A DNA stretch of 64,000 nt from Methanobacteriota archaeon (GTDB taxonomy: Archaea; Thermoplasmatota; E2; DHVEG-1): assembly GCA_963769885.1 (NCBI GenBank), contig CAVYNH010000006.1, positions 448,001 through 512,000 of the forward strand, written 5' to 3'. Positions 1 to 64,000 of the stretch are shown here, piece by piece; positions within the stretch are counted from its first letter, which is position 1; each line of letters begins with the position of its first letter. The notes beneath the pieces were generated by a model, which worked only from the letters and a program-made list of their open reading frames with translations, was not told where the DNA came from and did not search any database. The position numbers were made by a program, and so were the translations under genes.

Positions 1-271
1 GTTTGTTGTAGCGGTGGACGAGGTCGAAGAACCGGCCGCCCAGGGACTTGTCATCCGGGCGGTCATAAGGGTAGATGGCGTTGCCGGGCTCGCCGACCTC
101 GATGATCTTGATGTTCTTGTTGTCGCTGTTGACCTTCTGCCGTAATTTCGGCATGTAAAAATCGATTTGGACGTCTTTTTCAGCGAGGCCGTGGGTCAAC
201 CCGTAGCAATGGGTCCCTAAACCACCTACTTTGAAGGGCGGGTATTCCCAGCCAAGCATCGCGACTTTCAT
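1..271 (-). CDS. Glycosyltransferase family 4 (glycogen synthase-like), 5' part, runs off the window edge
   Basis: Manual translation from ATG at 271: MKVAMLGWEYPPFKVGGLGTHCYGLTHGLAEKDVQIDFYMP, a typical GT4 N-terminus (WEYPP..GGLG). Not in the ORF track. Confidence 0.85.
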   Translation of the reverse strand, partial: MKVAMLGWEYPPFKVGGLGTHCYGLTHGLAEKDVQIDFYMPKLRQKVNSDNKNIKIIEVGEPGNAIYPYDRPDDKSLGGRFFDLVHRYNK

Positions 272-580
272 CTGAACTTTTCCTCACCAGAGTGCTAGGG
301 CGGATCTCTGAAAGCTTCCCCCAGGGCAAACCTTTAGGTCTTTCCTCTGTTCCACTGCGTGCTCATGACAGAGCTGTGTGAAGCCCGTAGAACAACATCC
401 TCTATTTATTACTTGCCTTTTGCTTAATCTCCTCTTTTTTTTCCTCGCGAGAAGCTTCCTCCAATCGGTTCTGGTTTCCACTACGACTTTCGTAGCCTAG
501 AAGTGGGAATGATTAAGAGGCATATAACTCTATCTAAAAAAATTGAGAGAATTTTTTTCAAAACTCTTGTAACATATTTG

Positions 581-860
581 ATGTCGCTGTCACCCAACTC
601 ACCCCGTGTTTTTGTGTTGGTGGGTTGGGTGCGGTGACGTGTCCGGTCCCAGGTGTTGCAGCAGTTGGGGCCGCGGCACTGCGCGTGTCGCGACAAGACT
701 GTCGGATACCGTGGTTGTCCTGTCCTTCATCTCTTGACATTACGTCGGTCGATCGCACAGGGACCCTAAGCGGTATCAACCTGTCCCCTCAGTCTTGCCC
801 CTCCAATCATCCTGTCATGGAGGTCTTCGTACCAAGGGGTACCCAAAATTATTGCGCGGT
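581..860 (+). ncRNA. Candidate structured non-coding RNA, family unknown
   Basis: Consecutive stems at 581-640 (22 bp) and 639-679 (17 bp), and a multibranch domain at 678-860. Non-Watson-Crick pairs are nearly all G-U on the + strand. No credible ORF. Confidence 0.5.
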
Positions 861-867
861 CCGTTCA

Positions 868-1695
868 TTAATCTTTCGATGCCGTCGGCCGGTAGGCGTT
901 GATCTGGTCCCGTAGCGCCACCGCCTTCTGTCGCGCCGCCTCCGCGTAGTCCTCGCCAGCAGAGGCGTACAGGATCTCCCGAGACGAGTTGATTAATGCC
1001 ATTTCCCCTTTGTGGTTGGTCCCGTAGCGGATGGTCTTCTCCACGTCGCCGCCTTGCTTGCCGACCCCCGGGATCAAGATCGGGACATGGTCGCCGAGGA
1101 TGCCGCGGACCTGCCGCATCTCCTCCGGGTACGTCGCGCCGACCACCGCCCCACAGTTCTTGTTCACATTCCACTCGGCGATCTTCTTCGCCACAATCTG
1201 ATACAACGGCGTCCCGTCGACGTTGAGGTCCTGCAGTTCCCCGGCGGATGGGTTCGACGTCCGGCAGAGAATGAAACTGCACTTCTCCTTATAATCCAAG
1301 AACGGCGTCAGCCCATCCTTCCCCAGGTACGCGTTCACGGTTACCGCATCCGCATGGTACGTCTCGAACAGCGCCTTGGCGTACTGCTGCGCCGTGTTGC
1401 CGATGTCATTGCGCTTCCCATCCAGGATCACGAACAGCTCCTTCGGGATCACCGCCAACGTCCGCTCCAGTAGCACCGTGCCCCACGGACCCAGGACCTC
1501 GTAGAACGCCAGGTTCAATTTAAAGGCGCACGCGACATCCCGCGTCGCCTCAATAATCGCCCTGTTAAACTCAAAGACCGGATTCTTCTTCTCCTTCACG
1601 CAGACAGGGATCTTCCCCGCATCCGTATCCAGCCCCACGCATAACAGACTCTGATTTTTATGGACAATCTCCGTCAGCTTCTCATCCCACATCAT
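868..1695 (-). CDS. pyrF: Orotidine-5'-phosphate decarboxylase (subfamily 2 type)
   Basis: LCVGLD, FKLNLAFYE, DGKRNDIGNT catalytic motif, VVGAT, ILIPGVGKQGG, INSSR. Start moved to MMWDEK. Confidence 0.95.
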   Translation of the reverse strand: MMWDEKLTEIVHKNQSLLCVGLDTDAGKIPVCVKEKKNPVFEFNRAIIEATRDVACAFKLNLAFYEVLGPWGTVLLERTLAVIPKELFVILDGKRNDIGNTAQQYAKALFETYHADAVTVNAYLGKDGLTPFLDYKEKCSFILCRTSNPSAGELQDLNVDGTPLYQIVAKKIAEWNVNKNCGAVVGATYPEEMRQVRGILGDHVPILIPGVGKQGGDVEKTIRYGTNHKGEMALINSSREILYASAGEDYAEAARQKAVALRDQINAYRPTASKD

Positions 1696-1798
1696 ACTTC
1701 CACCTACAACCCCGCCAGCCCCATCACCAACCATCTATAAAAAAACTCTCACCCACCAAGAATAGGTATTTAACACAACAAATAATTCACCACCCAAG

Positions 1799-2872
1799 AT
1801 GAAAATCATCTATGGCGTCTGCTCCTGGGGCCTCGGCCACGCCACCCGCAGCCTCCCCGTCATCCGCGCCCTCATCAACGACGGCCACCTCCTCACCATC
1901 GTCTCCCACGACCGCGCCCTCACCCTCCTCAAACAAGAACTCGGCGACCACGCCCTCTACCACGACATCCCAGACTACCCCATGCTCATCAGCGACAACG
2001 GACGCCAATTCCTCGCCAAATCAGCCATCTACTGGCCCCTCTTCATCCACCGCATCGAACAAGGCCTCACCCAACTCAAAACCATCCTCGCCCACGACCG
2101 CTACCACCTCATCATCTCCGACTCCCGCTACGACATGTACAACAGAAAAATCCCCTCCCTCTTCATCAGCCACCAGATGCGCATCATGAACCCCATGCGC
2201 ATCAAACTCCTGGAGCGCGGCAGCGAACGCTTCAACCAATTCTTCTTCAACCGCTTCACCGCCGTCATCGTCCCCGACACCAAAACCCACAGCCTCAGCG
2301 GCGACCTCTCCCACAACCTCAAACTCCTCAACGAAGACGCTATCCACTACGTCGGCCCCCTCTCCGACTTCCACAAAAAACGACTCACCAAGAACATCGA
2401 CTACCTCATCAGCTTCTCCGGCCCCGAGCCCCAACGCACCATCCTCGAAACCAAAATCATGGAACAACTCCAAGACCTCCATGGCACCATCGTCATCACC
2501 CAAGGCAAACCAGAGACCGCCACCAAAACCAAAAACAAGAACATCACCGTCTACACCTCCGTCAGCCGCGCCACCAGAGAAAACCTCCTCAACAAAGCCA
2601 AAACCGTCATCGGACGCTCAGGCTACACCACCATCATGGACCTCGCCGTCACCGGCACCAAAGCCCTCCTCATCCCCACCCCAGGACAAATCGAACAAGA
2701 ATACCTTGCCACCTACCACCAACACCACAACAACTACGCCACCGTCACCCAACCCCGCATCAACCTCGCCGACAACCTCCCACGCGTCAAGGCGACCACC
2801 GGCATCACCCACGCCCCCTCAGTCAAAACCACCGTCAATAATATCCTCGACATCATCACCCAACACACCTGA
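1799..2872 (+). CDS. GT-B glycosyltransferase (GT28 C-terminal / MJ1255-like)
   Basis: GLGHATRS N-terminal motif; GRSGYTT and IPTPGQIEQ motifs. Confidence 0.85.
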   Translation: MKIIYGVCSWGLGHATRSLPVIRALINDGHLLTIVSHDRALTLLKQELGDHALYHDIPDYPMLISDNGRQFLAKSAIYWPLFIHRIEQGLTQLKTILAHDRYHLIISDSRYDMYNRKIPSLFISHQMRIMNPMRIKLLERGSERFNQFFFNRFTAVIVPDTKTHSLSGDLSHNLKLLNEDAIHYVGPLSDFHKKRLTKNIDYLISFSGPEPQRTILETKIMEQLQDLHGTIVITQGKPETATKTKNKNITVYTSVSRATRENLLNKAKTVIGRSGYTTIMDLAVTGTKALLIPTPGQIEQEYLATYHQHHNNYATVTQPRINLADNLPRVKATTGITHAPSVKTTVNNILDIITQHT

Positions 2873-2930
2873 TAAAACATCCTTACCGGAACCAGTATAA
2901 ACCGCAAGGCCTTATATCCCGATTGAGAGA

Positions 2931-4730
2931 GTGCGGAAACAGACTTCTTCACCATTTACCATTATAAAAAAATGGTATTTTTGGCTCATCCTCATCACCA
3001 CACTCGCGGTCGTACTGCGCTCCATCCCAGCCTGGACCAACGCTGCCTGGGGCAGCGACTTCGGCATCTACTACGGCCTCACCAAAGCCTTCCTCAACAC
3101 CGGTAACCTCATCAACGCCTACAACGGCTGGGGCGCCTCCTACCAATACTTCCCCGTCCTCTACCTCGTCACCGGCGCCGCCCACATGCTCTCCGGCCTC
3201 GATGTCCTCTACATCCTCCCAAAAATCGCCCCGATCTTCGGCGGCCTCACCGTCACCATCCTCTACTTTATCGTCTACGAACTCCTCAAACGCCGCGACA
3301 TCGCCCTGCTCTCCGCCGCCTTCCTCGCCGTCGCTCCCTTCCACGTCTACCAGACCAGCCACGCCGCCCCCCTCACCATGGGCCACTTCTTCATGCTGCT
3401 TTCCCTCTACCTCTTCCTCAAATACCTCCACAACCACCGCTACCTCGTCCCCCTCATCCTCTCCACCATCCTCCTCATCATGTCCCACCACCTCACCACC
3501 TACTTCTACATCATCAGCCTCTTCGGCATCGTCATCTTCCAAAGCATCTCCACCCCCCTACGCGACCTCAAACGACAAGTCACCTACGTTACCGCCTGCA
3601 GCCTCATGGCCTTCATCTACTGGTTCACCGTCGCGGTCCCCGTCTTCAACGTCTACCTCGGCAACAACCTCTTCGGCTCCCCCGGGATCCTCGTCGCCGC
3701 CTTCTACCTCGCTTTCTTCGGCCTCCTCCTCGCCTTCACCCGCCCCCAGATGCAAGCCTGGCGCCGCCACTTCGTCCTTAAACACTCGCCGAAAACCCCG
3801 AGCCCGGCCCGAGCCGGCATCCTCTTCGCCGGCACCGTCATCGGCCTGCTCTCCACGATTCTCGTCTTCTTCTTCATCCCCTTCCCAGTCTCGGTCCTCC
3901 GGATGAACACCACGACCTTGCTCTACTCCATCCCCGTCATCATCTTCACCGGCATCTGCGCCCTCGGCTTCGAGTACCTCCGCGAACTCGAGAACCACCG
4001 GATCATCCAAGGCTGGTTCTTCGCCATCTTCATCTCTTTCGTCTTCGCCTTTCTCACTGGCGATACCAAGCTCTTCCCCGACCGCCACATCGAATACCTC
4101 ATGGTCCCCATGTCCATCATCGCCGCCTACGGCCTCTACCGCTCTCTCAACAAACTCCATGTCCCAGCCTTACCCAGCCTCTCCTTAAGCAGAATCCCTC
4201 ACCGGCAATGGCTGCTCGTCGCCATCACCTGCTTCCTCGTCTGCACCAACAGCATGGCCGTCTACCCCGCGAAGAACTCCATCGGCGGCATCAACGAGAC
4301 CATCTCCGAGCCCGCCCTCAGCGCCATCCAGTGGATGACCACGACCCTAGACAAGAACCAGACGCTCGTCGCCTCCGACCTGCGCCTCACCAAGATCGCG
4401 TGGGCCGAAGGCTTCAACACCACCTTCGAGGACACCAACGAGACCTGGACGAGCACCGACTGGCACGGATGCCTCTCCGACCTCGAAGGCAACGAGACCA
4501 GAGGCCGCATCACCACTATCCTCATCGACGACGTCATGCAGACCAGCGTCGTGAACCTCGCCCTCCTCCGGAACGAATACATGACGAACGAATCCTACCT
4601 CAAATTCGCCTCCGAGCCCTTCGAGCGACTCTATCGTAACGAGACGCTGAATGCCAACGGTGAGGTCCTCCACTGGGTCGAAGTCTACGCCGTCAACTGG
4701 ACCTACATCGAACAGCAGACGACACAATAA
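2931..4730 (+). CDS. Polytopic membrane protein, probable GT-C glycosyltransferase
   Basis: Many TM segments, first-loop GSDFGIY, SHHLT motif and a soluble C-terminal domain. Follows a GT gene. Confidence 0.6.
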   Translation: MRKQTSSPFTIIKKWYFWLILITTLAVVLRSIPAWTNAAWGSDFGIYYGLTKAFLNTGNLINAYNGWGASYQYFPVLYLVTGAAHMLSGLDVLYILPKIAPIFGGLTVTILYFIVYELLKRRDIALLSAAFLAVAPFHVYQTSHAAPLTMGHFFMLLSLYLFLKYLHNHRYLVPLILSTILLIMSHHLTTYFYIISLFGIVIFQSISTPLRDLKRQVTYVTACSLMAFIYWFTVAVPVFNVYLGNNLFGSPGILVAAFYLAFFGLLLAFTRPQMQAWRRHFVLKHSPKTPSPARAGILFAGTVIGLLSTILVFFFIPFPVSVLRMNTTTLLYSIPVIIFTGICALGFEYLRELENHRIIQGWFFAIFISFVFAFLTGDTKLFPDRHIEYLMVPMSIIAAYGLYRSLNKLHVPALPSLSLSRIPHRQWLLVAITCFLVCTNSMAVYPAKNSIGGINETISEPALSAIQWMTTTLDKNQTLVASDLRLTKIAWAEGFNTTFEDTNETWTSTDWHGCLSDLEGNETRGRITTILIDDVMQTSVVNLALLRNEYMTNESYLKFASEPFERLYRNETLNANGEVLHWVEVYAVNWTYIEQQTTQ

Positions 4731-4748
4731 ACAAACAGTCTATTTTTA

Positions 4749-5699
4749 TCAATGAAACAGATACGGGCTCAGCGAGGAGACGATCGACATCGGGGAGGCG
4801 AAGACGTCGGTGGCGAAATACTGGTACCAGCCGCAGCCACGAGGGCAGGCCTGCATCGCCGTCCGCGCCTCATGTGCCTTCAGAGTCTGGAGGAACTCCA
4901 TAAAGCTTCCCTCGGTGAAGTTATAGAGATGCTGGCCGATGGTGCGGCAGGGATAGAAGAGGCCGCCATCCGAGTCGATGATCACCGAGGACGTCGAGCA
5001 GCCATGCTCGCTGTTGATATTATCCAGGAATCCCCGGGGCGTCGTAATGGTCTGGGGATACAATTTCTTCAACCTTAGGATTTCCTCGCGGAACCGGGCG
5101 GGGTCGGGGTAGAAATCATCCGTGCCGTCGAGATGGCAGGCGGGCATGACGACCGTCCGGGCATGGACGTCGAACACGCGCTTGACCTTCTCCTCAAGAG
5201 CCGGCAGGGTCTCTTTCGTGACAACAATCTGGATGCAGATCTCCGGGCCATAGGACTGGAACTCCGAGAGCCGGTCAAAGAACTCGAGGTTATCATGACC
5301 TTCATCGATGCTGATGTGCAAGTAGTCGATGTATTTTGCATACTCGGTCATGGGGCTTTTGTCGAGGAGGTGGCCGTTGGTGGTGAAGAAGAGATAGAAG
5401 GGCTTGGTGGCGGCGTGTGTGAGGATCTCGCCGAGGTCTTTTCGGATGAGGGGATCCCCGCCTTCGAGGCTGAGGACGATGATGCTGGAGGTGGCGAGGT
5501 TATCGAGGACCTTGAGGACCTGGTCGGTGGGGAGGTCCGGGGTTTTTTCTTTCCAGACGTTGCAGAAGGCGCATTGGAGGCTGCAGTGGTGGGTGACTTT
5601 GAAGGAGGCGTAGAAGGGGTAGATGGCTTCGCCTGCGAGCCGGTTGGCGAGGGCGTAGCGGACGGTGGAGAGGTATTTGGTGAGCGGGAGGGTTTTCAT
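4749..5699 (-). CDS. Radical SAM protein with C-terminal Cys-rich (SPASM/Twitch-like) domain
   Basis: CSLQCAFC (CX3CX2C), GGDPL, TTNG, C-terminal IDSDGGLFYPC and CPRGC. Start set at MKTLPL. Confidence 0.85.
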   Translation of the reverse strand: MKTLPLTKYLSTVRYALANRLAGEAIYPFYASFKVTHHCSLQCAFCNVWKEKTPDLPTDQVLKVLDNLATSSIIVLSLEGGDPLIRKDLGEILTHAATKPFYLFFTTNGHLLDKSPMTEYAKYIDYLHISIDEGHDNLEFFDRLSEFQSYGPEICIQIVVTKETLPALEEKVKRVFDVHARTVVMPACHLDGTDDFYPDPARFREEILRLKKLYPQTITTPRGFLDNINSEHGCSTSSVIIDSDGGLFYPCRTIGQHLYNFTEGSFMEFLQTLKAHEARTAMQACPRGCGWYQYFATDVFASPMSIVSSLSPYLFH

Positions 5700-5823
5700 G
5701 TGGTCCTTGGGTGGGGTGTGTATTGAGTGAAGTAAGATAAGCATTGTCTTTTGGCTCATGGTGGTTTTATAGGGAGTGAGGCGGCGTCACCTTTTAATAG
5801 GGATACGGTATTCAGCACTTCCT

Positions 5824-5991
5824 ATGCCAAAGAAAGCTGAGAAGTGCAACTCCTGCGGCAAGGGGCTGCTCGAGCAGGGTTCGACGACGTTTCCGTGCCC
5901 GAGCTGCGGCACCATGGTCGGCCGCTGCAATAACTGCCGCGAACAGAGCATCGACTACATCTGCCCGCAATGCAGCTTCCGCGGGCCGTAG
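5824..5991 (+). CDS. Zinc-ribbon protein DUF1610 (HVO_2753 family)
   Basis: Four CxxC motifs ending CPQCSFRGP; conserved position upstream of aEF-1beta. Confidence 0.9.
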   Translation: MPKKAEKCNSCGKGLLEQGSTTFPCPSCGTMVGRCNNCREQSIDYICPQCSFRGP

Positions 5992-6018
5992 AAGGATTTT
6001 GGGGAGGCTTGCGAGCGT

Positions 6019-6291
6019 ATGGGAGAAGTCATCGCGTTGATTCGTATGATGCCGGACGGCGTCCTGAGTGATGCGGAGATGGACGTCATCGCCGGTGAAG
6101 TCCGTAAGATTATTCAGAAGCCGATCCGCCTTGGGCGCGTCGAGGTCAAGAACATCGCCTTCGGGTTGAAGGGGCTGGATGTGACGATCGCGGTGCCCGA
6201 CTCCGAGGGCGGGCTGGACCCGATCGTCGAGAAGCTCGGGAAAATAAAGAAAGTGGATAACGTCGAGGTCGTCGATGTCGGCCGAATCTAA
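6019..6291 (+). CDS. ef1b: Archaeal elongation factor 1-beta
   Basis: 90 aa, IAFGLKGL motif, adjacent to DUF1610. Confidence 0.92.
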   Translation: MGEVIALIRMMPDGVLSDAEMDVIAGEVRKIIQKPIRLGRVEVKNIAFGLKGLDVTIAVPDSEGGLDPIVEKLGKIKKVDNVEVVDVGRI

Positions 6292-6989
6292 GTGAGTTTG
6301 CTGACGGTCAGCTGTCTGACCTGGTCCTGGCAGAGGATCAGGGCTTCTTTTCCGTTTTCCGTGGGGTAGTAGACGGGGTAAGCGCTGTTGCTGGTGTCGC
6401 CTTCGACGAGCTCCGCGAAATGCATCTTGTTGAGGTGCCACTTGACCACGTGGTGGTTCATGTTGAGCGCGTGGGCGATCTCGAGGAGATGGCGGCCGGG
6501 GTGGTCGGTGACGTACTGCAGGATGTCGTGCGCGTTCTTGTTGCGCAAGACGGACTCGGCGATGGCGCGCTGTCGGACCTCGAGGCCGCCTTCGACGAGG
6601 TAGTAGACCTTCTTGCCGCCGATAACGCGGCTGCGGACGAGGTTCGTCTGCTCCAGCTTCCGCAGGTGCCAGGCGGCGTTGCTTGGCTTCAGGTCCAGTT
6701 CCCTGGCGATCTCCCGGAGGTGTGAGCCGGGGTACTCGTCGATGTACTCATACAGATGTTTTCTGGTTTCGGTGTCGAGGACGTTCTCCGGCGTCACGTA
6801 CTTGATGCCGCCGAAGAAGAACAGGAACCCCAGGGCCACGGCGACGATTACGATGATGATCGCCGTCGACGACCCGCCGATGCCGTCCGACGGCGCCGTC
6901 GACGCCCAGGCTACGGGAGCAAGAGAGAGCAGGAGCCCACTCACGACAATAACCACGCAGTACGATGTCCGCTGCACGCCAAATCCCAT
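6288..6989 (-). CDS. Membrane-anchored tandem winged-HTH transcriptional regulator
   Basis: Two N-terminal hydrophobic segments, then two wHTH units (YPGSHLREIARELDL..WHLRKL; HPGRHLLEIAHAL..WHLNKM). Confidence 0.8.
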   Translation of the reverse strand: MGFGVQRTSYCVVIVVSGLLLSLAPVAWASTAPSDGIGGSSTAIIIVIVAVALGFLFFFGGIKYVTPENVLDTETRKHLYEYIDEYPGSHLREIARELDLKPSNAAWHLRKLEQTNLVRSRVIGGKKVYYLVEGGLEVRQRAIAESVLRNKNAHDILQYVTDHPGRHLLEIAHALNMNHHVVKWHLNKMHFAELVEGDTSNSAYPVYYPTENGKEALILCQDQVRQLTVSKLT

Positions 6990-7087
6990 CCTTCTGACGC
7001 TACAACGCCTGCATCCTTAAAAGAATTTCCCCGATAAGCACCTTAAAGAGCGGCAGTGGCTAGGGTCAAGCAGAAAAGAGGCTTCAT

Positions 7088-8791
7088 CTACTTGTGGGTG
7101 AACACCCCGGTCAGCGTAGGCTCCCGGGCGTCGATCCGCACGAACCCGTACCGTTCGAATTGGACGATCTCCCCGACGGGGAGGCCGCCGACCGCCTGCT
7201 CCGCGTACCCCTCCGTGCTCTGCAGACTCTCAGGGTTGAACTCTTCATGGACGAAGAGGGACCCTGGGCGGACGATGGTCATCCGGATAAACTGGTCCGT
7301 CGTCCACTGCAGTTTCACGGACTCCGGCAGGATCGTCTCACCAGCGTACCCGCCGGCCAGCTCCTTGCCGGCATGCGTGAGCTTGATGTTGCAGAGGTCC
7401 TTGAGCCGGAAGACATCCCCTTTCTTGAACCGAGCGACATCCTCCCGCGGCACATAGAACACGGACGAAAGCGCGATTTCCCGCTCGCCCATCGCAGCCG
7501 CCGGATGCAGCCGAACCCGCTTCACCTTCAACGGCAGACCCGAGACGGTCAGTTTCACCGGATCCGGCACGAAAAAGAACCGCTTCACCCGAGGATCCAG
7601 AATCTTCCGATTCGCAGCCTCGACCAGGCTGAAGTCCACCACCGACTCCACCTTCGAAGTCCCCTGGGACACGACGAACTGGCGGATCGCCTCCGGCACG
7701 ATCCCCCGACGACACAGACCGCGCAGCGTCGGCAATCGCACATCATCAAACCCGGAGACCAGCCCCTGCTCGATGAGCGGCTTGATCTTCCGCTTCGACA
7801 CCGGCATCCCCTCGATGGAGAGCCGCGCGAACTCCATCAACTGAGGCTGCCGCAGCCCGAGCTTCTCCAGGATATGGAAGTACACCTCATCCCGCAGCTC
7901 ATACTCCTTCGTCCGGAACGGATGCGTCACCCCACTAAGGCTATCCTCGACCGCCCCCGCAAAATCATACGTCGGCCACAGCCGATACCGTGTCCCGGTC
8001 AATGGATGGGGGGATTCGATCACCCGGAACAACGTCGGGTCACGCATCGCCGTGTTCTTACTCGCCATATCGCCCTTCAGACGCAGGATCCCGTTCTCCA
8101 CCGATCCATCGATTAGCCCGTCGAGCAGCGCCCTCGAATCCTTGCGAGTCCGACACGCACAAGCCATCCCCTTGAACCGCGACTCACGAATCACCTCGGA
8201 AAGACAGGAACAGACATACGCATCACCCTGAACAATCAGCTGCCGGGCAAGCTCATAGTGCCGCGGAAGATGATCGGAGGTGTTGTATTCCTCATCCCAC
8301 GCGACCCCCAGCCACCGCAGGTCATCCCTCTGCGCCTCGTAGAACTCCTGCTGCGCATTCTCCGGGTTCGTGTCATCAAACCGCAAGATGAATTTCCCGT
8401 CGTACATCCGCGCGTACTCGCTGTCGATGATCGCCGCCTTCGCATGACCGATATGTAAATACCCGTTCGGCTCCGGCGGAAACCGGGTGACCACCCGCCC
8501 CTTCTGCGCCTCAGGCAGCGGAGGCAGCGCATACTCGCGCTTCTTCCTCTCCCGATGGAGGAGCTCAGGGGCAATCGCGGTCAGCTCCGTCCGCTGCTGC
8601 TCCACCGTCAACGCGTTGACCGCGGCGACGGCCTCATGGACAACGGGCATGATCTCCTTTGGGGAGACGGTGGTGCCTTTGAAGGCAGCGATGACCTTAC
8701 CGGCGACCGCCTTCTCGTTCGCCTTCCCGTCGAACTGCACGGCGTTCTGCAAGGCGTACTTACGTGCCTCATCGAAAAGCGAGCCGGGCAT
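7088..8791 (-). CDS. gltX: Glutamate--tRNA ligase (archaeal)
   Basis: VTRFPPEPNGYLHIGH, LRFDDTNP, PTYDFA, VSKRK. Confidence 0.96.
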   Translation of the reverse strand: MPGSLFDEARKYALQNAVQFDGKANEKAVAGKVIAAFKGTTVSPKEIMPVVHEAVAAVNALTVEQQRTELTAIAPELLHRERKKREYALPPLPEAQKGRVVTRFPPEPNGYLHIGHAKAAIIDSEYARMYDGKFILRFDDTNPENAQQEFYEAQRDDLRWLGVAWDEEYNTSDHLPRHYELARQLIVQGDAYVCSCLSEVIRESRFKGMACACRTRKDSRALLDGLIDGSVENGILRLKGDMASKNTAMRDPTLFRVIESPHPLTGTRYRLWPTYDFAGAVEDSLSGVTHPFRTKEYELRDEVYFHILEKLGLRQPQLMEFARLSIEGMPVSKRKIKPLIEQGLVSGFDDVRLPTLRGLCRRGIVPEAIRQFVVSQGTSKVESVVDFSLVEAANRKILDPRVKRFFFVPDPVKLTVSGLPLKVKRVRLHPAAAMGEREIALSSVFYVPREDVARFKKGDVFRLKDLCNIKLTHAGKELAGGYAGETILPESVKLQWTTDQFIRMTIVRPGSLFVHEEFNPESLQSTEGYAEQAVGGLPVGEIVQFERYGFVRIDAREPTLTGVFTHK

Positions 8792-8797
8792 CGTCCT

Positions 8798-9781
8798 CTA
8801 CTTCTCCCGAGTGATGGCGTAATCGGCTAAGGCCTGCAGCGTCTGTTTCACGAGAGAATCCTGCAGGATGTTGAGGCTGGCTTTCGCCTCTGCGTTGTAC
8901 TGTTGGGCGATAGACCTGGCGTATTCCACGGAGCCGGAGTCGCGGAAGATTTTCAAAGCGGCTTTGATGTCCTCATCCGAGGCCTTTGGGTTTCCGAAGA
9001 CCGTGTCGAGGGTCTTTTTCTGCTCCGGGGATGCATGATGCATGCAGTGGACCGCGATCAATGTCTTCTTCCCGTTCCTGATGTCGTTGCCGATGTCTTT
9101 TCCGAGGACAGTGACGTTACTACTCACGTCCAGGTAATCATCCCAGATCTGGAAGGATAACCCAAGGAACATGCCGTACTTCGCGAGCGCATCAACCTCT
9201 TCGGGGGAGCCGCCGCCGATGCGGGCGCCGCCTTTCGCAGCGAGCTCAAAGAGCACCCCCGTCTTCTTGTTGATCATCTGGAGGTATTCCTTTTCGGTGA
9301 TGGTTTTTCGCCGTTCAAAGTCCATGTCCAGTTCTTGGCCTTCACAGATGTTCAGGATGCATTGGACGAGGTCGCCGTCCAGTTCCTTGAACATCCCCAG
9401 GTCCACGTTCAGCTCCAGCATCGCCTCGAAGGCTTTCGCGAAGAGCAGATCACCGGCAAGGATCGCGGTCGCCTCCCCGTACTTCACGTGGACGGTCTGC
9501 AGGCCGCGGCGGATCAGGGACTTGTCCATGATGTCGTCATGGATGAGGGTGAAGTTGTGCATCAGCTCCAATGCGGCGCCGAAGGGGAGCACAGAACTCG
9601 CGTCGCCGAAGACGCTCTCACAGGCAAGCATGGCGATGGCAGGGCGCATGCGTTTCCCGCCGCCGAGGGGGAGGTGGCGTGCCGCCTCATAGAGCCGTGC
9701 GGGGTCGCTTTGCAGGAGGAAATGATGCCAGTAGGAGTCGAAGATGGTCACTCGTTTGGACAGCTCATCAGTCAATATCAT
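8798..9781 (-). CDS. idsA: Geranylgeranyl diphosphate synthase (polyprenyl synthetase)
   Basis: GGKRMRP, HDDIMD..RRG, GQELDM, KTG, FQIWDDYLD. In operon with fni and ipk. Confidence 0.92.
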   Translation of the reverse strand: MILTDELSKRVTIFDSYWHHFLLQSDPARLYEAARHLPLGGGKRMRPAIAMLACESVFGDASSVLPFGAALELMHNFTLIHDDIMDKSLIRRGLQTVHVKYGEATAILAGDLLFAKAFEAMLELNVDLGMFKELDGDLVQCILNICEGQELDMDFERRKTITEKEYLQMINKKTGVLFELAAKGGARIGGGSPEEVDALAKYGMFLGLSFQIWDDYLDVSSNVTVLGKDIGNDIRNGKKTLIAVHCMHHASPEQKKTLDTVFGNPKASDEDIKAALKIFRDSGSVEYARSIAQQYNAEAKASLNILQDSLVKQTLQALADYAITREK

Positions 9782-10811
9782 AGGTCACTTCCGTAGTGGA
9801 GAGCTTGTCGATGGAGTCCGCGCCGACGAGGAACATTGTGGTGCGCAGCTCACGGAGGATGGTTTCGCATTCGAGGACCGTGGCCTTCGCGTCCTTGAGC
9901 GCGGGTTTGAGCATGGCATGGGCGATGCCCGCGGCGCTGGCCCCAAGGGCGAGGGCCCTTGCGGCGTCCAGACCGGTGCGGATGCCGCCGGTGGCGATGA
10001 TCGGCAGCTCCCAGTTTGTGGCCTTGCCGACTTCGAGGATGGAGGTAGGAGTCGGGATTCCCCAGTTCCAGAAGGTGGTGCCTTGCCGGCTGTTGACCAT
10101 GTCTCCTTTTGCTTTGGCGCGGTAGTGTTCGACGGCCGCGAAGGAGGTGCCGCCGGCACCGCCGACGTCAATGGCCGCGATCTTGGTTTTTTTCAGGGAC
10201 CTGGCGACGTCTTCGCTGATGCCCGCTCCGCTTTCTTTGATGAGGATGGGGCGGCTGAATTCTCGGGAGAGCATGTCGATGATGTCGAGGCATCCTTTGG
10301 CGCGGGCTTCGCCCTCGGGCTGGATGGCTTCTTGGAGGAAGTTGAGGCAGACGGCGAGGACGTCCGCGTCGATCATGTTGACGATTTTTTCGGCGTTCGC
10401 GAGGATGTCTTGTTTTGACCAGAGGACCATTTGAGAGGCGCCGATGTTGGCGATTTTGAGGGGGATGTTGTAGTCGGTGATGACGCTGTAGGTGTCGATG
10501 AGTTTGTCGTTTTCGAGGGCGGCGCGTTGGGATCCGACGCCGAGGGCGAGCTGGTGTTCGGCGGCGGCCGCGGCGAGGTGTTCGTTGATCTTTTTTCCTT
10601 CGGGGTAGCCGCCGGTCATTCCCGAGAGGACGATGGGGGCGCCGAGGTGTTTGCCCAGGAGCGTGGTGGTGAGGTCGATGTCTGGTTCGTTGATTTCGGG
10701 GAGCGCGTTGTGTTTGAGGTTGACGTCGTCCCAGTAGTTGTGGGTCATGGCGACGTTTTCTTTGGCGGAGATTTGGATGTGGTCGCGTTTTCGTTCTTCC
10801 GTCTGGTTCAT
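9768..10811 (-). CDS. fni: Type 2 isopentenyl-diphosphate delta-isomerase
   Basis: RKRDHI, MTGG, GVGSQRA, NIGA, QEAIQPEG, GAGGTSFA. Confidence 0.96.
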   Translation of the reverse strand: MNQTEERKRDHIQISAKENVAMTHNYWDDVNLKHNALPEINEPDIDLTTTLLGKHLGAPIVLSGMTGGYPEGKKINEHLAAAAAEHQLALGVGSQRAALENDKLIDTYSVITDYNIPLKIANIGASQMVLWSKQDILANAEKIVNMIDADVLAVCLNFLQEAIQPEGEARAKGCLDIIDMLSREFSRPILIKESGAGISEDVARSLKKTKIAAIDVGGAGGTSFAAVEHYRAKAKGDMVNSRQGTTFWNWGIPTPTSILEVGKATNWELPIIATGGIRTGLDAARALALGASAAGIAHAMLKPALKDAKATVLECETILRELRTTMFLVGADSIDKLSTTEVTYDID

Positions 10812-11590
10812 TGTCGTGCTCCTTGGATGATGGTCTGCCTGGTTGATGTACCGTTGAGTGTATCGGCTAGCCGGTTTTTTACGTTGCCATTGACGAGTGT
10901 GACGTCGATGCCGAGGCGGGCGATGGCGGCGATGGTTTCGAGTTTGCCTTGCATGCCTCTGGTGACGTCGGCGCGGGTGTCGAGGCTGGTGGTGAGTCGG
11001 GAGAGGTCATTTACGGTTGTGGTTTCGATGAAGGTGGCGTCGGGGTGGGTTTTAGGATTGGCGGTGTAAAGGCCGTCTTCGTCGATGACGAAGATTGCTT
11101 TTTTGGGGTGGAAGTGGTCGGCGAGGGTCTGCATGAGGAGGTCGCCGCTGCAGATGCTGCCGGTGAGGCTTGTGTCGAGGGCGACGTCGCCGAAGGTGAC
11201 GGGGGTGAAGCCGGCCTTTTGGTATTTCGTGAAGAGGTCGTAATGGATTGTCTTGAGGGTGTGGTTGTCGAGTTCGAGGATGGCGTGGGGTGGGAGGGAG
11301 ACGGCGGGGATGCCGTGTTTTTGGAGGGCGTCGAGGATGTGGGTGTTGAGGTGGGTGACGCTGACGTGGGTTTGGGCGAAGCCGAGGATCTGGCTGGGGC
11401 GGGTGAGTCCGTGGTCGAGGTTGTGTGTTTTGGCGAGGATGTGGCCGAAGGAGCCGGCGCCGTGGACGATGATGAGGTCGTGTTTTGTTGTGGCGAGTTC
11501 GGCGGCGAGGCGGTCCATGGTGTCTGCTCGGTAGGTGTTGGGTGTGGCTTTGTCGGTGATGACGCTGCCGCCGAGTTTGACCAAGATCAT
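10808..11590 (-). CDS. ipk: Isopentenyl phosphate kinase
   Basis: KLGGSVITDK, VHGAGSFGH, FGDV, SGD, DVTRGMQGK. Confidence 0.93.
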   Translation of the reverse strand: MILVKLGGSVITDKATPNTYRADTMDRLAAELATTKHDLIIVHGAGSFGHILAKTHNLDHGLTRPSQILGFAQTHVSVTHLNTHILDALQKHGIPAVSLPPHAILELDNHTLKTIHYDLFTKYQKAGFTPVTFGDVALDTSLTGSICSGDLLMQTLADHFHPKKAIFVIDEDGLYTANPKTHPDATFIETTTVNDLSRLTTSLDTRADVTRGMQGKLETIAAIARLGIDVTLVNGNVKNRLADTLNGTSTRQTIIQGARQ

Positions 11591-11651
11591 ATGGGTATGA
11601 GGATGGGGAATGCTATAAAAAAGTGTTGTGCCTGGATGTTTCCGCTCTTTT

Positions 11652-11927
11652 TCAGTCGTGTTTTTGACTTGAGAAGAGCTCTTTTCCTTTGTTTTGTTCG
11701 TGGATTAGCCACAGCGAGATGGGCATGCCGCTTTGGGGGCTGCGCATGATGGATTGGGACCAGGCCTGGAGTTCGTCTTCGGTGGTGTGTTTTTGGCAGT
11801 CTTCGCAGATGAAGAATTTGTCGCTGAAGACGAGTCCGTGTTGGTTTTCGTGGAGAAAAAACTTGGTGTGGCATAGTTCACAGGTTTTTTCTGCGATGGT
11901 CTCTTCCTCCATCACCGTGATTGTCAT
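11652..11927 (-). CDS. Small hypothetical protein with CxxC...CxxC zinc-binding motif
   Basis: CELC and CEDC motifs, host-like codon use. Start uncertain. Confidence 0.65.
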   Translation of the reverse strand: MTITVMEEETIAEKTCELCHTKFFLHENQHGLVFSDKFFICEDCQKHTTEDELQAWSQSIMRSPQSGMPISLWLIHEQNKGKELFSSQKHD

Positions 11928-12193
11928 TGGTTGGAATCCCACTCGCTGCTCTTAAATGTTTTCTCTGACGCGCGTGTGAAGAATGAGCTAGGAAAAAGAG
12001 GGAGGTAAGGAGGGATGGGATGCGTTTTTTTGAGGAGAGGATGTTTGGGGCGTGGCTGGGTTGTTTTACCTCCTTTACCTAGTCCAGCTACACATCTAGG
12101 AACCAGCTGCGGGTTTATGAAGGTGAGTGGGGGGTCGGCGAAACTATTCAAAGGCTTTGTCTCAAATCTATTTTTTTCCATGCGTATCGCCTG

Positions 12194-12532
12194 TCAAAAA
12201 TTGAAAATCCGTTCGTAATCCTTATGCGGAAACCATTCAAGGATGATGTTGAGAATCATAACGTGATCCTCGTAAATTGTATAGATCATCCTCCAAGCGT
12301 GGGGGAGGTTGTATTTCCAAAGGTTCGTGAGCTGGTAGCGTTTTGTATAACTCCGAGGCCAAAGCCGTCGAGGAATCTTCTTGCCGCTCATCGGGTTTAC
12401 TTTCAAGTCTCCGATGGCGCGTTCGAGAGAAGCATAGAGATGTCGTTCTTCGTAAGTTCCATTCTTTAGTTGATTGAATTTCTTCTCAAGAAGAAGTGAT
12501 GCGAAGGCGACGTGGATTGGTTTTGTGTTCAT
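12194..12532 (-). CDS. RelE/ParE-like putative toxin
   Basis: Basic 112-aa protein with LKVNPMSG, LWKYNLPHAWRMIYTI and HKDYER. Overlaps the upstream partner (ATGA). Confidence 0.6.
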   Translation of the reverse strand: MNTKPIHVAFASLLLEKKFNQLKNGTYEERHLYASLERAIGDLKVNPMSGKKIPRRLWPRSYTKRYQLTNLWKYNLPHAWRMIYTIYEDHVMILNIILEWFPHKDYERIFNF

Positions 12533-12786
12533 CGGAGTTTAACCCCGGATGATAATATTTTCTTAATCATCTCAGGATTCCACGTCCACACGAGGCGATT
12601 GTCTGTATCGACCATGATCTTCCCGGACTCGATGAGGTAATCAATGATCACGCAGAAGGTCTGGTACATGACTTTTTTCGGGAGTGCCTTCCACAGCTGA
12701 GTCTTCGTCTGGTAGTCCATTTTCTTCATGGTCTGTTCAACCATAAGAATGGTACTGAGGGTCGGGGAGTGTAATGGGTTGTTCAT
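12529..12786 (-). CDS. Small winged-helix-like protein, putative antitoxin/regulator
   Basis: HSPTLSTILMVE..KTQLWKALPKKVMYQTF..IDYLIESGKI. TATA-like element about 20 nt upstream of the ATG at 12786. Confidence 0.6.
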   Translation of the reverse strand: MNNPLHSPTLSTILMVEQTMKKMDYQTKTQLWKALPKKVMYQTFCVIIDYLIESGKIMVDTDNRLVWTWNPEMIKKILSSGVKLR

Positions 12787-13012
12787 CGACTCATGCCTAT
12801 TATATAAGTTTATACAATCCTGATATTTATAGATTGCGTTTTCAATAGCTGACTGCTCTTGATTTGGATCCATTGGTACCTCCCGTTCAATATTCAGACA
12901 AGATGCTGTATGAATTCCAGTATTGATAAAGTTCAAGGTGGGCAGTGAAACTATTCAAGGACCCTAAAAAAATGAGAAAATAAAAGGAAAAAGATGGGGA
13001 GGAGAACCGTGT

Positions 13013-14110
13013 CTATTGGTTCTGCTCTTGGAAGGTGGTGAGGAAGGCGCAGAGCGCCTTGGTGGAGTCCAGGCTGACCGCGTTGTAGATCGAGGCGCGC
13101 ATACCGCCGACGTCGCGGTGTCCCTTGAGGCCGATGAGGCCGTTCTTCTTCGCCTCATCGACACACTTGGCTTCGAGCTCTGGGGTGGCGAGGTTGAAGG
13201 TGACGTTCATCAAGGAGCGGCTGTCTTTTTCGGCGACGCCGCGGTAGAACCCGTTGGAGCGGTCGATGACGTCGTAGACGAGCCTGGCCTTCTCGCGGTT
13301 CACTTTCTCGATGGCGGGGATGCCGCCCATGCTCTTGAGGTGGTCGAGGACGAGTTCGCAGAGGTAGATGGCGAAGCACGGCGGGGTGTTGTAGAGCGAA
13401 TCCTTTTCGGCGTGGGTCTTCCATTTCAGCATGGTTGGCGTGTTCTCCGGGACGCGGGTGAGGAGGTCTTCGCGGACGATGACGATGGTGACGCCGGCGG
13501 GGCCGAGGTTCTTCTGTGCTCCGGCGTAGAGGACGCCGAATTTCTTGACATCGATGACCTTGTCCATGAAGTCGGAGGAGTTGTCACAGGCCAAGGGAAC
13601 ATTTGAGGGGACGGTGGGCCAGGTGTGCCATTCGATGCCGCCGATGGTCTCGTTCGCGGTGATGTGGGCGAAGGAGGCGTTGTCGCTGAAGACGACGTTC
13701 TTGGGGATGTAGGTGAATTTCTTGTCCTCGGAGCTGGCGACGATCTTGACTTCGCCGTAGAGCTTGGCTTCCTTGATGGCTTTCTTGGCCCAGGCGCCGG
13801 TGTTGACGTACTCCATGGGCTTGCCCGGTTGTTGGAGGTTGAGGGGGACGTCGAAGAACTGGGTGGAGGCGCCGCCTTGGAGCCAGAGGATCTTGTAGTC
13901 GGTGGGGATGCCCATGAGGCCGCGGAGGAGTTCGGTGGCGTTCTTGTGGGTGGCGTCGTACTCCTTGGAGCGGTGGCTGACTTCGAGGACGGACATGCCG
14001 GTGCCTTTGTAGTTGAGGAGTTCTTTTTGGGCTTTTTCGAGGACCGGGAGCGGGAGGGCTGCGGGGCCGGGGTTGAAGTTGTGGACTCTCTTGGTGATGA
14101 GTTCTGGCAT
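13013..14110 (-). CDS. serC: Phosphoserine aminotransferase (bacterial-type)
   Basis: NFNPGPA, EVSHRS, QGGAS, NETIGG, YAGAQKNLGPAG, NTPP, GHRDVGGMRASIYNA. Confidence 0.96.
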   Translation of the reverse strand: MPELITKRVHNFNPGPAALPLPVLEKAQKELLNYKGTGMSVLEVSHRSKEYDATHKNATELLRGLMGIPTDYKILWLQGGASTQFFDVPLNLQQPGKPMEYVNTGAWAKKAIKEAKLYGEVKIVASSEDKKFTYIPKNVVFSDNASFAHITANETIGGIEWHTWPTVPSNVPLACDNSSDFMDKVIDVKKFGVLYAGAQKNLGPAGVTIVIVREDLLTRVPENTPTMLKWKTHAEKDSLYNTPPCFAIYLCELVLDHLKSMGGIPAIEKVNREKARLVYDVIDRSNGFYRGVAEKDSRSLMNVTFNLATPELEAKCVDEAKKNGLIGLKGHRDVGGMRASIYNAVSLDSTKALCAFLTTFQEQNQ

Positions 14111-14192
14111 AGGTATCGGGAACCAGGTATGGCTCGGAGAGATTTAAAGGATTCGGAGGGGGTGGTTTATAGGAGAAAAGCTGTAGTTTTTC

Positions 14193-15996
14193 TTAAAAGT
14201 ATTTGACAACCCAGATGTGAGTCTCGGGTACTGTTACCGGAGGCATCGTAGGCGACTGCACTGACTTTGTGCTCTCCAAAGGAGAGAGCCCTCCAGGTCC
14301 ATTGGTAGGGCGCCTGGGTGTCGGTGGCTTTGATAGAGTCATCAAGGAGGAAGTCGACGTGGACGATGCCGAAGGGCGTCTGACTTGCGTTCGCCTCTAT
14401 CGTAAGTGGTCCAATGGCGAAGGGCTCTTTGGTTCGGAACATCTGATGATTGAGAATGTAGAGGAAACAATGCGGTCTGGTGATTTGAACCGCAGGGTGT
14501 TCGTACACAATGCTGACCACAGCGGTATCGGAGCTGTGGTTGCCATCATTATCAGTGACAGTTACGATCGCAGTGTAGCTGCCGACGGTCGCATAGGTGT
14601 GACTTGGATTCGGTTGATCTGAGGAGTTTCCATCGCCGAAGTCCCAGTGATAGGTGTATGGTGGTGTGCCGCCGAAGGCATCGCTTCTGAATTGGACCGC
14701 TTTTTGGTAGAAACCGTTGTATGGGCCGTAGGCATCAATAATGAGCGGCCCGCGGCCGAAGGCATAGAGATAACAGTATCCATCACTATTTTTACAACCG
14801 ATATAGACAGTGCCATCTTCACCAATAGCAGGCGACGAGTCTACCCAGCCAGAGGAAACCAAAATTTGCTCCCAGCGTTTGGTCCCGCTAGGGTTGATAG
14901 CAATGATTTTTCCTCCTTCAGCGTCTCCAATATGGGCACCGATGTAGACGATACCTTCGGCTGAGATTGCGGGTGAGGACCATTCAATAAAGCTACTGGA
15001 ATCAAGCACATAGGTCCAGCGCATCGTTCCATTCGGATTGATGGTGTAAATATCTTTGCCACCAATGTAAATGATCCCATCAGGTCCAATCGAGGGATTG
15101 ACTTTAGAACCAGATCCAATACGACAACGCCAGACCAACGAACCATTCGAGGGATTAAGGGCATATAAGTAGCCGTCCCAAGAGGCGATGTACACGGTGC
15201 CATCCGCGGCAATAGAGGCGGATCCCATGACGCGATCGCCAGTCTTGTATCGCCAGCGGAGTGCTCCATTCGGATTCACCGCATAAATATAGGTATCCGC
15301 GGAACCAAAGAAAATCCCTCCATCCAAGCCAATGACCGGTGCAGAGGTAACATACCATCCTGTATGATACCGCCACAATTCTGCCCCATTGGGAGTAAAT
15401 GCTATCAGACTGTTTTCAGGATCGTTAGTTGTAATATAGATTGTTCCATCATCAGCGATGACGGGAGAGCCATAACTGATAATGGAGCGGCAATTATAGG
15501 CCCATTTCACGGTCCCATCAGGATTAAAGGCATACATGTATTTGTTCCAGCATCCAACATAAATTGTTCCGTCAGCAGCAATGGCTGGCGTGGTTTCAAC
15601 AAATCCACCCGTATTTTCACCCATATAACGGCGCCATTTCATGGTTCCATTCAAGTAGGCAGCATTCATATAGAAATCGTTGCTCCCGAAATACAAAACG
15701 CCGTCCTTATCAATGGCAATCCCACCATCAATGGAAAAGGGGCCTACAAGTAACCGCCATTTTATTATCCCTGGAGAATCAGCGGTCGAGTACGGGCTCA
15801 GACCTGTATGTCGGGTATCATGGCAAGCCATCGGCCATGAAGAATTCTGCAGACCTCCAAATGAGACGCCAAGAATATTCTGAGAGTGCTCCTTGGTTGA
15901 CTGCGTCGCGACCGAGGGCGGGAAAAAACATTGAGCAATCATCAACCCCGCAAGAACAAGAAGACCAAACGCTCTGACCGGGCTCATCGGCGTCAC
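14193..15996 (-). CDS. Secreted PQQ-like beta-propeller + PKD + C-terminal Ig-like protein (apparent frameshift near the 3' end)
   Basis: Signal peptide; repeats of SPAIxxDGTIYxG..YAxNPxGxxxW; PKD motif WDFGDG. Removing one G before GTAC at 14228 gives the ending GNSTETHIWVVKYF*. Confidence 0.85.
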
Positions 15997-16100
15997 CGCA
16001 ATCCCCCAGTTTCTCTTGTATTAATATACACTTAATCCATTAAAATCTTTCCAAGAGCCTTAAAAAGACCTCAACCGAACTAAAAGGGGACAACGCCTGG

Positions 16101-17494
16101 TTATTCGATGAGCTTGAATCCTTCTTCCAGCGTCACCTTGGAGATGACCAGCGGCGCCGGCTTCCCCTTCTCAGACGGGATCTCCGCCACCTCATGGACC
16201 GTAACGTGTACGCCGGGCCCGACCTTCGCCTCGTACGCCTCCCGCACCTTCTGAAGAATCACCTCGACCGATGGCCCCACGTTGCGCAGCTCCTCGTCAA
16301 TGACCAGCCGCACGTCAACCTCATCGACCTTCTCCTGCACGATTTGGTACTGCTTCACCTTGAAGGTCTTCAGATCACGCAACGCATAGTTGAGAATCGC
16401 GAATGACGCGGCCGGGAACACCCGGCCGTCCGGCAGCACCACGTACGTGCTCGCCCGCCCCGCCACCCCATGCTTCAGTGTCGGCGTCCGTAGCCCACAC
16501 GCACACGACGTCTCACCCTGCACCGCGACCCAATCATCGATCCCGGTGTACCGGATGAACGGCGTCCCACTCCCAAACAACCTTGTCATCACCAGATGAC
16601 CGGTCACCCCCTCCGGCACAAGCCGCTGATGCTCATCCATGACCTCCACCTGGAACAAGTCATGGTTCACATGCCACGTGCCTTCCAAGCATTCGAACGC
16701 GATATCCGCGCCCGACTCCGCCGCGCCATACACGTTCACCATCCGGCAGCCGAACGCATCCTCCACGTACCGCCGCGTGTACTCATCCAACACATACCCG
16801 CCGCACATCAGGACCTTCGGGCGGACGTGCTCCCCAAAGCCCCGCTTCTTCAGATGCGCGAGATGCTGGAACGTTACCGGGTACAAGATGAGGGCATCCG
16901 GACGGAACACATCCAGCTTCCCCAAAAGCTCCTTCATCGGCTCAAACGTGTTCGCCATCAACATATTCTTCTGCGTGTTCACAATCCTGATCCGCTCCGA
17001 GAACCCCCGCTGGAAGACCTCATCCGCCTTCCCCGGCGTGAAGTTCCCGATATGCGCGCTACGCGCCCTCCGCCAGTCCAACCCATATACTCTGAGCTCC
17101 CGCAGGAACGACCCTGCGGCCATCGACAGCGTCGCGAAATCCGTGTAGAACTGCACAGGCTTGCCCGTCGACCCGCTCGTGTTCAGCGGCACCGCCCGCC
17201 GACGCGCCCCCTGCGGCAGCGTCCCCTCCGGTACCCACCCATGATCTCCTGCTTGGACACTAACGGCAGCAGCGGCAGGTCAGCCGTCCCACGAATCCGA
17301 CCCAGGTCAATCCCCTGGTACTTCCGCTGGTACAACGGCGTCGTGCCCGCGGCCCGTACGACCCCGCGCAGCCCCCGGTCCCGAAACGACGCAAGATCCG
17401 CGGTCGACCGGCCCTCCAGCCGACCCGGCGCCCACAACGTATTCCGTAGAAACGCCTGAAGCACCCAGGGATTCACCAGCGGACTCAACGCCAT
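16101..17494 (-). CDS. PaaK/CapK-like adenylate-forming (CoA ligase family) protein, split by a 1-nt frameshift
   Basis: TSGSTGKP, YGAAE, PFIRY. Two ORFs join if one base is restored at about 17230. Confidence 0.8.
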
Positions 17495-17552
17495 TCCCCT
17501 TCCGTTGAGCAATCATTAAATAGCTTCTTAACCGTATCGGTTCCCACACACT

Positions 17553-18503
17553 ATGACCCGGGATGCCGACGCCGCGTACCTCCACCTTCTCGACTATACC
17601 ACCATCCAGCCCGTCTTCATCCTTGGCCTCCACCGCAGCGGCACCACCATCCTCTACCAGACCCTCCAAGACACCGGCCTCTTCAACACCGTCACCACCT
17701 ACCACATCCTCAACTACGACTCCCTCCTCGCCACCCACGCCCAAGGACACGATACCCAAGAGCAACACGCCCTCGCAGAGATATTCAACACCCTCGGCAT
17801 CGCCACACGGCGCACCGACACCATCCCCATCACCCCCACCACCACCCAAGAATACGCCTACCTCTACACCCAACACGGCCACCCCCCACACACCACCACC
17901 GCCAACCACCACCTCCTCGACACCCTCTGCAAAAAGATCCAATACATCCAAGGCAACACCAAACCCATCCTGCTCAAGAACCCCAGCGACTTCCCCCACT
18001 TCCTCCAACTCAAAACCCTCTTCCCCGCCGCCCGCTTCATCTTCATCCACCGCGACCCCCTCAACGTCATGGACTCCACGCTGCGCGCCTGGCGCACCCT
18101 CTACCACACCCGCAACCCCTACACCGCCCTCTTCAGCCCCCACTACCGCCGCGCCTACGACAACCCCCTCCTGCGCACCCTCACCCGCCTCTACTACGCA
18201 CCCCCTCTTCCCCCCGGCCTCATCACCACCACCCACACCGCCAACCGCACCCTCACCCACTACCTCACCCACATCCACCAACTCCCCGCCTCGGACTTCA
18301 CCGCGATCCGCTACGAAGACCTCTGCTCCGACACCACCCCCACCATTACCCAGATCCTCCACACCCTCAACCTCCCCACCCCACCCAGCCTCCCCTCAAG
18401 ACTCACCCCCCGAGACCTCCCCCTCCTACCAGAAACCGCCCGCCTTCAACACTACATCACCACTACCACGGCCGCCTACCGGACCGCGCTCTCTTATACC
18501 TAA
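17553..18503 (+). CDS. Sulfotransferase family protein
   Basis: PVFILGLHRSGTT 5'-PSB loop, LLKNP, FIFIHRDPL, IRYEDL. Confidence 0.85.
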   Translation: MTRDADAAYLHLLDYTTIQPVFILGLHRSGTTILYQTLQDTGLFNTVTTYHILNYDSLLATHAQGHDTQEQHALAEIFNTLGIATRRTDTIPITPTTTQEYAYLYTQHGHPPHTTTANHHLLDTLCKKIQYIQGNTKPILLKNPSDFPHFLQLKTLFPAARFIFIHRDPLNVMDSTLRAWRTLYHTRNPYTALFSPHYRRAYDNPLLRTLTRLYYAPPLPPGLITTTHTANRTLTHYLTHIHQLPASDFTAIRYEDLCSDTTPTITQILHTLNLPTPPSLPSRLTPRDLPLLPETARLQHYITTTTAAYRTALSYT

Positions 18504-18545
18504 GAACGAAACCCAGATAAATCAGGCCATCCTAATACAATCCGC

Positions 18546-19613
18546 ATGACCCACCACCCCTGGGCATACAGCCTCACCCTCCTTCTCCTTCTCCCCGCAG
18601 CCGCCGCCCTACCCCCAGCGACAACCACACACAACGGGGACTTCTACTACACCTACGACACCCTCACCAGCCTCCTCCAGCAACTCCCCACCCAATACCC
18701 TACTCTTGTGAACGTCTCCAGCATCGGCACCACCAGAGACCACCACCAGCTCTGGGTCATCACGGTCACCGACAACGTCACCATCGACGAACACGAACCC
18801 CAGATCCTCTACCTCGGCGGCCTCCACGGCAACGAAAAAGCAGGCTACCAAGTCGTCATCACCACCCTCCTCTCCATCCTCCAAAACTACACCACCTCAC
18901 ACGTCAACGACACCTTCACCGCCCGCATCCGCCACATCGTCAACACCACCGTCCTCTACTTCATCCCCATGGCCAACCCCGACGGCATCACCGCCGACAC
19001 CCGCAAGAACACCAGACCCACCGACACCCCCTTCACCGGCGTCGACATCAACCGCAACTTCCCCTCCCACTGGGACCTCTACGACCTCCACCCCTTCCGC
19101 TACACCTTCGGCTTCTTCCCCAAACGACTCGTCCGCACCACCGTCAAATACCCAGGCCTCGACACCCGCACCATCATCCACGAAGGAACCTACCGCGGCC
19201 CCGCCCCCCTCAGCGAAAACGAAACCCGCGCCCTCGACACCTTCGCCGCCGACCACCACCTCCGCATCAGCGTCGACTACCACACCTTCAGCCAAACCAT
19301 CATCTACCCCTGGTTCTGGACCAAGACCCCTGCCAACGACTCCGCCACCTTCCAGGCCATCGCCGCCAACATCTCAGCCATCGACCACTACCGCATCATC
19401 CAGGGCGCAGACTGGTACTACGTCATCGGCAACATCGAAGACTGGTACTACCAGCAGTACCATATCCTCCCCTTCTGCATCGAAGTAGGACTCATCGATC
19501 TGCCTTCCTACATCAACAACGAAAAAATAATCAATGACATCTGCCACACCCACCTCCTCGTCAACCTCTACCTCGCTGAACAAGCCCAGAGCGTTGGGGA
19601 AACCCAAGGCTAA
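18546..19613 (+). CDS. Secreted M14 zinc carboxypeptidase
   Basis: Signal peptide; HGNE, NPDG, RKN, GVDINRNF, DYHTF; catalytic Glu in FCIEV. Confidence 0.9.
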   Translation: MTHHPWAYSLTLLLLLPAAAALPPATTTHNGDFYYTYDTLTSLLQQLPTQYPTLVNVSSIGTTRDHHQLWVITVTDNVTIDEHEPQILYLGGLHGNEKAGYQVVITTLLSILQNYTTSHVNDTFTARIRHIVNTTVLYFIPMANPDGITADTRKNTRPTDTPFTGVDINRNFPSHWDLYDLHPFRYTFGFFPKRLVRTTVKYPGLDTRTIIHEGTYRGPAPLSENETRALDTFAADHHLRISVDYHTFSQTIIYPWFWTKTPANDSATFQAIAANISAIDHYRIIQGADWYYVIGNIEDWYYQQYHILPFCIEVGLIDLPSYINNEKIINDICHTHLLVNLYLAEQAQSVGETQG

Positions 19614-20414
19614 TCGCTCACCTGTTTTTCCAAGACCTTCCGCGCGAACGTCAAGTACCCCGTATGGCCCAGCATGTCGAAACTCGGCCGCGTCCCTCGA
19701 TCCGAGACGACCATCTCCCGCTGGATATTCTCAAGCGTCCGACATTCAATGAACAGAAGCCCCCGGATCTCCTTCACCGTCTGCTCGACTTGGGAGATTA
19801 GCGGAGAGTAGGAACATAGGTACCCCCCAACCTTCAATGCCGCCCAGGCATGCGCGACCGCCGCCCACGGCGTCGGGATATCCAGGATGACGGCATCGAG
19901 GTCCCGCTCCTCAATCCCCGCGGTCACATCCTGCAGGCGCATGGCCACCAGCGACGCCAGGTCCGCCATCTCCAGGTTCGTCTTGGCGTGCTCAAGGAAA
20001 TCCTCACGGATATCATACGAGACGACCCGGCCGCTCGGCGCGACCGCCGTGGCCAGAGCCATCGTCAACGAGCCTGAGCCGATGCCCGCCTCCAGCACCG
20101 TCTGCCCAGCCTCAATCCCACAGGTACATAATAATCTGCGCCGCGTCCCGCGGGAGGATCACCTGCGCCCGGCGACGCAGCCCATGCATCTTATCCAAGA
20201 CCGAGGGGACGAGGACCCAGAAGAGCTTGGAGCCGATCCGGATCTGGCTGCCGTACACCGCGCCGACGAGCGAAGCGGGGTTCAAGACGCCGACGCCACG
20301 GATCCGGTCGGTCTTCCCGTTTGTATCAACCAGGATCTTCCGAAAACCCCCGTCCACGAGGACGACCCGGTCCCCGGCGGCCACGGTCCGGCTCACGCCT
20401 TCCACCTCGACCAA
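19610..20414 (-). CDS. trmI: tRNA (adenine-N1)-methyltransferase TrmI/Trm61, split by a 1-nt frameshift
   Basis: RRAQVILPRD, VLEAGIGSGSLT, LDIPTPW, TRP..GHTGYL. Frame restored by deleting one base at about 20123. Confidence 0.9.
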
Positions 20415-21433
20415 TCGACCACCGAGCCGAAGGTCAGCTGCTCATGATCCCACTGATCCTGCCAAAGCTCTTTGCACGGACAGGCGAGATCGTCAAAGAC
20501 AGAGGGATCTTGATGCAGGGAGAACGCGCTGATCGCATCCAATATTTTCTTGTCGCACTCCCCGCAGTTATGTGGCCCTCGCTGGCTACCGCCGCCAACT
20601 GTGTCGCATTTGAGATGACCGGGGAAAAGCTGATGACCCTGCCGCAGCACCTCGACCAGCGTCCAGAGCCAGGGAGGGCGGTATTCGTCCCGGCGCCAGA
20701 GGAACTCGACAAGCGTGTGCCGCTGAATCGTGACTGGGTTCAAAGAAACAACATTGGTCAAAGGCGCAATAGCTCGAATACTCTCAATATTGTCTTCACC
20801 GGCCTCCTGCTCGGTGAGGAACGGGGGCTTTGATAGTAGATAGGTTTTCACCGACATCCTTTGCTTCTTCAAGAGGAGCGCGGCGGCCTTATACTGTTCG
20901 AAGGAAAACCCCTTGTTGATGGCATGCTCGCGGACGAAGTCGTTTGCGGTCTCGAGGCCGATGCCGATTTCGAAGACACGCGGATCAATACTCTTATGGA
21001 TCTGTTCCAGGGCCTCTGCGGTAATATATTCAGGGCGTGATTCCACTGCGATTTTTGAGGCTTTGGAGAATGCCGTGAGGATTGCTTCCCTCGATTTTTT
21101 TGAGAGCTCGCAATCATCGAGGAAGCTTCCTGAATTGAAGATCTTCACCAGAGGCTCACCGTGGTAGTCTTTTAGGGCGGCCTGGATCTGCTTTTCGATG
21201 TTTTCATCCGTGACCGGTCCTGCGGCGCTGTCGTTACCGTAGCCGCACATGGTGCAGCCGGAGTGATGCGCCCAGGAGCATCCAGGGGTGACGAAGATGA
21301 CGACAAACGCGTCGACAACCTCACTGTCCAGACAATCCTTCTCCGTCCACCAGCGGACCGGCCGGGTTACGGAGACTCGGTCGTGTGGGCGGGAGGCTTG
21401 GAAGGTCTTGCAGAGGTCCGACAGTTGGCTCAT
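20393..21433 (-). CDS. Archaeosine biosynthesis radical SAM protein RaSEA
   Basis: GCSW....GCTMCGY, IFNSGSF, VESRPEY, GLETAND, INKGF, YRPPWLW, RGPHNC. Confidence 0.9.
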   Translation of the reverse strand: MSQLSDLCKTFQASRPHDRVSVTRPVRWWTEKDCLDSEVVDAFVVIFVTPGCSWAHHSGCTMCGYGNDSAAGPVTDENIEKQIQAALKDYHGEPLVKIFNSGSFLDDCELSKKSREAILTAFSKASKIAVESRPEYITAEALEQIHKSIDPRVFEIGIGLETANDFVREHAINKGFSFEQYKAAALLLKKQRMSVKTYLLSKPPFLTEQEAGEDNIESIRAIAPLTNVVSLNPVTIQRHTLVEFLWRRDEYRPPWLWTLVEVLRQGHQLFPGHLKCDTVGGGSQRGPHNCGECDKKILDAISAFSLHQDPSVFDDLACPCKELWQDQWDHEQLTFGSVVDWSRWKA

Positions 21434-22557
21434 TTCTTGTGTTTCTTCTTGCGGAGGACGAGGATGACGAGGGTGAGCGCACCGAGGGCGACGAGGACCT
21501 CGAAGCCGGGGGTGACCCCCTGGATGGTGGGCTTCGGCAGGGCGTAGTTCGGCGTGGGGTCAGCGGTGGCTCCAATCGCCGAATCAGTGCCCGTCGAGAA
21601 GGGGTAGGGGAGGCTGGAGGTGACGTTGTTGGCGTAGCGTATGGGGCTGTTGAGGAAGTAGTGGGTGGCCTCGGCGTAGAGTCGGATGCTGAGGTTGCTG
21701 TTTGGCGTCCAGCCGTGGAACTCGGGGGTGGTCTGGTAGTGTTCTGCGTCAATGCGGGTGGCGTTGATTTCGGCGCCGTTGTTGATGCGGTAGTAGACGC
21801 GGAAGTTCTCCTTGCTGATGCGGGGGTCTACCCTGATGGAGATGATGTCGCCGCTCTTAATGCCGAGGGGGCTTGAGGAGGTGATACTGAGGGTGTCGTT
21901 TGTGTAGGTGAAGTTGCCAGTGACAATGGTATGGTGTCCGCTGGGGTCGGCAGCGGTGAGGGTGCAGTTGTAGGTGCCCAGGGTCGTGGTGTTTTGGGTG
22001 TAGAGGAATTGGAGGACGCCGTTTTGGTATGAGGTTGTCGGTGTATGTGTTTGTCCTTGGGGGTCGGTGTAGGTGAAGGTGACGGATTGGACTTTGACGT
22101 TGTCGGTGATGCTGGCGGCGATGAGGATGGTGCCCCCTGGTGTCTGGGTGCCGGGGAGGGCGACGGCTTGGATTTGGGGGGGTTCGCTGTCGTAGAAGGG
22201 TGGGTTGACGAGGACGATGAGGATGAGGAGCCAGGTGAAGAAGTAGGTGGCGATGGCGGTGAGCCATTTGCTGCGTCCGAAGTCGGTGAGGTCGATGTTG
22301 AGTCTGGTGAAGAGGTAGCGGAGCCAGACGGTGTTGACGAGGGCGAAGAGGAGGATGAGTTCCCATTGGAGGAAGTTGCCGGTGAGGAGGGTCCAGAAGC
22401 CGAAGCTGATGAGGGCGATGAGGATGCCGAGGAGGAAGCTGATGAAGATGGTTTTGATGTTGCGTTTTTCTTTGGTGATGAATTTTTGTTCGTCGAAGGG
22501 GGGGATTTTGAAGTCTGGTTCTTCGGTGGGGGCTTCTTCTTTGTAGCGCTTTGCCAT
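21430..22557 (-). CDS. Membrane protein with Ig-like ectodomain and PGF-CTERM sorting signal
   Basis: N-terminal TM helices; C-terminus TPGFEVLVALGALTLVILVLRKKKHKK. Confidence 0.8.
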   Translation of the reverse strand: MAKRYKEEAPTEEPDFKIPPFDEQKFITKEKRNIKTIFISFLLGILIALISFGFWTLLTGNFLQWELILLFALVNTVWLRYLFTRLNIDLTDFGRSKWLTAIATYFFTWLLILIVLVNPPFYDSEPPQIQAVALPGTQTPGGTILIAASITDNVKVQSVTFTYTDPQGQTHTPTTSYQNGVLQFLYTQNTTTLGTYNCTLTAADPSGHHTIVTGNFTYTNDTLSITSSSPLGIKSGDIISIRVDPRISKENFRVYYRINNGAEINATRIDAEHYQTTPEFHGWTPNSNLSIRLYAEATHYFLNSPIRYANNVTSSLPYPFSTGTDSAIGATADPTPNYALPKPTIQGVTPGFEVLVALGALTLVILVLRKKKHKK

Positions 22558-22625
22558 GTGAGGCCCTGAAGCCGTCACTGTTTAAAAATGTTGTTTCAGT
22601 GGTTCTTCCTGGCGGCGTGGTGGGG

Positions 22626-24128
22626 TTAGAGGAATTCGATGCTGGTGGGGAGTGTGTCGAGGTAGCGGGTGAAGCCTTTGGGCCAGTGGTCGGGGTTGAG
22701 GCCTTTCTGGGCGAGGAAGGCGGCGGTCCAGCGCTCTAAGCCGATGCCGCTGCAGCCGCTCCAGAGCGCACTTTTCTGTGCTTTGATGGTGAAGGCGCTG
22801 ACGTATTTGTCGCCGAGGATGCTGAGGTTCTGGAATTCAAGCCATTCGCTGTCTTTTCTGGTGCCGCGGTAGGGCATGTAGGCTTCGAAGTCCATGGTGC
22901 CGGTTTCTTGGTTGCCGGTGTCGCCTGCTTTTCCGGCTTGTTGCATGTACCAGGGGGTGACCCAGGCCATGCGCCATTCGAGGTCGAAGACGTCGTTGAA
23001 GACGTGCTTGTAGCGGTCGAGGAGTTTTTCGCGCAGGTCAAGGAGCTGCTCTCGGGTGCCGATGTAGACGGGTTCGATGCGGTGGAACTCGTCGACGCGT
23101 TCGATGCCGTGCCGTCCGCCGGACTCGTACCGGCCGCTGATGGCGGTGCGGTCGTAGACCAGGACCGGGAGTGAGGAGTCGGCGATGGTCTTTCCTTTGA
23201 AGCTCCAGTAAATCATGGGGCATTGGGCGTAGCAGATGCCGGCGGTCGGGGGGCTGAGGTTTTTCATGAGGAGGTCGGTGGGGATGTCTTTGGTGATCTT
23301 GGTGTGGTCGATGAACTCCTGCCAGGGTTCGACGTCGCGGGTCGCAGGCTCAGCGACGTAGTAGATCTCCATGGGCATGCCTTCGAGGTGGCCGGTCTTC
23401 AGCCAGATGTCGAAGGGGACGATGTGGGATTCGATGACTTCCTGGAAGCCGAGGGGCTTGAGGACTTCGTCGATGGCGATGCGTTCCATGGTCTTGAGGA
23501 TGGCGGCGGCCTGGGGGCGGTAGAACCATTTGCCTTTGGTGGGGCCTTGTTTGAGCCAGCCGCGCTGCTCCATCTCCTCGGTGGGGTCCTTGGCCCAGGC
23601 CGGTTTTTTCTCCGGGGATGCCCAGATGAGTTTCCAGAACTCGGCCTTGCCTTCGTAGAACTGGTTGTCGACCTTGTCCTTGACCACGGTGATCATGCGG
23701 TCGATGTAGTTGCGCTGCAGGAACTCCTCCGTCGCATCTGTTAGGGTGAGCGTCACGGTCTTGTCAGTGATCTGAACGGAGGCGAAGGGGATGGTGACCG
23801 GTTTGAGCGGGGCGTGCTCCAGCTCGAAGGTGATGGTGTACTGGGGGATGGTGATGGACCGGACGCCGAGGTGGTGCGACTTGCCGAACTGGGCGCCGAG
23901 CGCGTTCTTCACCTGCAGGAGCGCGTTGTGCGGCCGCAGGCCGGTCTCCGAGACGATCGTGAGGTGCAGGGTCTTGTCCTTGATCGTCCACGACTCAATC
24001 AGCGCGGTCCGGTTCGGATCCTTCGATAACAGCGTCTCATTGGTCCGGATGAGGAACGCGGTCAGATCCTTCTGAAGGGGTGTGAGGTCCGTGCTGAAGG
24101 AAAGGATTGCGTGCAGTTCGAATTTCAT
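22626..24128 (-). CDS. serS: Serine--tRNA ligase, methanogen (type 2) form
   Basis: RPHNALL N-domain, YAQC, RYESGG..GIERVDEFHRIE, WLEFQN, SGCSGIGLERW. Confidence 0.9.
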   Translation of the reverse strand: MKFELHAILSFSTDLTPLQKDLTAFLIRTNETLLSKDPNRTALIESWTIKDKTLHLTIVSETGLRPHNALLQVKNALGAQFGKSHHLGVRSITIPQYTITFELEHAPLKPVTIPFASVQITDKTVTLTLTDATEEFLQRNYIDRMITVVKDKVDNQFYEGKAEFWKLIWASPEKKPAWAKDPTEEMEQRGWLKQGPTKGKWFYRPQAAAILKTMERIAIDEVLKPLGFQEVIESHIVPFDIWLKTGHLEGMPMEIYYVAEPATRDVEPWQEFIDHTKITKDIPTDLLMKNLSPPTAGICYAQCPMIYWSFKGKTIADSSLPVLVYDRTAISGRYESGGRHGIERVDEFHRIEPVYIGTREQLLDLREKLLDRYKHVFNDVFDLEWRMAWVTPWYMQQAGKAGDTGNQETGTMDFEAYMPYRGTRKDSEWLEFQNLSILGDKYVSAFTIKAQKSALWSGCSGIGLERWTAAFLAQKGLNPDHWPKGFTRYLDTLPTSIEFL

Positions 24129-24214
24129 GGGATGCCAGTCCGAATCCCTCCCGGCTACTTAATGCTTATTCATCCATTTGAAGCAGAAGACGGCACGAAA
24201 GAATACTGGCGGGC

Positions 24215-24451
24215 CTACTGTTCTGGCTCCTTTTTTCTCACCACGCCCTCCGCCACCGACACGCACGCCAGATAGTCATCCACGGTGTGCAGCAGCGACG
24301 ACACCGTCGACGCTGACATCGATGCTACGAGGCGGTTCCCGGTCACTGTTGACCTGACGAACCCCTCATCATCAAGCCGTACTGACTCAAGTACCCGATG
24401 CGCCTCCTCCGCCGACCGGAATTCAAGTGACAGCGTGCACTCCACCGTCAT
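24215..24451 (-). CDS. pcc1: KEOPS complex subunit Pcc1
   Basis: 78 aa, SLLHTVDDYL motif, conserved position after rps15-DHH. Confidence 0.85.
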   Translation of the reverse strand: MTVECTLSLEFRSAEEAHRVLESVRLDDEGFVRSTVTGNRLVASMSASTVSSLLHTVDDYLACVSVAEGVVRKKEPEQ

Positions 24452-25794
24452 CCCTTCACCTGCCCGACCAGGATACGGTCCGTCTTCTCCAAAAACTCCG
24501 CCTCGCGATCACGCGCGATCGTCGCCCCAGCCGCGATCTTATGCCCCCCGCCGTGACCGCCGAGCTCACCACCGACCTGATGCATCGCCGCCCCCAGATC
24601 CAGCCCGCGGTTCACCAGATCTCGGTTCCCCCGGCAGGACACATGCAGCTCGTCATCCTTCCGCGTCAACGCGAACAGCGCCTTATCCGACCCGCAGACG
24701 TACATCGCCGCGATTCCCGCGATGACGCCGCCCAGCGACGAATCATCACTGATGAAATACCGCAATCCTTGGCGCTCGGTCATCGACCCTGGCAGCGCCC
24801 GCAGCGCCGCCAGGATCTTCCCTCGGTACTCCCGTTCGACCGCCTCCGCCATCGACCACACGCCCGCGCCTCCAAGGCAGACCGCCAGCCCGATCCCGCG
24901 ATGCCCGGACTTCCCACAGGCATCGACCACGTCCGCCAACCGCTCCAGATCATAGGGGACAGCCGGGGATCGATACCGCGGCGAGATCATCAAATCCAAC
25001 GCTTCCTTAATGCACCCGGCTTTCATACACAACAGAACCAGGTAGGACTGCAATCGCATGAGCGTATCGCCGCCGAGGTTGTCTACCGGCGTTCCGGGCG
25101 GGATGCCGAGCCGTTGGAGAAGCGCGGCGACCGCCTCCTTATCCCCGGAGATTCCCGGGAAATAGGGGTCGATCGACCAATACAATGCGTCACTCACCGT
25201 CTGGCCCTCAAGCTTGATGCGGGTTTTTTGCGTGACCAGGCCACTGCTCATCGCGCCCTGCACGATATCGCGGTTCACTCCTTGGAACCCGCCCATATGC
25301 TGCCGGTCCCCGATCGCGCCAGACACGGCAAGCCCCACGAGGTCAGCGTTCCCAGGGTTGACCATGGTCGCAAACAGATACGACAGCGTCGACCCACAGA
25401 CCGCATAGTTCCCATCAATCCCGCACAGATTCGAATTCACCTGGATGACCTTGTCTGAGGGCGACTTCGTCTCCGGCTGGTGATGATCCAGGATGATGCT
25501 CTTTCCTTTCAACTTCTCGATGCTGTCCAACTGCCCGCTCCCCATGTCGGAGAACAGGATGAGCGGGTCGTCCTCGGTCATGAGCCGGTCGAACCCCTTC
25601 GTGAACGGGTTGCGCATGAGGGTGGCGAAGAAGTCGTATCCCTCGCGAATCAGCATCCGGCAGAGGATCGCAGCCGCGGCGGTCCCGTCCGCGTCATAGT
25701 GGGAGACCACGCGGACGCGGGTGGACGGGGGAAAAGAGCGGAGAAGTCGGGCCGCTTCTTGGAGCCGGGCAGTAAGGTCCTCTGGCATGGTCAC
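24448..25794 (-). CDS. DHH family phosphoesterase (RecJ-like)
   Basis: HYDADG, DMGSG, LDHH, GAIGD, GGGHKIAAG. Confidence 0.9.
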   Translation of the reverse strand: MTMPEDLTARLQEAARLLRSFPPSTRVRVVSHYDADGTAAAAILCRMLIREGYDFFATLMRNPFTKGFDRLMTEDDPLILFSDMGSGQLDSIEKLKGKSIILDHHQPETKSPSDKVIQVNSNLCGIDGNYAVCGSTLSYLFATMVNPGNADLVGLAVSGAIGDRQHMGGFQGVNRDIVQGAMSSGLVTQKTRIKLEGQTVSDALYWSIDPYFPGISGDKEAVAALLQRLGIPPGTPVDNLGGDTLMRLQSYLVLLCMKAGCIKEALDLMISPRYRSPAVPYDLERLADVVDACGKSGHRGIGLAVCLGGAGVWSMAEAVEREYRGKILAALRALPGSMTERQGLRYFISDDSSLGGVIAGIAAMYVCGSDKALFALTRKDDELHVSCRGNRDLVNRGLDLGAAMHQVGGELGGHGGGHKIAAGATIARDREAEFLEKTDRILVGQVKG

Positions 25795-25854
25795 CCCAAA
25801 TGAATCGGGACACAGGTCCCTGGAAAAGAAAGGAAAACGCTCCTTTCCAATGGT

Positions 25855-26310
25855 TTATTCGAAGAGGAGCTTGGCTTGGTCCAGGCTGTACTTCCAGCCC
25901 TCGGGCAGACGGCCTTCGCGCAGGTAGTACTTGGACAGCCGGCGGATCTTGGACTCGGTGAGCTGCAGGTTGCGCTTGCTCTTGAGGTCTTTTTTGTACC
26001 CATCGATGTGCTTCTTCAGCTTCAGCGCGGTGCGGATCAGGGCCTGCAGGTCCTCGGGGATCTCCGGACGCATCTTATTCTGCTCCAGGATCTTGCTGAC
26101 AGTCTTGCCGGTGGCGACTTTGACGTCCGGGACCGCGTACTGGTCGCGGAGGATCATGCCGATCTGGCTTGAGGTCTTCTCCCCCTTGGCCAGCTCCACG
26201 ATGCGCGTTTCGATCTCCCGGGGGTTCAGTGCGCTCCACTCCGGGTGTTTTTCGCGTAGGGGACGGGTCGAGCCGGATTTGCCTTTCCGGCGAGAATGTA
26301 TTCGCGCCAT
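25855..26310 (-). CDS. rps15: 30S ribosomal protein uS15 (S15/S13e)
   Basis: MARIHSRRKGKSGSTRP, IGMILRDQY, PEDL, ESKIRRL. Confidence 0.97.
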   Translation of the reverse strand: MARIHSRRKGKSGSTRPLREKHPEWSALNPREIETRIVELAKGEKTSSQIGMILRDQYAVPDVKVATGKTVSKILEQNKMRPEIPEDLQALIRTALKLKKHIDGYKKDLKSKRNLQLTESKIRRLSKYYLREGRLPEGWKYSLDQAKLLFE

Positions 26311-26356
26311 TTACAAGCACTCCACTCTGATAGGGAACTCCCTAATCGGCTTCTTC

Positions 26357-26364
26357 TATATAAA
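26357..26364 (-). promoter_or_regulatory. TATA box of the rps15 operon
   Basis: TTTATATA on the minus strand, about 47 nt upstream of the start codon. Confidence 0.6.
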
Positions 26365-26496
26365 CGTAGAGGTCACGGCACTGCCTTCTCTTTTTTCTTT
26401 CCATCTCTTGTCCGCGAGGTCGCGTCTTAAAAATAGTCAGGGAAAGTGATAAATAGCTCGAGGTCATATTAAAAAGTAGGTTAGGGAGGACATACA

Positions 26497-27297
26497 ATGC
26501 GAAATGTCTTAGCCATTAGTAGTCTATGTGTTGGAGCTGTCATCATCCTCGCCGGGTTCACCCCCGCTCTCGCGTTAAACCCTCAAACAACCCAGACCGC
26601 ACTCGTCCCCATCGTGGTGGCGCAATACTTCGGAAGCGGACCTGTGTCCTCACGGACTATGGTCACCCCTGCCGATGCCGACAAGATTCAAGCCCTCGCC
26701 TCAGAGCTGTCCCTTGCACTGGACCGCCGTGACATGAGAGCGGCCGCCGACTGCGTAAACGCCCTTAAAGACCTTGGAATCGCGTTCGGGCCGGCGTTTC
26801 TGCCACTGATGAAATCCCAGGATACCCTATCCCGTCTTCCGGCGCTACTAGGGCATCAGGCCAGCACAGGCCCTGACGAGAACCTGTCCAACTCCGCCTG
26901 CATCCTCAAAGCTATCGGGGAAGGAATGATGATCGGCCCGATCGCAGAAAATTTCATCAAACAAGTCGCGGAAATCCTCCACAACGCCTCGGGGGTGCTA
27001 GAAGCGTTGGTTCTCCTTCTCGTCTTCCTGCCCTTAATCGTCCTTTTCATCCTCTTCAATGCCCTCATCCCGTTCCGCATCTTGATGCCGCATGGAACAC
27101 TCGTGTTGGCAAATGGCACGATCTCCACCCGAGGGGCTGAAGGATATAAAAAAGTGGACGTCGGCGCGAACCACGCCCAAGTCAACGTCACCACATTCAC
27201 AGGGATCACCCTGAACATCATCCCAATCAACAATCGCACGGGATTCTGCTTCATCCTCGGCTTCGCAGGAAAAACAGAAGGATTCATCGAAGACTAA
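26497..27297 (+). CDS. Hypothetical exported/membrane protein
   Basis: Signal peptide, central hydrophobic hairpin, C-terminal FTGI..FILGFA, GGAGG RBS, T-rich terminator. Confidence 0.75.
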   Translation: MRNVLAISSLCVGAVIILAGFTPALALNPQTTQTALVPIVVAQYFGSGPVSSRTMVTPADADKIQALASELSLALDRRDMRAAADCVNALKDLGIAFGPAFLPLMKSQDTLSRLPALLGHQASTGPDENLSNSACILKAIGEGMMIGPIAENFIKQVAEILHNASGVLEALVLLLVFLPLIVLFILFNALIPFRILMPHGTLVLANGTISTRGAEGYKKVDVGANHAQVNVTTFTGITLNIIPINNRTGFCFILGFAGKTEGFIED

Positions 27298-27529
27298 GTA
27301 CCGCACCCCTTCGAAGTCCACCCCCCCTTCTCTTTTTTTCTTTTCTTTCAATGCTTCAAAGAAAGATCCTTCCATGGCGCCCTCACCGCCAACAATCTAC
27401 TAGCCGAACCAAAAAAGCAGGACCAAAAAAGCCCCTGATCGACACCAGGCGTCACAATCATTAACGATCCCCCCTCACACACCACCAACCCAAGTCTTAA
27501 ATAAACTCACCCCAATTCCACAGCCCACC

Positions 27530-28012
27530 ATGACCCAACCACAACCAACATTCCCCGCCCAGCTCCACACCACCCCCGTCAAAGACCACATGACCCCCCG
27601 CCGCGCCCTCACCACCCACACCCACGACACCCCCGCCCCCACCATCTGCGACACCATCCTCACCCACGGACACACCTGGATCCTCGACGACGCCGACACC
27701 CTCACCGGCATCATCACCACCATCGACACCCTCCCCATGTTCACTCCCCCCGCCGGCACCCACGACTACGACATCCCAAGCCCCAAATCACTCTCCTACG
27801 GACTTGCCCTCACCGCCGCCGACCTTATGACCAGCCGACCAACGACCATCCGCGCCACCGACCCCCTCAGCCACGCCGCCACCCTCATGAAAGAACTCCA
27901 CATCAACCAACTCCCCGTCGTCGACGACACCAACAAACTCCTCGGAGAAATCACCAGCGAACAGATCCTCAGCCTCTACCTTACCACCCAACACGCACCG
28001 ACCGACCAATAA
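27530..28012 (+). CDS. CBS domain pair protein
   Basis: VKDHMT, LTGIIT, AADLMT, INQLPVVD..LLGEIT. Confidence 0.8.
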   Translation: MTQPQPTFPAQLHTTPVKDHMTPRRALTTHTHDTPAPTICDTILTHGHTWILDDADTLTGIITTIDTLPMFTPPAGTHDYDIPSPKSLSYGLALTAADLMTSRPTTIRATDPLSHAATLMKELHINQLPVVDDTNKLLGEITSEQILSLYLTTQHAPTDQ

Positions 28013-28062
28013 AGCAAACTATTTATTTTTCCAGCCAATCAGACCAACAGACAGGATGAGCG

Positions 28063-29550
28063 ATGACCCTCGACATCTATAACTCCCTCTCCCGGGCCAA
28101 AGAACCCTTCACCCCCCTCCACGACAACACCGTGAAGATGTACGTCTGCGGCATGACCGTCTACAGCGACGCCCACATCGGCCACGCCCGCACCTACGTC
28201 GCCTTCGACGTCATCCGCCGCTACCTCCAATACAAAGGCTACACCGTCACTTATACCCAAAACATCACAGACGTCGACGACAAGATCATCGCAGCCGCCC
28301 AAAAAGAAGGCATCGACCCCCTCGTCTACTCCCAGAAATACACCAAGCGCTGCCTTGACGACTTCTCCGCGCTCGGCGTCCGCCCCGCTGACCTCTACCC
28401 CAAAGCCTCCGAGAACATCCCGGCGATGCTCACCATGATTGAGCAAATCCTCGCCAAGGGCTACGGGTACGTCGCAGGCGGCGACGTCTACTTCTCCGTT
28501 GAATGCTTCGAACAGTACGGGAAGCTCTCAGGCCAGCGCCGCGAGGAGATGAAGGCCGGCGCCCGCATCGAGTCTGGCGACCTGAAGCAAAACCCGCTGG
28601 ACTTCGCGCTCTGGAAAGCGGCGAAACCAGGAGAGCCATCCTGGCCATCGCCCTGGGGCCCGGGGAGACCCGGCTGGCACATCGAATGCTCGGCGATGAG
28701 CGGAAAGTACCTCGGACTCCCCTTCGACATCCACGGCGGGGGCATGGATCTGCGGTTCCCTCACCATGAGAACGAGATCGCCCAGGCGGAGGCCGCGACC
28801 GGCAAGCCGTTCGCGCGATTCTGGATCCACGTCGGCCTGCTAACCATCAACGGCGAGAAAATGTCAAAATCCCTTGGGAATTACATCACCATCCGGGACC
28901 TCATGGCGAAATGGGACCCTGAAGTAATCCGGATGTTTTTCGCGCAAGCACATTATCGGAGTCCACCGGATTTCACAGAGAAGGCGCTTGCGGATGTCGC
29001 GAAAAGCCTTGAGCGGCTCCAACGAGTCAAGGAACGATTAGAGGATGTAGTCTCCACTAAAAGTGGGCCAGCTCGTCCTTCCATTTGCGAAAAGGAATTC
29101 TCATCATGTATCGATGCGTTGAAGATTGAGTTTTCAGCGGCGATGGACGACGATTTCAATACCCCACGGGCCTTCGCCGCGCTGTTCGAGTTCGTGAACA
29201 AAGCGAACAAGTACTTCGACGAGGAAAAGACGCCGTCTTCATCCCTCTGCCGACGTGCACTCGACCTATACCTTCATGCGGGGGGTGTCCTCACGCTGTT
29301 CCAACCCAAGCAGGTGGCACCAACGATGGATGATACGTCGTTGATTACTTCTCTTCAGGCGTTAGCCCGGCAGTATCATGCAGCATCCGCCGCATCGGTG
29401 GAGAGTCTCATCGATGCACTCCTGCAGGCTCGGGCCTCGGCTCGGGCGCAGAAGCACTGGCCGATTGCGGATGGCATCCGCCGGGACCTTGAAAAACTCG
29501 GCTTTGAGATTCAAGATACGGATCGCGGTCCGGTCTGGAGGAGACGATAG
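28063..29550 (+). CDS. cysS: Cysteine--tRNA ligase
   Basis: YVCG.TVY..AHIGH, DFALWK, GRPGWHIEC, FPHHENE, KMSKS. Confidence 0.97.
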   Translation: MTLDIYNSLSRAKEPFTPLHDNTVKMYVCGMTVYSDAHIGHARTYVAFDVIRRYLQYKGYTVTYTQNITDVDDKIIAAAQKEGIDPLVYSQKYTKRCLDDFSALGVRPADLYPKASENIPAMLTMIEQILAKGYGYVAGGDVYFSVECFEQYGKLSGQRREEMKAGARIESGDLKQNPLDFALWKAAKPGEPSWPSPWGPGRPGWHIECSAMSGKYLGLPFDIHGGGMDLRFPHHENEIAQAEAATGKPFARFWIHVGLLTINGEKMSKSLGNYITIRDLMAKWDPEVIRMFFAQAHYRSPPDFTEKALADVAKSLERLQRVKERLEDVVSTKSGPARPSICEKEFSSCIDALKIEFSAAMDDDFNTPRAFAALFEFVNKANKYFDEEKTPSSSLCRRALDLYLHAGGVLTLFQPKQVAPTMDDTSLITSLQALARQYHAASAASVESLIDALLQARASARAQKHWPIADGIRRDLEKLGFEIQDTDRGPVWRRR

Positions 29551-29553
29551 CGC

Positions 29554-29964
29554 ATGAAGCGTATACTCGTAGGATTTGATGGATCTGAAGGTGCTGAGAC
29601 GGCGCTGAATAAGGCAATGGAGGTTATCGACGAGAACGGTGAGCTAGTGCTGTTGGCGGTGGTCCCGCTGCCGTCTGAGAAGGACCTGCTGGATCCGCAT
29701 AACGTGCAGACGCTGCGGAACCGGGCGAACAGCATCATCGCCACCGCGGTCCGCGACGTCGGGTGCCATGAGTTCGTTATCAAGGGGATGGTGCGCGAGG
29801 GTGAGGACATCGCCTCGGTCATCATCGATGCGGCCAGCGAGCTGCACGCGGAGGCGATCTTATTGGGGAGTCGAGGCTCCAGTCAACTTGGCCGCTATCC
29901 GATTGGCAGCGTGGCGAATAAAGTGGTGCAGTTCGCGAAAATACCTGTGATGGTCTGCCGCTAA
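29554..29964 (+). CDS. Universal stress protein
   Basis: ILVGFDGS, LGSRG, IGSVANKV. Confidence 0.9.
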   Translation: MKRILVGFDGSEGAETALNKAMEVIDENGELVLLAVVPLPSEKDLLDPHNVQTLRNRANSIIATAVRDVGCHEFVIKGMVREGEDIASVIIDAASELHAEAILLGSRGSSQLGRYPIGSVANKVVQFAKIPVMVCR

Positions 29965-29978
29965 TACCGTCTCTTTGG

Positions 29979-30566
29979 CTATTTTCCCTTGCTTTGGTGG
30001 GCGCGGATGCTGGGGCGGACTTTTTCGGCGCCTTTGCCCTTGTACATCAAGCCGCGGCCTTTCTGTCCGGCGCTGGTCTTACCGCGTAGGACGCGGCGGC
30101 GGTTAGGGAAGGCGCTGATCCAGTTGATGACGGGGTCGTTTACAATTGCGGGGTGGGCGGGGTCGACGAGGATGACTTCATAGAAGTGGTTGGCGCCGTC
30201 TTTGCCGACCCAGTAGGAATTGAGGACCTCGAGGTTCGGGAAATGGGAGGCGGTGCGTTCCTCAGCGATACGTTGGACACTCTTGGCGGGGGTGAGCTTT
30301 TTGATTCCTCGTGCGGATGGTTTGCGGCCGCCTTTGATTTGGTGGCGGTGGAGGCCGCCGTGGCGGACGCGGGCGCGGACGATGACATAGCCTTGTTTTG
30401 CCTTGTAGCCGAGGGATCGTGCGCGGTCGATGCGGAGCGGTCGGTCGACTCGGAGGAAGTTTTCCTCAGTCCGCCATTGGATGAGTCTGTTTTTCTGTGG
30501 GGATTGGTAGGAGGTGTCTGGTTTTTTCCATTGGTCGCCGATGTAGTCGTATACGCTTTTTGCCAT
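29979..30566 (-). CDS. rpl15e: 50S ribosomal protein eL15
   Basis: [38 protein letters not shown]. Confidence 0.97.
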
Positions 30567-30985
30567 GGTATATCGCCATCCTCTGGGAGGGACTGGTGGG
30601 TAGAGGCATAGGAAGGGGAATGTTTATTTAAAACTTTTGTCGGCTCAGGATGAATGATGACCATGAACCGCCCTTCCGTGAGGCTGTATCCCTTAGACGT
30701 TTGTACGCGCCATCTTGTGCTTCACTTGGACGTTATTTTGAGCGGGAATTGTTGGTGGAGATTCAGGTGAGGGTGTGTATGTTCGCATGGAGATCGGTGA
30801 AATACCCCAAGTGCTCTCAAGATCGAGGGAATCGTTTGCCTTCCCCCTATATACGTGCCAAATCTCAGAATCGCCAAGATACGTAATATTTATCAAAATC
30901 TACAATGATTTCTCCTGAAAAGTAAAAATACATAGTTTTAAATATTTAGCAAACTTTAATTGTAGGTAGTACAGGAGGCTATGAT

Positions 30986-33022
30986 ATGAAGAAGGCATTT
31001 GCATATGTTATTGTGTCGATGTTGCTCCTCGGCGGACTGGGGACTGGCGTGCTGTCTATTGCGCCTCTTAGTGGAAAGAAAAACGACGATATCACTTCGA
31101 AGTCGTATCCCGATATCTCAGCGTATCGCTATGCAATCGCGATGCGGGGGGATCAAGGGATCATCGAGGGCTTCACCCTCGGCTCGAACCAACAGAGCCT
31201 GCCAGTCAAGAGTTATCCAATCGGGACTCTTATCTGGCAGTATACGATTACTGGCGGGTCTGATAACAGCCCGAAATCGATTGTCTCTCATCCAGACATC
31301 AACGGGGATCAGATCGATGACGTCATCATTGGCTCTGAGGATTACTACATCCGGTGTTTCAGCGGGGGCGCCATCGGGACCGGCCAGGTCCTCTGGGGTG
31401 TGACGATTACTTCTGGATCGGTTTACAACCAGGGTGACATCGCCATCATACCGGATGTGAATGGCGACGGGGTTGACGATGTTGTTGTCGGCGCTACTGG
31501 GGGCGCGCGGCTCATCCGGTGCCTTTCCGGCTCGAATGGGTTGACGATTTGGACCCATGACACCCATGAGTATGGTAGTGGCGGATGGGTTTATCAGGTG
31601 GACTGCACCTACGATTATAACGGTGACGGTGTTCGCGACGTGCTTGCATGCACTGGTGCTGATCCAAATCGTGTGTACTGTCTCAATGGTCTGACTGGGG
31701 TCTCGATCTGGGAGTATCCCCTGGGTGGACCCGGGTTTTCGGTCATAGGTGTCAGGGATTTCACTGGTGACGGCATCCCGGATGTTGTCGCCGGCTGCTC
31801 GAATGCTGCAGAGACGATCGGCTATGCCAAGGGGATCAATGGGGCAACGGGCGCCTTGGCCTGGTCCTTTACGACATCCTCCTCCGCCGGGTGGTCGGTG
31901 GGTCAGATGAGCGATGTCACGGGCGATGGCATCGATGACGTGGTCGTCGGGGACTTCTCGGGACACGTCTATGGATTGAACGCGGCGACGGGTGCTCAGA
32001 TTTGGGTCTGTAACGTGGGAAGCGGTGCGATCGTCACCCATGTCGTGCGGCTTAACGATGTGAACCTGAACGGCTATGATGATATCCTCGTCGGCCATAG
32101 TGGACAAATGACTGTGCAGTTGCTTGATGGGCTTGACGGCTCGCTGATCTGGGGGCATTCAACCGCGGATCAACCCTGGAATGTAGCTCGTCTCGCGGAC
32201 ATCAGCGGCGACGGGGTCGATGACGTCGTGGTAGGGACACTGTACACGAACAACTACGCCTATTTCCTCAGCGGCGTCGATGGGTCGGAGTTGACGGCGC
32301 CGATTTCGTACGGTCAGGCTCTTGATGCCATCGCTGCCATCCCGGATGTCGTCAATGACGGCTCCATGGAGATGATGGCTGGAGGGCGGGACGGCAAGGT
32401 CACCTGTTACTCCGGCGGGCTCAATGCCTCCCAAGGCCCGATGCACCTGACCGCGGATTTCATCGCAGACCCTAGGTCAGGGGAGACCCCGCTCCAGGTG
32501 CAGTTCAACGATACGTCGGTGGCAGAGAACACGACGATCACTTCCTGGAAGTGGGATTTCAACCATGATGGGATCATCGATTCCACAGTGCAGAACCCCT
32601 TATGGATATATACGGAGCCTGGGAACTATACGGTGTCTTTGACGGTCTCCAACGGGCATCTCACCGATACCATGACCAAGGAGGACTACATCACGGTTCT
32701 CCAGGGGAAAAACCCTATCGTGATTGGTAACGTCACGGGTGGTCTGATGAAGATACAGGCAGAGATCCACAACAACGGGACCCTTAATTTGAGTCAAGTC
32801 CAGTGGAGCTTCACGGTCAGTGGGGGCTTTGTCCTGCTTGGGAAGACGAAGGAAGACATGATCTTCATGCTGGCAGGCGGGCAGACTGAGGTAATCGTTG
32901 ATAGACCAGTGCTCGGCCTGGGAAAGGTCACTATCGAAGTCACTGCGAAAGCGCCAGACTACGAGAAAGCCACGAAGACCGTGGAGGGGGTCCTCCTTTT
33001 CTTCTTCGTCATCATCCGGTAG
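30986..33022 (+). CDS. Secreted FG-GAP/beta-propeller repeat + PKD protein with shared C-terminal domain
   Basis: Signal peptide; repeated DxNGDGxxDVxxG Ca-binding loops; PKD motif WKWDF..DG; C-terminal ~100-aa domain ending LLFFFVIIR. Confidence 0.85.
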   Translation: MKKAFAYVIVSMLLLGGLGTGVLSIAPLSGKKNDDITSKSYPDISAYRYAIAMRGDQGIIEGFTLGSNQQSLPVKSYPIGTLIWQYTITGGSDNSPKSIVSHPDINGDQIDDVIIGSEDYYIRCFSGGAIGTGQVLWGVTITSGSVYNQGDIAIIPDVNGDGVDDVVVGATGGARLIRCLSGSNGLTIWTHDTHEYGSGGWVYQVDCTYDYNGDGVRDVLACTGADPNRVYCLNGLTGVSIWEYPLGGPGFSVIGVRDFTGDGIPDVVAGCSNAAETIGYAKGINGATGALAWSFTTSSSAGWSVGQMSDVTGDGIDDVVVGDFSGHVYGLNAATGAQIWVCNVGSGAIVTHVVRLNDVNLNGYDDILVGHSGQMTVQLLDGLDGSLIWGHSTADQPWNVARLADISGDGVDDVVVGTLYTNNYAYFLSGVDGSELTAPISYGQALDAIAAIPDVVNDGSMEMMAGGRDGKVTCYSGGLNASQGPMHLTADFIADPRSGETPLQVQFNDTSVAENTTITSWKWDFNHDGIIDSTVQNPLWIYTEPGNYTVSLTVSNGHLTDTMTKEDYITVLQGKNPIVIGNVTGGLMKIQAEIHNNGTLNLSQVQWSFTVSGGFVLLGKTKEDMIFMLAGGQTEVIVDRPVLGLGKVTIEVTAKAPDYEKATKTVEGVLLFFFVIIR

Positions 33023-33111
33023 CTGGTCCACGGCCACGAATAAAATCGAAGGAAACCGGCGTCCAAACACCGGGATGCCGCTGTTTCTTCCTTTTTTTTA
33101 TTATTATTTTA

Positions 33112-33936
33112 TCAGTGTTCAAGGGGTGTTATCATCGGCATTGGTCGATCCCAGGTGGTGTGAAGGAAGGCGGACTGTTGTTGGATTTGGAAGTCGTGCA
33201 GGGAGGGATTAAATTCCTCAATTTTCTGGATGAGGTAGAAGATGGTATGTGATCCTATGGTGTGTTGGGCGAGGTCGATGGGAATCCAGCCTGCGGTGGG
33301 GGTGAGGCATTCGGCCCAGGCATGGGGCTCCGGGGTCGTCCCTTCGATGAGGTAACCGGTGAGGCGTCGGCTGGGGATGCCGCGTAGCCTGGAAAGGGTG
33401 ATGAAGAGGTCAGTGTACTCGTCGCAGTCGCCGATGCCGGTGCTAAGGACGGCGTCGGCGCCCCAGCGTTTGTCCTGCGGCTCGGGGCTGTGGATGATGG
33501 CAGTAATCGCCTTTGACACATCGGAGAGCCAGTCTTGGAGGCGGTCGGTGGTGAACCACCGTTCGGCAGCGAGAGCTTTGATTTGGGGGGAATTGAGGGG
33601 CCAGTAGGGGTGGCTTTGGGTGTATTTCTTGACGAGATCATGTGGGATGTCGGAGATGCGGCCGTAGTCGCGGGGCGGCTGGGTGGGGTGTGGGGTGACG
33701 GCGATGGTGCGGTCGAAGGAGAGAGTGCCTCTGGTGGGGACTTTGCCGGTGTAGAGGAAGTAGGTGTTGAGGCCTTTAGTTTTGAGGGTGCAGTCCCTGG
33801 GTGGTTCTCGGATTGTGACGGTCTGGCGGTAGGGTGGATAGTGGTAGAATTTGATGCGCAGGCTTGGTGCTCCTCGGGCGGCCTGGTAGATAAGGCGGTC
33901 GGTGTGATGGACGAGCCAGCCGGTGGGGGTGGGCAT
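33112..33936 (-). CDS. Transglutaminase-like domain protein
   Basis: GDCDEY..LSRLRGIPSR, HAWAE, WIPID (Cys-His-Asp triad). Confidence 0.85.
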   Translation of the reverse strand: MPTPTGWLVHHTDRLIYQAARGAPSLRIKFYHYPPYRQTVTIREPPRDCTLKTKGLNTYFLYTGKVPTRGTLSFDRTIAVTPHPTQPPRDYGRISDIPHDLVKKYTQSHPYWPLNSPQIKALAAERWFTTDRLQDWLSDVSKAITAIIHSPEPQDKRWGADAVLSTGIGDCDEYTDLFITLSRLRGIPSRRLTGYLIEGTTPEPHAWAECLTPTAGWIPIDLAQHTIGSHTIFYLIQKIEEFNPSLHDFQIQQQSAFLHTTWDRPMPMITPLEH

Positions 33937-34021
33937 TGGGTGGCCTCGGTTTTTCTTGGAGGAGGAGATGGTCGTCAAGCTTAATAAAGATGAGCGGATT
34001 CCCTTCGTAATTGGGAGTGCT

Positions 34022-35323
34022 ATGGAGTCATTTTTCAACGCGTCCCTGGAGACCTTGCCCCGGAAGAAGCTGGAGGAGTTGCAACTGCAGCGGCTGCGGG
34101 AGGCGGTTCATCGAGTGTATCAGCATGTACCGTTCTATAAGGAAGAGATGAGGCGATTGAAGGTTCGTCCGGAGGATATCAAGTCGCTTGAGGATGTCCG
34201 ACGGTTGCCGTTGACGACGAAGGACAACCTGCGGAAACATGCGCCGTTCGGGCTGCTGGCTACTTCTTTGGATAATTGTATTGAGTTGCATGCATCGTCG
34301 GGGACAACCGGGGTGCCGGTGACCGCGTGTTACACGCGCCATGATCTTGATGTCTGGGGCGAGGTGATGGCGCGGTGCCTGGCGATGTCCGGGTTGACGA
34401 AGAAGGATATTTTTCAGAATCCAATCCCGTATGGGACGTTCACGGGTGCGTTTGGGTTCCATTATGGGGCGCAGCGGGTGGGTGCGCTGGTGATTCCGTC
34501 GGGGATGGGCCAGTCGGAGCGGCAGCTGAAGCTCATGGAGTACTATGGGACGACGTTCCTCTCTGGTGTGGCGTCGTACATGATTCGATTGGGGCAGGTC
34601 GCGGGGGAGATGGGCATCGATCCCAAGAAGCTCAAGGTCCGGAACGGGTTGTTTGGCGCGGAGATGTTCACGCCAGGGCTGAAGAAGCGGATCATGGAGA
34701 CCTGGGATATGGACGTCCATGACATTTACGGGTTGACGGAGATGTGCGGGCCCGGGGTCTCGACGGACTGTGACAGGCACGATGGCCTGCATCTGTGGGA
34801 GGATCATTTCCTGGTGGAATGCCTGGATCCGATCACGCTGGAGCCGGTCAGGCCGGAGGAGGAGGGCGAGCTCGTCCTGACGACGCTGACGAAGGAGGGC
34901 ATGCCGCTATTACGGTATCGGACGCGGGACATCGCGAAGCTCTATGACGCCCGGGGGTGCGACTGCGGACGGACGCATGTGCGGCATTCGATGATCAAGG
35001 GCCGCAGCGACGATATGCTGATCATCCGGGGGACGAACATTTACCCGGGTCAGGTCGAGTCCGTGCTGATGAAGCATCCGGCGGTGGGGGGGAACTGGCA
35101 GATGGTGCTGTCGACGGAGGATGACATCGATCAGTTGACGGTGGTGGTGGAGACGAAGGAGCGGCTCAGTCCGGATGAGAGTGTGCGGTTGTCGGGAGTG
35201 CTGCAGCGGGCGATCCAGGCGGTGATCGTGTTCACGCCGCGGGTGGAGGTGGTGGCGCCGAACAGCATCCCGGAAACTGGTTTAAAGGCGAAGCGTGTTC
35301 TCGATAATCGGAGGAAGGCGTAG
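34022..35323 (+). CDS. paaK: Phenylacetate--CoA ligase
   Basis: HASSGTTG, GAFGFHYGA, DIYGLTEMCGPG, LRYRTRD, GRSDDMLIIRG. Confidence 0.9.
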   Translation: MESFFNASLETLPRKKLEELQLQRLREAVHRVYQHVPFYKEEMRRLKVRPEDIKSLEDVRRLPLTTKDNLRKHAPFGLLATSLDNCIELHASSGTTGVPVTACYTRHDLDVWGEVMARCLAMSGLTKKDIFQNPIPYGTFTGAFGFHYGAQRVGALVIPSGMGQSERQLKLMEYYGTTFLSGVASYMIRLGQVAGEMGIDPKKLKVRNGLFGAEMFTPGLKKRIMETWDMDVHDIYGLTEMCGPGVSTDCDRHDGLHLWEDHFLVECLDPITLEPVRPEEEGELVLTTLTKEGMPLLRYRTRDIAKLYDARGCDCGRTHVRHSMIKGRSDDMLIIRGTNIYPGQVESVLMKHPAVGGNWQMVLSTEDDIDQLTVVVETKERLSPDESVRLSGVLQRAIQAVIVFTPRVEVVAPNSIPETGLKAKRVLDNRRKA

Positions 35324-35327
35324 GCGT

Positions 35328-35993
35328 ATGAAGGCGCGGGTGCAGGCGCTGCTGTCGTCGCCGGGTCCGCTCGCGGAGAACGAGGTCAAGGGCATCTTGA
35401 AGGTGTACGGTATTCCGACGACGACGTACCAGGTGGTTCATGCTCGGGATGAGCTGTCGCGGTTGTCGGTGCATTTCCCGGTGGCGCTGAAGGTCTGCTC
35501 GCGGAAGATCCTGCATAAGACGGATGTGGGCGGCGTGAAGCTGGGGATCCGGGATTTGGCGGGTCTTCAGGCCGCGTTCCGGGATTTCCAGAAACGGTTC
35601 CCTGGTGAGGCATTCTTGGTGGAGGAGATGGTGAACCCGGGGGTGGAGATCATCATCGGGTTAGTGCAGGACCCGTCGTTCGGCCTGTGCGTGATGTGCG
35701 GCATCGGGGGGATCTTCACGGAGTTGTACAAGGATGTGTCGTTCCGGGTGGTGCCGATTGAGCGGGCGGATGCGGAGGAGATGGTGGAGGAGATCCGAGG
35801 GAAGAAGCTGCTGGAGGGCTTCCGGCATATCCGGGCGAACAAGGAACTGGTCTTGGATCTGCTCATGAGGGTGTCGTGCCTGGGGGAGGAGCTTGGCGCA
35901 TATATTGATCAGTTTGATTTGAATCCCGTGCTGGTGTACGCGGATTCGTTGTGTGTTGTAGACGCGAAGATGGTTGTGAGGAAACCGAGTTGA
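35328..35993 (+). CDS. Acyl-CoA synthetase (ADP-forming) beta subunit, ATP-grasp
   Basis: FPVALKV, HKTDVGGV, EIIIGL..DPSFG, DLNPV, VDA. Confidence 0.88.
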   Translation: MKARVQALLSSPGPLAENEVKGILKVYGIPTTTYQVVHARDELSRLSVHFPVALKVCSRKILHKTDVGGVKLGIRDLAGLQAAFRDFQKRFPGEAFLVEEMVNPGVEIIIGLVQDPSFGLCVMCGIGGIFTELYKDVSFRVVPIERADAEEMVEEIRGKKLLEGFRHIRANKELVLDLLMRVSCLGEELGAYIDQFDLNPVLVYADSLCVVDAKMVVRKPS

Positions 35994-35999
35994 GGGAGT

Positions 36000-37415
36000 A
36001 TGAAGACGCAGTTCACGGACTATAAGGTGCGGGACATCGGGCTGGCGGAATCGGGGCGCAAGGAGATTGTGATCGCGGAGAAAGAGATGCCTGGGCTGAT
36101 GGCGGTCCGGGAGAAGTACGCGGCGAAGAAGCCGCTGCGCGGCGCCCGGATTACCGGCAGCTTGCATATGACGATCCAGACCGCGGTGCTCATCGAGACG
36201 CTGGTGGAGCTGGGGGCGCAGGTGCGCTGGGCGAGTTGCAACATCTTCTCCACGCAGGACAACGCGGCGGCGGCGATCGCCGCGGGCGGCGTCCCCGTGT
36301 TCGCATGGAAAGGCGAGACGCTCGCGGAGTACTGGTGGTGCACGCAGAAGGCGTTCGATTTCGGCGGCGGGAAAGGCCCGCAGCTGATCGTGGACGACGG
36401 CGGCGACGCGACGCTTATGATCCATAAGGGGATGGAGGTCGAGCGTGACCCGGGTCTCCTGAAAAAAGACTACAGTGGGGAGAATCAGGATTATGCGGAG
36501 CTCATGTACCGGCTCAAGGCGATTCATGCCGAGAACCCGGGGTACTGGTCGCAGATGCTCAAGGACATCAAGGGCGTCTCCGAGGAGACGACGACCGGGG
36601 TACATCGGCTGTACCAGATGTGGGAGCGCGGGGAGCTGCTGTTCCCGGCGATCAATGTGAACGATTCGGTGACGAAGTCGAAGTTCGACAACCTCTATGG
36701 CTGCCGGGAGAGCCTGGTGGACGGCATCAAGCGCGGCACCGATGTGATGCTCGCCGGCAAGGTCGTCGTGGTCTGTGGCTATGGTGACGTCGGCAAGGGC
36801 TGCTGTCAGTCCATGCGCGGCTATGGGGCGCGGGTCGTCGTCACGGAGATCGACCCGATCTGCGCGCTGCAGGCGGCGATGGAGGGCTACCAGGTCCTCA
36901 CGATCGAGGATACGCTGGGCATCGGGAATATCTACGTGACCGCGACGGGGAACAAGGATGTGATCACCCTGGAGCATATGCAGCGGATGCGGGACCAGGC
37001 GATCGTCTGCAACATCGGGCATTTCGACCATGAGATCCAGATCAGCAGGCTGGACCGGATGCCGGGGATCAAGAAGATCAACATCAAGCCGCAGGTGGAC
37101 AAGTACCGGTTCCCGGACGGCCATGAGATCTTCGTCCTTTCCGAGGGCCGGCTGGTGAACCTGGGCAACGCCCATGGGCATCCCAGCTTCGTGATGAGCA
37201 ACTCGTTCACGAACCAAGTCCTAGCCCAGATGCGGCTGTGGCAGCAGAAGCACGAGAATAAGGTCTACATTCTGCCCAAGGAGCTGGATGAGGAGGTCGC
37301 GCGGCTGCACCTTGGCAAGCTCGGCGTCCATTTGACGAAGTTAAGCGAGGAGCAGGCGAAGTACATCGGCGTGAACGTGAACGGGCCGTACAAGTCCGAG
37401 TATTACCGTTATTAG
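36000..37415 (+). CDS. ahcY: Adenosylhomocysteinase (long form with insertion)
   Basis: [51 protein letters not shown]. Confidence 0.97.
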
Positions 37416-37483
37416 GGTAAAAAGAGCTCGTAAAAAACAAAGAAAAAAAGGTTGAAAAAAGGGAACGGGAAGGAGGCACGTTT

Positions 37484-37567
37484 TTAGTAGAACCGTTTCC
37501 TTCTTTCAATACGGAGCCAGTGCTCAGAGAGCTCGTCTTCTCGGTAGTCGTCAATCACATTACACAT
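37484..37567 (-). CDS. Putative 27-aa small protein MCNVIDDYREDELSEHWLRIERRKRFY
   Basis: TTTTAAATA about 24 nt upstream of the ATG; T-rich terminator just downstream. Confidence 0.45.
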   Translation of the reverse strand: MCNVIDDYREDELSEHWLRIERRKRFY

Positions 37568-37874
37568 ACGTATACTAGTAGACTGGACACTATTTAAAAT
37601 TGTCGATAGAAATATCGTCAAATGACGATAACAGAGTGAGTACACCCAACCAAAAAAACCCCGCTCCCACGGGTTTCCAATATCCCCTGTGGTCATGCAA
37701 GTTCTTAAAACTTATGCTTCAACCATTCACCGAAGCCCAAAAGATGACCCGACAAATCCGCTTCACATCCGCCGACCATCATACCCTTTATAAAACAAAA
37801 CAAGACGGGTGGCAACCTATATCAAACCCACCCCGCTATCCCCCACACACACCAGAAAAGAGGCACCCACCCCC

Positions 37875-38618
37875 ATGATCACCCTCATCGGCACCGGCCA
37901 CGTCTTCGACCTCACCACCCCGCTCCTCGCCATCCTCCAAGAGAAAAACCCAGACGTCATCGGCGTCGAAATCGACTACCAACGCTACCAAGCCCTCCTC
38001 CAACGCCAAGCCACCCCAGACCAACCCACAACCACAGACAAAAACCTCCCCTTAATCTACCGCCTCCTCGCCCGCTTCCAAGAAAACATGGCCCACCAAT
38101 ACGGCGTCCACGCCGGCGACGAGATGCTCACCGCCATCACCTACGCCCAAAGCCACCAGCTCCCCCTCGAATTCATCGACGTCAACGCCCAACACCTCTT
38201 CATCACCATGTGGCACACCATGCCCATGACCGAAAAACTCAAACTCCTCCTCTCCGGCTTCTCCGGCCTCTTCGTCAGCCGCAAACAAGTCGAAACCGAA
38301 CTGCAGAAATACGAAAACGACTTCAACGCCTACCTCACCGAAATCGGCAAACGCTTCCCCACCATAAAGAAAGTCCTCATCGACAACCGCAACCGCCACA
38401 TGGCCGACGCCCTCATCGAACTCAATACCAAATTCGAACGCGTCGTCGCCTGCGTCGGCGATGGCCACATCCCCGGCCTCACCAGTATCTTCTCAGAACG
38501 GCATATCCCCGTAGAAGCGATCCGGCTCCCGGATCTCCAAAAGATCCAGCCTCCCCCCGCCGACGGCGCCTCCGCAACCTTCACTACCACGTACTCAGAT
38601 CCCACACAAGTCGAATAG
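37875..38618 (+). CDS. TraB/PrgY (GumN-like) family protein
   Basis: ITLIGTGHV, GVEID..R, GDEM, LIDNRNRHM, VGDGHIPG. Confidence 0.88.
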   Translation: MITLIGTGHVFDLTTPLLAILQEKNPDVIGVEIDYQRYQALLQRQATPDQPTTTDKNLPLIYRLLARFQENMAHQYGVHAGDEMLTAITYAQSHQLPLEFIDVNAQHLFITMWHTMPMTEKLKLLLSGFSGLFVSRKQVETELQKYENDFNAYLTEIGKRFPTIKKVLIDNRNRHMADALIELNTKFERVVACVGDGHIPGLTSIFSERHIPVEAIRLPDLQKIQPPPADGASATFTTTYSDPTQVE

Positions 38619-38700
38619 ACCTCCTTCTTTTTCTTTCACAAGAAACCTAAACTCTGGCGAAGGCTAATTAAGTCCGCAGACGAATAACCTGAAGGTTCAC

Positions 38701-38775
38701 GGGCCTGTAGCCTAGACTGGATAGGGCGACAGCCTCCTAAGCTGTAGGCCGCGGGTTCGAATCCCGCCAGGCCCG
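38701..38775 (+). tRNA. tRNA-Arg (anticodon CCT), intronless, CCA not encoded
   Basis: Acceptor stem GGGCCTG/CAGGCCC, anticodon arm ACAGC-CTCCTAA-GCTGT, T arm GCGGG-TTCGAAT-CCCGC. Confidence 0.97.
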
Positions 38776-38901
38776 TTTCTAGACCGAGCCTTTCCCACTT
38801 CGAAATTCCACAGGCTACGTGAAGTACCCAGCACAACGAAACAAAAAAAGAGGAGAAAGCCCCTCCCACGGAAAATCCCCCATGGGAGGGCTACGTATCT
38901 A

Positions 38902-41900
38902 TTATGACGACTCAGTCTGAACTGGATGCGCGCCGTTGTACAAATGCCACATGATCGCCTTCACGATGAAGTAGCCGATGATGACAGGATGCATCCGCCA
39001 CCGCCAGACCAACATGGAATCCACGGCGCTGTTCCCCGCCTTGTCCGTCGCCACAGCCTTCAAGACATGCTTCATCGGCTTCGGCTCCGACCAAAGATAC
39101 TGATACGGTGGCGTCGTCAACACAGCCTTACTGACGTTGTCGATGAAGATCTCCACATGGTCGACGCCGGACATGTTATCCGTCGCGTTCACAATCACCG
39201 TCAGGTTGTGGAAGAACAACGGCATCGTGAACGGGCACAGCATCCGGTCGAGCAAATAGACCGCGTCGATAGGCTGGTCGATATGGACCGTCGGCGCCCA
39301 CAAGTCCATCATCGAGAAATGCGCAGTGACGGACGCGTTGCCTGAGATGGTGATGGTTACCGGGTTCGTCGTCCCTGTCGCGTTCCCGCTCCAGTGGTCA
39401 AACGTCCAGTTCGCCGCCGGCTGGGCGGTGAGCTGCACCGTCTGTCCGTAGGTGTAGGTCGCCTGCTCCGGGTTCTTGACGACAGTCCCGGATCCGACGG
39501 TCGACACCGAGAGAATGTACTGGATTTGGGTGAAATACGCCGTCACGGCCAGGTTGCCGTTCACGGTGACCTCTACGGGGTTCACGGAGCCTGTTGCATC
39601 CCCGCCCCAGTAGTTGAAGCTCCAGCCCGGGCTCGGGATAGCAGTGAGCCGGACAACCTGCCCGTAGACGTACGTCGTCTGCTCAGGGTCTTTGGTGACT
39701 GTACCGGATCCGTTGACGGACACGGCGATTGTGTACTGATTCTGGGTGAAGTGTGCGGTCACGGCCTTATTCCCATTTATCGTGATGTTCACCGGGTTCG
39801 TCGTCCCCGTGACATTTCCACTCCAATGATTGAACGTCCACCCAGCGGCTGCAACGGCCGTCAACTGGACCGATTGCCCATAGGTATAAGTGCTCTGATT
39901 CGGCAGGCGCGTAATCGTCCCATTCCCGTTCACCGAGGTGGTCAGCGTGTACTGGTTCTGCGTGAAGTGCGCGGCGGCCGCCATGTTCCCGGTGACCGTG
40001 ATCTGCACGGGGTTGGCTGTACCGGTGGCGTTCCCGCTCCAGAAGCTGAAGGTCCAGCCGGGGTTCGGGATTGCGGTGAGGTTCACCGTCTGGCCATAGA
40101 TGTAGGTCGACTGGTTGGGGGTGCGGGTGACTGTCCCGGAACCGACGCTGGACACCGTGACCGTGTACTGGTTCTGCGTGAAGTGCGCGGTGACGGCTTT
40201 GTTACCCGTCATGGTGACGTTGACTGGGTTTGTGGTTCCTGTGGCGTTCCCGGTCCACATACCGAAGGACCAGCCGAGAGTCGGCTGCGCCGTGAGGCGG
40301 ACGACCTGCCCGTAGACGTACGTGGCTTGGCTCGGGTTCTTCGTGACCGTCCCGGAGCCTGCCAGGGTAACGCTGAGGGTGTACTGGTCCTGGGTGAAGT
40401 GTGCGGTGACGGCCGCGTTCGCGGTGATCGTGACATCAACCGTGAGGGCGTTCCCGCTCGCGTTCCCGCTCCAGTGATTGAAGGTCCAGCCCGCCTGGGG
40501 TTGAGCCGTGAGATGGACGATCTGTCCGTAGGTGTAGGTCGACTGGCTGGGGTTCTTAAGGATGCTGCCGTTGCCGTTCACGCTGAGGGTGAGGGTGTAC
40601 TGGTTTTGGGTGAAGTACCCGGTGACGGCCGCGTGGCCGGCCATGGTGAAGTTCACGGGGTTTGCGGTCCCGTTTGCTGCCCCCGCCCAGTGGTTGAAGG
40701 TCCAGCCGAGGTCTGCCATGGCCGTGAGATAGACCTTTTGCCCGTAGACGTAGGTGGTCTGCTGGGGGGAGATCTGGATCGTCCCTGATCCGTTCGTCGA
40801 TACGCTAAGCGTGTACTGGTCCTGGGTGAAGTGTGCGGTGGCCGAGCTGTTGTGGGTGATGGTGATGTTGGCGGTGGGTGATGGTCCCGTGGCATCTCCG
40901 GTCCAGTGATCGAAGCTCCATCCGAGGCTCGGCTGGGCGGTGATATGGACGACTTGGCTGTAGAGGTAGCTTGGATAGTCCGGGTTCTTGATCAGGCTGC
41001 CGTTCCCGATCGCCGTCAGCGCCAGGGTGTAGTGGAGCTGGGTGAAGTGTGCAGTGGCCGTCGTGTTGTCCGTGACCGTGATGTTGATGGGGTTCGTGGT
41101 CCCGGTGGCGTCGCCGGTCCAGTAGCTGAAGCTCCAGCCGGGTTGTGGCTGGGCGGTGAGGTGGATGACCTGGCCGTAGACGTAGGTGGCTAGGGTTGGC
41201 TCGTTGTCGATGCTGCCGTTGCCGATGGTGGCAAGCGAGAGGGTGTATTGGTTCTGAGTGAAGTAGGCGGTGGCCGCCTTGTTGCCGATGATCGTCACGT
41301 TCACAGAAGTGGTCGTGCCGGTGGCGTCGCCGGTCCAGTGGTCGAAGGTCCAGCCGGGTTGGGGCTGGGCGGCCAGTTGGACGGTCTGGTTGTAGGTGTA
41401 GTTGGCTTGGCTGGGGTTCTTATTGATGCTGCCGTTGCCGTTCGTGGTGAGGGTCAGGGTGTAGTGGTTCTGGGTGAAGGAGGCGGTGGCGGTCTTGTCG
41501 CCGTTCATGGTGAGGGAGGTGGTGGTGGTGTTGCCGGTGGCGTCGCCGGTCCAGTGGTCGAAGGTCCAGCCGGGGCTGGCGGTCGCGGTGAGGTTGACGA
41601 GTTGGCCGTAGACGTAGCTGGCGAGGTTGGGGGTCTTGGTGATGCTGCCGGAGCCGTTGCAGGTGAGGGTGAGGGTGCGGGCGGGGACGGTGACTTCGAT
41701 GAGGGTGCGTTGGACGGTGGTGCTGACGCCGAGGAGGACGGCGCAGATCTGTCCGGGGGCGGGGATGAAGCTGCCGTTGCCGCGGGCGGCGTTGACCAGG
41801 GCCCAGCCTTGGGTGTTGAGGCCGAGGTTGCCGCAGTCGAGGAGGTACCAGATGGCGTCTTGGACTTGTTGGTAGCTGGTGCCGACCCTATGGTTGAGGA

Positions 41901-42372
41901 CGTAGTTGATCTTGCTCCAGTTGGCGTGGTAGAGGTAGGTGGGGAGGGCGTTGTCGTAGGTGGAGTAGAGGGTGGCTTGGTAGTTTTGTTGGAGGTTGAT
42001 GTAGTGGAAGTAGTCGCCGCACCAGCCGTTGTACCAGTGGTTGATGACGTCGTAGCCGCCGGGGACGTTGGAGAGGGTGGTGTTGAGGTAGGAGAGGGTG
42101 GTGCCGAGGCGTAGATAGATGGTGACCTGGGAGGAGGGGAGTTTAATGACGAGGGGGTAGGTGGTGAGGGGCCGCGGGGTTTGCTGGTGTGGGGGCGCCG
42201 GGGTGAAGAGAGCGGTGAGGGGGCCTTGGGGCGGCTGTGGGTTGCCGAGCCCTTCGGCGAACTGGGCTTGGATGGTTGGGATCAGGGCGGTGCTGAGGAA
42301 AAGGAGACTTAGAATTACGACTATGGTTTTCGTGAGTGGGTGTTTTGACATACCGGACGGTCCTCCCTTCAT
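38902..42372 (-). CDS. Large secreted adhesin: thioester-domain-like N-terminus, 11 InlB B-like repeats, C-terminal Ig-like domain
   Basis: Signal peptide; GWCGD...VQDAIW...VQRTLIEV; 11 x 72-aa repeats YTL..GxG....P....YxYGQxVxLTA.P..GWxFxxWxG..F. Confidence 0.85.
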   Translation of the reverse strand: MKGGPSGMSKHPLTKTIVVILSLLFLSTALIPTIQAQFAEGLGNPQPPQGPLTALFTPAPPHQQTPRPLTTYPLVIKLPSSQVTIYLRLGTTLSYLNTTLSNVPGGYDVINHWYNGWCGDYFHYINLQQNYQATLYSTYDNALPTYLYHANWSKINYVLNHRVGTSYQQVQDAIWYLLDCGNLGLNTQGWALVNAARGNGSFIPAPGQICAVLLGVSTTVQRTLIEVTVPARTLTLTCNGSGSITKTPNLASYVYGQLVNLTATASPGWTFDHWTGDATGNTTTTSLTMNGDKTATASFTQNHYTLTLTTNGNGSINKNPSQANYTYNQTVQLAAQPQPGWTFDHWTGDATGTTTSVNVTIIGNKAATAYFTQNQYTLSLATIGNGSIDNEPTLATYVYGQVIHLTAQPQPGWSFSYWTGDATGTTNPINITVTDNTTATAHFTQLHYTLALTAIGNGSLIKNPDYPSYLYSQVVHITAQPSLGWSFDHWTGDATGPSPTANITITHNSSATAHFTQDQYTLSVSTNGSGTIQISPQQTTYVYGQKVYLTAMADLGWTFNHWAGAANGTANPVNFTMAGHAAVTGYFTQNQYTLTLSVNGNGSILKNPSQSTYTYGQIVHLTAQPQAGWTFNHWSGNASGNALTVDVTITANAAVTAHFTQDQYTLSVTLAGSGTVTKNPSQATYVYGQVVRLTAQPTLGWSFGMWTGNATGTTNPVNVTMTGNKAVTAHFTQNQYTVTVSSVGSGTVTRTPNQSTYIYGQTVNLTAIPNPGWTFSFWSGNATGTANPVQITVTGNMAAAAHFTQNQYTLTTSVNGNGTITRLPNQSTYTYGQSVQLTAVAAAGWTFNHWSGNVTGTTNPVNITINGNKAVTAHFTQNQYTIAVSVNGSGTVTKDPEQTTYVYGQVVRLTAIPSPGWSFNYWGGDATGSVNPVEVTVNGNLAVTAYFTQIQYILSVSTVGSGTVVKNPEQATYTYGQTVQLTAQPAANWTFDHWSGNATGTTNPVTITISGNASVTAHFSMMDLWAPTVHIDQPIDAVYLLDRMLCPFTMPLFFHNLTVIVNATDNMSGVDHVEIFIDNVSKAVLTTPPYQYLWSEPKPMKHVLKAVATDKAGNSAVDSMLVWRWRMHPVIIGYFIVKAIMWHLYNGAHPVQTESS
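39310..41682 (-). repeat. Eleven tandem 216-bp (72-aa) intragenic repeats
   Basis: Counted from the translation; each repeat contains GWxFxxWxG (NW in the last) and ends near FTQ. Confidence 0.9.
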
Positions 42373-42430
42373 CGCATTGGGACAATAGGATGGAGACTTA
42401 TATACAAATCATTATATTAATATTTTATGC

Positions 42431-42456
42431 TATCTTATAAAAGTATCTTATAAAAG
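42431..42456. repeat. Perfect 13-bp tandem duplication TATCTTATAAAAG containing a TATA-like element
   Basis: Copies at 42431-42443 and 42444-42456. Confidence 0.8.
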
Positions 42457-42556
42457 GGGTTTCCTGATGGGCGAGGGGGCATACCGGGGTACCTAAAAGT
42501 GCAAAAGTCTTGATATTCAATAAAACTAATTCTTCAAATAGCCAATCCCTTTATAT

Positions 42557-42691
42557 GAGACTGTCAACTTAAGATTTTTCTATCTTCTAACAGTTCCACT
42601 ATCTGGTTGAGCATTCCCCTCCCTCTCTGTTGAAGTCAAAGATGGATGGGTCTGCTCAATTAATAGCCTATTTCCTTAAGTTGACACTCTC
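42557..42691. mobile_element. MITE-like element, 135 bp
   Basis: 17-bp terminal inverted repeats (GAGAcTGTCAACTTAAG, 1 mismatch) flanked by CCTTTATAT/CCTTTATAC direct repeats. No ORF. Confidence 0.75.
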
Positions 42692-42763
42692 CCTTTATAC
42701 AATAGAAACCTTTATAAATGGATTTTTTATTATTGTACTTTAATTATATTGGGGGAACAGAAA

Positions 42764-44029
42764 ATGAAACGTAAATTGATAACAATATTAATTTGTACGC
42801 TGATGTGCGCTACTGTAGCATCGGTAGCAGGGTCTATGAATAATAATGAGAGAGCTGTAAAAGCAATAGCAGACTCATCGTCTAATACTATCGTATGGTT
42901 ACAGCCTAGTGAAGTGCAAACAAAGACTGCCTCGTTATTCTGGCCACCAACATGGGTGCACTATGATGATGGTACCTCTGAGAACTCTCTAGGATTAACT
43001 GCTGGCGGGATTCTTACTGAGGCTATTAAATTAACACCTACGGAACTCACCGGCTTAAGCGGATCTTTTATTTGTATTAAGGTCATGCATGGATGTCCGC
43101 TCTATCCAGGTTGCCCGGCATCAGCCTACACCGCATGGTGTTGGGAAGGCGCTACTGCACCATCTAGTCCGTCTGCGGCTACAATTGTTAGCAGTGGTAC
43201 ATGCCCAGCAATAGACAACTATTATTACATCAACTTTACCGGTTTTCCATTCGATAACACTAAAACGTATTGGATCGGAGTAGATTGGACTCACGCTGCT
43301 GGTTCTTTTCCATGTGGCTTTGATACAGCCTCTTGTATTGTTGGTAAAAGCGATTGGCTTTGGTATTCCGGTGGTACATGGACGGAACTTACCACTATTG
43401 GTTACCCCGGAAACTGGAACCTTTGGGTGGGAGTAGGATCAGAAGGAAATCTGCCTCCAGTCACACCCGGTGCACCAGCCGGGCCGACAAGCGGTGTCAC
43501 AGGTGTATCGTACTCATTTACCGCAGCGACCTACGACCCTGACGGAGCCACTGTTTCTTATAAGTTCGATTATGGCGACGGTAGCTTTTCAGCATGGATT
43601 GGACCGTTAGCGAACAATGTTACCGCAACGGGATCGCATACCTATACTGCTGCTGGGAATTACAACGTCAAGGTGATAGCACAAGATAGCGCGGGCGCTA
43701 ACAGTAGCTGGTCTGCTGCACATGCCATCGCTATTACCCTGGCGCCAACCATCACGATCGCCATCAAGGGCGGCTTGGGCGTCACCGCGAATATCACCAA
43801 CAGTGGCGCAGCGGCCATCACCGCGAACTGGACGATCGACCTGAGCGGCGGCCTCATCATCCTCGGCAAGCACAAGGCAAACAGCCACAGCATCGCGGCC
43901 GGCGGCTCCTACAACGCCAAGGACTTCGTCCTCGGCTTCGGCTCGACCACGATCACCGCCACCGCCAACGGGGTCACGAAGACCGCGACCGCCAAGGTCA
44001 TCCTGATCTTCGTCACCGGAGTCGCCTAA
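42764..44029 (+). CDS. Secreted protein: low-GC Cys/Trp-rich domain + PKD + shared C-terminal domain
   Basis: MKRKLITILIC signal peptide; HYDDG; PKD motif FDYGDG; C-terminus nearly identical to that of the next gene. Confidence 0.85.
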   Translation: MKRKLITILICTLMCATVASVAGSMNNNERAVKAIADSSSNTIVWLQPSEVQTKTASLFWPPTWVHYDDGTSENSLGLTAGGILTEAIKLTPTELTGLSGSFICIKVMHGCPLYPGCPASAYTAWCWEGATAPSSPSAATIVSSGTCPAIDNYYYINFTGFPFDNTKTYWIGVDWTHAAGSFPCGFDTASCIVGKSDWLWYSGGTWTELTTIGYPGNWNLWVGVGSEGNLPPVTPGAPAGPTSGVTGVSYSFTAATYDPDGATVSYKFDYGDGSFSAWIGPLANNVTATGSHTYTAAGNYNVKVIAQDSAGANSSWSAAHAIAITLAPTITIAIKGGLGVTANITNSGAAAITANWTIDLSGGLIILGKHKANSHSIAAGGSYNAKDFVLGFGSTTITATANGVTKTATAKVILIFVTGVA

Positions 44030-44055
44030 GACTCCCCCCTTTTTTCTTTTTTTTT
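43756..44055 (+). repeat. Direct repeat copy 1 (C-terminal domain, stop codon and terminator)
   Basis: Matches 45528-45826 at offset 1772 with about 7 substitutions in the coding part. Confidence 0.95.
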
Positions 44056-44195
44056 CTCCTCCCAAGCACGCCAAGGTATCGATATTTTTTCCACTCTGTT
44101 CACGTGGAACTTCTCGCTTGTGTTTTGACTCGAGGAGGACGAAGGAGAGAACCGTGCCAAATGACCGCCTCATGGAAGACTCATCGATCCCTCCG

Positions 44196-44273
44196 CAATC
44201 ACCATCACCGCGGGGGGACAAACGAAGACCGCGAACGCCGTAACCCTGCTGGTCTTCATAGTAGTTTCTGCCT
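44196..44273 (+). pseudogene. Orphan relic of the shared C-terminal domain
   Basis: Reads ITITAGGQTKTANAVTLLVFIVVSA, versus ITATANGVTKTATAKVILIFVTGVA in the neighbours. Confidence 0.6.
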
Positions 44274-44547
44274 ATCATCCCTTTTCCTCTCTTTTTCACC
44301 GTCCTTTATTAACCTCGAGTACATCAACCTCTTGTATTTTGTCATAACCCCCTCTCTTTTCATCATTCGTGAAAGAAAAAGTGCCCCGACTCCTGTAAAC
44401 AACAGCTATAAGACCAAATACTCAGATATAATTAAACCGCAATCACAGTGAACAAGAGAAGAAAGAGTGGTTATGCATTCCGAAAGAAATATATACTAAT
44501 AACACAATTAAAAAATAGTACTCTCTTATAAAAGGAGGCAAAAAAAG

Positions 44548-45801
44548 ATGTTAGGCAAATCATTATTGAAAGCAGCTGTAGTCATCGCCATCGCTCTGGC
44601 CATGATCATGCCAGCCTCAGCAGCGATCACAAAAACCCGAACACCAACGACCACCCCCACGCCACACCCCGCCACCCGGGGAATCCTCCTCCAAGACGGC
44701 TTTGAAAGCTACGACGACTTCGCCATCGCCTTCCCGCCATGGACCAACATCGATACTGACGCACTACCGACCTACGGGATGACTGGATATACATGGACCA
44801 ACCAATTCTCACCGCAGGCGTACATGGTCTTCAACCCCGCAATGACGTCTCCCGCCATAACCCTCCCTGATTTACAGCCCCACGCCGGAGCCAAATTCGC
44901 CACCTGCTGGGCTGACGTCCCCTCCGGGTCTCAATACAATGACGACTGGCTCATCACCCAGCAACTCAGCGCCGGCACCTTCGGCTACGTCAGCTTCTAC
45001 GCCCGCTCCTACGTCTCAACCTACGGACTGGAACGGTTCGCCGTCGGCATCTCAACCACGAACACCCAACCCTCCAGCTTCACCATCATCTCACCCGGAA
45101 GCTACGTCGAAGCCCCCACAGCTTGGACCCTGTACAACTACTCGCTCTCCTCATACCACGGGAACATCTACGTCGGGTTCCACTGCGTCTCCCAGGACGC
45201 CTTCATCTTCATGCTCGATGATGTCACCGTCGCGGGAGAAGGCGGCGCAGACCTCATCCCACCCGTCACCACCTGCAACCTCACCGGAACCATCGAAGGA
45301 GACCACTATATCGGCGATGTCAAGGTGACCCTGTCGGCTACCGATGAAGGAGGATCCGGCGTCGCATTCACCATGGTCAAGGTCGACTCTGGGCTCTGGG
45401 GGAACTACACCGGGCCCTTCAACGTCACCGCTGACGGCGACCACACCGTCTACTACTACTCCGTTGACGGCGCCGGCAACCATGAGACCCCGAAGAGCAC
45501 CGACTTCAAGATCCAGCACCCGATCGTGATCGCCATCAAGGGCGGCCTCGGTGTCACCGCGACCATCACCAACAATGGCGCAGCGGCCATCACCGCGAAC
45601 TGGACGATCGACCTGAGCGGCGGCCTCATCATCCTCGGCAAGCACAAGGCAAACAGCCACAGCATCGCGGCCGGCGGCTCCTACAACGCCAAGGACTTCG
45701 TCCTCGGCTTCGGCTCGACCACGATCACCGCCACCGCCAACGGGGTCACGAAGACCGCGACCGGCAAGGTCATCCTGATCTTCGTCACCGGAGTCGCCTA
45801 A
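44548..45801 (+). CDS. Secreted choice-of-anchor J / cleaved-adhesin domain protein + Ig-like + shared C-terminal domain
   Basis: DGFESY, WTNIDTD, NDDWLIT, ERFAVGIST, YVGFHC, FMLDDV; PPVTT...YYSVDGAGNHE Ig domain; BRE/TATA at about 44481-44496; AGGAGG RBS. Confidence 0.85.
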   Translation: MLGKSLLKAAVVIAIALAMIMPASAAITKTRTPTTTPTPHPATRGILLQDGFESYDDFAIAFPPWTNIDTDALPTYGMTGYTWTNQFSPQAYMVFNPAMTSPAITLPDLQPHAGAKFATCWADVPSGSQYNDDWLITQQLSAGTFGYVSFYARSYVSTYGLERFAVGISTTNTQPSSFTIISPGSYVEAPTAWTLYNYSLSSYHGNIYVGFHCVSQDAFIFMLDDVTVAGEGGADLIPPVTTCNLTGTIEGDHYIGDVKVTLSATDEGGSGVAFTMVKVDSGLWGNYTGPFNVTADGDHTVYYYSVDGAGNHETPKSTDFKIQHPIVIAIKGGLGVTATITNNGAAAITANWTIDLSGGLIILGKHKANSHSIAAGGSYNAKDFVLGFGSTTITATANGVTKTATGKVILIFVTGVA

Positions 45802-45826
45802 GACTCCCCCCCTTTTTCTTTTTTTC
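45528..45826 (+). repeat. Direct repeat copy 2 (C-terminal domain, stop codon and terminator)
   Basis: Matches 43756-44055. Confidence 0.95.
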
Positions 45827-45907
45827 TTTTTCACTCCTCACAGGATAGCAGGCCCACTCGATGAATTTTTATAGGTACAACCCCGTTAAATATCTTCGGG
45901 GAAGACT

Positions 45908-47845
45908 ATGAATAAGCACGCTTTTACCACTGGAAGGCTACTCACCATCCTGGTACTATTGACCTGCGCCTCACTGCTCGCCTCGGCCGCCCCCCAAGTA
46001 CAACAGTCGCGGCCCCAGCCCGCAGGGCAACCCACCCTGCCCAGCCAATATGACCTTCGCAACGTCAACGGCACGAACTACGTCACCGGCATCCGCAACC
46101 AAGGGCAATACGGCACCTGCTGGACCCACGGCATCATGGCCTCCATGGAAGGCAACCTCCTTATAACCGGCAACTGGGCGGCCGCCGGGGAGACCGGCGA
46201 ACCGAACCTCGCCGAAGCCCACCTCGACTGGTGGAACGGATTCAACGACCAAAACAACGACGACGACCCGGGCGGACCCGGGATTGAGGTTCACGAAGGC
46301 GGCGACTACCGCGTCGGCACCGCGTACCTCACCAGAGGCGAAGGCGCCGTCCGCGAAATCGACGCCCCCTACTCCAATTTAGTAACCCAATGCGCTCGCA
46401 CGAGCCCCACATACCACTATTATATCCCCCACGACGTCGAATGGTACGTCGCCGGATCGAGCCTTAGCAACATCAACTCGATTAAACTCAGCCTCATATT
46501 GCACGGTGTTATCGGCACCTGCATCGACTACGCCAACTTCATGCAAAACTACATCCAGTACCAACCCCCGACCGACCCCAACCCACCTAACCATGCGGTC
46601 GCGATCGTCGGCTGGAACGACAACATGGTGACACAAGCCCCGCAAGGCCATGGGGCCTGGATCGCCAAGAACAGCTGGGGCAATTGGGGTCCCTATGGCG
46701 GGTACTTCTATATCTCTTACTACGACAAATGCTGCTGTCAAGACCCCCAGATGGGCGCTGTCTCGTTCCAGGGAGTCGATTTTATGAATCAGTCGACCAA
46801 GATTTACTACCATGATTATCATGGCTGGCGCGACACCTTCGCCGGCGCAACCGAGGTCTTTAACGCGTTTACCGCAACCCGGCAGGATGCGCTCCAGGCG
46901 GTCAGCTTCTTTACGGCGGCTGACAATGCTTCCTATACGGTAAAAATCTATAAGAGCTATGAGAGTGGGCAACTCCAAAACGAGGTCGCCTCAGAAAGCG
47001 GGATCTTTCCCTATCTTGGATTCCATACTGTGGATCTCAGCCATCCCATCGGACTCGCTGCAGGGTCGAACTTCTATGTCTACCTTTCCCTCTCCCCTGG
47101 CGGCATCCCCTTCGATCGCACCTCTGACGTGCCTGTGCTTCTTGGAGGCTCCTCTCGGACCGTTGTCCACTCGATCGCGCATCCTGGAGAAAGCTATTAC
47201 AAGAATGGCAACACATGGACTGATCTCTACGGCTACCACTTCTCAAACTCATCGTGGGATGGCACGGCGAACTTCTGTGTCAAAGCCATGACGAATAACG
47301 CTTCGGGAGACCTCTGGCCACCTGTGACGACCTGCTCGTTGAACGGTACCCTCCAGGGCGGTGTCTACCTCGGCGATGTACAAGTCAGCCTGCATGCCAC
47401 GGACAACCTGTCTGGCGTCGCACAGACCAATTACTCGCTCGACGGTGGCTCCTGGACAACCTACGTGGATTCATTCATCGTGGCTGAAAACGGACCCCAT
47501 GTCCTTCGGTTCTATTCGACGGATTATGCGGGGAACGTCGAACCTGTACAGACCGCCGAGTTCACGATTCAACCTTCGTTAACCATCACGGGTGGATTCG
47601 GCCTGAAAGTCACCGTCAAGAACGTCGGGTCTCTGAATTTGACAGATGTACCATGGAATGTCTCGATGAAGAAAGGATTGGTGTTGCTCGGTAGAAGTGG
47701 GCACATCAGCCTTGCGACAGGCGAGGAGACCACCGTCAGAAGCGTCGTCTTTGGATTGGGTCGTACGGACGTCACGTTCACGATCGGTCCTTGTGAAAAG
47801 ACCACAGCGGCGACCATCTTCCTCTTCTTCGTGATAACGGGGTAA
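45908..47845 (+). CDS. Secreted C1A (papain-family) peptidase + lectin-like + Ig-like + shared C-terminal domain
   Basis: LPSQYDLR, NQGQYGTCW, NHAVAIVGW, WIAKNSWG; IYYHDYHG..GESY..NFCVKA lectin-like domain. Confidence 0.9.
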   Translation: MNKHAFTTGRLLTILVLLTCASLLASAAPQVQQSRPQPAGQPTLPSQYDLRNVNGTNYVTGIRNQGQYGTCWTHGIMASMEGNLLITGNWAAAGETGEPNLAEAHLDWWNGFNDQNNDDDPGGPGIEVHEGGDYRVGTAYLTRGEGAVREIDAPYSNLVTQCARTSPTYHYYIPHDVEWYVAGSSLSNINSIKLSLILHGVIGTCIDYANFMQNYIQYQPPTDPNPPNHAVAIVGWNDNMVTQAPQGHGAWIAKNSWGNWGPYGGYFYISYYDKCCCQDPQMGAVSFQGVDFMNQSTKIYYHDYHGWRDTFAGATEVFNAFTATRQDALQAVSFFTAADNASYTVKIYKSYESGQLQNEVASESGIFPYLGFHTVDLSHPIGLAAGSNFYVYLSLSPGGIPFDRTSDVPVLLGGSSRTVVHSIAHPGESYYKNGNTWTDLYGYHFSNSSWDGTANFCVKAMTNNASGDLWPPVTTCSLNGTLQGGVYLGDVQVSLHATDNLSGVAQTNYSLDGGSWTTYVDSFIVAENGPHVLRFYSTDYAGNVEPVQTAEFTIQPSLTITGGFGLKVTVKNVGSLNLTDVPWNVSMKKGLVLLGRSGHISLATGEETTVRSVVFGLGRTDVTFTIGPCEKTTAATIFLFFVITG

Positions 47846-47865
47846 GGGCACCCAAGCGGACGGGG

Positions 47866-47915
47866 GGACAGGATGGTTTTTCCTGTCCTTTCTCCTTCTT
47901 TTCTTGTTTTTTTTT
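47866..47915 (+). terminator. Hairpin plus T-tract terminator
   Basis: GGACAGGA/TCCTGTCC stem followed by long T runs, after the peptidase stop codon. Confidence 0.65.
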
Positions 47916-47966
47916 CAGAGCCGAAAAAGGGAATGATATTTTACTGCCGATTGGACGCGGAAAGCC

Positions 47967-49079
47967 CTATGACACTGTCGTGGCTGTCCAGATGTCTATA
48001 GTGTCCTTTGAGAGGTTCGTGCCATCCGAGGCTAAGGCATCGAGGGCGTGGAGGCCTTTGCTGGCAGCTAGCGGCCAGTCGAAGGGTGGCTCGGTGTCGT
48101 TTTTCACCAAGGCTCCGTCAAGGTAGAAGGAGACGCTGGTCGCGTTGGTCGTAGTCACGGTGATGACGGCGTTTCCGAAGAATCGTGCGGCACCGCGTTC
48201 GATTGAGGGGAGTTTGCGGGCGATGGTGGGAAATCCGTGGCCGAAGAGGTAGGTCTTGAAGTTGAGGGGTGTGTCGAAGCTGATGGTGGGGGCGTTGGGT
48301 CTGAGGTTGCCGTAGACGTCGCCGAGGTACATGATGCCGGTCCCTGGTCCGTACCAGGAGGAGAAGATGTTGGCGGAGTAGCTGAGTCGGAACCAGCCGT
48401 CCTCGCCCCAGCGGGTCCCCCAGCTGTTTTTAAGGATCCAGCAGGAGTTGGCGTCGTCGTAGCCGACGAGGGCGACGACGTGGCCGCCGACGATTTGTCC
48501 AGAGCCGGGGGTGTAGACGCCGTGGCGGTAGTTGAAGAAGTCGTTGGGGAAGTGGATGCAGACGACGAGGGGGCCGTGGGTGATGAGGTTTTGTTTGATG
48601 GTGTCGATATCGTGGGCGATCCAGCCCCAGTCCGTGATTTTGACGGTGCGGTTCTGCCAGCCTGGGAGGCTTTGGTAGGTGAAGTCGGCGGGGCGGTGAG
48701 GGTCGGGGAAGCAGCCTTCGTCGGGGACGCCGTAGGTTTTGAGGTAGTTGGCGGCGTCTTGGAGGTTGACGTAGCCTTGGGCGATGGTGCCGCCGGCGTA
48801 GAAGTAGATGTGGGCTTCGGAGAGGTCGGAGATGGTCTGTGCGTGGAGGGCGTAGCGGACTTTGGTTTCGAGGGCGGCGCAGATGGCGTAGCCTTCGCAG
48901 GTGGGGGCGGGGGATTGGTCTTTGATGGGGGTGGTGTAGTCGGTGCCGTTGATGTCTCTCCAAGAGAACGAGGAGGGGAATGTGGGGGTTGCAGTGCCGG
49001 TGGGGGTGGGGAGGATAGGAATGGTGGTGAGGAGGACGAGGGCGATGGCGGTGGTGAGGAGGGTGCGAGGGGCGGACAT
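47967..49079 (-). CDS. Secreted C1A peptidase with C-terminal Ig-like domain
   Basis: FPSSFSWR, TPIKDQSPAPTC, LSEAH, GGHVVALVGY, WILKNSWG. Confidence 0.88.
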   Translation of the reverse strand: MSAPRTLLTTAIALVLLTTIPILPTPTGTATPTFPSSFSWRDINGTDYTTPIKDQSPAPTCEGYAICAALETKVRYALHAQTISDLSEAHIYFYAGGTIAQGYVNLQDAANYLKTYGVPDEGCFPDPHRPADFTYQSLPGWQNRTVKITDWGWIAHDIDTIKQNLITHGPLVVCIHFPNDFFNYRHGVYTPGSGQIVGGHVVALVGYDDANSCWILKNSWGTRWGEDGWFRLSYSANIFSSWYGPGTGIMYLGDVYGNLRPNAPTISFDTPLNFKTYLFGHGFPTIARKLPSIERGAARFFGNAVITVTTTNATSVSFYLDGALVKNDTEPPFDWPLAASKGLHALDALASDGTNLSKDTIDIWTATTVS

Positions 49080-49477
49080 GGGGTTACTATTATCTGGTGG
49101 TGTTTTTATATTTGTCTATGGGTTTTTGAGTTGATTTGTATGTACTCTTTTTAAGATTCTTGGCTTGGTCCTGTGGTGGTATGAGGATTGTCCCTGATAC
49201 GAATGTGATTTTTGATGGGAGGATCAGGGGGAAGCTTGAGGAGGGGGAGTTGGGATACTTCTGAGGCGTTGTTTGCTGAGGCGATGTTGTCTGAGTTGGG
49301 GGCTCTGGCGACTGCGGGGTAGATGTCGAGGGTGCCTTCCCATTCAGCTTCGCACTGTTGGTATTGGGGCAATGAGGATTCTTTCGTGATTGGTTCTTAA
49401 TAAACATCGTGTGCAATCATGAGGAAGGAAGAAAGAGAAGAGGGGGGCAGGGGTGAATCCTGCCAGGTTATTCTGTG

Positions 49478-50323
49478 CTAGACCGTTGGCACGTATGCGG
49501 CGTCGGCCTGATCCATGTAAAAGGCGACGTGCTTCCCGATGTGGTTAGTTGGGTCCGCGGGGATCTGGTGGGGCATCCAGTGGGCTAGCGTCGAGATGAC
49601 CATGATGTTGCTGTCTTGGATGTCGGGGAAGGTGAGGTTCCCGTGATTGGCGGCTCCGTCCCAGGTAACCGACAGCTCCTTCGTCTTGTGGGGGGAGAGG
49701 AGCACAAGCTTCCTGAATGCATAATCGAGGAGACCGTAGTGGTAGGGGTCGCCATCTGCGTTCTTCCATCGGGAGGAAATCTCGGTCACGTATGATTTCA
49801 AGATCCCGAAATACGGGGAGTTGCCGTTGTTCGTTATCTTGACGGTGATGTCTAGCTTGCCGTTGTCATGCCCAACGATGGTGGTATTCACCGCGACGGC
49901 ATGGACTTCGCGTGCGCCCGCCGTCTCGATCAGGGTCTTGTACGAGGCTTTCGTCTGGTTCACGGTGCCAGAGGTGCCGACCTGATGGGAGAAATCACCA
50001 TCGAGGAAGACGGAGGGAAACGCGCGGCCGCCGAGTTGCAGGAACCGGGATTTGGAAACCGAGCTTTGGTCGTAGACCTCGGCGAGGAAATAGAAGCTGT
50101 GCGAGGAGCCTTCCTCCTCGAAGAGGGCGTTGAGTGCCTCCGCGGCGGTCGGGCAGTAGCCGCACCAGGTCGCGGTGCCTTCTTCGACACAGACAACATG
50201 GGTCGCGGTAGCGGCGGGCTCCGGGGTAGTCGGAGTGGTGAGCTGGGTGGTTCGGACGGCAGCGTTCGCAAGGGGTGACAGGGTCACCGCTGCAATGAGG
50301 ACGAGCAGGAAGAACTTCTTCAT
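49478..50323 (-). CDS. Secreted thioredoxin-fold (Omp28-related) protein
   Basis: Signal peptide; EEGTATWCGYCP; FPSVFLDG; Ig-like second domain. Confidence 0.8.
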   Translation of the reverse strand: MKKFFLLVLIAAVTLSPLANAAVRTTQLTTPTTPEPAATATHVVCVEEGTATWCGYCPTAAEALNALFEEEGSSHSFYFLAEVYDQSSVSKSRFLQLGGRAFPSVFLDGDFSHQVGTSGTVNQTKASYKTLIETAGAREVHAVAVNTTIVGHDNGKLDITVKITNNGNSPYFGILKSYVTEISSRWKNADGDPYHYGLLDYAFRKLVLLSPHKTKELSVTWDGAANHGNLTFPDIQDSNIMVISTLAHWMPHQIPADPTNHIGKHVAFYMDQADAAYVPTV

Positions 50324-50590
50324 AGTATCCCCCTTTAGGTTTGTATCCAGAATATATGAAGGCGGCGTTATTTAAATATTTTTTCACCTTTTCGAAGCTT
50401 GCAGCCGGCAGTTTCATCAACTCCAGGCAAGACTAGGGCGATGAGAGCCACCCATCGTCAACCTTGATGCCCATCGCTCTGGGAGAAAACTGTGCGGTAA
50501 GCCCCCCTCTGCCCCTTAAGACCCCAGCTAAACAGGATGCATAAAAAAGACCGCTTGAATAATAAACGACGCATTCTACGGCCTTTTCAT

Positions 50591-50726
50591 GAAAACTTTT
50601 ATTAAATGCCAGGAGAATGCTGGAGTCGCATCACGCAGCTTCGCATGATTGAGAAAATTGCCCGCACATCACTAACACCCCTGCGGTTTTTTTGATCACC
50701 GGTTGCCGTGATCCCCAAAGACTCCA
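50591..50726 (+). promoter_or_regulatory. BRE/TATA promoter and structured 5' leader of the cold-shock gene
   Basis: GAAAAC-TTTTATTAA at 50591-50605; leader closed by TGGAGTC/GACTCCA with three internal stems. Confidence 0.5.
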
Positions 50727-50746
50727 CCCAGAGGAGGAACACCCCA

Positions 50747-50938
50747 ATGAAAGGCACAATAAAGTGGTACAACACACGCAAAGGCTATGGATTCATCCTC
50801 GGAGAAGACGGAAAAGACATCTTCGTCCACCGCTCATCCGTCCCCTCAGACATGAATCTCAACGAAGGCGACAAGGTCGAATACGAAACCGAAGACACCG
50901 AACGAGGCCCCAAGGCCATCAACATCAAAAAAGAATAA
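50747..50938 (+). CDS. csp: Cold-shock domain protein
   Basis: GTIKWYN, KGYGFI (RNP1), DIFVH (RNP2), GPKA; GAGGAGG RBS. Confidence 0.95.
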   Translation: MKGTIKWYNTRKGYGFILGEDGKDIFVHRSSVPSDMNLNEGDKVEYETEDTERGPKAINIKKE

Positions 50939-51102
50939 ACACCACCCACCACCCTCACCACGCCCCGCTCCAGAGGGCGCACGAGTGGGTACTCGCACCT
51001 CGCCAACCCCCCCGCCTACCTTAAAACGAAAAATAAAAACACCCACTGTTTTTCACCTATTCTTCTACTGCCTTTAAAAAGCCCCGTACCCCTCTGAACC
51101 CA

Positions 51103-51240
51103 ATGGGAGAACTCCGCATCCTGTCCCATACCGACACCCCCTTCCGCGACCGCCCAGACGCCGCACGCCTCCTCAGAGAACAGCTGATCATTGACGAAGA
51201 CGAACACCCCCTCCGAAATCCTAATATTAAAAAAAACTAA
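51103..51240 (+). pseudogene. Truncated phosphoribosyltransferase-like N-terminal relic (45 aa)
   Basis: MGELRILSHTDTPFRDRPDAARLLREQL resembles the FxDRxxAGxxL start of COG1926-like PRTases, then stops. Confidence 0.45.
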
Positions 51241-51245
51241 AAAAA

Positions 51246-51440
51246 TTACTTCGCACTCACCTCTTTATCAAGCGCGAAACACCGATCACACAACGTATCC
51301 CCCTCCGGGATCCGCTTCCCACACTTCGCACACGCTCCATACTTCCTCGTGATAAACCCGACCACGATCTCATGGTGCTTCGTGATCCAATGAAACATCA
51401 GCTTGTTGCGATGGATTCGCTGTGCCACAGTTCTTCCCAC
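51246..51440 (-). CDS. Small zinc-ribbon protein
   Basis: CAKCGKRIPEGDTLCDRC. Confidence 0.65.
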   Translation of the reverse strand: MGRTVAQRIHRNKLMFHWITKHHEIVVGFITRKYGACAKCGKRIPEGDTLCDRCFALDKEVSAK

Positions 51441-51694
51441 CAGCCTCGAGAAACACTCCTCGGCTAGTAAAAGGTTTCGCCCATGAACATTTCTCTACAC
51501 TACATTCGAGTAGAGCCAGATAACTGAGCAATGATCATTTCTCCTCAAATACTGTCTCACTTCTTTGTTGGTATCGAATTTTAATCACTAATCAATACAA
51601 GACATTCCACCAAGGTCCGTCTTCGGCATCCCGAAAGGGAAAATATTCTTAAATTACCACGATATCAACACCACCCAGGAGTCCACACACCACT

Positions 51695-52627
51695 ATGCGC
51701 GTCTTCATCACCGGCGGCGCCGGATTCATCGGCAGCAACCTCGTCGACACCCTCCTCGACCAACACCACGACATCACCGTCTACGACAACCTCAGCTCCG
51801 GCAACAAACACTTCCTCCCCACCTCACCCCACCTCACATTCAAAAAAGCAGACCTCCTCACCCCCACCACCCTCACCAAAACCATGAAAGACCACGACCT
51901 CGTCATCCACCTCGCCGCCAACCCCTACGTACGACTCGGTGAAACCCACACCGACCTCGACCTCAAACAAGGCACCATCGCCACCTACAACGTCCTCGAA
52001 GCCATGCGCACCAACAACATCCACGACATCATCTACTCCAGTAGCAGCGTCGTCTACGGCGAAACCCCTGGTGACCTTCTCCCCGAGACCTATGGCCCCA
52101 CCCTCCCCATTTCACTATACGGCGCCGGCAAACTCGGCGGCGAAGGCCTCATAAGCGCATACGTGGGCACCTTCGGCCTGCGCGCCTGGATCTACCGCTT
52201 CGCCAACGTCGTCGGAAAAAACGGCACCCACGGCGTTATCACCGACTTCATCGCCAAACTCAAAAAAAACTCTCGCACCCTCGAAATCCTCGGCGACGGC
52301 ACACAACGCAAACCCTACCTCTACGTCACCGACTGCGTCAGCGGCATGCTCCACGGCTACCACCACAGCCACCACCAAATCAACCTCTACAACCTCAGCT
52401 GCACCACCACCACCACCGTCACCCGCATCGCCGAAATGGTCGTCGAAGAAATGGGACTTTCCAACGTCGCCTTCCACTACACCGGCGGTGACCGCGGCTG
52501 GAAAGGCGACGTCCCCATCTTCCAACTCGACCCCACCGCCATGAACAACCTCGGCTGGACCGCCACCTACACCTCAGACGACGTCGTCCGTAAAGCCATC
52601 CACGACACCCTCCACGCCAACCTTTAA
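51695..52627 (+). CDS. NAD-dependent epimerase/dehydratase (GalE-like)
   Basis: TGGAGFIGS, HLAA, SSS.VYG, YGAGK, RFANVVG. Confidence 0.9.
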   Translation: MRVFITGGAGFIGSNLVDTLLDQHHDITVYDNLSSGNKHFLPTSPHLTFKKADLLTPTTLTKTMKDHDLVIHLAANPYVRLGETHTDLDLKQGTIATYNVLEAMRTNNIHDIIYSSSSVVYGETPGDLLPETYGPTLPISLYGAGKLGGEGLISAYVGTFGLRAWIYRFANVVGKNGTHGVITDFIAKLKKNSRTLEILGDGTQRKPYLYVTDCVSGMLHGYHHSHHQINLYNLSCTTTTTVTRIAEMVVEEMGLSNVAFHYTGGDRGWKGDVPIFQLDPTAMNNLGWTATYTSDDVVRKAIHDTLHANL

Positions 52628-52656
52628 AGAACACCAGCCATTTCCCACTCCCAGTC

Positions 52657-53925
52657 ATGAGACTCACCGTCATCGGAACAGGCTACGTTGGCCTCGTCAC
52701 CGCTGCCTGCTTCGCCAAACTCGGACACTCCGTCACCTGCGTCGACGTCGACGCCGCCAAAGTCGAAACCATCAACAGCGGCCAATCCCCCATCTACGAA
52801 CCAGGCCTCGAAGACCTCCTCCAAATCTACGCCCACAACCTCCACGCCACCACCGACGCCGCCACCGCCGTCCAACACAGCGACATCACCTTCATCTGCG
52901 TCGGCACCCCCTCCAGCCCGGACGGCTCCATCGACCTCACCTCCATCCAAAACACCGCAGCCCAGATAGGTAAAATCCTCAAGACCCTCCCCGCCTGGCA
53001 CCTCATCGTCGTCAAAAGCACCGTCGTCCCCGGCACCACCGACACCGACGTCAAAACACTCCTCGAACAAAACTCAGGCAAACACGTCACCACCGGCTTC
53101 GGCCTCGCCATGAACCCCGAATTCCTCAGAGAAGGCAACGCCATCCACGACTTCCTCAACCCCGACCGCATCGTCATCGGCGTCTCCGACCAAAAAACAG
53201 CGGACACCCTCCGCCACCTCTACAAAGACTTCACCTGCCCCATCCTCGAAACCAGCCTCTCCGCCGCCGAGATGATCAAATACGCCAGCAACGCCTTCCT
53301 CGCCACCAAAATCTCTTACATCAACGAAATCGGCAACCTCTGCAAAAAACTCAACATCGACACCTACCAAGTCGCCGACGGCATGGGCTACGACAAACGC
53401 ATCGTACGAGCCTTCCTAGACTCAGGCACGGGCTGGGCGGGCAGCTGCTTCCCCAAGGACCTCAACGCCCTCGTTGCCTTCGCTAAAAAGCACCACGAAC
53501 CTCTCCAAATCATCGAAAGCACCATCAAAATCAACGACGAACAACCACTCCGCCTCATCACCCTCCTCAAAAAACACCTCCCCACCCTCAAAGGAAAAAC
53601 CATCGGCCTCCTCGGCCTCGCCTTCAAACCACAAACCGACGACATCAGAGAAAGCCGCGCCATCCCCATCACCCACGAACTCCTCAAAGCCGGCGCCCAC
53701 ATCAAAGCCTACGACCCCCAAGCCATGAACAACTTCAAAACCCTCTTCCCCACCATCGAATACTGCACCCACCCCCAAGAAGTCCTCACCGCCGACGCCA
53801 TCCTCATCACCACCAAATGGGAAGAATTCAGCGCCCTTGACTTCACCGGAAAAACCGTCATCGACGGACGCCGCCTCGACCAAGCCAAAAACACCGCCCG
53901 CATCTACGAAGGCATCTGCTGGTAA
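52657..53925 (+). CDS. UDP-glucose/GDP-mannose dehydrogenase family protein
   Basis: GTGYVG, ICVGTP, KSTV, NPEFLREG, KYASN, SCFPKD. Confidence 0.92.
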   Translation: MRLTVIGTGYVGLVTAACFAKLGHSVTCVDVDAAKVETINSGQSPIYEPGLEDLLQIYAHNLHATTDAATAVQHSDITFICVGTPSSPDGSIDLTSIQNTAAQIGKILKTLPAWHLIVVKSTVVPGTTDTDVKTLLEQNSGKHVTTGFGLAMNPEFLREGNAIHDFLNPDRIVIGVSDQKTADTLRHLYKDFTCPILETSLSAAEMIKYASNAFLATKISYINEIGNLCKKLNIDTYQVADGMGYDKRIVRAFLDSGTGWAGSCFPKDLNALVAFAKKHHEPLQIIESTIKINDEQPLRLITLLKKHLPTLKGKTIGLLGLAFKPQTDDIRESRAIPITHELLKAGAHIKAYDPQAMNNFKTLFPTIEYCTHPQEVLTADAILITTKWEEFSALDFTGKTVIDGRRLDQAKNTARIYEGICW

Positions 53926-53929
53926 CCCC

Positions 53930-54799
53930 ATGACAAAAATCACCAAAGCCGTCATCCCCGCCGCCGGCCTCGGCACCCGCTTCCTCCCCGTCACCAAAGC
54001 CATGCCCAAAGAAATGCTCCCCATCATCGACACCCCTGCCATCCACTACGTCGTCAAAGAAGCCATCGACGCTGGCCTCGACGACATCATCATCATCACC
54101 GGCCGCGGCAAACGCGCCATCGAAGACTACTTCGACGAATCACCAGAACTCGAAATGCACCTCAAAAAAACAAACAAAAACAACCTCCTCGCCCTCATCA
54201 CCGACATCTCCACCATGGCCAACATCCACTACATCAGACAAAAATCCCCCAAAGGCCTCCCCGACGCCATCCTCGCCGCCGAAAAACACATCGGCACCGA
54301 ACCCTTCGCCGTCCTCCTCGGCGACGACATCATCGTCTCCCACCCCCCCTGCACCACACAACTCCTCGACGTCTACCACACCCACCACTCCTCTGTCATC
54401 GCCGTCCAAAACGTCCCCCGCGACAACATCGAGCGCTACGGCGCCGTCAGCGCCACGAAAGTCCCCGACCCCACCCACGACCTCTACCTCGTCGACCACA
54501 TCGTCGAAAAACCCAAACCCAAGGACGCCCCCTCCACCCTCGCCGCTATCGGCCGCTACATCTTCACCCCAGAAATCTTCGACGCTATGAAACAGACCAC
54601 CCCTGGAGTCAACAACGAACTCCAGATCGCCGACTCCCTTAACATCCTCTCCAGAACCCAGAAGATCTACGCCTGCGCCTTCCAAGGCAAACGCTACGAC
54701 GTCGGCGACAAACTCGGCTACATCCAAGCCATCATCGACTTCGCCATCGCCAACCCAGAACTCAAAAACGGCGTCCTCTCCCACATCAACAGCAGCTAA
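53930..54799 (+). CDS. galU: UTP--glucose-1-phosphate uridylyltransferase
   Basis: KAVIPAAGLGTRFLPVTKAMPKEMLP, LLGDD, VEKP, GRY, RYDVG. Confidence 0.93.
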   Translation: MTKITKAVIPAAGLGTRFLPVTKAMPKEMLPIIDTPAIHYVVKEAIDAGLDDIIIITGRGKRAIEDYFDESPELEMHLKKTNKNNLLALITDISTMANIHYIRQKSPKGLPDAILAAEKHIGTEPFAVLLGDDIIVSHPPCTTQLLDVYHTHHSSVIAVQNVPRDNIERYGAVSATKVPDPTHDLYLVDHIVEKPKPKDAPSTLAAIGRYIFTPEIFDAMKQTTPGVNNELQIADSLNILSRTQKIYACAFQGKRYDVGDKLGYIQAIIDFAIANPELKNGVLSHINSS

Positions 54800-54808
54800 T
54801 CCCTTGAC

Positions 54809-55909
54809 TCATTTTTTCACAGCCGCTGTTATGGACTCGACGACGAACTGCTGTTGCTCATCCGTCAACTCAGGATACATCGGGATGGAGACGATCTCCT
54901 CCGCCAACCGCTCAGTGACCGGGAACTGCCCCCTTCGCCACCCACGGGAGGCATACGCTGGCTGCAGATGCAACGGGATCGGATAATGAATCCCACACTC
55001 AATCCCCTGACCAGCCAGCGACGCCATCACCCCAGCACGCCGCTGCGTCCGAATCACATACATGTAATAGACATGCTTCGCCCCAGGTGCCTCATGGATC
55101 CGCTCCAGTGACGACGGCAACGCCTCATCATAGAAGCGGGCATGAGCACGGCGCAGATCCGTCCACCGCGACAAATGACGCAGCTTCACGGAAAGCACGG
55201 CAGCTTGAAGGGCATCCAGCCGGTAGTTGTATCCTTCAGCCTCATGCTCATACTTTTTCGTGCGGCCATGATTCGATAACATCCGCAGCCGCGCTGCGAG
55301 CTCCGAATCATTAGTTGTAATCGCCCCGCCATCGCCATAGCACCCAAGGTTTTTCGCGGGGAAGAAACTATAACAGGCGACCCTCCCGTACGCCCCGGGT
55401 TGCCGACCTCGCCATTCCGCCCCATGGGCTTGTGCAGCGTCCTCAATGATGGCGATGTCTCGGGCCTCTGCCATCTCCTGAAGACGGTCCATGTCTGGCA
55501 TCTGCCCATAAAGGTCGACGACGATGATTGCCTTCGTCTTCGGCGTCAGTGCCTTCTCCACACGATCGACATCAATCAGGCCCGTCTCCGGGACCACGTC
55601 CACAAAACGAATGATGCCGCCGACATACGAGATACACTCGGTCGTCGCAATAAACGTGTTCGGGACGGTGAGTACCTCGTCTCCTTTCATCACCCCGCAG
55701 CCAAGGAGGGCGAGATGCAGCGCCGCGGTTCCGTTGGAACATCCAATCGCGTGTTTCATGGAAGTATACGCCGCAAACTCATCCTCGAAACCCTTGACTC
55801 GAGGGCCCATGATGAAGGAGCCGCTTTCCAAGACCTTATTGATAGCCTGGTCTACCTCTGATTTGATGGAATGGTAATTCGCCTTGAGGTCCACCAGCGG
55901 TATTTTCAT
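54809..55909 (-). CDS. DegT/DnrJ/EryC1/StrS aminotransferase (WbpE-like)
   Basis: NGTAAL, IEDAAQAHG, SFFPAKNLG.YGDGG, NYRLD. Confidence 0.9.
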   Translation of the reverse strand: MKIPLVDLKANYHSIKSEVDQAINKVLESGSFIMGPRVKGFEDEFAAYTSMKHAIGCSNGTAALHLALLGCGVMKGDEVLTVPNTFIATTECISYVGGIIRFVDVVPETGLIDVDRVEKALTPKTKAIIVVDLYGQMPDMDRLQEMAEARDIAIIEDAAQAHGAEWRGRQPGAYGRVACYSFFPAKNLGCYGDGGAITTNDSELAARLRMLSNHGRTKKYEHEAEGYNYRLDALQAAVLSVKLRHLSRWTDLRRAHARFYDEALPSSLERIHEAPGAKHVYYMYVIRTQRRAGVMASLAGQGIECGIHYPIPLHLQPAYASRGWRRGQFPVTERLAEEIVSIPMYPELTDEQQQFVVESITAAVKK

Positions 55910-55913
55910 GGGT

Positions 55914-56390
55914 TCACTCTCGTCGCAGCGACCGCAGCTTTCGAGCTGGGTTCCCTGCATAGATTCCCGGAGAGGTAATGTCTTTGGTAACGACAGACCC
56001 GGCGCCAATAACAACGTGATCAGTGATGCAGACCGGAAGGATTGTCGCATTCGTCCCTATCGACACGTGGTTGCCGATGGTGGTTGGTTTCCACAACGAC
56101 TGATCTCCGCCCGCTGGTCTGCCGACTGAGAAGAGATCGTTGACGAACTTCGCCCCGTGGGAGATGAAACAGTAGTCTCCAATGGTCACAAGCGAGCAGA
56201 TGAAGGCGTGGGATTGGATCTTGCAGTTACGGCCGATCTTGACCGTGCTTTGAATCTCGACAAACGGACCGATGAAGCAGTTATCGCCGATCTCGCATTC
56301 GTAGAGGTTCACGGGCTCGACGACGGTCACGTTCTCTCCGAAGGTCACGTCTCTGATTTGGGCCTTAGACAGCTTTGGAGTGTTCGTCAT
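55914..56390 (-). CDS. Hexapeptide-repeat N-acetyltransferase (WbpD-like)
   Basis: Left-handed beta-helix repeats, FVND, SIGTNATILP, AGNPAR. Confidence 0.88.
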   Translation of the reverse strand: MTNTPKLSKAQIRDVTFGENVTVVEPVNLYECEIGDNCFIGPFVEIQSTVKIGRNCKIQSHAFICSLVTIGDYCFISHGAKFVNDLFSVGRPAGGDQSLWKPTTIGNHVSIGTNATILPVCITDHVVIGAGSVVTKDITSPGIYAGNPARKLRSLRRE

Positions 56391-57420
56391 TTAGCACGTT
56401 CCCTTAAGTTTCCTACCCGATGCTTTGTATATTTTTTCAATGATTTGAACGGTCTTGAGGCCGTCGAGCATGTCTGTGGTGATTCGGCCGCCGTGGACAA
56501 GGACATCGACGATGTTTTGGTAGACTTTGTCGTGATTGGACATCGATCCTTGGGCTTTGCCGTAGATGTTCGGCGGGTTTCCGAGGGGGAGGCTGGGGAT
56601 CGTATAGCCCTCGATATTTTGGTACTCGAGGATGTTGAGGGTACTGTCCGCCGATCTTCACAGTCCCTTTTTCACCGAAGAGCGTCAACGAGCCCTCCAT
56701 GTTCTTGCCGTAGCTGTCGATTGTGAAGTTGATCGCCCCGATTGCCCCGGAGGAGAACGAAAGGATGGCGACGCCCGTGTCCTCGAATTCCACGGTGTCA
56801 TGGTGCAGGTAGTTTTGGGTATATACTTTCACGTCCTCGACGTCTCCGATGAGCCAGTAGATGAGGTCGATGAAGTGGCTGTACTGGGTGAAGAGGGTGC
56901 CTCCGTCTAGCGCGAGTTTCCCCCGCCAGTCGGATTCTCGATAATAGTCTTGGTTCCTGTTCCAGAAGCAGTTGACTTGGATGTTGATGATCTTGCCGAG
57001 TTTCCCGGCGTCGATGGCCTGTTTTAGGGCGGCGACGGGGGGGTTAAACCGGTTTTGCTTGACGATAAATAGCCGGCGGTTGGTCTCTTCTGCGGTATGG
57101 ATCATGCGTTCGCAGTCGTGGACGGTTGTGGCCATGGGTTTTTCGCAGAGGACGTTGCAGCCTGCCTTTAACGCCGCGATGGTATGATGCGCATGGAGTC
57201 CATTGGGCGTGCAGATGGAGATGAGGTCCAGGGTTTTTTCCTCGGCGAGCATGTCTTCGAGGGAATAGTATGCCCGGCAGTTGTAGGCCGCGGCGATGGT
57301 GTCGGCTCGGTCGTGTTTGATGTCGCAGACTGCCGCGAGGTCGCCGATGGCGTTTGCGTGTCGTGCGTGTTGGGAGCCGATGTGGCCGACTCCGAGGACT
57401 GCGATACGGAGTTTTTTCAT
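56391..57420 (-). CDS. Gfo/Idh/MocA oxidoreductase (WbpB-like), 1-nt frameshift
   Basis: GVGHIG, CTPNGLH, CEKP, VKQNRFNP, WRG..DGG. Deleting one base at about 56640 gives KIGGQYLNILEY...GSMSNH, ending at 56391. Confidence 0.88.
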
Positions 57421-57564
57421 GTCTCTTGCGGATAATTCTTCTCCCCTATTTAAACAATGACCGCCGTTTCCAGGTGGAGAGGAGGGTGTGGGTCTGTGGG
57501 GATTCCAGGGAAGGATGATTTTATATAGCTCTAGTGGTCTTTTTGATTGGGGTGAATTGGTACT

Positions 57565-58260
57565 ATGAAGAAGATCTTGGTAGTTGGGGCTGTCCTTGTT
57601 GTGGTCAGTCTCTTAGGCATCTCGTTGTCATCGGCAGTGGTTGTTCGGCCGTCAGAGCCGGCGAGTGAAGCGACTCTTGACCAGAATCCTGTATGGGAGG
57701 CGGCAGAGCGTGTGTTGCCTGCGTCGGTTGCGAAGCAGATTTTGACTCTGGCGCAGGATCATCCTGAAGTCGCTTCAGCCATGGCCATGAGGGGATCGGT
57801 TGGGCAGCTGGCTAATGGATCTAATACGTCGTTTTTGACGAAGATGTGGCGGGTCGTGTTCTACTACCGCCTCTGTCGCTTATTGTTCAGTTATGGCGTG
57901 TTCACCGTGTTTCCCACGAAGGTCATGGGAGTCCGTGTATTGCATTGGGCGATCCAGGTCTTGAAGTGGGTTCAGATTGGTTTATTGCTTGGTCTGATTG
58001 AGGTCCCGCAGCCGCCACCGGTGCCACCTGAGATTTCGTTTGTGGCGGACGATACGAACCGGACTATGACGGTGACGGCAGTAAATTTCTCGCAACCTGT
58101 TAACTGGTCCGATATCGCTCAGGTTGGGAATGGCACGTGTGACCCCTTGCCGAATGGGACCGTGGAGGCCGGGGATATGATTACGAACTGTTCCGGGTGG
58201 ATCATCCTAGTATATGTGCCGTATTCGGCATGGCTGTACGATCATCAGTTCCCTGAGTGA
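57565..58260 (+). CDS. Hypothetical exported protein with a small beta-rich C-terminal domain
   Basis: Signal peptide, amphipathic middle, Pro linker, C-terminal PEISF..WSDI..GTVEAGDMITNC domain. Confidence 0.7.
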   Translation: MKKILVVGAVLVVVSLLGISLSSAVVVRPSEPASEATLDQNPVWEAAERVLPASVAKQILTLAQDHPEVASAMAMRGSVGQLANGSNTSFLTKMWRVVFYYRLCRLLFSYGVFTVFPTKVMGVRVLHWAIQVLKWVQIGLLLGLIEVPQPPPVPPEISFVADDTNRTMTVTAVNFSQPVNWSDIAQVGNGTCDPLPNGTVEAGDMITNCSGWIILVYVPYSAWLYDHQFPE

Positions 58261-58278
58261 AGTCTTCGCTGGGTTGTC

Positions 58279-59274
58279 TTAGAGCTTGCTGTAGACGAGT
58301 CCTCGCAGGAAGCCGAGGCCATATCCGACGTGGATGAGGAGGTAAAAGAAAGGGCTGGTGATGACGACTGCAAGCCGTCGGATGACCTGCAAGATGCTTA
58401 TTATTGAGAGGAGGATATAGGCGACGACGAGGAGGGGGACAACCCAGATTGGAATGAGGAGGGTGGCGGTCAGCGCCACGAGGGAGATGCCGCCGATGAT
58501 GAGGACTGGTCCGAGGAGATGGAAGTATCTCAGGGTCGTGGGATGTTTTTTAACCATTTTCGCGCGCGCGATCCCGTAGCGGTACATCTGGTGCCAGAGT
58601 GACCGGATGGTGGGTCGTTTGAAGTGGAGGACCTTGGTGTTGGGGGTGTAGAGGATCTTGTAGCCGGCGTCGCGGAGGCGGATGTCGAGCTCGTAATCTT
58701 GGCCGCACCAAAAATCCGGGTCGAATTTCCCGACTTGTTCGACGGGTTTGCGGCGGTAGCAGGCGAAGGAGATGTGGTCGGTGAATCGTTCGGTAGGGTA
58801 CACGGCGTTTTGCGAGAAGAAGCTCTTGCCGCCGAGGAAGCTGAGGAAGGCGGCGGCGGAGGCTTGGGCGATGAAGCCTTGATCTGGGGGGGAGAGGTTG
58901 GAGCATCCGACGGCGGCGACGTCCGGTGGCTGTTGCTGGAGGGTGAGGGCGAGGACGGTGAGGAGGTTTTGTTCGGCGATGACGTGACCGGAGTAGTTCA
59001 TGAGCATGTCGGTGGTGGAGTGGTCGATGCAGAGGTTGCGGCCGATGGCGGTGTTGCCGGTTGGGTTGTCAATGATTTTGATGGTGGGGTGTTTTTTGGC
59101 GTAGTCTTCGGCGATGGCTCGGGTGGCGTCGGTTGAGGGTCCGATGGCGAGGAGGATCTCGGTTTTATCTTTGGGGTAGTCTAAGTTGAGGAGGGCGTCG
59201 AGGCATTGCCTGAGGGTTTTTTCTTCGTTTCGTAGGGGTATGAGGAATGCGACTTTGGGATACTCGCATTGCAT
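58279..59274 (-). CDS. Glycosyltransferase family 2 (ExoA-like)
   Basis: IPLRNEE, GRN, QDYELDIRL, QMYRYG, C-terminal TM helices. Confidence 0.88.
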   Translation of the reverse strand: MQCEYPKVAFLIPLRNEEKTLRQCLDALLNLDYPKDKTEILLAIGPSTDATRAIAEDYAKKHPTIKIIDNPTGNTAIGRNLCIDHSTTDMLMNYSGHVIAEQNLLTVLALTLQQQPPDVAAVGCSNLSPPDQGFIAQASAAAFLSFLGGKSFFSQNAVYPTERFTDHISFACYRRKPVEQVGKFDPDFWCGQDYELDIRLRDAGYKILYTPNTKVLHFKRPTIRSLWHQMYRYGIARAKMVKKHPTTLRYFHLLGPVLIIGGISLVALTATLLIPIWVVPLLVVAYILLSIISILQVIRRLAVVITSPFFYLLIHVGYGLGFLRGLVYSKL

Positions 59275-59379
59275 GGGGGGTAAAAAACAGCTGATTCTAT
59301 TTAATTGTACTTGCTGGGTCGTGTGGGAGCGAAGTGGAAATATTGCGGAAAAGAGGGAAATGGTTGGTTGAGTGTGTCC

Positions 59380-60993
59380 TTATTTACGGTCTTCGTCTGA
59401 TTCTTCCTTGATTTCTGTTTTGATGTATTTGTACATCTCGCGTGGGTGGAGGATGTTAAGGAAGAACCTAAGGTCTTTTTTGGTGAATTCGCGCATAAGG
59501 GAGAGGATTCCGAGGTAGAGGAGGAGGCCGACGGCGGCGACGAGGAGAACGGTGTACCAGCGGTTGATGAGGACAAGGGTGCTGACGGCGTAGAGCGCGA
59601 GGCCCATGAGGGCTCCGGCGAGGATGTGCAGGAATGTTTTGAGTGGGATTATTGTTGAGTGGACGAGTCGTTTTGCAGAGATTTTTAGGAGCACGAGTCC
59701 GACGAAGATTGCGGTGCTGGAGGCAATGGCGGCGCCAGTGGGGCCGTTGATGCCGAGGGGGGCGAGCAGTCCCTGTTGTGGGACGAAGAGGAAGTCGAGG
59801 ATGATGTTGATGAGGCAGATGATGAGCCCGTTTTTCGCCGCGACCTTCGGCTTGTTTACTCCTGTGATAAGGGAAGTATGGAGGGCCATGTAGGTGTAGA
59901 TGAAGGTGTAGATGGAGAGGGTGATGAGGACGCTTATCGCTGGGTAGAAGGAGCTGTTGAGCATGATGCTGATGATTGGTTTGGCGAAGACGATGATGAC
60001 GACGATGACTGGGATCATGATCATGCTGATATATCGTTCCGCCATTGCAAGGGTCTCGCGTATTTTCCCGTAGTCAGCGGTTGAGTGGAATTGTGAGAAG
60101 GCGGGGAAGAGGACGAAGGTCATGGCGGCGGAGATGATGAGGAGGATTTGGATGATTTGCTGGACGGAGAAGTAATAGCCGACCTCGACGGAGGTCCAGA
60201 AGAATCCGATGACGATTCGGTCCAAGTTCGCGGAGAGGATTAGGAGCACTGAGATGAGGAGGGTCGGGAGGGCGAAGCTGAAGTAGTTTTTTGCCAGTGC
60301 CATGCTCGGTCGTTTCACTGGGCATTTTCTGAGGAACCAGAATCCAATGATCGCTGAGGCAATCATGCCGAAGACATAGGCCATGGCCTGGGATCCGACG
60401 GCGTGGGTTGCGATGAATTGCTGCAGTGGTGTGAGTGTCTCGGGCCAGATGATGAGCGGGGCGATGCCGGCGATGGTGACTCCTGCGAGTGCGACAAAGA
60501 TGGTGAGGGGGACTTTCACGATGTTCTCCGTGACGGCCGTGAGTTGTTGTTTCGCAATTTCGCCTTTTCCGTTAAAGGTCACCATGGTGATTTGTTGGAG
60601 GTTGTAGAAGAAGTAGTAGATGACAAAGACGTAGACGATGGATTCTGTGGTCGCGTCAGTGAAGCCGCCATGAAGGAGAGTTTTCCATAAGAAGATGCTA
60701 GTGAGGACAACAGCGACCATGAGCAGGTTGAGAAGTATTTTTATGGTGGCGAAGGTGCCGATGCAGGTGCTAAGGTCTTGGCCTTCGGAGATGCGTTTGA
60801 TGTGTGCCTGGGTGAAACCAAGGTCGCCGATGATGTTGAAGATGCTGACAAAAGCCATGGCGAACCCGATGATTCCGAGGGCTTCGGGGGCGAAACCGCC
60901 CCACAGCTTGGCGAGGATGAGGAGTCCGAACCATCCGAGGAACCGGGTGAAAAACTGTGCTCCGATAACGAGGAATGATTTTCTTGCCAGCAT
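59380..60993 (-). CDS. Oligosaccharide flippase (Wzx/MOP family)
   Basis: About 14 TM segments, DLGF, DRIVIG, VGYY, NIILD..P, GAAIAS. Confidence 0.88.
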   Translation of the reverse strand: MLARKSFLVIGAQFFTRFLGWFGLLILAKLWGGFAPEALGIIGFAMAFVSIFNIIGDLGFTQAHIKRISEGQDLSTCIGTFATIKILLNLLMVAVVLTSIFLWKTLLHGGFTDATTESIVYVFVIYYFFYNLQQITMVTFNGKGEIAKQQLTAVTENIVKVPLTIFVALAGVTIAGIAPLIIWPETLTPLQQFIATHAVGSQAMAYVFGMIASAIIGFWFLRKCPVKRPSMALAKNYFSFALPTLLISVLLILSANLDRIVIGFFWTSVEVGYYFSVQQIIQILLIISAAMTFVLFPAFSQFHSTADYGKIRETLAMAERYISMIMIPVIVVIIVFAKPIISIMLNSSFYPAISVLITLSIYTFIYTYMALHTSLITGVNKPKVAAKNGLIICLINIILDFLFVPQQGLLAPLGINGPTGAAIASSTAIFVGLVLLKISAKRLVHSTIIPLKTFLHILAGALMGLALYAVSTLVLINRWYTVLLVAAVGLLLYLGILSLMREFTKKDLRFFLNILHPREMYKYIKTEIKEESDEDRK

Positions 60994-61167
60994 GAGGTCA
61001 GGGGGAACATCATTCTTTGTCTTTTAAAGATGTATCCTTAGCACCCTCGGTTTTAAGAAAGGGAAAAAACCGTTCACCAAACTGCGGTGTCTGGGTTCAA
61101 CTCGCCATTGCAAATTGATTCAGGTCCATGGGAAGCAAAACAGGTTCAGGGAAATCACTGCTGCCGA

Positions 61168-61539
61168 CTACCCAATGACCTGAACGACATGCTCGTTCAG
61201 AATAAGGAACTCCACGAGCTCCTGCGTCTTCTTCAGGTTCTTGAGCAGATTAGAGTCGACCGTGTACTTAAAGCGTGACAGGATACGACTACCGGTCGGC
61301 CCCCAGCTCCCGATCTCTACGTACTGACCGTCCACATTCTTAATCCCCCCGAGAATCGTGAATGACTCGGTGACCATCCGATACGAACAAGACCCACATT
61401 CCATAACCGTACGATAGGGGACAAACGCGTTGTCCACATCATAAATCGGCTCAATCTGGATAATGGTCAGCTTCCCCTGGCATTGCGGGCAGCGCAGCCC
61501 AGGCGCCCCCGGCTCATGAACCATTTTCTCCTCCTGCAT
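61168..61539 (-). CDS. Hypothetical zinc-ribbon protein
   Basis: CPQC and CGSC motifs; GGAG RBS-like sequence upstream. Confidence 0.7.
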   Translation of the reverse strand: MQEEKMVHEPGAPGLRCPQCQGKLTIIQIEPIYDVDNAFVPYRTVMECGSCSYRMVTESFTILGGIKNVDGQYVEIGSWGPTGSRILSRFKYTVDSNLLKNLKKTQELVEFLILNEHVVQVIG

Positions 61540-61675
61540 GAGGCTCCCTTCCGAATACTTTCTCCACTCCGTATTATTACTCCGTTCCCCTATATAGAGT
61601 TTTGCACCCTTCCGCCACGATCCGGCACGGCCTTATTAACACCCACGAAGATAGCGGAATACGACGATGCCACAC

Positions 61676-62452
61676 ATGAAAATCATCACGTTTCTCACGG
61701 ACTTCGGCGACAAAGACGGGTACGTCGCCCAGATGAAAGGCGTCGCCAGCTGTCTGACCAACGCACGGCTCCTCGACATCACCCATGATGTTCCCGCGCA
61801 CCACGTGCGGCACGGCGCCTTCCTCCTCTGGACCGTCGCCGGATGGTTCCCCAAAGGAACCGTCCATGTCGCCGTGGTCGACCCTGGCGTCGGGACCCCC
61901 AGAAAACCCATCTTTGTCGTCGCCAAGAATTACGTTTTCATCGGCCCGGACAACGGCCTGCTCCTCCCCGCCTGTCACAACGAGTCCCCGTTCACCGTCT
62001 ATGAGATCACCGAACAGAATTTCCATATCCATGGCGGTCAAACGTTCCATGGGCGTGACATCTTCACCCCGGTCGCCGCGTACATCACCAACGGCGTCCC
62101 GTTCGAAAAACTCGGGAGGCCGACGACGTCTTACGTCGACCTCCGGTTTCCTATAGCAGAGCGGCATGAAGACGCAATCCACGGGATGATTCTCTATGTG
62201 GACCGTTTCGGCAACCTCATTACCAACATCAAGGGCCAGCTGCTTCCGGCCCGGGAAGGCAGAGTACGTATCTCATTCTCTGGCCATGAGGAGAGCCTGC
62301 CCGTTATGTCATCGTACGGTCATGTTGGCGTGGGGGAGCCGCTGCTCACGGTGGGCAGTAGCGGGTTCCTTGAGATCGCCGTGAACAAAGGGAATGCAGC
62401 GACCAGGTTCCAGGCACGTGAGGAGGATCCGGTCGCGATTCGGCTCGTCTAA
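61676..62452 (+). CDS. SAM hydroxide adenosyltransferase (DUF62, fluorinase/chlorinase family)
   Basis: FLTDFG, DITH, VVDPGVG, GPDNG, TFHGRDIF, DRFGN, LEIAVN. Confidence 0.92.
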   Translation: MKIITFLTDFGDKDGYVAQMKGVASCLTNARLLDITHDVPAHHVRHGAFLLWTVAGWFPKGTVHVAVVDPGVGTPRKPIFVVAKNYVFIGPDNGLLLPACHNESPFTVYEITEQNFHIHGGQTFHGRDIFTPVAAYITNGVPFEKLGRPTTSYVDLRFPIAERHEDAIHGMILYVDRFGNLITNIKGQLLPAREGRVRISFSGHEESLPVMSSYGHVGVGEPLLTVGSSGFLEIAVNKGNAATRFQAREEDPVAIRLV

Positions 62453-63001
62453 AATTCTCTCCTGGCTTTTGGGTCCAAGGTGGTATACTCGTTGTCTCCG
62501 ATGTAGTACAGCGGTTGTCGATGCTTGATGTTCAACAACTCGTTGGTGAACGAGTCATCGTCCGCGGTGATTGCGACCACCTCACCGATGAGAAGATCAT
62601 GGTCACCGATACGGACGGCCTGGTGGAGGGTACATTCGAGGTGGGCGTAGCCTTCGGCGAGGCTCGGGGTTTTCAGCTTCGGTACTCGGTTCGAAGGTGA
62701 GGCGGGTTTCCCGGGCCTTGTCTACGGTTCGCCCAGAGTGCGTTCCACAGTAGTCTGCCTGTTGAGCGAGTGAATAGGGGATGAAGTTGATGACGAACTC
62801 CTTGGTTTTGGTGATGCAGCCGTGGGAGTAGCGTCTGGGTGAGACGGAGATGCCGTAGAGTGGGGGGTTGCGGGAGATCGGGGTGTGCCAGGCAAGCGTG
62901 ATGATGTTGGTCTTGCCATGGTCGTCGTTGCTGGTGACGAGCACGGTCTGCATGGGGAAGGCGTAGTGGTGGTAGGATGCGAGGGGTCGTGGTGTTTTCA
63001 T
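62449..63001 (-). CDS. Flavin reductase family protein, 1-nt frameshift
   Basis: NIITLAW, PPL, EFVINF, CGTHSG..DK. Deleting one base at about 62681 gives AHLEC..GDHDLLIGEV, ending at 62449. Confidence 0.88.
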
Positions 63002-63234
63002 GAGGAGTGTTCCTCCGTGGTTTTTCGGATGGCGTCGAGGAGGCCGTGGGCGTAGTTGATGCAGCCGAAGGCGGTGAAGTAGTCGCGTTTGTTGTAGTAG
63101 TATTTGGTGTCTTCGTAGTATTGGCAGGCGAGGGTGAGGACGGCGGTCGTCGGTTCGGGGAGGCGGGGTGGGAGGGTTTTTTGGTTTTCTTCGAACATGG
63201 TGATGTCCGTGGCGACGCGGGTTTTTTGGTCCAT
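62998..63234 (-). CDS. DUF357 family protein
   Basis: YYEDTKYY..DYFTAFGCINYAHGLLDA. Confidence 0.85.
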   Translation of the reverse strand: MDQKTRVATDITMFEENQKTLPPRLPEPTTAVLTLACQYYEDTKYYYNKRDYFTAFGCINYAHGLLDAIRKTTEEHSS

Positions 63235-63418
63235 GGTCTCTTGCCTTGACTTCGGGTGAGCGTCTTGGGTGGCTTTAAATGTTGTTTTGTGTAGTTTTGT
63301 CGTTTTGTATCCGATATTTTGTTTCGTCGTCTGTGAGGCGACAAAAGTCGAAAGTTATTTAAAGCCGGGAGTCCACGGTTTTTTCATAGGTTCACGGTCT
63401 TAATTTGGATGTGGATGC

Positions 63419-63799
63419 ATGAGCCGTCGTGTTGGGACCCGGTTGTTGGAGGGCGCAGTGCAGGATCTCTTTGACTCGCGGGCGGAGGCGCGCATCTATC
63501 TGTTTCTGCTTCGTCATGAGGGGGCGCTGGGGGAGGAGGTGATCCGCGGGACGCGGCTTCATCCGAGTACGGTGCGGGAGCTGCTGTCGCGGATGTTTGC
63601 GCATCAGGTTATTGTGCGCCGGAAGCTGAAGACCGATTCGATCGGGAAGAACCCGTACCTGTATTTTGCGGTGTCGCCGGTGGTGTTGTTGCGGCGAAGG
63701 GCGAAGACGCTGGAGCAGCGGTTGAACCTGATTGCCTCGTACGGGAGCCGTCAGGAGACGGCGCATGTCCGTATCTGGGTCCGGGAGGAGGCGTCATGA
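63419..63799 (+). CDS. Winged-HTH (TrmB-like) transcriptional regulator
   Basis: EARIYLFLL, LHPSTVRELL, YLYFAVSP. Overlaps the next gene (ATGA). Confidence 0.75.
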   Translation: MSRRVGTRLLEGAVQDLFDSRAEARIYLFLLRHEGALGEEVIRGTRLHPSTVRELLSRMFAHQVIVRRKLKTDSIGKNPYLYFAVSPVVLLRRRAKTLEQRLNLIASYGSRQETAHVRIWVREEAS

Positions 63800-64000
63800 T
63801 CGCGCATCGGCTCGCCCAGGTCCTGGTACGCCGGCCGAAGACGGTCTTGCTGGTGTTTACCATTGTCACTGTTCTTGTCGGGCTGCAGATGCATAACGTC
63901 TACATGCAGTCGGAACTGACCACGTATCTGCCACGCGATTCCCCGATGATCGCGCAGTGGGCGGCGCTGAACCAGGAGTTCCAGATCGGCTCGACGATTA
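63796..64000 (+). CDS. MMPL/RND family transporter, 5' part
   Basis: MIAHRLAQVLVRRPKTVLLVFTIVTVLVG..TTYLPRDSP..NQEF. Runs off the window edge. Confidence 0.7.
   Translation, partial: MIAHRLAQVLVRRPKTVLLVFTIVTVLVGLQMHNVYMQSELTTYLPRDSPMIAQWAALNQEFQIGSTI

Follow-up and report, generated by a model that had tools for sequence, protein, structure and literature searches.

Archaeal box H/ACA sRNAs carry one to three motifs, each with a K-turn or K-loop; the ANA box lies 14–15 nt from the target U, and the upper helix has 5–6 bp (Muller et al. 2008, PMC2377435). In Haloferax volcanii, the ~200-nt multi-hairpin H/ACA RNA sR-h45 has two hairpins separated by a 56-nt linker (Majumder et al. 2020, PMC7075261; Blaby et al. 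2011 as cited there); the 5′ hairpin guides position 2605, and the 3′ hairpin guides the helix 69 pseudouridines 1940 and 1942, which correspond to E. coli 1915 and 1917. The same paper cites yeast snR191 as the guide for the helix 69 pair. From marine group II archaea, a highly structured RNA of 229 nt, Tan1 (“Thalassoarchaea ncRNA 1”), has been reported, with a conserved fold; it ranked fifth in RNA-seq abundance and was described from six homologues, with no function assigned (Hou et al. 2016, Sci Rep 6:35470, PMC5069720). Our literature search, under the terms used, found no description of an H/ACA RNA from Thermoplasmatota.

The window analyzed here is a 64,000-nt stretch of DNA from a 2.09-Mb, 92%-complete MAG of an uncultured Thermoplasmatota archaeon. 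According to its list of open reading frames, positions 272–867 form an intergenic gap flanked on both sides by minus-strand genes (Table 1). A first-pass annotation, made from the sequence of the window, had singled out 581–860 within this gap as a densely paired, non-coding segment of ~280 nt, and had read it as an unknown structured RNA or a single-stranded DNA element. Positions ~582–841 are a densely paired, non-coding and conserved RNA, slightly shorter (~260 nt) than had been proposed, with ends set from the limits of conservation in 62–68 homologues. It is a structured RNA gene and no single-stranded DNA element, and its class is known: read from the minus strand (841–582), it is very probably the gene of a multi-hairpin box H/ACA guide sRNA. 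We base this assignment on its ANA boxes, its pockets complementary to 23S rRNA, its K-turn and K-loop motifs, the co-evolution of guide and target, and a promoter of archaeal type that belongs to it. Within the box H/ACA pseudouridylation guides, it forms a new family.

The first-pass annotation had proposed a comparison of folding energy with shuffled sequence and a search for homologues and covariation, and both support a conserved structure. In the window’s genome, the plus strand of 581–860 folds at −118.1 kcal/mol (z = −4.3), with 0 of 200 shuffles as good, and the minus strand gives z = −2.3. Homologues are widespread in the phylum. A blastn search found one copy in 14 of 41 relatives, and an exact-pattern search retrieved 67 GTDB species genomes with a single copy apiece, every one of them from Thermoplasmatota. 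A covariance model, R1, built on the better-conserved 144 nt, gave exactly one match per positive genome in 52 of 151 genomes drawn evenly across the phylum, and a broader model, R2, matched 24 of 38 further genomes that had all been negative at first. These model searches did not find the RNA in three 99%-complete genomes of family f10 or in single genomes of eight other families. The RNA thus occurs once per genome across most Thermoplasmatota families and, as far as searched, appears confined to that phylum. Base-pair covariation is strong: in an alignment of 30 sequences (A6), 93% of cells pair, as compared to 73% in shuffled alignments and 32–50% with slid partners, and changes on both sides are seen in 22 of the 30 pairs.

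The element had been said to lack signatures of RNase P, SRP and tRNA, which agrees with our results. The genes for RNase P, SRP and 5S RNA are located elsewhere in the genome, and ARAGORN finds no tRNA, tmRNA or tRNA-like structure in the element. At the gathering score, Rfam 15 has no match in the window except one tRNA (38701–38775, 69.7 bits), the sole Rfam match in the 64 kb, and at E-values up to 10, both strands of 250–950 give chance-level matches only. Protein coding can also be set aside: a plus-strand frame of 96 codons at 625–915 is not conserved, the longest open stretch, taken over all frames, has a median of 61 codons, and indels among homologues are not in multiples of three. 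A Y RNA acting with Ro60 was considered and rejected, the TROVE domain being absent.

The predicted RNA (Table 1) comprises two H/ACA hairpins, each followed by its box, and a 3′ three-way-junction domain. The box behind hairpin 1 is ACA in 62 of 68 homologues and AAA in 4. Behind hairpin 2, all 68 close homologues have A-N-A (ACA in 16, AAA in 23, AUA in 16, AGA in 13), and so do 48 of 49 distant matches; the remaining one is spurious. Measured from the top of the pocket, the boxes lie 14–16 nt away. For hairpin 1, the 7-nt 3′ guide and the 8-nt lower stem place the ACA 14–15 nt from the target U. For hairpin 2, the corresponding distance (7 + 7 + 2) is 15 nt if the target is U2554 (UNN), or a borderline 16 nt if it is U2555. 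Its upper stem reaches up to 7 bp in the family consensus (CCUCUUU/AAAGAGG), and the K-turn context above it reads UUU-GA-UC ascending and GA-nAU-GA-AAA descending. Hairpin 2 therefore lies at the edge of the published rules for box distance and upper helix, which counts against a plain H/ACA fit.

Table 1. Features of the predicted RNA gene and its surroundings in the window, with the third hairpin of other families for comparison
Feature	Position in window	Strand	Sequence or remarks
Starch-synthase-like glycosyltransferase gene	start at 271	−	One side of the gap
OMP-decarboxylase (pyrF-like) gene	868–1734, stop codon 868–870	−	Other side of the gap, upstream of the RNA
BRE-like promoter element	873–878	−	Minus strand reads CGAAAG; directly before the A/T-rich box
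TATA box	865–872	−	Minus strand reads ATTAATGA; position-specific consensus; overlaps the pyrF-like stop codon 868–870
Predicted transcription start	near 840–842	−	
Whole predicted RNA, ~260 nt	582–841	−	Hairpin 1, ACA, hairpin 2, ACA, 3′ three-way-junction domain
H/ACA hairpin 1	785–839	−	Covariation in both stems
Hairpin 1 lower stem, 8 bp	832–839/785–792	−	CCCCUUGG/CUGAGGGG, two G-U pairs
Hairpin 1 5′ guide strand	824–831	−	UACGAAGA
Hairpin 1 upper stem, 6 bp	818–823/800–805	−	
Hairpin 1 K-loop	806–817	−	UGAC..AUGAU; U-GA...AU-GA-U, at sequence level
Hairpin 1 3′ guide strand	793–799	−	GGCAAGA
Hairpin 1 ACA box	782–784	−	Directly behind the lower stem, 15 nt past the upper stem
H/ACA hairpin 2	705–777	−	Guide strands invariant across the phylum
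Hairpin 2 lower stem, 7 bp	771–777/705–711	−	Covaries widely, with many compensatory changes
Hairpin 2 5′ guide strand	762–770	−	CUUAGGGUC
Hairpin 2 upper stem	757–761/719–723	−	5 bp certain in the window’s genome
Hairpin 2 predicted K-turn	GA 754–753, AUGA 730–727	−	Ascending GA, descending AUGA, at sequence level
Hairpin 2 apical mini-hairpin	736–738/744–746	−	
Hairpin 2 3′ guide strand	712–718	−	ACAACCA
Hairpin 2 ANA box (ACA here)	700–702	−	Two bases past the lower stem
3′ domain “type A”, three-way junction	582–695	−	Folds of 12 diverse homologues, RNAalifold, alignment A8
3′ domain P1 closing stem	690–695/582–587	−	UGUCGC/GCGACA
3′ domain long hairpin	641–677	−	Conserved loop CUGCUGC(UUUA), reverse complement of 658–664
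3′ domain second hairpin	591–603/619–631	−	Invariant core CACCCAAC/GUUGGGUG
3′ domain junction ACA	588–590	−	
Third hairpin (other families)			Lower stem of 9–10 bp, pocket GGGUCA(G)/GUUAC, upper stem, canonical K-turn, apical stem, ACA immediately behind

About half of the helices that had been marked on the plus strand recur in this fold, some of them in part. Pairings 705–711/771–777 and 800–805/818–823 are kept across relatives with compensatory changes, as is the hairpin at 641–677 that had been drawn as stem 639–656/661–679. From the proposed stem 717–723/757–764, the inner 719–723/757–761 is retained in the same manner. The longest stem, 581–603/619–640, divides in two: compensatory changes maintain 591–603/619–631, and the outer part (581–590/632–640) is private to the genome or genus and competes with the conserved closing stem 582–587/690–695. 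Neither 694–701/790–797 nor the small hairpin 829–833/838–842 is conserved, both being peculiar to the genome or genus. The proposed closure of a large domain by 678–685/853–860 is likewise unconserved, and its 853–860 side belongs to the promoter spacer rather than to the RNA.

Transcription, protein binding and the modifications themselves are predictions. Each H/ACA hairpin would bind L7Ae through its K-loop or K-turn, motifs characterized by tandem sheared G-A pairs, and Cbf5–Nop10(–Gar1) would bind the lower stem and the ACA or ANA box. The two strands of the internal loop would then base-pair with 23S rRNA so as to flank an unpaired uridine, for conversion to pseudouridine by Cbf5. A Cbf5 gene (DKCLD domain, 49 bits) is present at C5:132338 of the window’s genome; Gar1 was not detected by Pfam in that genome or in G178, a genome considered below.

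We scanned the rRNAs of the window’s genome for sites matching the two pockets. The 23S rRNA gene lies at C5:179601–182799, with a 5S rRNA gene (C5:179442–179561) 40 nt from it; the 16S gene stands alone at the end of another contig (C6:~783950–785480), and unlinked rRNA genes are usual for Thermoplasmatota. The best bipartite match of hairpin 1 is CUUGC-UA-CUUCG, which forms 5 + 5 pairs with the guides GCAAG and CGAAG. By-eye alignment around A2503 places the unpaired U of this target at E. coli 2496, in the peptidyl-transferase center, which we take to be yeast 25S pseudouridine 2865 (snR46). Hairpin 2 matches best in the A loop, at GGUUGU-UC-GCCC(AU), with 6 + 4 pairs in the window’s family, and would modify U2555, or U2554 if UNN; this site is presumably that of yeast pseudouridine 2923 (snR10). 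Its 5′ guide thus has only 4 pairs in the window’s family, and in most other families the 5′ guide is AUGGGU, which adds two pairs (6 + 6). The two sites lie 59 nt apart in domain V of 23S rRNA. Shuffled pockets equal these numbers of pairs at some site of the rRNAs in 22–32% of cases, so that matches in a single genome are within chance. The targets are convincing not by match score alone, but because the rRNA-paired guide bases are exactly those that are invariant across the phylum, the two sites lie so close together, and guide and target change together.

Most Thermoplasmatota families have in addition a third hairpin, which folds as a textbook H/ACA unit (Table 1). Its K-turn follows, at sequence level, the order NC stem-GA-C stem/C stem-NNN-GA-NC stem, and its pocket is complementary to helix 69 (GUAAC-U-A-UGACCC), with 5 + 6 pairs and U1915 left unpaired. 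It was the helix 69 sequences of relatives that gave this pairing; the scan of the window’s own rRNA does not return the site, because position 1915 is C there. U1915 is an almost universally conserved position of 23S rRNA. We compared helix 69 and domain V in 16 relatives. All nine genomes with the third hairpin have U1915 (GUAAC-U-AUGACCC), and all five with the type A 3′ domain have C1915 (GUAAC-C-AUGACCC): two from family f1, among them the window’s genome, and three from f9. Helix 69 reads GGGGGUAAC-C-AUGACCC in the C1915 genomes (G000, the window’s genome, and loci L131, L133, L140, L145 and L146), and 11 other Thermoplasmatota have U. Families f1 and f9 belong to one class, so the change at U1915 may be a single event, and its co-evolution with the RNA may reflect no more than one or two. 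In family f4, a third domain is absent altogether. The other two sites show similar correspondence. In G042, the hairpin 1 target CUUCG has become CUCCG (U to C), and the guide has changed from A to G to match. In G091, a one-contig genome of 1.5 Mb (L141), the RNA was not found and the U2555 position is A, the A loop being GGGGCUGUACGCCC in place of GGGGUUGUUCGCCC.

An alternative is that the RNA is H/ACA-like and has other true targets, in tRNA or other RNAs, or serves as a chaperone without modification. The chance-level score of the single-genome matches leaves room for such a reading, and archaeal H/ACA RNAs can guide several sites or sites in tRNA (PMC2377435, PMC2651775). We consider it very improbable, since the three predicted 23S sites are just where the guide bases kept throughout the phylum would pair, changes in the guides accompany changes in the targets, and an H/ACA RNA is proven to act on the helix 69 site in Haloferax (PMC7075261). 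As guides for 23S rRNA, the RNAs of this family predict three specific pseudouridines in the ribosomal catalytic core of Thermoplasmatota.

In families f1 (that of the window) and f9, the type A 3′ domain takes the place of the third H/ACA hairpin. It begins 3–4 nt past the ANA box of hairpin 2 and is therefore part of the same transcript. It is not an H/ACA guide unit, as it has no pocket and no K-turn, and its junction strands are not conserved. The CUGCUGC loop of its long hairpin is complementary to GCAGCAG in the loop of 23S helix 91, between the two target sites, and also to 16S rRNA; exact matches are 7 nt only, many more sites match when G-U pairs are tolerated, and the complementarity is not decisive. 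The rRNA sequence GCAGCAG is the same in families without the type A domain. In the minus sense, the loop motif CUGCUGCUU recurs in other structural contexts in a few families, at L097:3001–3137 (G060), L128 (G176) and L124 (G045). In G060, a hairpin stands in for hairpin 1, and the motif makes up its 3′ strand of 14 nt. This recurrence suggests a movable antisense or protein-binding element. The domain might serve as an extra rRNA tether via the helix 91 loop, or as a platform for another protein. It is conceivable, if rather doubtful, that it is a new functional module that replaced the helix 69 guide hairpin in lineages where U1915 had become C. If so, these archaea would be without the pseudouridine that is most conserved in ribosomes and would have put the slot of its guide to a new use, a natural case of a guide hairpin replaced after its target uridine had mutated.

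The RNA is read from the minus strand. The first-pass annotation had preferred the plus strand, finding that deviations from Watson–Crick pairing there were mostly G-U. That holds in the window’s genome alone, one of the few exceptions in which the plus strand folds better, which explains the earlier choice. Across the family, the minus strand folds better in 57 of 62 homologues for the 582–695 domain and in 49 of 62 for the rest of the RNA, and RNAalifold gives the 3′ domain −22.0 kcal/mol on the minus strand as compared to −6.6 kcal/mol on the plus strand. In the model alignment read in the plus sense, 37 cells are A-C or C-A, as against ~11 G-U cells outside one invariant column. One example is an outer stem, GACACCA/UGGCAUC, in which two plus-strand mismatches are wobble pairs on the minus strand. 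In the window, the hairpin 1 lower stem has two C-A/A-C mismatches on plus that become G-U pairs on minus. The conserved U-N-U preceding each plus-strand domain is the A-N-A behind each minus-strand hairpin.

The positioned promoter also lies on the minus strand. At about −38 to −23 from the first hairpin, 102 homologues (67 close, 35 distant) have a purine-rich CRAAA with an A/T-rich box behind it, in every lineage and independent of the adjoining gene. Such a pair is the archaeal BRE and TATA box, at the right distance for a start site. We predict that transcription starts from here; in the window, the promoter extends over the stop codon of the pyrF-like gene upstream. Upstream on the plus strand, no positioned TATA or promoter signal was found among homologues; a scan for sigma-70 promoters and intrinsic terminators, signals not relevant for archaea, found none. 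A novel structured RNA or single-stranded DNA element of the plus strand would draw on the stronger folding z-score of that strand in the window’s genome and on one invariant U-G pair. It is extremely unlikely given that most homologues by far fold better on the minus strand, that A-C mismatches on the plus strand exceed variable G-U pairs, and that only the minus strand has the promoter; moreover, the “invariant U-G helix” is formed by the two guide strands of hairpin 2, conserved because of their pairing with rRNA. Several plus-strand ideas of our own, a T-loop (UUCGAA), repeated UCAU loops as a sponge for a KH protein, and an 11-nt receptor, fell with the correction of strand: UCAU on the plus strand is the AUGA of the K-turns on the minus strand, and UUCGAA is a guide strand. 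As a practical warning, counting G-U pairs in a single genome can indicate the wrong strand.

The minus strand is also that of both flanking genes, contrary to the first-pass reading of an RNA opposite to them. The pyrF neighborhood is retained in the window’s order. Between families, the genes adjoining the RNA are entirely different, yet the RNA is retained, which argues for a stand-alone RNA gene rather than a cis-regulatory element. A cis-acting part of a minus-strand mRNA, whether a 3′ UTR belonging to the pyrF-like gene or a 5′ leader or riboswitch ahead of the glycosyltransferase gene, would accord with the position of the element between two minus-strand genes and with the conserved pyrF neighborhood, but is hardly credible when the neighbors change wholly between families, every lineage has the RNA’s own promoter, ~310 nt separate the RNA from the glycosyltransferase start, and complementarity to rRNA explains the conserved bases.

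Further features of the surroundings were noted. In ~6 families, a small stand-alone Toprim-domain protein (130–170 aa) divergently adjoins the RNA gene (L103:2466–2987, L114:800–1228, L124:1827–2321, L101:3405–4157, and contigs of G043 and G055). This synteny raised the protein as a partner of the RNA, an idea that we rejected: it is found in 137 of 151 genomes of the phylum, including families that lack the RNA, and so has no phyletic link to it. In families f4 (L088, L089, L105) and f9 (L090, L091), the RNA gene abuts the 3′ end of a convergent open reading frame or overlaps it by ~20 nt; the product is ketopantoate-reductase-like (MKFIIFGAGAIGS...). In the window itself, 1700–4700 shows a very strong strand composition bias, with GC skew down to −0.7. 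It spans the plus-strand genes 1799–2872 and 2931–4730, with a coding strand rich in C and A and poor in G, and gives rise to long spurious open frames on the opposite strand.

Among known systems, the yeast guides snR46, snR10 and snR191 presumably act on the same ribosomal sites, through machinery of the same type. Unlike the Thermoplasmatota RNA, eukaryotic guides are H/ACA snoRNAs of two hairpins and lack K-turns. The H/ACA sRNAs of Pyrococcus abyssi (Pab35, Pab105 and others) are alike in having one to three hairpins with a lower stem, pocket, K-turn or K-loop and ANA box, and in targeting functional centers of 23S rRNA (PMC2377435). The Thermoplasmatota RNA differs from sRNAs of this type in that it has no detectable similarity to them in sequence or to their Rfam models, that the third unit in the window’s family is a non-H/ACA three-way junction, and that the hairpin 2 upper helix can extend beyond theirs, to the 7 bp given above. 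Haloferax sR-h45 is alike in target, its 3′ hairpin having the same one as the third hairpin of most Thermoplasmatota versions. The two RNAs differ in that hairpins 1 and 2 of the Thermoplasmatota RNA are directed to different sites of domain V, and in that UNUN is unpaired in sR-h45 where the Thermoplasmatota helix 69 hairpin has UN.

With this RNA assigned to the H/ACA guides, a gene that uncultured archaea carry phylum-wide would gain a function. Its carriers include marine benthic group D, probably also marine groups II and III, and others; it is absent from Rfam and either unannotated or mis-stranded in genomes. The RNA and Tan1 are alike in length, phylum and complexity. In G178, a rhodopsin-bearing genome of 1.9 Mb from family f31, the Thermoplasmatota RNA has a length of 197 nt, taken from hairpin 1 through the last ACA, and U-rich tracts lie 12–25 nt beyond that ACA. 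The RNA and Tan1 probably belong to the same family, and a guide function would then probably explain Tan1, which is among the most abundant unexplained transcripts of marine group II.

Follow-up and report, generated by a model that had tools for sequence, protein, structure and literature searches.

About 200 fixed intergenic sites in this archaeal genome emit tracts of roughly 3 kb, to one side or to both, in which the outgoing 5′-3′ strand has been driven towards C and A. Genome-wide, there are stretches of a few kilobases in which one strand is almost wholly C/A or G/T, mostly independent of gene direction. The original prediction of alternating C/A-rich and G/T-rich domains was made on a 64-kb window, the whole stretch of DNA presented here, and all 18 of the segments it named (8 C/A and 10 G/T on the plus strand) have the sign claimed for them.

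Results

The total GC skew of these segments is -0.21 to -0.51 in the C/A domains and +0.25 to +0.45 in the G/T domains (|z| 4.8-20), and their four-fold GC skew is 0.32-0.97 in size; per gene, over the whole genome, four-fold GC skew runs from -0.98 to +0.97. The skew is greatest at synonymous sites, is also visible in intergenic DNA and in proteins, and joins GC skew to AT skew with r of about -0.8 per kb (large contigs). Fields of bias derived from four-fold and from two-fold sites agree (r 0.94), and the absolute field exceeds 1 at 49% of coding positions, single-copy GluRS, orc1, and ribosomal protein genes among them (gene calls are from our own caller). An assembly artefact is ruled out by the agreement of independent short-read contigs; short-read run X3 shows nearly no differences from the genome, and a second strain matches it at 95-98%.

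The skew is not reducible to coding strand or promoter distance. Gene strand accounts for 35% of the variance, position in the transcription unit or distance from the promoter adds 0, and G exceeds C in 19-29% of coding blocks at every promoter distance. A coding-strand preference for C is present but constant (about -0.5 logit), whereas intergenic DNA and stop codons track the field, which changes sign inside genes. As had been claimed, the same strand keeps its sign across all four divergent gene pairs of the window, at 1760 (-0.22/-0.52), 17370 (-0.24/-0.57), 33950 (+0.40/+0.26), and 63330 (+0.46/+0.20); genome-wide, the plus-strand four-fold skews of pair members are correlated at +0.44 for divergent and +0.42 for convergent pairs. 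Low-GC3 (recent) genes have little skew (excess SD 0.26 vs 1.43). The domains do not recur with a fixed period; the spectrum has just a broad peak at 11-15 kb.

Within the window, the strand given below is the one that is C/A-rich, minus in the G/T domains of the plus strand. The C/A domain at 900-4700 (+; four-fold GC skew -0.77, field -2.0) covers the minus-strand pyrF gene and two plus-strand genes and contains a downward step in the divergent gap 1692-1798, where the field goes from -1.4 to -3.1. It is followed by a G/T domain at 5300-6400 (-; four-fold skew +0.87 at 5300-5800), a C/A domain at 7400-8500 (+; four-fold skew -0.56, field -1.7) in the minus-strand GluRS gene, whose coding strand is G-rich, a G/T domain at 10000-11900 (-; four-fold skew +0.83, and +0.97 in the gene at 10808-11590) that ends abruptly near 11800, and the G/T domain of serC at 13000-14160 (-), which ends at the left edge of a block missing from the congener G001. 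A C/A domain spans a divergent pair at 16100-20000 (+; four-fold skew -0.78), and a G/T domain lies at 21400-23500 (-; +0.82). The two segments that come next, 24128-25400 (+) and 27297-28400 (+), both begin with one-sided steps: the former (0 to -1.4) opens a C/A domain under a minus-strand gene, and the latter, in the gap 27297-27529 (-0.1 to -2.7), has a C/A tail and an onset of bias that lies, by eye, about 120 bp upstream of the TATA box. A long G/T domain at 30000-37415 (-; peak field +1.0 to +2.4) extends over four plus-strand and two minus-strand genes as far as a two-sided step in the gap 37415-37808 (+1.0 to -2.7), whose C/A tail (37415-40000, +) continues beyond tRNA-Arg into a convergent gene. 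Further along are a G/T domain with a leftward step in the gap 42351-43426 (41000-43426, -; +1.7 to +0.3), a step with a weak C/A domain (44029-46600, +; 0.3 to -0.9), and a G/T domain with a one-sided step (48200-49477, -; +2.6 to 0.0) in a gap whose sequence differs in a related strain. The strongest C/A domain of the window, 50323-56000 (+; four-fold skew -0.97 over 541 sites), begins at a one-sided step (0.0 to -2.3) and has a tail that crosses convergent genes; beyond it stand a G/T domain at 57000-61167 (-), ending at a two-sided step at 60993-61167 (+1.0 to -1.3), and another at 62700-64000 (-) that spans a divergent pair. The proposal that two structured segments are tied to flips found no support: the segment at 581-860 is a real conserved RNA of the minus strand that explains no flip, and that at 50404-50498 folds no better than its shuffles (z -1.1). 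The Rfam matches are to tRNA-Arg only.

Over the whole genome, about 210 sharp steps from G/T to C/A, located in intergenic gaps, give the field the form of a sawtooth: it drifts upward within genes and steps downward in gaps whatever their orientation, and the C/A strand runs 5′-3′ away from each step and fades over about 3 kb. One-sided steps number 165 of 213 and two-sided steps the other 48, with left and right weights in the same gap independent of one another (r -0.01). When gaps are modelled as sources, the observed polarity is best in cross-validation (R2 0.72-0.77, against 0.61 with polarity reversed), and opposing sources or tracts cancel without a change in GC. The idea that G-to-C flips are sharper than C-to-G flips proved correct for the abrupt steps in gaps, which are mostly G-to-C (213 vs 115), but not for complete +1/-1 flips; overall there are about 140 flips in each direction, and the complete G-to-C ones are not narrower (median width 1.85 kb vs 1.3 kb) because they often consist of two one-sided steps that flank a neutral plateau. 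Motifs, which the original prediction had thought worth seeking at switch points, did not emerge there beyond the skew itself (5-8-mers, ORB scan); the ORB scan gave only a handful of intergenic ORB-like matches and a full inverted pair at oriC only.

This oriC, whose inverted ORBs precede orc1 (contig C6, 261.7-261.9 kb), steps on both sides with the polarity seen elsewhere (+1.8/-1.2, rank 11 of 446 gaps) and fades within 3 kb. The strand leading away from it is C/A-rich, not G-rich as in the bacterial type. The oriC step is also found in genomes G001 and G018 and was not seen in G014 and G015, though both carry the skew. Neither this genome (G000; 20-kb block means of -0.09 to the left and -0.05 to the right of oriC) nor the one-contig relatives G003 and G008 have a replichore-scale skew; since these relatives lack it too, loss of single-origin replication could not be demonstrated, and oriC and orc1 appear intact.

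Sites at which gene content departs from that of the congener have a 4-fold excess of steps; from this comparison one confound, that long AT-rich gaps both tolerate insertions and bear steps, has been removed only in part. Gaps with extra DNA in G001 have strong down-steps in 12 of 24 cases and up-steps in none, compared with 17 of 89 conserved gaps (p 0.004), and insertions specific to G000 have strong down-steps in 14 of 28, compared with 28 of 154 conserved spans (p 0.001). Where low-GC3 genes border steps, this polarity prevails by 48:11. When a gene precedes a tRNA and runs in the same direction, its sense strand leans towards G/T (+0.54). G001 shares the domain positions (r 0.70), and the skew of orthologues is uncorrelated with that in G014 (r 0.03). 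Three genera show the trait strongly; in the remaining 15 genomes of the family it is weak or missing. The host is an uncultured wetland archaeon.

When two-fold sites alone define the field, the responses at four-fold sites are C +1.53, A +0.48, T -0.56, and G -1.45. The bias is complement-antisymmetric (C>A>T>G) and has no GC effect, the GC/AT ratio is near-constant along the field, and the contrast between C and G is the strongest and least context-dependent. A comparison of strains 96-98% identical, limited to 40 kb over which local divergence is uneven, shows per-allele T>C and G>A on the C/A strand raised about 4-fold or more, with A>G lowered 3.5-4-fold (p 2e-6) and C>T 2-4-fold; total synonymous divergence stays flat as forward and reverse rates shift oppositely. 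Because the reverse rates fall too, the idea of purely additive damage near steps is weakened. With measured rates, a model in which all six base exchanges are biased has a deviance of 419 and one with transitions only 5165; with rates freed, all four spectrum models are about equal (170-202), so that the transitions-only (deamination-type) model is poor as measured and adequate if rates changed up to 3-fold. When G.T, G.G, and T.T mismatches are set against A.C, C.C, and A.A, all four contrasts have the sign that an EndoMS/NucS filter would give, with an order of C.T and A.G unlike that of TkoEndoMS.

The skew reshapes proteins, as had been anticipated. Those at 17553 (plus) and 27530 are rich in Thr (17-19%), His (6-7%), and Pro (8-10%) and have 1-2% Val, and those at 16101 (minus) and 35328 are rich in Val (12%), Gly (8%), and Arg (6-7%), where the genome averages for Thr/His/Pro/Val are 7.9/2.6/5.1/6.6%. 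Thr, His, and Val content is halved or doubled by the bias across the proteome. Between strains, the strongest zones have 2-3 times as many amino-acid differences, and longer branches in G000 accompany the bias.

NucS, encoded next to orc1 and with nuclease-motif and clamp-binding residues conserved (by eye), is the only mismatch system found; it is equally present in relatives without the skew and can therefore only be a filter. RadA (likewise present in unskewed relatives), gyrase, UDG, and EndoV are present, as are one MCM and two Orc1 genes, the same complement as in the unskewed relatives; MutS, a Y-family polymerase, a reverse transcriptase, NurA, and a histone were not found in the genome, which is 92% complete. 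Gain or loss of a causal gene was rejected, as no tested gene separates skewed from unskewed genomes: UDG, EndoV, NucS, HhH-GPD glycosylases, PolB, PolD, RNase HII, RNase HI, gyrase, MCM, RadA, the HerA-like ATPase, dCTP deaminase, histone, MutS, Y-family polymerase, NurA, or DprA. Loss of proofreading is contradicted by the main PolB, which keeps all three exonuclease motifs, and RNA-templated synthesis by a bias that begins upstream of the start site in a genome with no reverse transcriptase found. The split DP2 and split second orc1 of G000 are probably assembly indels, because about 5 of 127 tested genes are frameshifted, the essential aCPSF1 included.

Discussion

The prediction of a local strand-asymmetric process with fixed start sites stands, and the process looks non-selective. 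The accompanying idea of many start zones is strengthened by the canonical oriC being itself a two-sided step of the same polarity, but this does not make origins of the other 200 or so steps: the ORB motif is missing from them, three quarters act to one side only, and they coincide with sites of gene gain and loss. We would put at about even the chances that the tracts arise by strand invasion or primer extension from fixed recombination-prone sites and are filtered by mismatch type. The step sites (oriC, tRNA-linked and other sites of gene turnover, long AT-rich gaps) would be prone to breakage or melting, and there a DNA 3′ end would invade or be extended, as happens when DNA synthesis depends on recombination or when chromosome copies or strains undergo gene conversion. 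The C/A strand would be the new or invading strand. EndoMS/NucS would cut and erase mismatches with G or T on both sides (G.T, G.G, T.T), and C.A, A.C, C.C, and A.A mismatches would survive, so that the new strand would drift by T>C, G>A, G>C, and T>A; the bias could enter through new polymerase errors or through biased resolution of existing differences. EndoMS does prefer G/T, G/G, and T/T and spares C/C, A/C, and A/A (PMC4838380), and conversion tracts in Haloferax reach 4-5 kb (PMC8223754). Against this reading, base composition fits a new, filtered C/A strand and a new G/T strand with wobble errors equally well, and the best-fitting model needs higher survival of C.T than of A.G, the opposite of what TkoEndoMS cleavage, greater on T/C than on A/G, would give (PMC4838380). 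Recombination-dependent replication in Thermococcus has been described as initiating anywhere, with no use of fixed sites (PMC13136892). The broader proposition, that this lineage renews or copies most of its chromosome in tracts of a few kilobases primed at hundreds of fixed recombination-prone intergenic sites, with NucS specificity writing the direction of the tracts, is tentative and to us somewhat doubtful.

The main rival is multi-origin replication, in which forks would leave from hundreds of sites between genes, spaced at about 10 kb; the leading strand would be C/A-rich, and the lagging strand would take more errors of the G.T, G.G, and T.T type, as in budding yeast. The strong two-sided step at oriC speaks for it, since a C/A-rich outgoing strand is the polarity of yeast origins (PMC3459929) and also that of third positions in H. 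volcanii (PMC12999951); so do the lack of replichore-scale skew in this genome, the flat synonymous divergence with opposed forward and reverse rates, and the action of Thermococcus PolB on the lagging strand (PMC13136892). We nevertheless regard it as unlikely. Two-sided steps are in the minority, neither an ORB nor any other motif marks the steps, forks do not predict the association with gene turnover, and the MCM and Orc1 genes are the same as in unskewed relatives. Forks would also cap the rise in T>C at about 2-fold over neutral zones, and about 4-fold is seen, a value that local divergence may inflate.

Resection or gapping from fixed break sites would expose a single-stranded G/T strand to C>T and A>G deamination, like the mitochondrial heavy strand. 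The polarity is consistent with 5′-3′ resection (3′ tails being the G/T strands), two-fold sites move as expected, and the transitions-only model fits once rates are freed; yet that model has the worst fit with measured rates and by hand calculation predicts a drop of C/A to about 2 in C-rich zones, where a rise from 4.4 to 12.6 is observed. With the C/G contrast strongest and least context-dependent, UDG and EndoV present, and NurA and a C-inserting Y-family polymerase not found, resection seems improbable. Transcription contributes something, because 74% of steps (106/144) point along the downstream gene; sources restricted to the sense strand give an R2 of 0.63, against 0.33 for antisense only, and TATA strength is weakly correlated with step size (rho -0.11 to -0.21). 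That transcription-linked damage, repair, or R-loop processing, unannotated antisense promoters included, sets the bias is nonetheless quite improbable: the onset lies 100-200 bp upstream of the TATA box (start sites as predicted from sequence), 45 good promoters bear the opposite bias throughout, tails cross terminators into convergent genes and die within a ribosomal protein operon, genes upstream of tRNAs have the G/T bias on their sense strand, and place in the transcription unit explains nothing. The sign is, moreover, opposite to that of non-template strand deamination. Selection on codons, RNA structure, or protein composition, already largely refuted, is almost certainly not the cause; the constant coding-strand preference for C and the domain positions shared with G001 would suit it, but intergenic DNA and stop codons follow the field, its sign switches inside genes, orthologues in G014 do not correlate, recent genes carry little skew, and amino-acid differences rise in the strongest zones.

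In appearance, the bias is what DNA synthesis or strand exchange from a couple of hundred fixed sites would leave behind. If the broader proposition holds, the places where an archaeon begins origin-independent initiation or gene conversion could be read off the skew map, and the process could also account for GRINS in NucS-bearing actinobacteria. Archaeal genomes are thought to bear little strand-specific mutation bias (PMC12999951). On the matter of where origin-independent replication and gene conversion start in archaea, this genome supplies about 200 predicted sites, each with a direction and a length of tract, together with close relatives that have the trait and others that do not. The Thr, His, and Val shifts and the longer branches of G000 can mislead phylogeny, binning, and claims of adaptation. 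Literature searches of incomplete coverage found no description of such a pattern in archaea, and a pattern scan of metagenomes gave no matches.

Among known systems, bacterial-type replichore skew differs in having a single pair of flips at oriC and terminus and a long-range sign. Vertebrate mitochondria have G/T- and C/A-rich strands, gradients with distance, and Thr/Val shifts, all like those of this genome, but with one polarity per genome and a transition-driven bias; here there are hundreds of reversals and a dominant contrast of C versus G. The replication skews of S. cerevisiae, K. lactis, and C. albicans (PMC3459929) and the human N-domains share with this genome the intergenic jumps and the gradual return between them, and the yeast leading strand is enriched in C and A, the polarity of this oriC. 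The present case is a prokaryote with one step per ~10 kb; the steps are mostly one-sided and have no origin motif, four-fold skew reaches 0.98, and proteins are reshaped. In Haloferax volcanii, third-position and non-coding GC skew is at a maximum at an origin, a polarity opposite to the bacterial one and shared by the present oriC, but that skew is chromosome-scale and cumulative (PMC12999951); archaeal skews are three to four times weaker than bacterial ones, and NucS is held unable to act strand-specifically (PMC12999951). RadA-dependent, origin-independent synthesis in Thermococcus and Haloferax (PMC11005403, PMC13136892) and intermolecular gene conversion with kilobase tracts in H. volcanii (PMC8223754) would be the processes invoked here, although the available parts of these reports describe neither fixed start sites nor a compositional footprint. 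The likeness to GRINS is in the intense, correlated GC and TA skews (patches of G+T versus C+A) and the recoded proteins. GRINS, which are tied to gene conversion, are duplicated repeats of >500 bp (>80% identity) in modular genes, whereas the bias described here takes in about half of coding positions, single-copy core genes too, and follows a sawtooth of fixed polarity.

Bias Along the Genome

The window spans positions 448,001-512,000 of contig C6 in the genome under study, G000 (2.09 Mb, GC 55%, completeness 92%, present in sequencing runs of wetland and freshwater sediment). Within it, per-kilobase GC skew lies between -0.62 and +0.48, with AT skew as its mirror image, and the large contigs of G000 are alike (SD of GC skew per kilobase 0.23-0.25; GC versus AT skew, r -0.7 to -0.8). 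Recomputing the skew bore out all 18 C/A- or G/T-rich segments of the original prediction, as well as the persistence of strand sign across its four divergent gene pairs. By gene, four-fold GC skew has an SD of 0.47 against a binomial expectation of 0.10. Coding strands favor C by a constant amount (about -0.5 logit); subtracting it leaves a positional bias of the + strand, here called the field (negative, C/A-rich; positive, G/T-rich), with an SD of 1.3; it is also visible in intergenic DNA and stop codons, and two-fold and four-fold sites agree (r 0.94). Coding strand and promoter distance had been named as a possible full explanation, but strand accounts for 35% of the variance and transcription-unit position adds none. 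The bias is genome-wide, with fixed intergenic start sites including oriC, and neither gene direction nor selection explains it.

Within genes the + strand field drifts gradually from C to G, and in gaps of all four gene orientations it steps in the opposite direction, mostly by more in longer gaps. Steps exceeding 1.2 logit number 213 down (G/T to C/A) and 115 up; 48 of the down-steps are two-sided and 165 one-sided. In a one-sided tail the field starts at -1.9, has weakened to -0.9 at 1.5 kb, and reaches zero at 3 kb. When gaps are modeled as sources emitting the C/A strand 5′-3′ outward, cross-validated R2 is 0.72-0.77, versus 0.61 with reversed polarity. The predicted sharpness of G-to-C changes is true of single steps only, because complete G-to-C flips are no narrower than C-to-G flips.

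Where the field is most extreme, C makes up 88-92% or G 77-80% of four-fold sites; from the C to the G extreme, Thr falls from 10.5 to 4.9% and His from 4.0 to 1.9%, and Val rises from 4.7 to 10.4%. Relative to its congener G001, G000 has gained Thr, His, Asp, and Asn in C/A zones and Arg, Gly, and Val in G/T zones. The field changes sign along an array of 11 InlB B-like (Flg_new_2) repeats in a large protein with an Ig domain (window 38902-42372).

Location and Distribution of Steps

Steps are enriched at two kinds of place, the canonical origin and sites of gene turnover. The origin (contig C6, 261,744-261,915, outside the window) consists of two inverted ORBs flanking an AT-rich stretch upstream of orc1, with nucS directly 3′ of orc1, a layout kept in G001 and in the relatives G014, G015, and G018. 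Its step is two-sided, ranks 11th among 446 gaps, and dies away within 3 kb; it is also present in G001 and G018 and was not seen in G014 or G015. Of the gaps with extra DNA in G001 or G000, half are strong down-steps; among conserved gaps or spans the proportion is about one-fifth (p 0.004, 0.001), and low-GC3 genes adjoin steps 48:11 in down-step polarity. Step size shows a weak correlation (rho -0.2) with the AT richness of gaps, and a motif search at G000 steps found none marking them.

Four genomes from three genera, G000, G001, G014, and G015, show the trait strongly (excess SD 0.7-1.4; GC 42-57%). G018 has it weakly, and the other 14 family members, most at GC 29-39%, have it weakly or not at all. 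On GluRS and Orc1 trees it is patchy, with three changes; the GluRS tree is also compatible with a single origin. (The GluRS of the window is of archaeal type.) The closest named loci belong to uncultured Thermoplasmatota/Thermoplasmatales assemblies, and G000 may lie near Thermoprofundales (DHVEG-1). Domain positions in G000 agree with those in G001 (r 0.70, slope 0.43, 263 genes), partly with those in G015 (0.49), and not with those in G014 (0.03), where the sawtooth runs in the same direction. Among 18 families of replication and repair genes examined, none follows the trait. NurA was not found in five family genomes examined (G000, G014, G015, G008, G017), in which a HerA-like ATPase is present, and just 2 of 31 genomes yielded a histone. 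In three small samples (G024, locus L053; L001; L003) T/C and G/A shifts co-vary (r 0.83-0.96), which may extend the bias, in weakened form, to additional genera.

Other Features

A conserved structured RNA (window 585-835, minus strand), just 3′ of pyrF and found in 11 of 31 genomes, has double changes at 15 of 55 predicted pairs. The first hairpin is capped by a K-loop-like ATGA/TGA, and ACA comes after both this hairpin and the last one; the RNA resembles an archaeal box H/ACA guide RNA with several hairpins, and Rfam gave no match. The tRNA_bind_4 domain of a seryl-tRNA synthetase-like gene (window 22626-24128) marks what we take to be the methanogen-type enzyme, here in a Thermoplasmatota genome. 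Outside the window, at C3 57,974-61,214, a RadA-like gene and one for a small protein stand ahead of a second PolB gene, much as in the PolB2 damage-tolerance operon; it also occurs in unskewed G003, G007, and G008. The UDP-glucose dehydrogenase of a related strain (L057 14803-17505; window ~53445) contains a LAGLIDADG intein that G000 lacks, and the 1.8 kb flanking it shows twice the divergence of the remaining contig. Single frameshifts in DP2 (C3 46,537), the second orc1 (C7 394,899), aCPSF1 (C7 398,550), and a methyltransferase (window ~20130) are probably assembly errors.

Origin of the Bias

Read on the C/A strand, four-fold sites have potentials of C +1.53, A +0.48, T -0.56, and G -1.45; these are antisymmetric under complement, the geometric GC/AT ratio is near constant, and opposing sources cancel. 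In a 40-kb alignment with a strain of 96-98% identity, with differences unpolarised and equilibrium assumed, the C/A strand of strong zones has T>C and G>A per allele up about 4-fold or more, A>G down 3.5-4-fold, and C>T down 2-4-fold. The strains differ at 36 of 60 T alleles in strong zones and at 93 of 663 in weak ones; divergence at synonymous sites stays level, and that of amino acids is two to three times higher in strong zones. Deamination of single strands seems to us improbable: at measured rates a transitions-only model fits composition far less well than one factor (up to ~8) on all six exchanges, although this disadvantage vanishes when rates are freed. Selection as the source is scarcely credible. 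Nor are steps simply promoters. That 74% of them are directed along the next gene would suit transcription, but the onset of bias lies 100-200 bp before the TATA box, at 45 good promoters the bias is of the opposite sign, tails run across terminators, the ribosomal protein operon is neutral beyond 3 kb, and upstream of tRNA genes the sense strand is G/T-biased, co-directional genes included; we very much doubt that transcription sets the bias. By eye, one step gap (window ~37487-37570, minus strand) holds what may be a 27-codon ORF equipped with a TATA box and a T-rich terminator of its own.

We see about an even chance that the bias reflects tracts of strand invasion or primer extension that start at recombination-prone sites and are filtered by mismatch type. 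Such intergenic sites would initiate invasion or extension, sending tracts outward, and mismatch type would decide what survives in them. EndoMS/NucS cleaves G/T, G/G, and T/T and spares C/C, A/C, and A/A (PMC4838380); G000 carries nucS, and MutS was not found in its 92% complete genome. If the C/A strand is new or invading, surviving mismatches would be C.A, A.C, C.C, and A.A (plus C.T), and those lost G.T, G.G, and T.T (plus G.A). The mirror reading, a newly made G/T strand with wobble errors, gives the same composition; the match to NucS is therefore a fit rather than proof. Many true origins with yeast-like asymmetry seem a less likely source, though one we take seriously.

We found no description of such a sawtooth in the archaeal literature, and a 2026 survey reports weak archaeal skews (PMC12999951). 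The sawtooth works like the skews at yeast origins and like GRINS, the skewed duplicated repeats of modular genes, yet it lacks defining features of each.

Follow-up and report, generated by a model that had tools for sequence, protein, structure and literature searches.

Does an uncultured archaeon display on its surface a thioester domain (TED), and could it use this domain to bond covalently to its targets? The question is raised by one gene in the window, i.e., the 64,000 nucleotides analysed here from contig CAVYNH010000006.1 (assembly GCA_963769885.1), for which a preliminary description had proposed a TED-like adhesin. In the literature found up to 2026, the adhesins of which TEDs are reported to be modules all belong to Gram-positive bacteria (Firmicutes and Actinobacteria), and the domains are framed in terms of host-pathogen binding. 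Their core fold consists of a six-stranded barrel together with a bundle of three helices, with the Cys on strand C, the Gln on the last strand and a TQxxPhiW motif on helix alpha2 (Miller et al. 2018, PMC6194298), and no residues other than the Cys and the Gln are universally conserved (Walden et al. 2015, PMC4450167; Miller et al. 2018, PMC6194298).

The gene product is predicted to be a fibrillar protein of the cell surface that is secreted, anchored by its C-terminus and provided with a distal N-terminal head (Table 1). The 19-aa windows with the highest hydrophobicity start at residues 12-19, and the signal-peptide ending (A/S)Q|(F/L) is common to the adhesin and its close homologs. The preliminary description had counted 11 stalk repeats, which is correct since the Pfam scan gives 11 Flg_new_2 stretches directly C-terminal to the head. 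At the other end of the protein, the hydrophobic tail probably acts as a membrane anchor or a sorting signal, judging from its sequence, and a (K/R)WRxHP-plus-hydrophobic C-terminal ending has also been found in the homologs P0004, P0006 and P0008. The signal peptide, the 11 Flg_new_2 repeats, the Big_7 domain and the hydrophobic C-terminal tail together provide the display features of the TED superfamily, and their arrangement, with the head at the N-terminus, a stalk of repeats behind it and an anchor at the C-terminus, is the one to be expected. The head boundaries given by the structure model are slightly wider than the span of 41690-42130 originally assigned to it. The ortholog of the gene in a genome of the same genus is a 1137-aa open frame. 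A battery of secreted peptidases adjoins the adhesin gene in the genome.

Table 1. Features of the adhesin gene, in coordinates of the window.
Feature	Position	Strand	Basis or remark
Whole gene, predicted surface fibrillar adhesin	38902..42372	(-)	Intact ORF, 1156 aa
Putative signal peptide, aa 1-37	42262..42372	(-)	Probable cleavage after AQA-Q, from sequence
Pro/Gln-rich linker, aa 38-75	42148..42261	(-)	Translation
TED-like compact head, aa 76-231	41680..42147	(-)	Boundaries from structure model; ~155 aa
Cys118 codon (TGC), candidate thioester Cys, WCGD motif, end of third strand	42019..42021	(-)	Translation, model
Q171-D-A-I-W175, TQxxPhiW equivalent on helix 2	41848..41862	(-)	Model helix H105-115
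Gln221 codon (CAA), candidate thioester Gln, VQRTLIE, start of last strand	41710..41712	(-)	Translation, model
Glu226 codon, family-specific near-invariant, five positions after Gln221	41695..41697	(-)	Conservation
Stalk, aa 233-1020, 11 tandem Flg_new_2 / InlB B-type repeats	39313..41676	(-)	PF18998 E 5.8e-138; TIGR02543 E 4.9e-23
Ig-like domain (Big_7 / OmpL47-type), aa 1056-1117	39022..39207	(-)	PF17957 E 7.4e-7; NF047446 E 9.7e-6
WRWRMHP motif and hydrophobic tail, aa 1123-1145, C-terminal	38938..39006	(-)	Conserved ending in homologs

The sequence motifs from which the TED-like reading had started are all present in the translation, i.e., GWCGD (aa 116-120), INYVLN (within INYVLNH, aa 156-162), VQDAIW (aa 170-175) and VQRTLIEV (aa 220-227), and the two codons assigned to the Cys and the Gln were read correctly. 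The earlier placement of the reactive Gln on the C-terminal strand, and not on the TQxAIW helix, is in line with the known domains (Walden et al. 2015, PMC4450167). The third strand ends with the WCGD motif, for which the family consensus is W-C-V-D, while V-Q221-R-T-L occupies the start of the last strand and the second helix carries V-Q171-D-A-I-W175, i.e., TQxxPhiW with Val in place of Thr.

The AlphaFold2 model of the head, based on a 58-sequence alignment, has a pLDDT of 92 and a pTM of 0.87, with pLDDT <50 at model residues 1-7 (P0002 numbering), which lie in the linker and are disordered in the model. Its six strands and three helices follow the order b-b-b-b-a-a-a-b-b and form the antiparallel beta-barrel of six strands and the three-helix bundle of the TED core fold (Miller 2018), in which the third strand carries Cys118, the last strand has Gln221 at its start and helix 2 bears QxxIW (Cys56 and Gln159 of the model in P0002 numbering are Cys118 and Gln221 of the full protein). 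Fold searches with this model matched exclusively TEDs, and the sequence identity of the head to class I TEDs is 10-19%. Residue equivalence was deduced only from the ranges of the structural alignments, as offsets from the first or the last aligned position. On this scale, the Gln offset is 8 in the model vs 8 for Gln267 of CpTIE (5a0g), 7 vs 7 for Gln261 of SfbI and 10 vs 10 for Gln575 of Cpa. The Cys offset is 36 vs 37 for Cys138 of CpTIE, and Cys118 falls within 1-3 residues of CpTIE Cys138, SfbI Cys109 and Cpa Cys426. The fold, the topology, the motif positions and the family-wide conservation described below match those of the bacterial TEDs, and the TED-like reading is thus supported by computation.

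The preliminary description had also suggested a check with TED and TQXA sequence models. Neither the whole protein nor the head alone matched PF08341 (TED), PF20610 (TED_2), TIGR03934 (TQXA_dom) or NF012162 at E<=1 in Pfam and NCBIfam, while some relatives do match weakly. PF08341 was found in 7 of 58 and 3 of 86 members (best E 5.7e-5), TIGR03934 in 6/58 and NF012162 (thioester-forming surface protein) in 4/58, with scores only below or near the curated thresholds. In the relative P0012, the Pfam TED match spans the region from the WC motif, at its start, through QSAIW. Against PDB sequences, both phmmer with the protein and the family profile gave only chance matches to viral proteins. Using hhalign, the family alignment reached a probability of 0.1% against the pLS20 TIE alone and of 1.3% against a 13-sequence class II TED alignment, the latter pairing GWCvD with vYCiD at a level that is not significant. 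Word-based homolog searches gave no homologs with the single head domain and seven proteins, unnamed or 'hypothetical', with the alignment. Proven TEDs share as little as 12% identity (PMC4450167), and the miss by the curated HMMs therefore excludes those sequence models only and not the structural superfamily.

The head belongs to a family of 984 clusters at 50% identity. Among the 158 domain copies that an exhaustive search provided as the conservation sample, Cys118 is kept in 157 and Gln221 in 154. The helix 2 motif is conserved to a similar degree (Gln171 in 149, A in 146, I in 140 and Trp175 in 150 of the 158), and the Cys and Gln motifs are both present in 55/57 copies from named genomes. 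Conservation of the head motifs across 158 copies argues that they are not due to chance. Two further residues are near-invariant, i.e., Asn160 (158/158) and Glu226 (151/158), and as these have no known role in canonical TEDs, the chemistry of the archaeal head could differ in detail. Such extra family-specific residues may indicate that the surroundings of the active site differ somewhat and, considering that the similarity to proven TEDs lies under every curated threshold, they would also suit a TED fold that lacks a reactive thioester, i.e., a non-covalent binding module with the Cys and Gln conserved for packing or hydrogen bonding. The thioester reading is indeed a computational one, and AlphaFold2 does not model cross-links. 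We nevertheless consider an unreactive fold unlikely, because the Cys and Gln equivalents are 97-99% conserved across very divergent bacterial and archaeal sequences, and a buried Cys in an extracellular protein is rarely held so tightly by a purely structural role.

Based on the predicted fold and the conserved residues, we consider it likely that the gene encodes a secreted and anchored adhesin with a minimal TED head, which would form a Cys118-Gln221 thioester by itself and tether the cell covalently via a nucleophile of the target. The analysis shows the motifs and how well they are kept, the predicted fold and topology, and the architecture of a surface protein, and we infer that the bond forms, that it is reactive and what it targets. 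Once the protein is exported and folded, Cys118 on strand C and Gln221 on the last strand would react spontaneously through their side chains and lose ammonia, leaving a thioester buried where the six-stranded barrel meets the three-helix bundle. Gln171 and Trp175 of helix 2 would pack against the backbone of the Cys, as is the case in known TEDs. The 11 InlB-B-type repeats would keep the head tens of nanometres off the cell. A nucleophile entering the pocket, most likely the amine of a lysine in a protein that sits on a particle or on another cell, would then attack the thioester and be joined to Gln221 by an isopeptide bond, so that the archaeon would become covalently tethered. Since the head combines a predicted TED fold with the conserved residues, it is probable that covalent bonding to targets is also used by some uncultured archaea.

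A thioester could also form and serve no outside target, by linking the protein to the cell's own envelope or to fibre subunits, by serving as a lock of a mechanical or pH-sensitive kind, or by capturing small amines or sugar hydroxyls and not protein lysines. A paralog in the same genome joins the same head domain to a jelly-roll domain behind a SipW-type-like signal peptide and adjoins a head-less copy of this jelly-roll domain, an arrangement that could indicate fibre assembly. Besides, a reaction with spermidine has been reported for the Cpa-TED (cited in PMC4450167), and TED binding is described in the literature as reversible and tuned by pH. On the other hand, the stalk of 11 repeats carries the head of the adhesin on its distal end and the anchor on the other side, which is the geometry of an outward-facing adhesin (Walden 2015, PMC4450167), and no sequence feature points to a self target. 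A role restricted to such internal or small-molecule partners therefore seems quite improbable.

The host genome is archaeal, as the preliminary description had said, with an archaeal 16S rRNA (1510 bits) on the same 785-kb contig as the adhesin gene. The head domain is present in 15/35 genomes of the same family, and in the tree the adhesin falls in a well-supported 11-row group (SH-aLRT 97) whose other 10 members are all archaeal MAGs, six of Thermoplasmatota and four with the older labels Euryarchaeota or Methanobacteriota. Although the adhesin is unmatched by the curated TED HMMs, a chance resemblance of motifs in an unrelated domain or a bacterial contamination of the assembly is barely credible and was rejected on the fold match exclusive to TEDs, the 16S rRNA on the contig, the count in the family's genomes and the tree.

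The head family is abundant in Thermoplasmatota and Bathyarchaeia and extends to Verrucomicrobiota, Acidobacteriota and Planctomycetota. These taxa were listed by a locus search with a narrower alignment, and the list is skewed by the two peptide patterns on which this search relied. In the relatives, the stalks comprise PKD, SdrD_B, SpaA, DUF11 and fn3 domains, and the sorting signals are PEP-CTERM, T9SS and PEF-CTERM. Those relatives that have names derive from MAGs of sediment, peat and hot springs, and as regards the source genome, only a same-genus relative bears the label of a sediment MAG. Where the source gives a name, family members are called 'hypothetical' or 'Ig-like domain-containing', which exposes an annotation gap.

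Overall, we are inclined to favor the view that minimal TEDs, as modules for covalent adhesion, are widespread and of long standing in uncultured archaea (Thermoplasmatota, Bathyarchaeia, Baldrarchaeota) as well as in diderm bacteria and are not a Gram-positive speciality. In this view, a Cys-Gln 'harpoon' on long stalks, and possibly also on fibre tips, would fix these archaea covalently to proteinaceous particles or partner cells. If true, covalent adhesion chemistry would extend to a second domain of life and to non-host settings, a minimal TED core would be defined that may be useful for protein-ligation tools, and there would be a testable handle on substrate attachment by uncultured particle-degrading archaea.

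Complement C3/C4 and alpha-2-macroglobulin likewise use Cys-Gln thioester chemistry for covalent attachment to their targets. Their fold, an alpha-alpha toroid with a CGEQ motif, is nevertheless unrelated to the archaeal head, and their thioester domains are absent from the fold-search matches. Compared with class II TEDs (BaTIE 6FWV, SaTIE 6FX6, EfmTIE86 6FWY and TIE-pLS20), the head lacks the ~75-residue beta-sandwich insertion and the slipknot, and at the site of this insertion (alpha3 to strand P) the model has a 9-residue linker from helix 125-137 to strand 147-153. It differs from class I TEDs in having no alpha0 helix where strand D passes into helix 1, as only 14 residues with a 3-residue turn connect strand 68-75 and helix 90-98 in the model, instead of an insertion of 15-20 residues. 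With only about 155 aa, it falls short of the smallest solved TED by ~20 residues. In the Cys motif, W-C-x-D takes the place of [YFL]C, i.e., Trp precedes the Cys where canonical TEDs have Tyr, Phe or Leu, and Asn160 and Glu226 are additional near-invariant residues of the archaeal family. Further differences from class I are the archaeal host, the stalk of InlB-B-type repeats in place of isopeptide or ester domains, and the lack of an LPXTG/sortase signal. The archaeal head shares with class I TEDs (CpTIE-TED 5A0G/5A0D; Cpa 2XI9, 4C0Z; SfbI-TED 5A0L; FNE 5DCQ; PnTIE 5A0N) the same predicted core of barrel and helix bundle, the Cys at the end of strand C, the Gln on the last strand, QxxIW on helix 2, the short linker (about 9 residues) from helix 3 to the next strand, and the position as the N-terminal tip of a stalk of repeats in a C-terminally anchored protein. 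Since both class-defining insertions are lacking, the head is a minimal TED, and the model supports its assignment as a fold-level homolog of the Gram-positive TEDs of Cpa, SfbI and CpTIE.

In the translation of the adhesin gene, we detected all the motifs that the preliminary description had assigned to a head resembling the thioester domains (TEDs) of Gram-positive adhesins, i.e., GWC118GD, INYVLNH, VQ171DAIW, and VQ221RTLIEV, with TGC as the Cys codon (42019-42021) and CAA as the Gln codon (41710-41712), and its count of 11 stalk repeats agrees with the PF18998 matches. The proposed reactive pair, Cys118 and the C-terminal-strand Gln221, also matches the assignment in Walden et al. (2015; PMC4450167) and Miller et al. 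(2018; PMC6194298). In TEDs, the thioester is formed by the Gln of the C-terminal strand rather than by that of the helix, and this Gln and the bonded Cys are the sole universally conserved residues (PMC4450167; PMC6194298); we therefore take the Cys118-Gln221 assignment to be correct. We consider it probable that both residues would spontaneously form a thioester in a head carried by a long stalk, and that attack by an incoming amine would leave an isopeptide link to Gln221, which is proposed by likeness to SfbI and Cpa.

Layout of the adhesin and position of the surrounding secreted-protein cluster
Feature	Position	Strand	Description
Adhesin gene	38902-42372	(-)	Intact, 1156 aa
Signal peptide (predicted from sequence)	aa 1-37; N-terminus		Hydrophobic
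Linker	Between signal peptide and head		Pro/Gln-rich
Head	aa 76-231; 41680-42147	(-)	~155 aa
Stalk	C-terminal to head		11 tandem Flg_new_2/InlB-B-type repeats (PF18998, E 5.8e-138, 11 stretches)
Big_7	C-terminal to stalk		Ig-like domain
Tail	38938-39006	(-)	WRWRMHP, then hydrophobic stretch
Secreted-protein cluster	30986-33022, 42749-44029, 44548-45801, 45908-47845, 47967-49079

The protein ends, directly C-terminal to Big_7, in (K/R)WRxHP and a hydrophobic stretch of 12-16 residues, an ending conserved in the closest homologs (P0004, P0006, and P0008) that may anchor the protein in the membrane or be an archaeal sorting signal not yet described. Just downstream of the 3' end of the gene, on the opposite strand, lies a tRNA-Arg (CCT; 38700-38776, +). 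Among the neighbors are secreted peptidases of the papain family with a lectin-like domain, as well as PKD and FG-GAP proteins, which fits an organism working on extracellular protein, and a tie to the target of the adhesin is our inference. The cluster comprises two papain-family (C1) peptidases, of which one has the lectin-like domain, an FG-GAP/PKD propeller, and two proteins with almost identical C-terminal tails of ~60 aa (...VILIFVTGVA), namely a PKD protein and an unassigned 417-aa protein. Downstream of the paralog pair of the same genome, a gene (L002:3039-3560, +) encodes an N-terminal gingipain-type Propeptide_C25 (E 1.3e-5), a further secreted cysteine peptidase adjoining a TED gene.

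Searched exhaustively with phmmer, 1.84 billion cluster representatives yielded a head family of 984 proteins at E<=1e-3 (504 at E<=1e-10). Among 158 domain copies from the best 150 proteins, Cys118 is kept in 157 and Gln221 in 154, along with Trp117 (155), Asn160 (158), Gln171 (149), Trp175 (150), and Glu226 (151); beside these counts, a head with the TED fold that is non-reactive seems unlikely. The stalk domains of the family (PKD, SdrD_B, Flg_new_2, DUF11, SpaA, fn3, and Big_7) are typical of fibrillar adhesins, and its sorting signals (PEP-CTERM, T9SS tail, dockerin, and archaeal PEF/PEFG-CTERM) represent several envelope types. Some members carry 2-5 heads in tandem, with three in P0003, five in P0037, and two each in P0005, P0012-P0014, P0028, P0030, and P0046. 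A thioester serving self-assembly, a lock, or non-protein nucleophiles is, in our judgment, quite unlikely.

The suggested search with TED/TQXA models failed for the head itself, which had no match at E<=1 in Pfam or NCBIfam, but gave repeated sub-threshold matches in relatives to three independent thioester models: PF08341 (7/58 and 3/86 relatives, best E 5.7e-5), TIGR03934 TQXA (6/58), and NF012162 (4/58). In P0012, the Pfam TED match starts at the WC motif and runs through QSAIW. In a language-model atlas, the head adjoins clusters with PF08341 in 11-13% of members. Neither the protein sequence nor the family profile matched any PDB chain by sequence, and profile-profile comparison of the head family with class II TEDs, represented by an alignment of pLS20 TIE relatives, gave no significant similarity.

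The 785-kb contig also bears a full-length 16S rRNA that scores as archaeal (1510 bits, with the archaeal model ahead in clan competition), and the closest named homolog is from a Thermoplasmatota MAG. The head domain occurs in 27 of 301 sampled genomes of the phylum (300 others plus the window's own), including 15 of the 35 from its own family, with up to five copies per genome. When one genome per GTDB species was scanned with two search patterns, which bias the result, 56 loci emerged, mostly in Thermoplasmatota and Bathyarchaeia, the remainder in Baldrarchaeota, Verrucomicrobiota, Acidobacteriota, and Planctomycetota; both motifs are kept in 55 of 57 domain copies. In a quick, unrooted maximum-likelihood tree of all 57 copies (matches spanning <110 domain-profile positions had been dropped at extraction), copies group by lineage, with one Bathyarchaeia group (support 97; label on 13 of 14 rows). 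The window's head falls in an 11-row group (support 97) whose other 10 rows are Thermoplasmatota or Euryarchaeota/Methanobacteriota, the nearest being from a same-genus lake-sediment MAG (65% identity). This clustering, with the head among archaeal rows, argues for a domain long resident in archaea rather than contamination or recent transfer; chance resemblance or contamination is hardly credible. No paper found by full-text searches reports bacterial-type TEDs from either archaea or diderm bacteria, and literature as recent as 2026 presents them as Gram-positive modules.

In the TED core fold, a six-stranded barrel with a three-helix bundle, strand C carries the Cys and alpha2 the TQxxPhiW motif (PMC4450167; PMC6194298). 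The AlphaFold2 model of the head, built from a 58-row family alignment (pLDDT 92, pTM 0.87), has, in P0002 numbering, six strands (21-27, 34-39, 51-56, 68-75, 147-153, and 161-166) and, between the fourth and fifth, three helices (90-98, 105-115, and 125-137). Cys56 (Cys118) ends the third strand, Q109..W113 (Gln171..Trp175) lies within the second helix, and Gln159 (Gln221) starts the last strand. Judged from aligned ranges rather than coordinates, the Cys lies within 1-3 residues of the bonded CpTIE Cys138, SfbI Cys109, and Cpa Cys426, and the Gln is as far from the alignment end as CpTIE Gln267, SfbI Gln261, and Cpa Gln575. Class I TEDs have an inserted alpha0 helix and class II TEDs a beta-sandwich inserted after helix 3; the model lacks both, with only a 9-residue linker from helix 3 to the fifth strand, so that the head, as modeled, is a minimal TED core, its length ~20 residues below that of the smallest solved TED. 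The family further differs in the Trp before the Cys, in the family-specific, near-invariant Asn160 and Glu226, and, in some members, in the several heads per protein, unusual compared with canonical TEDs, of which Cpa has two.
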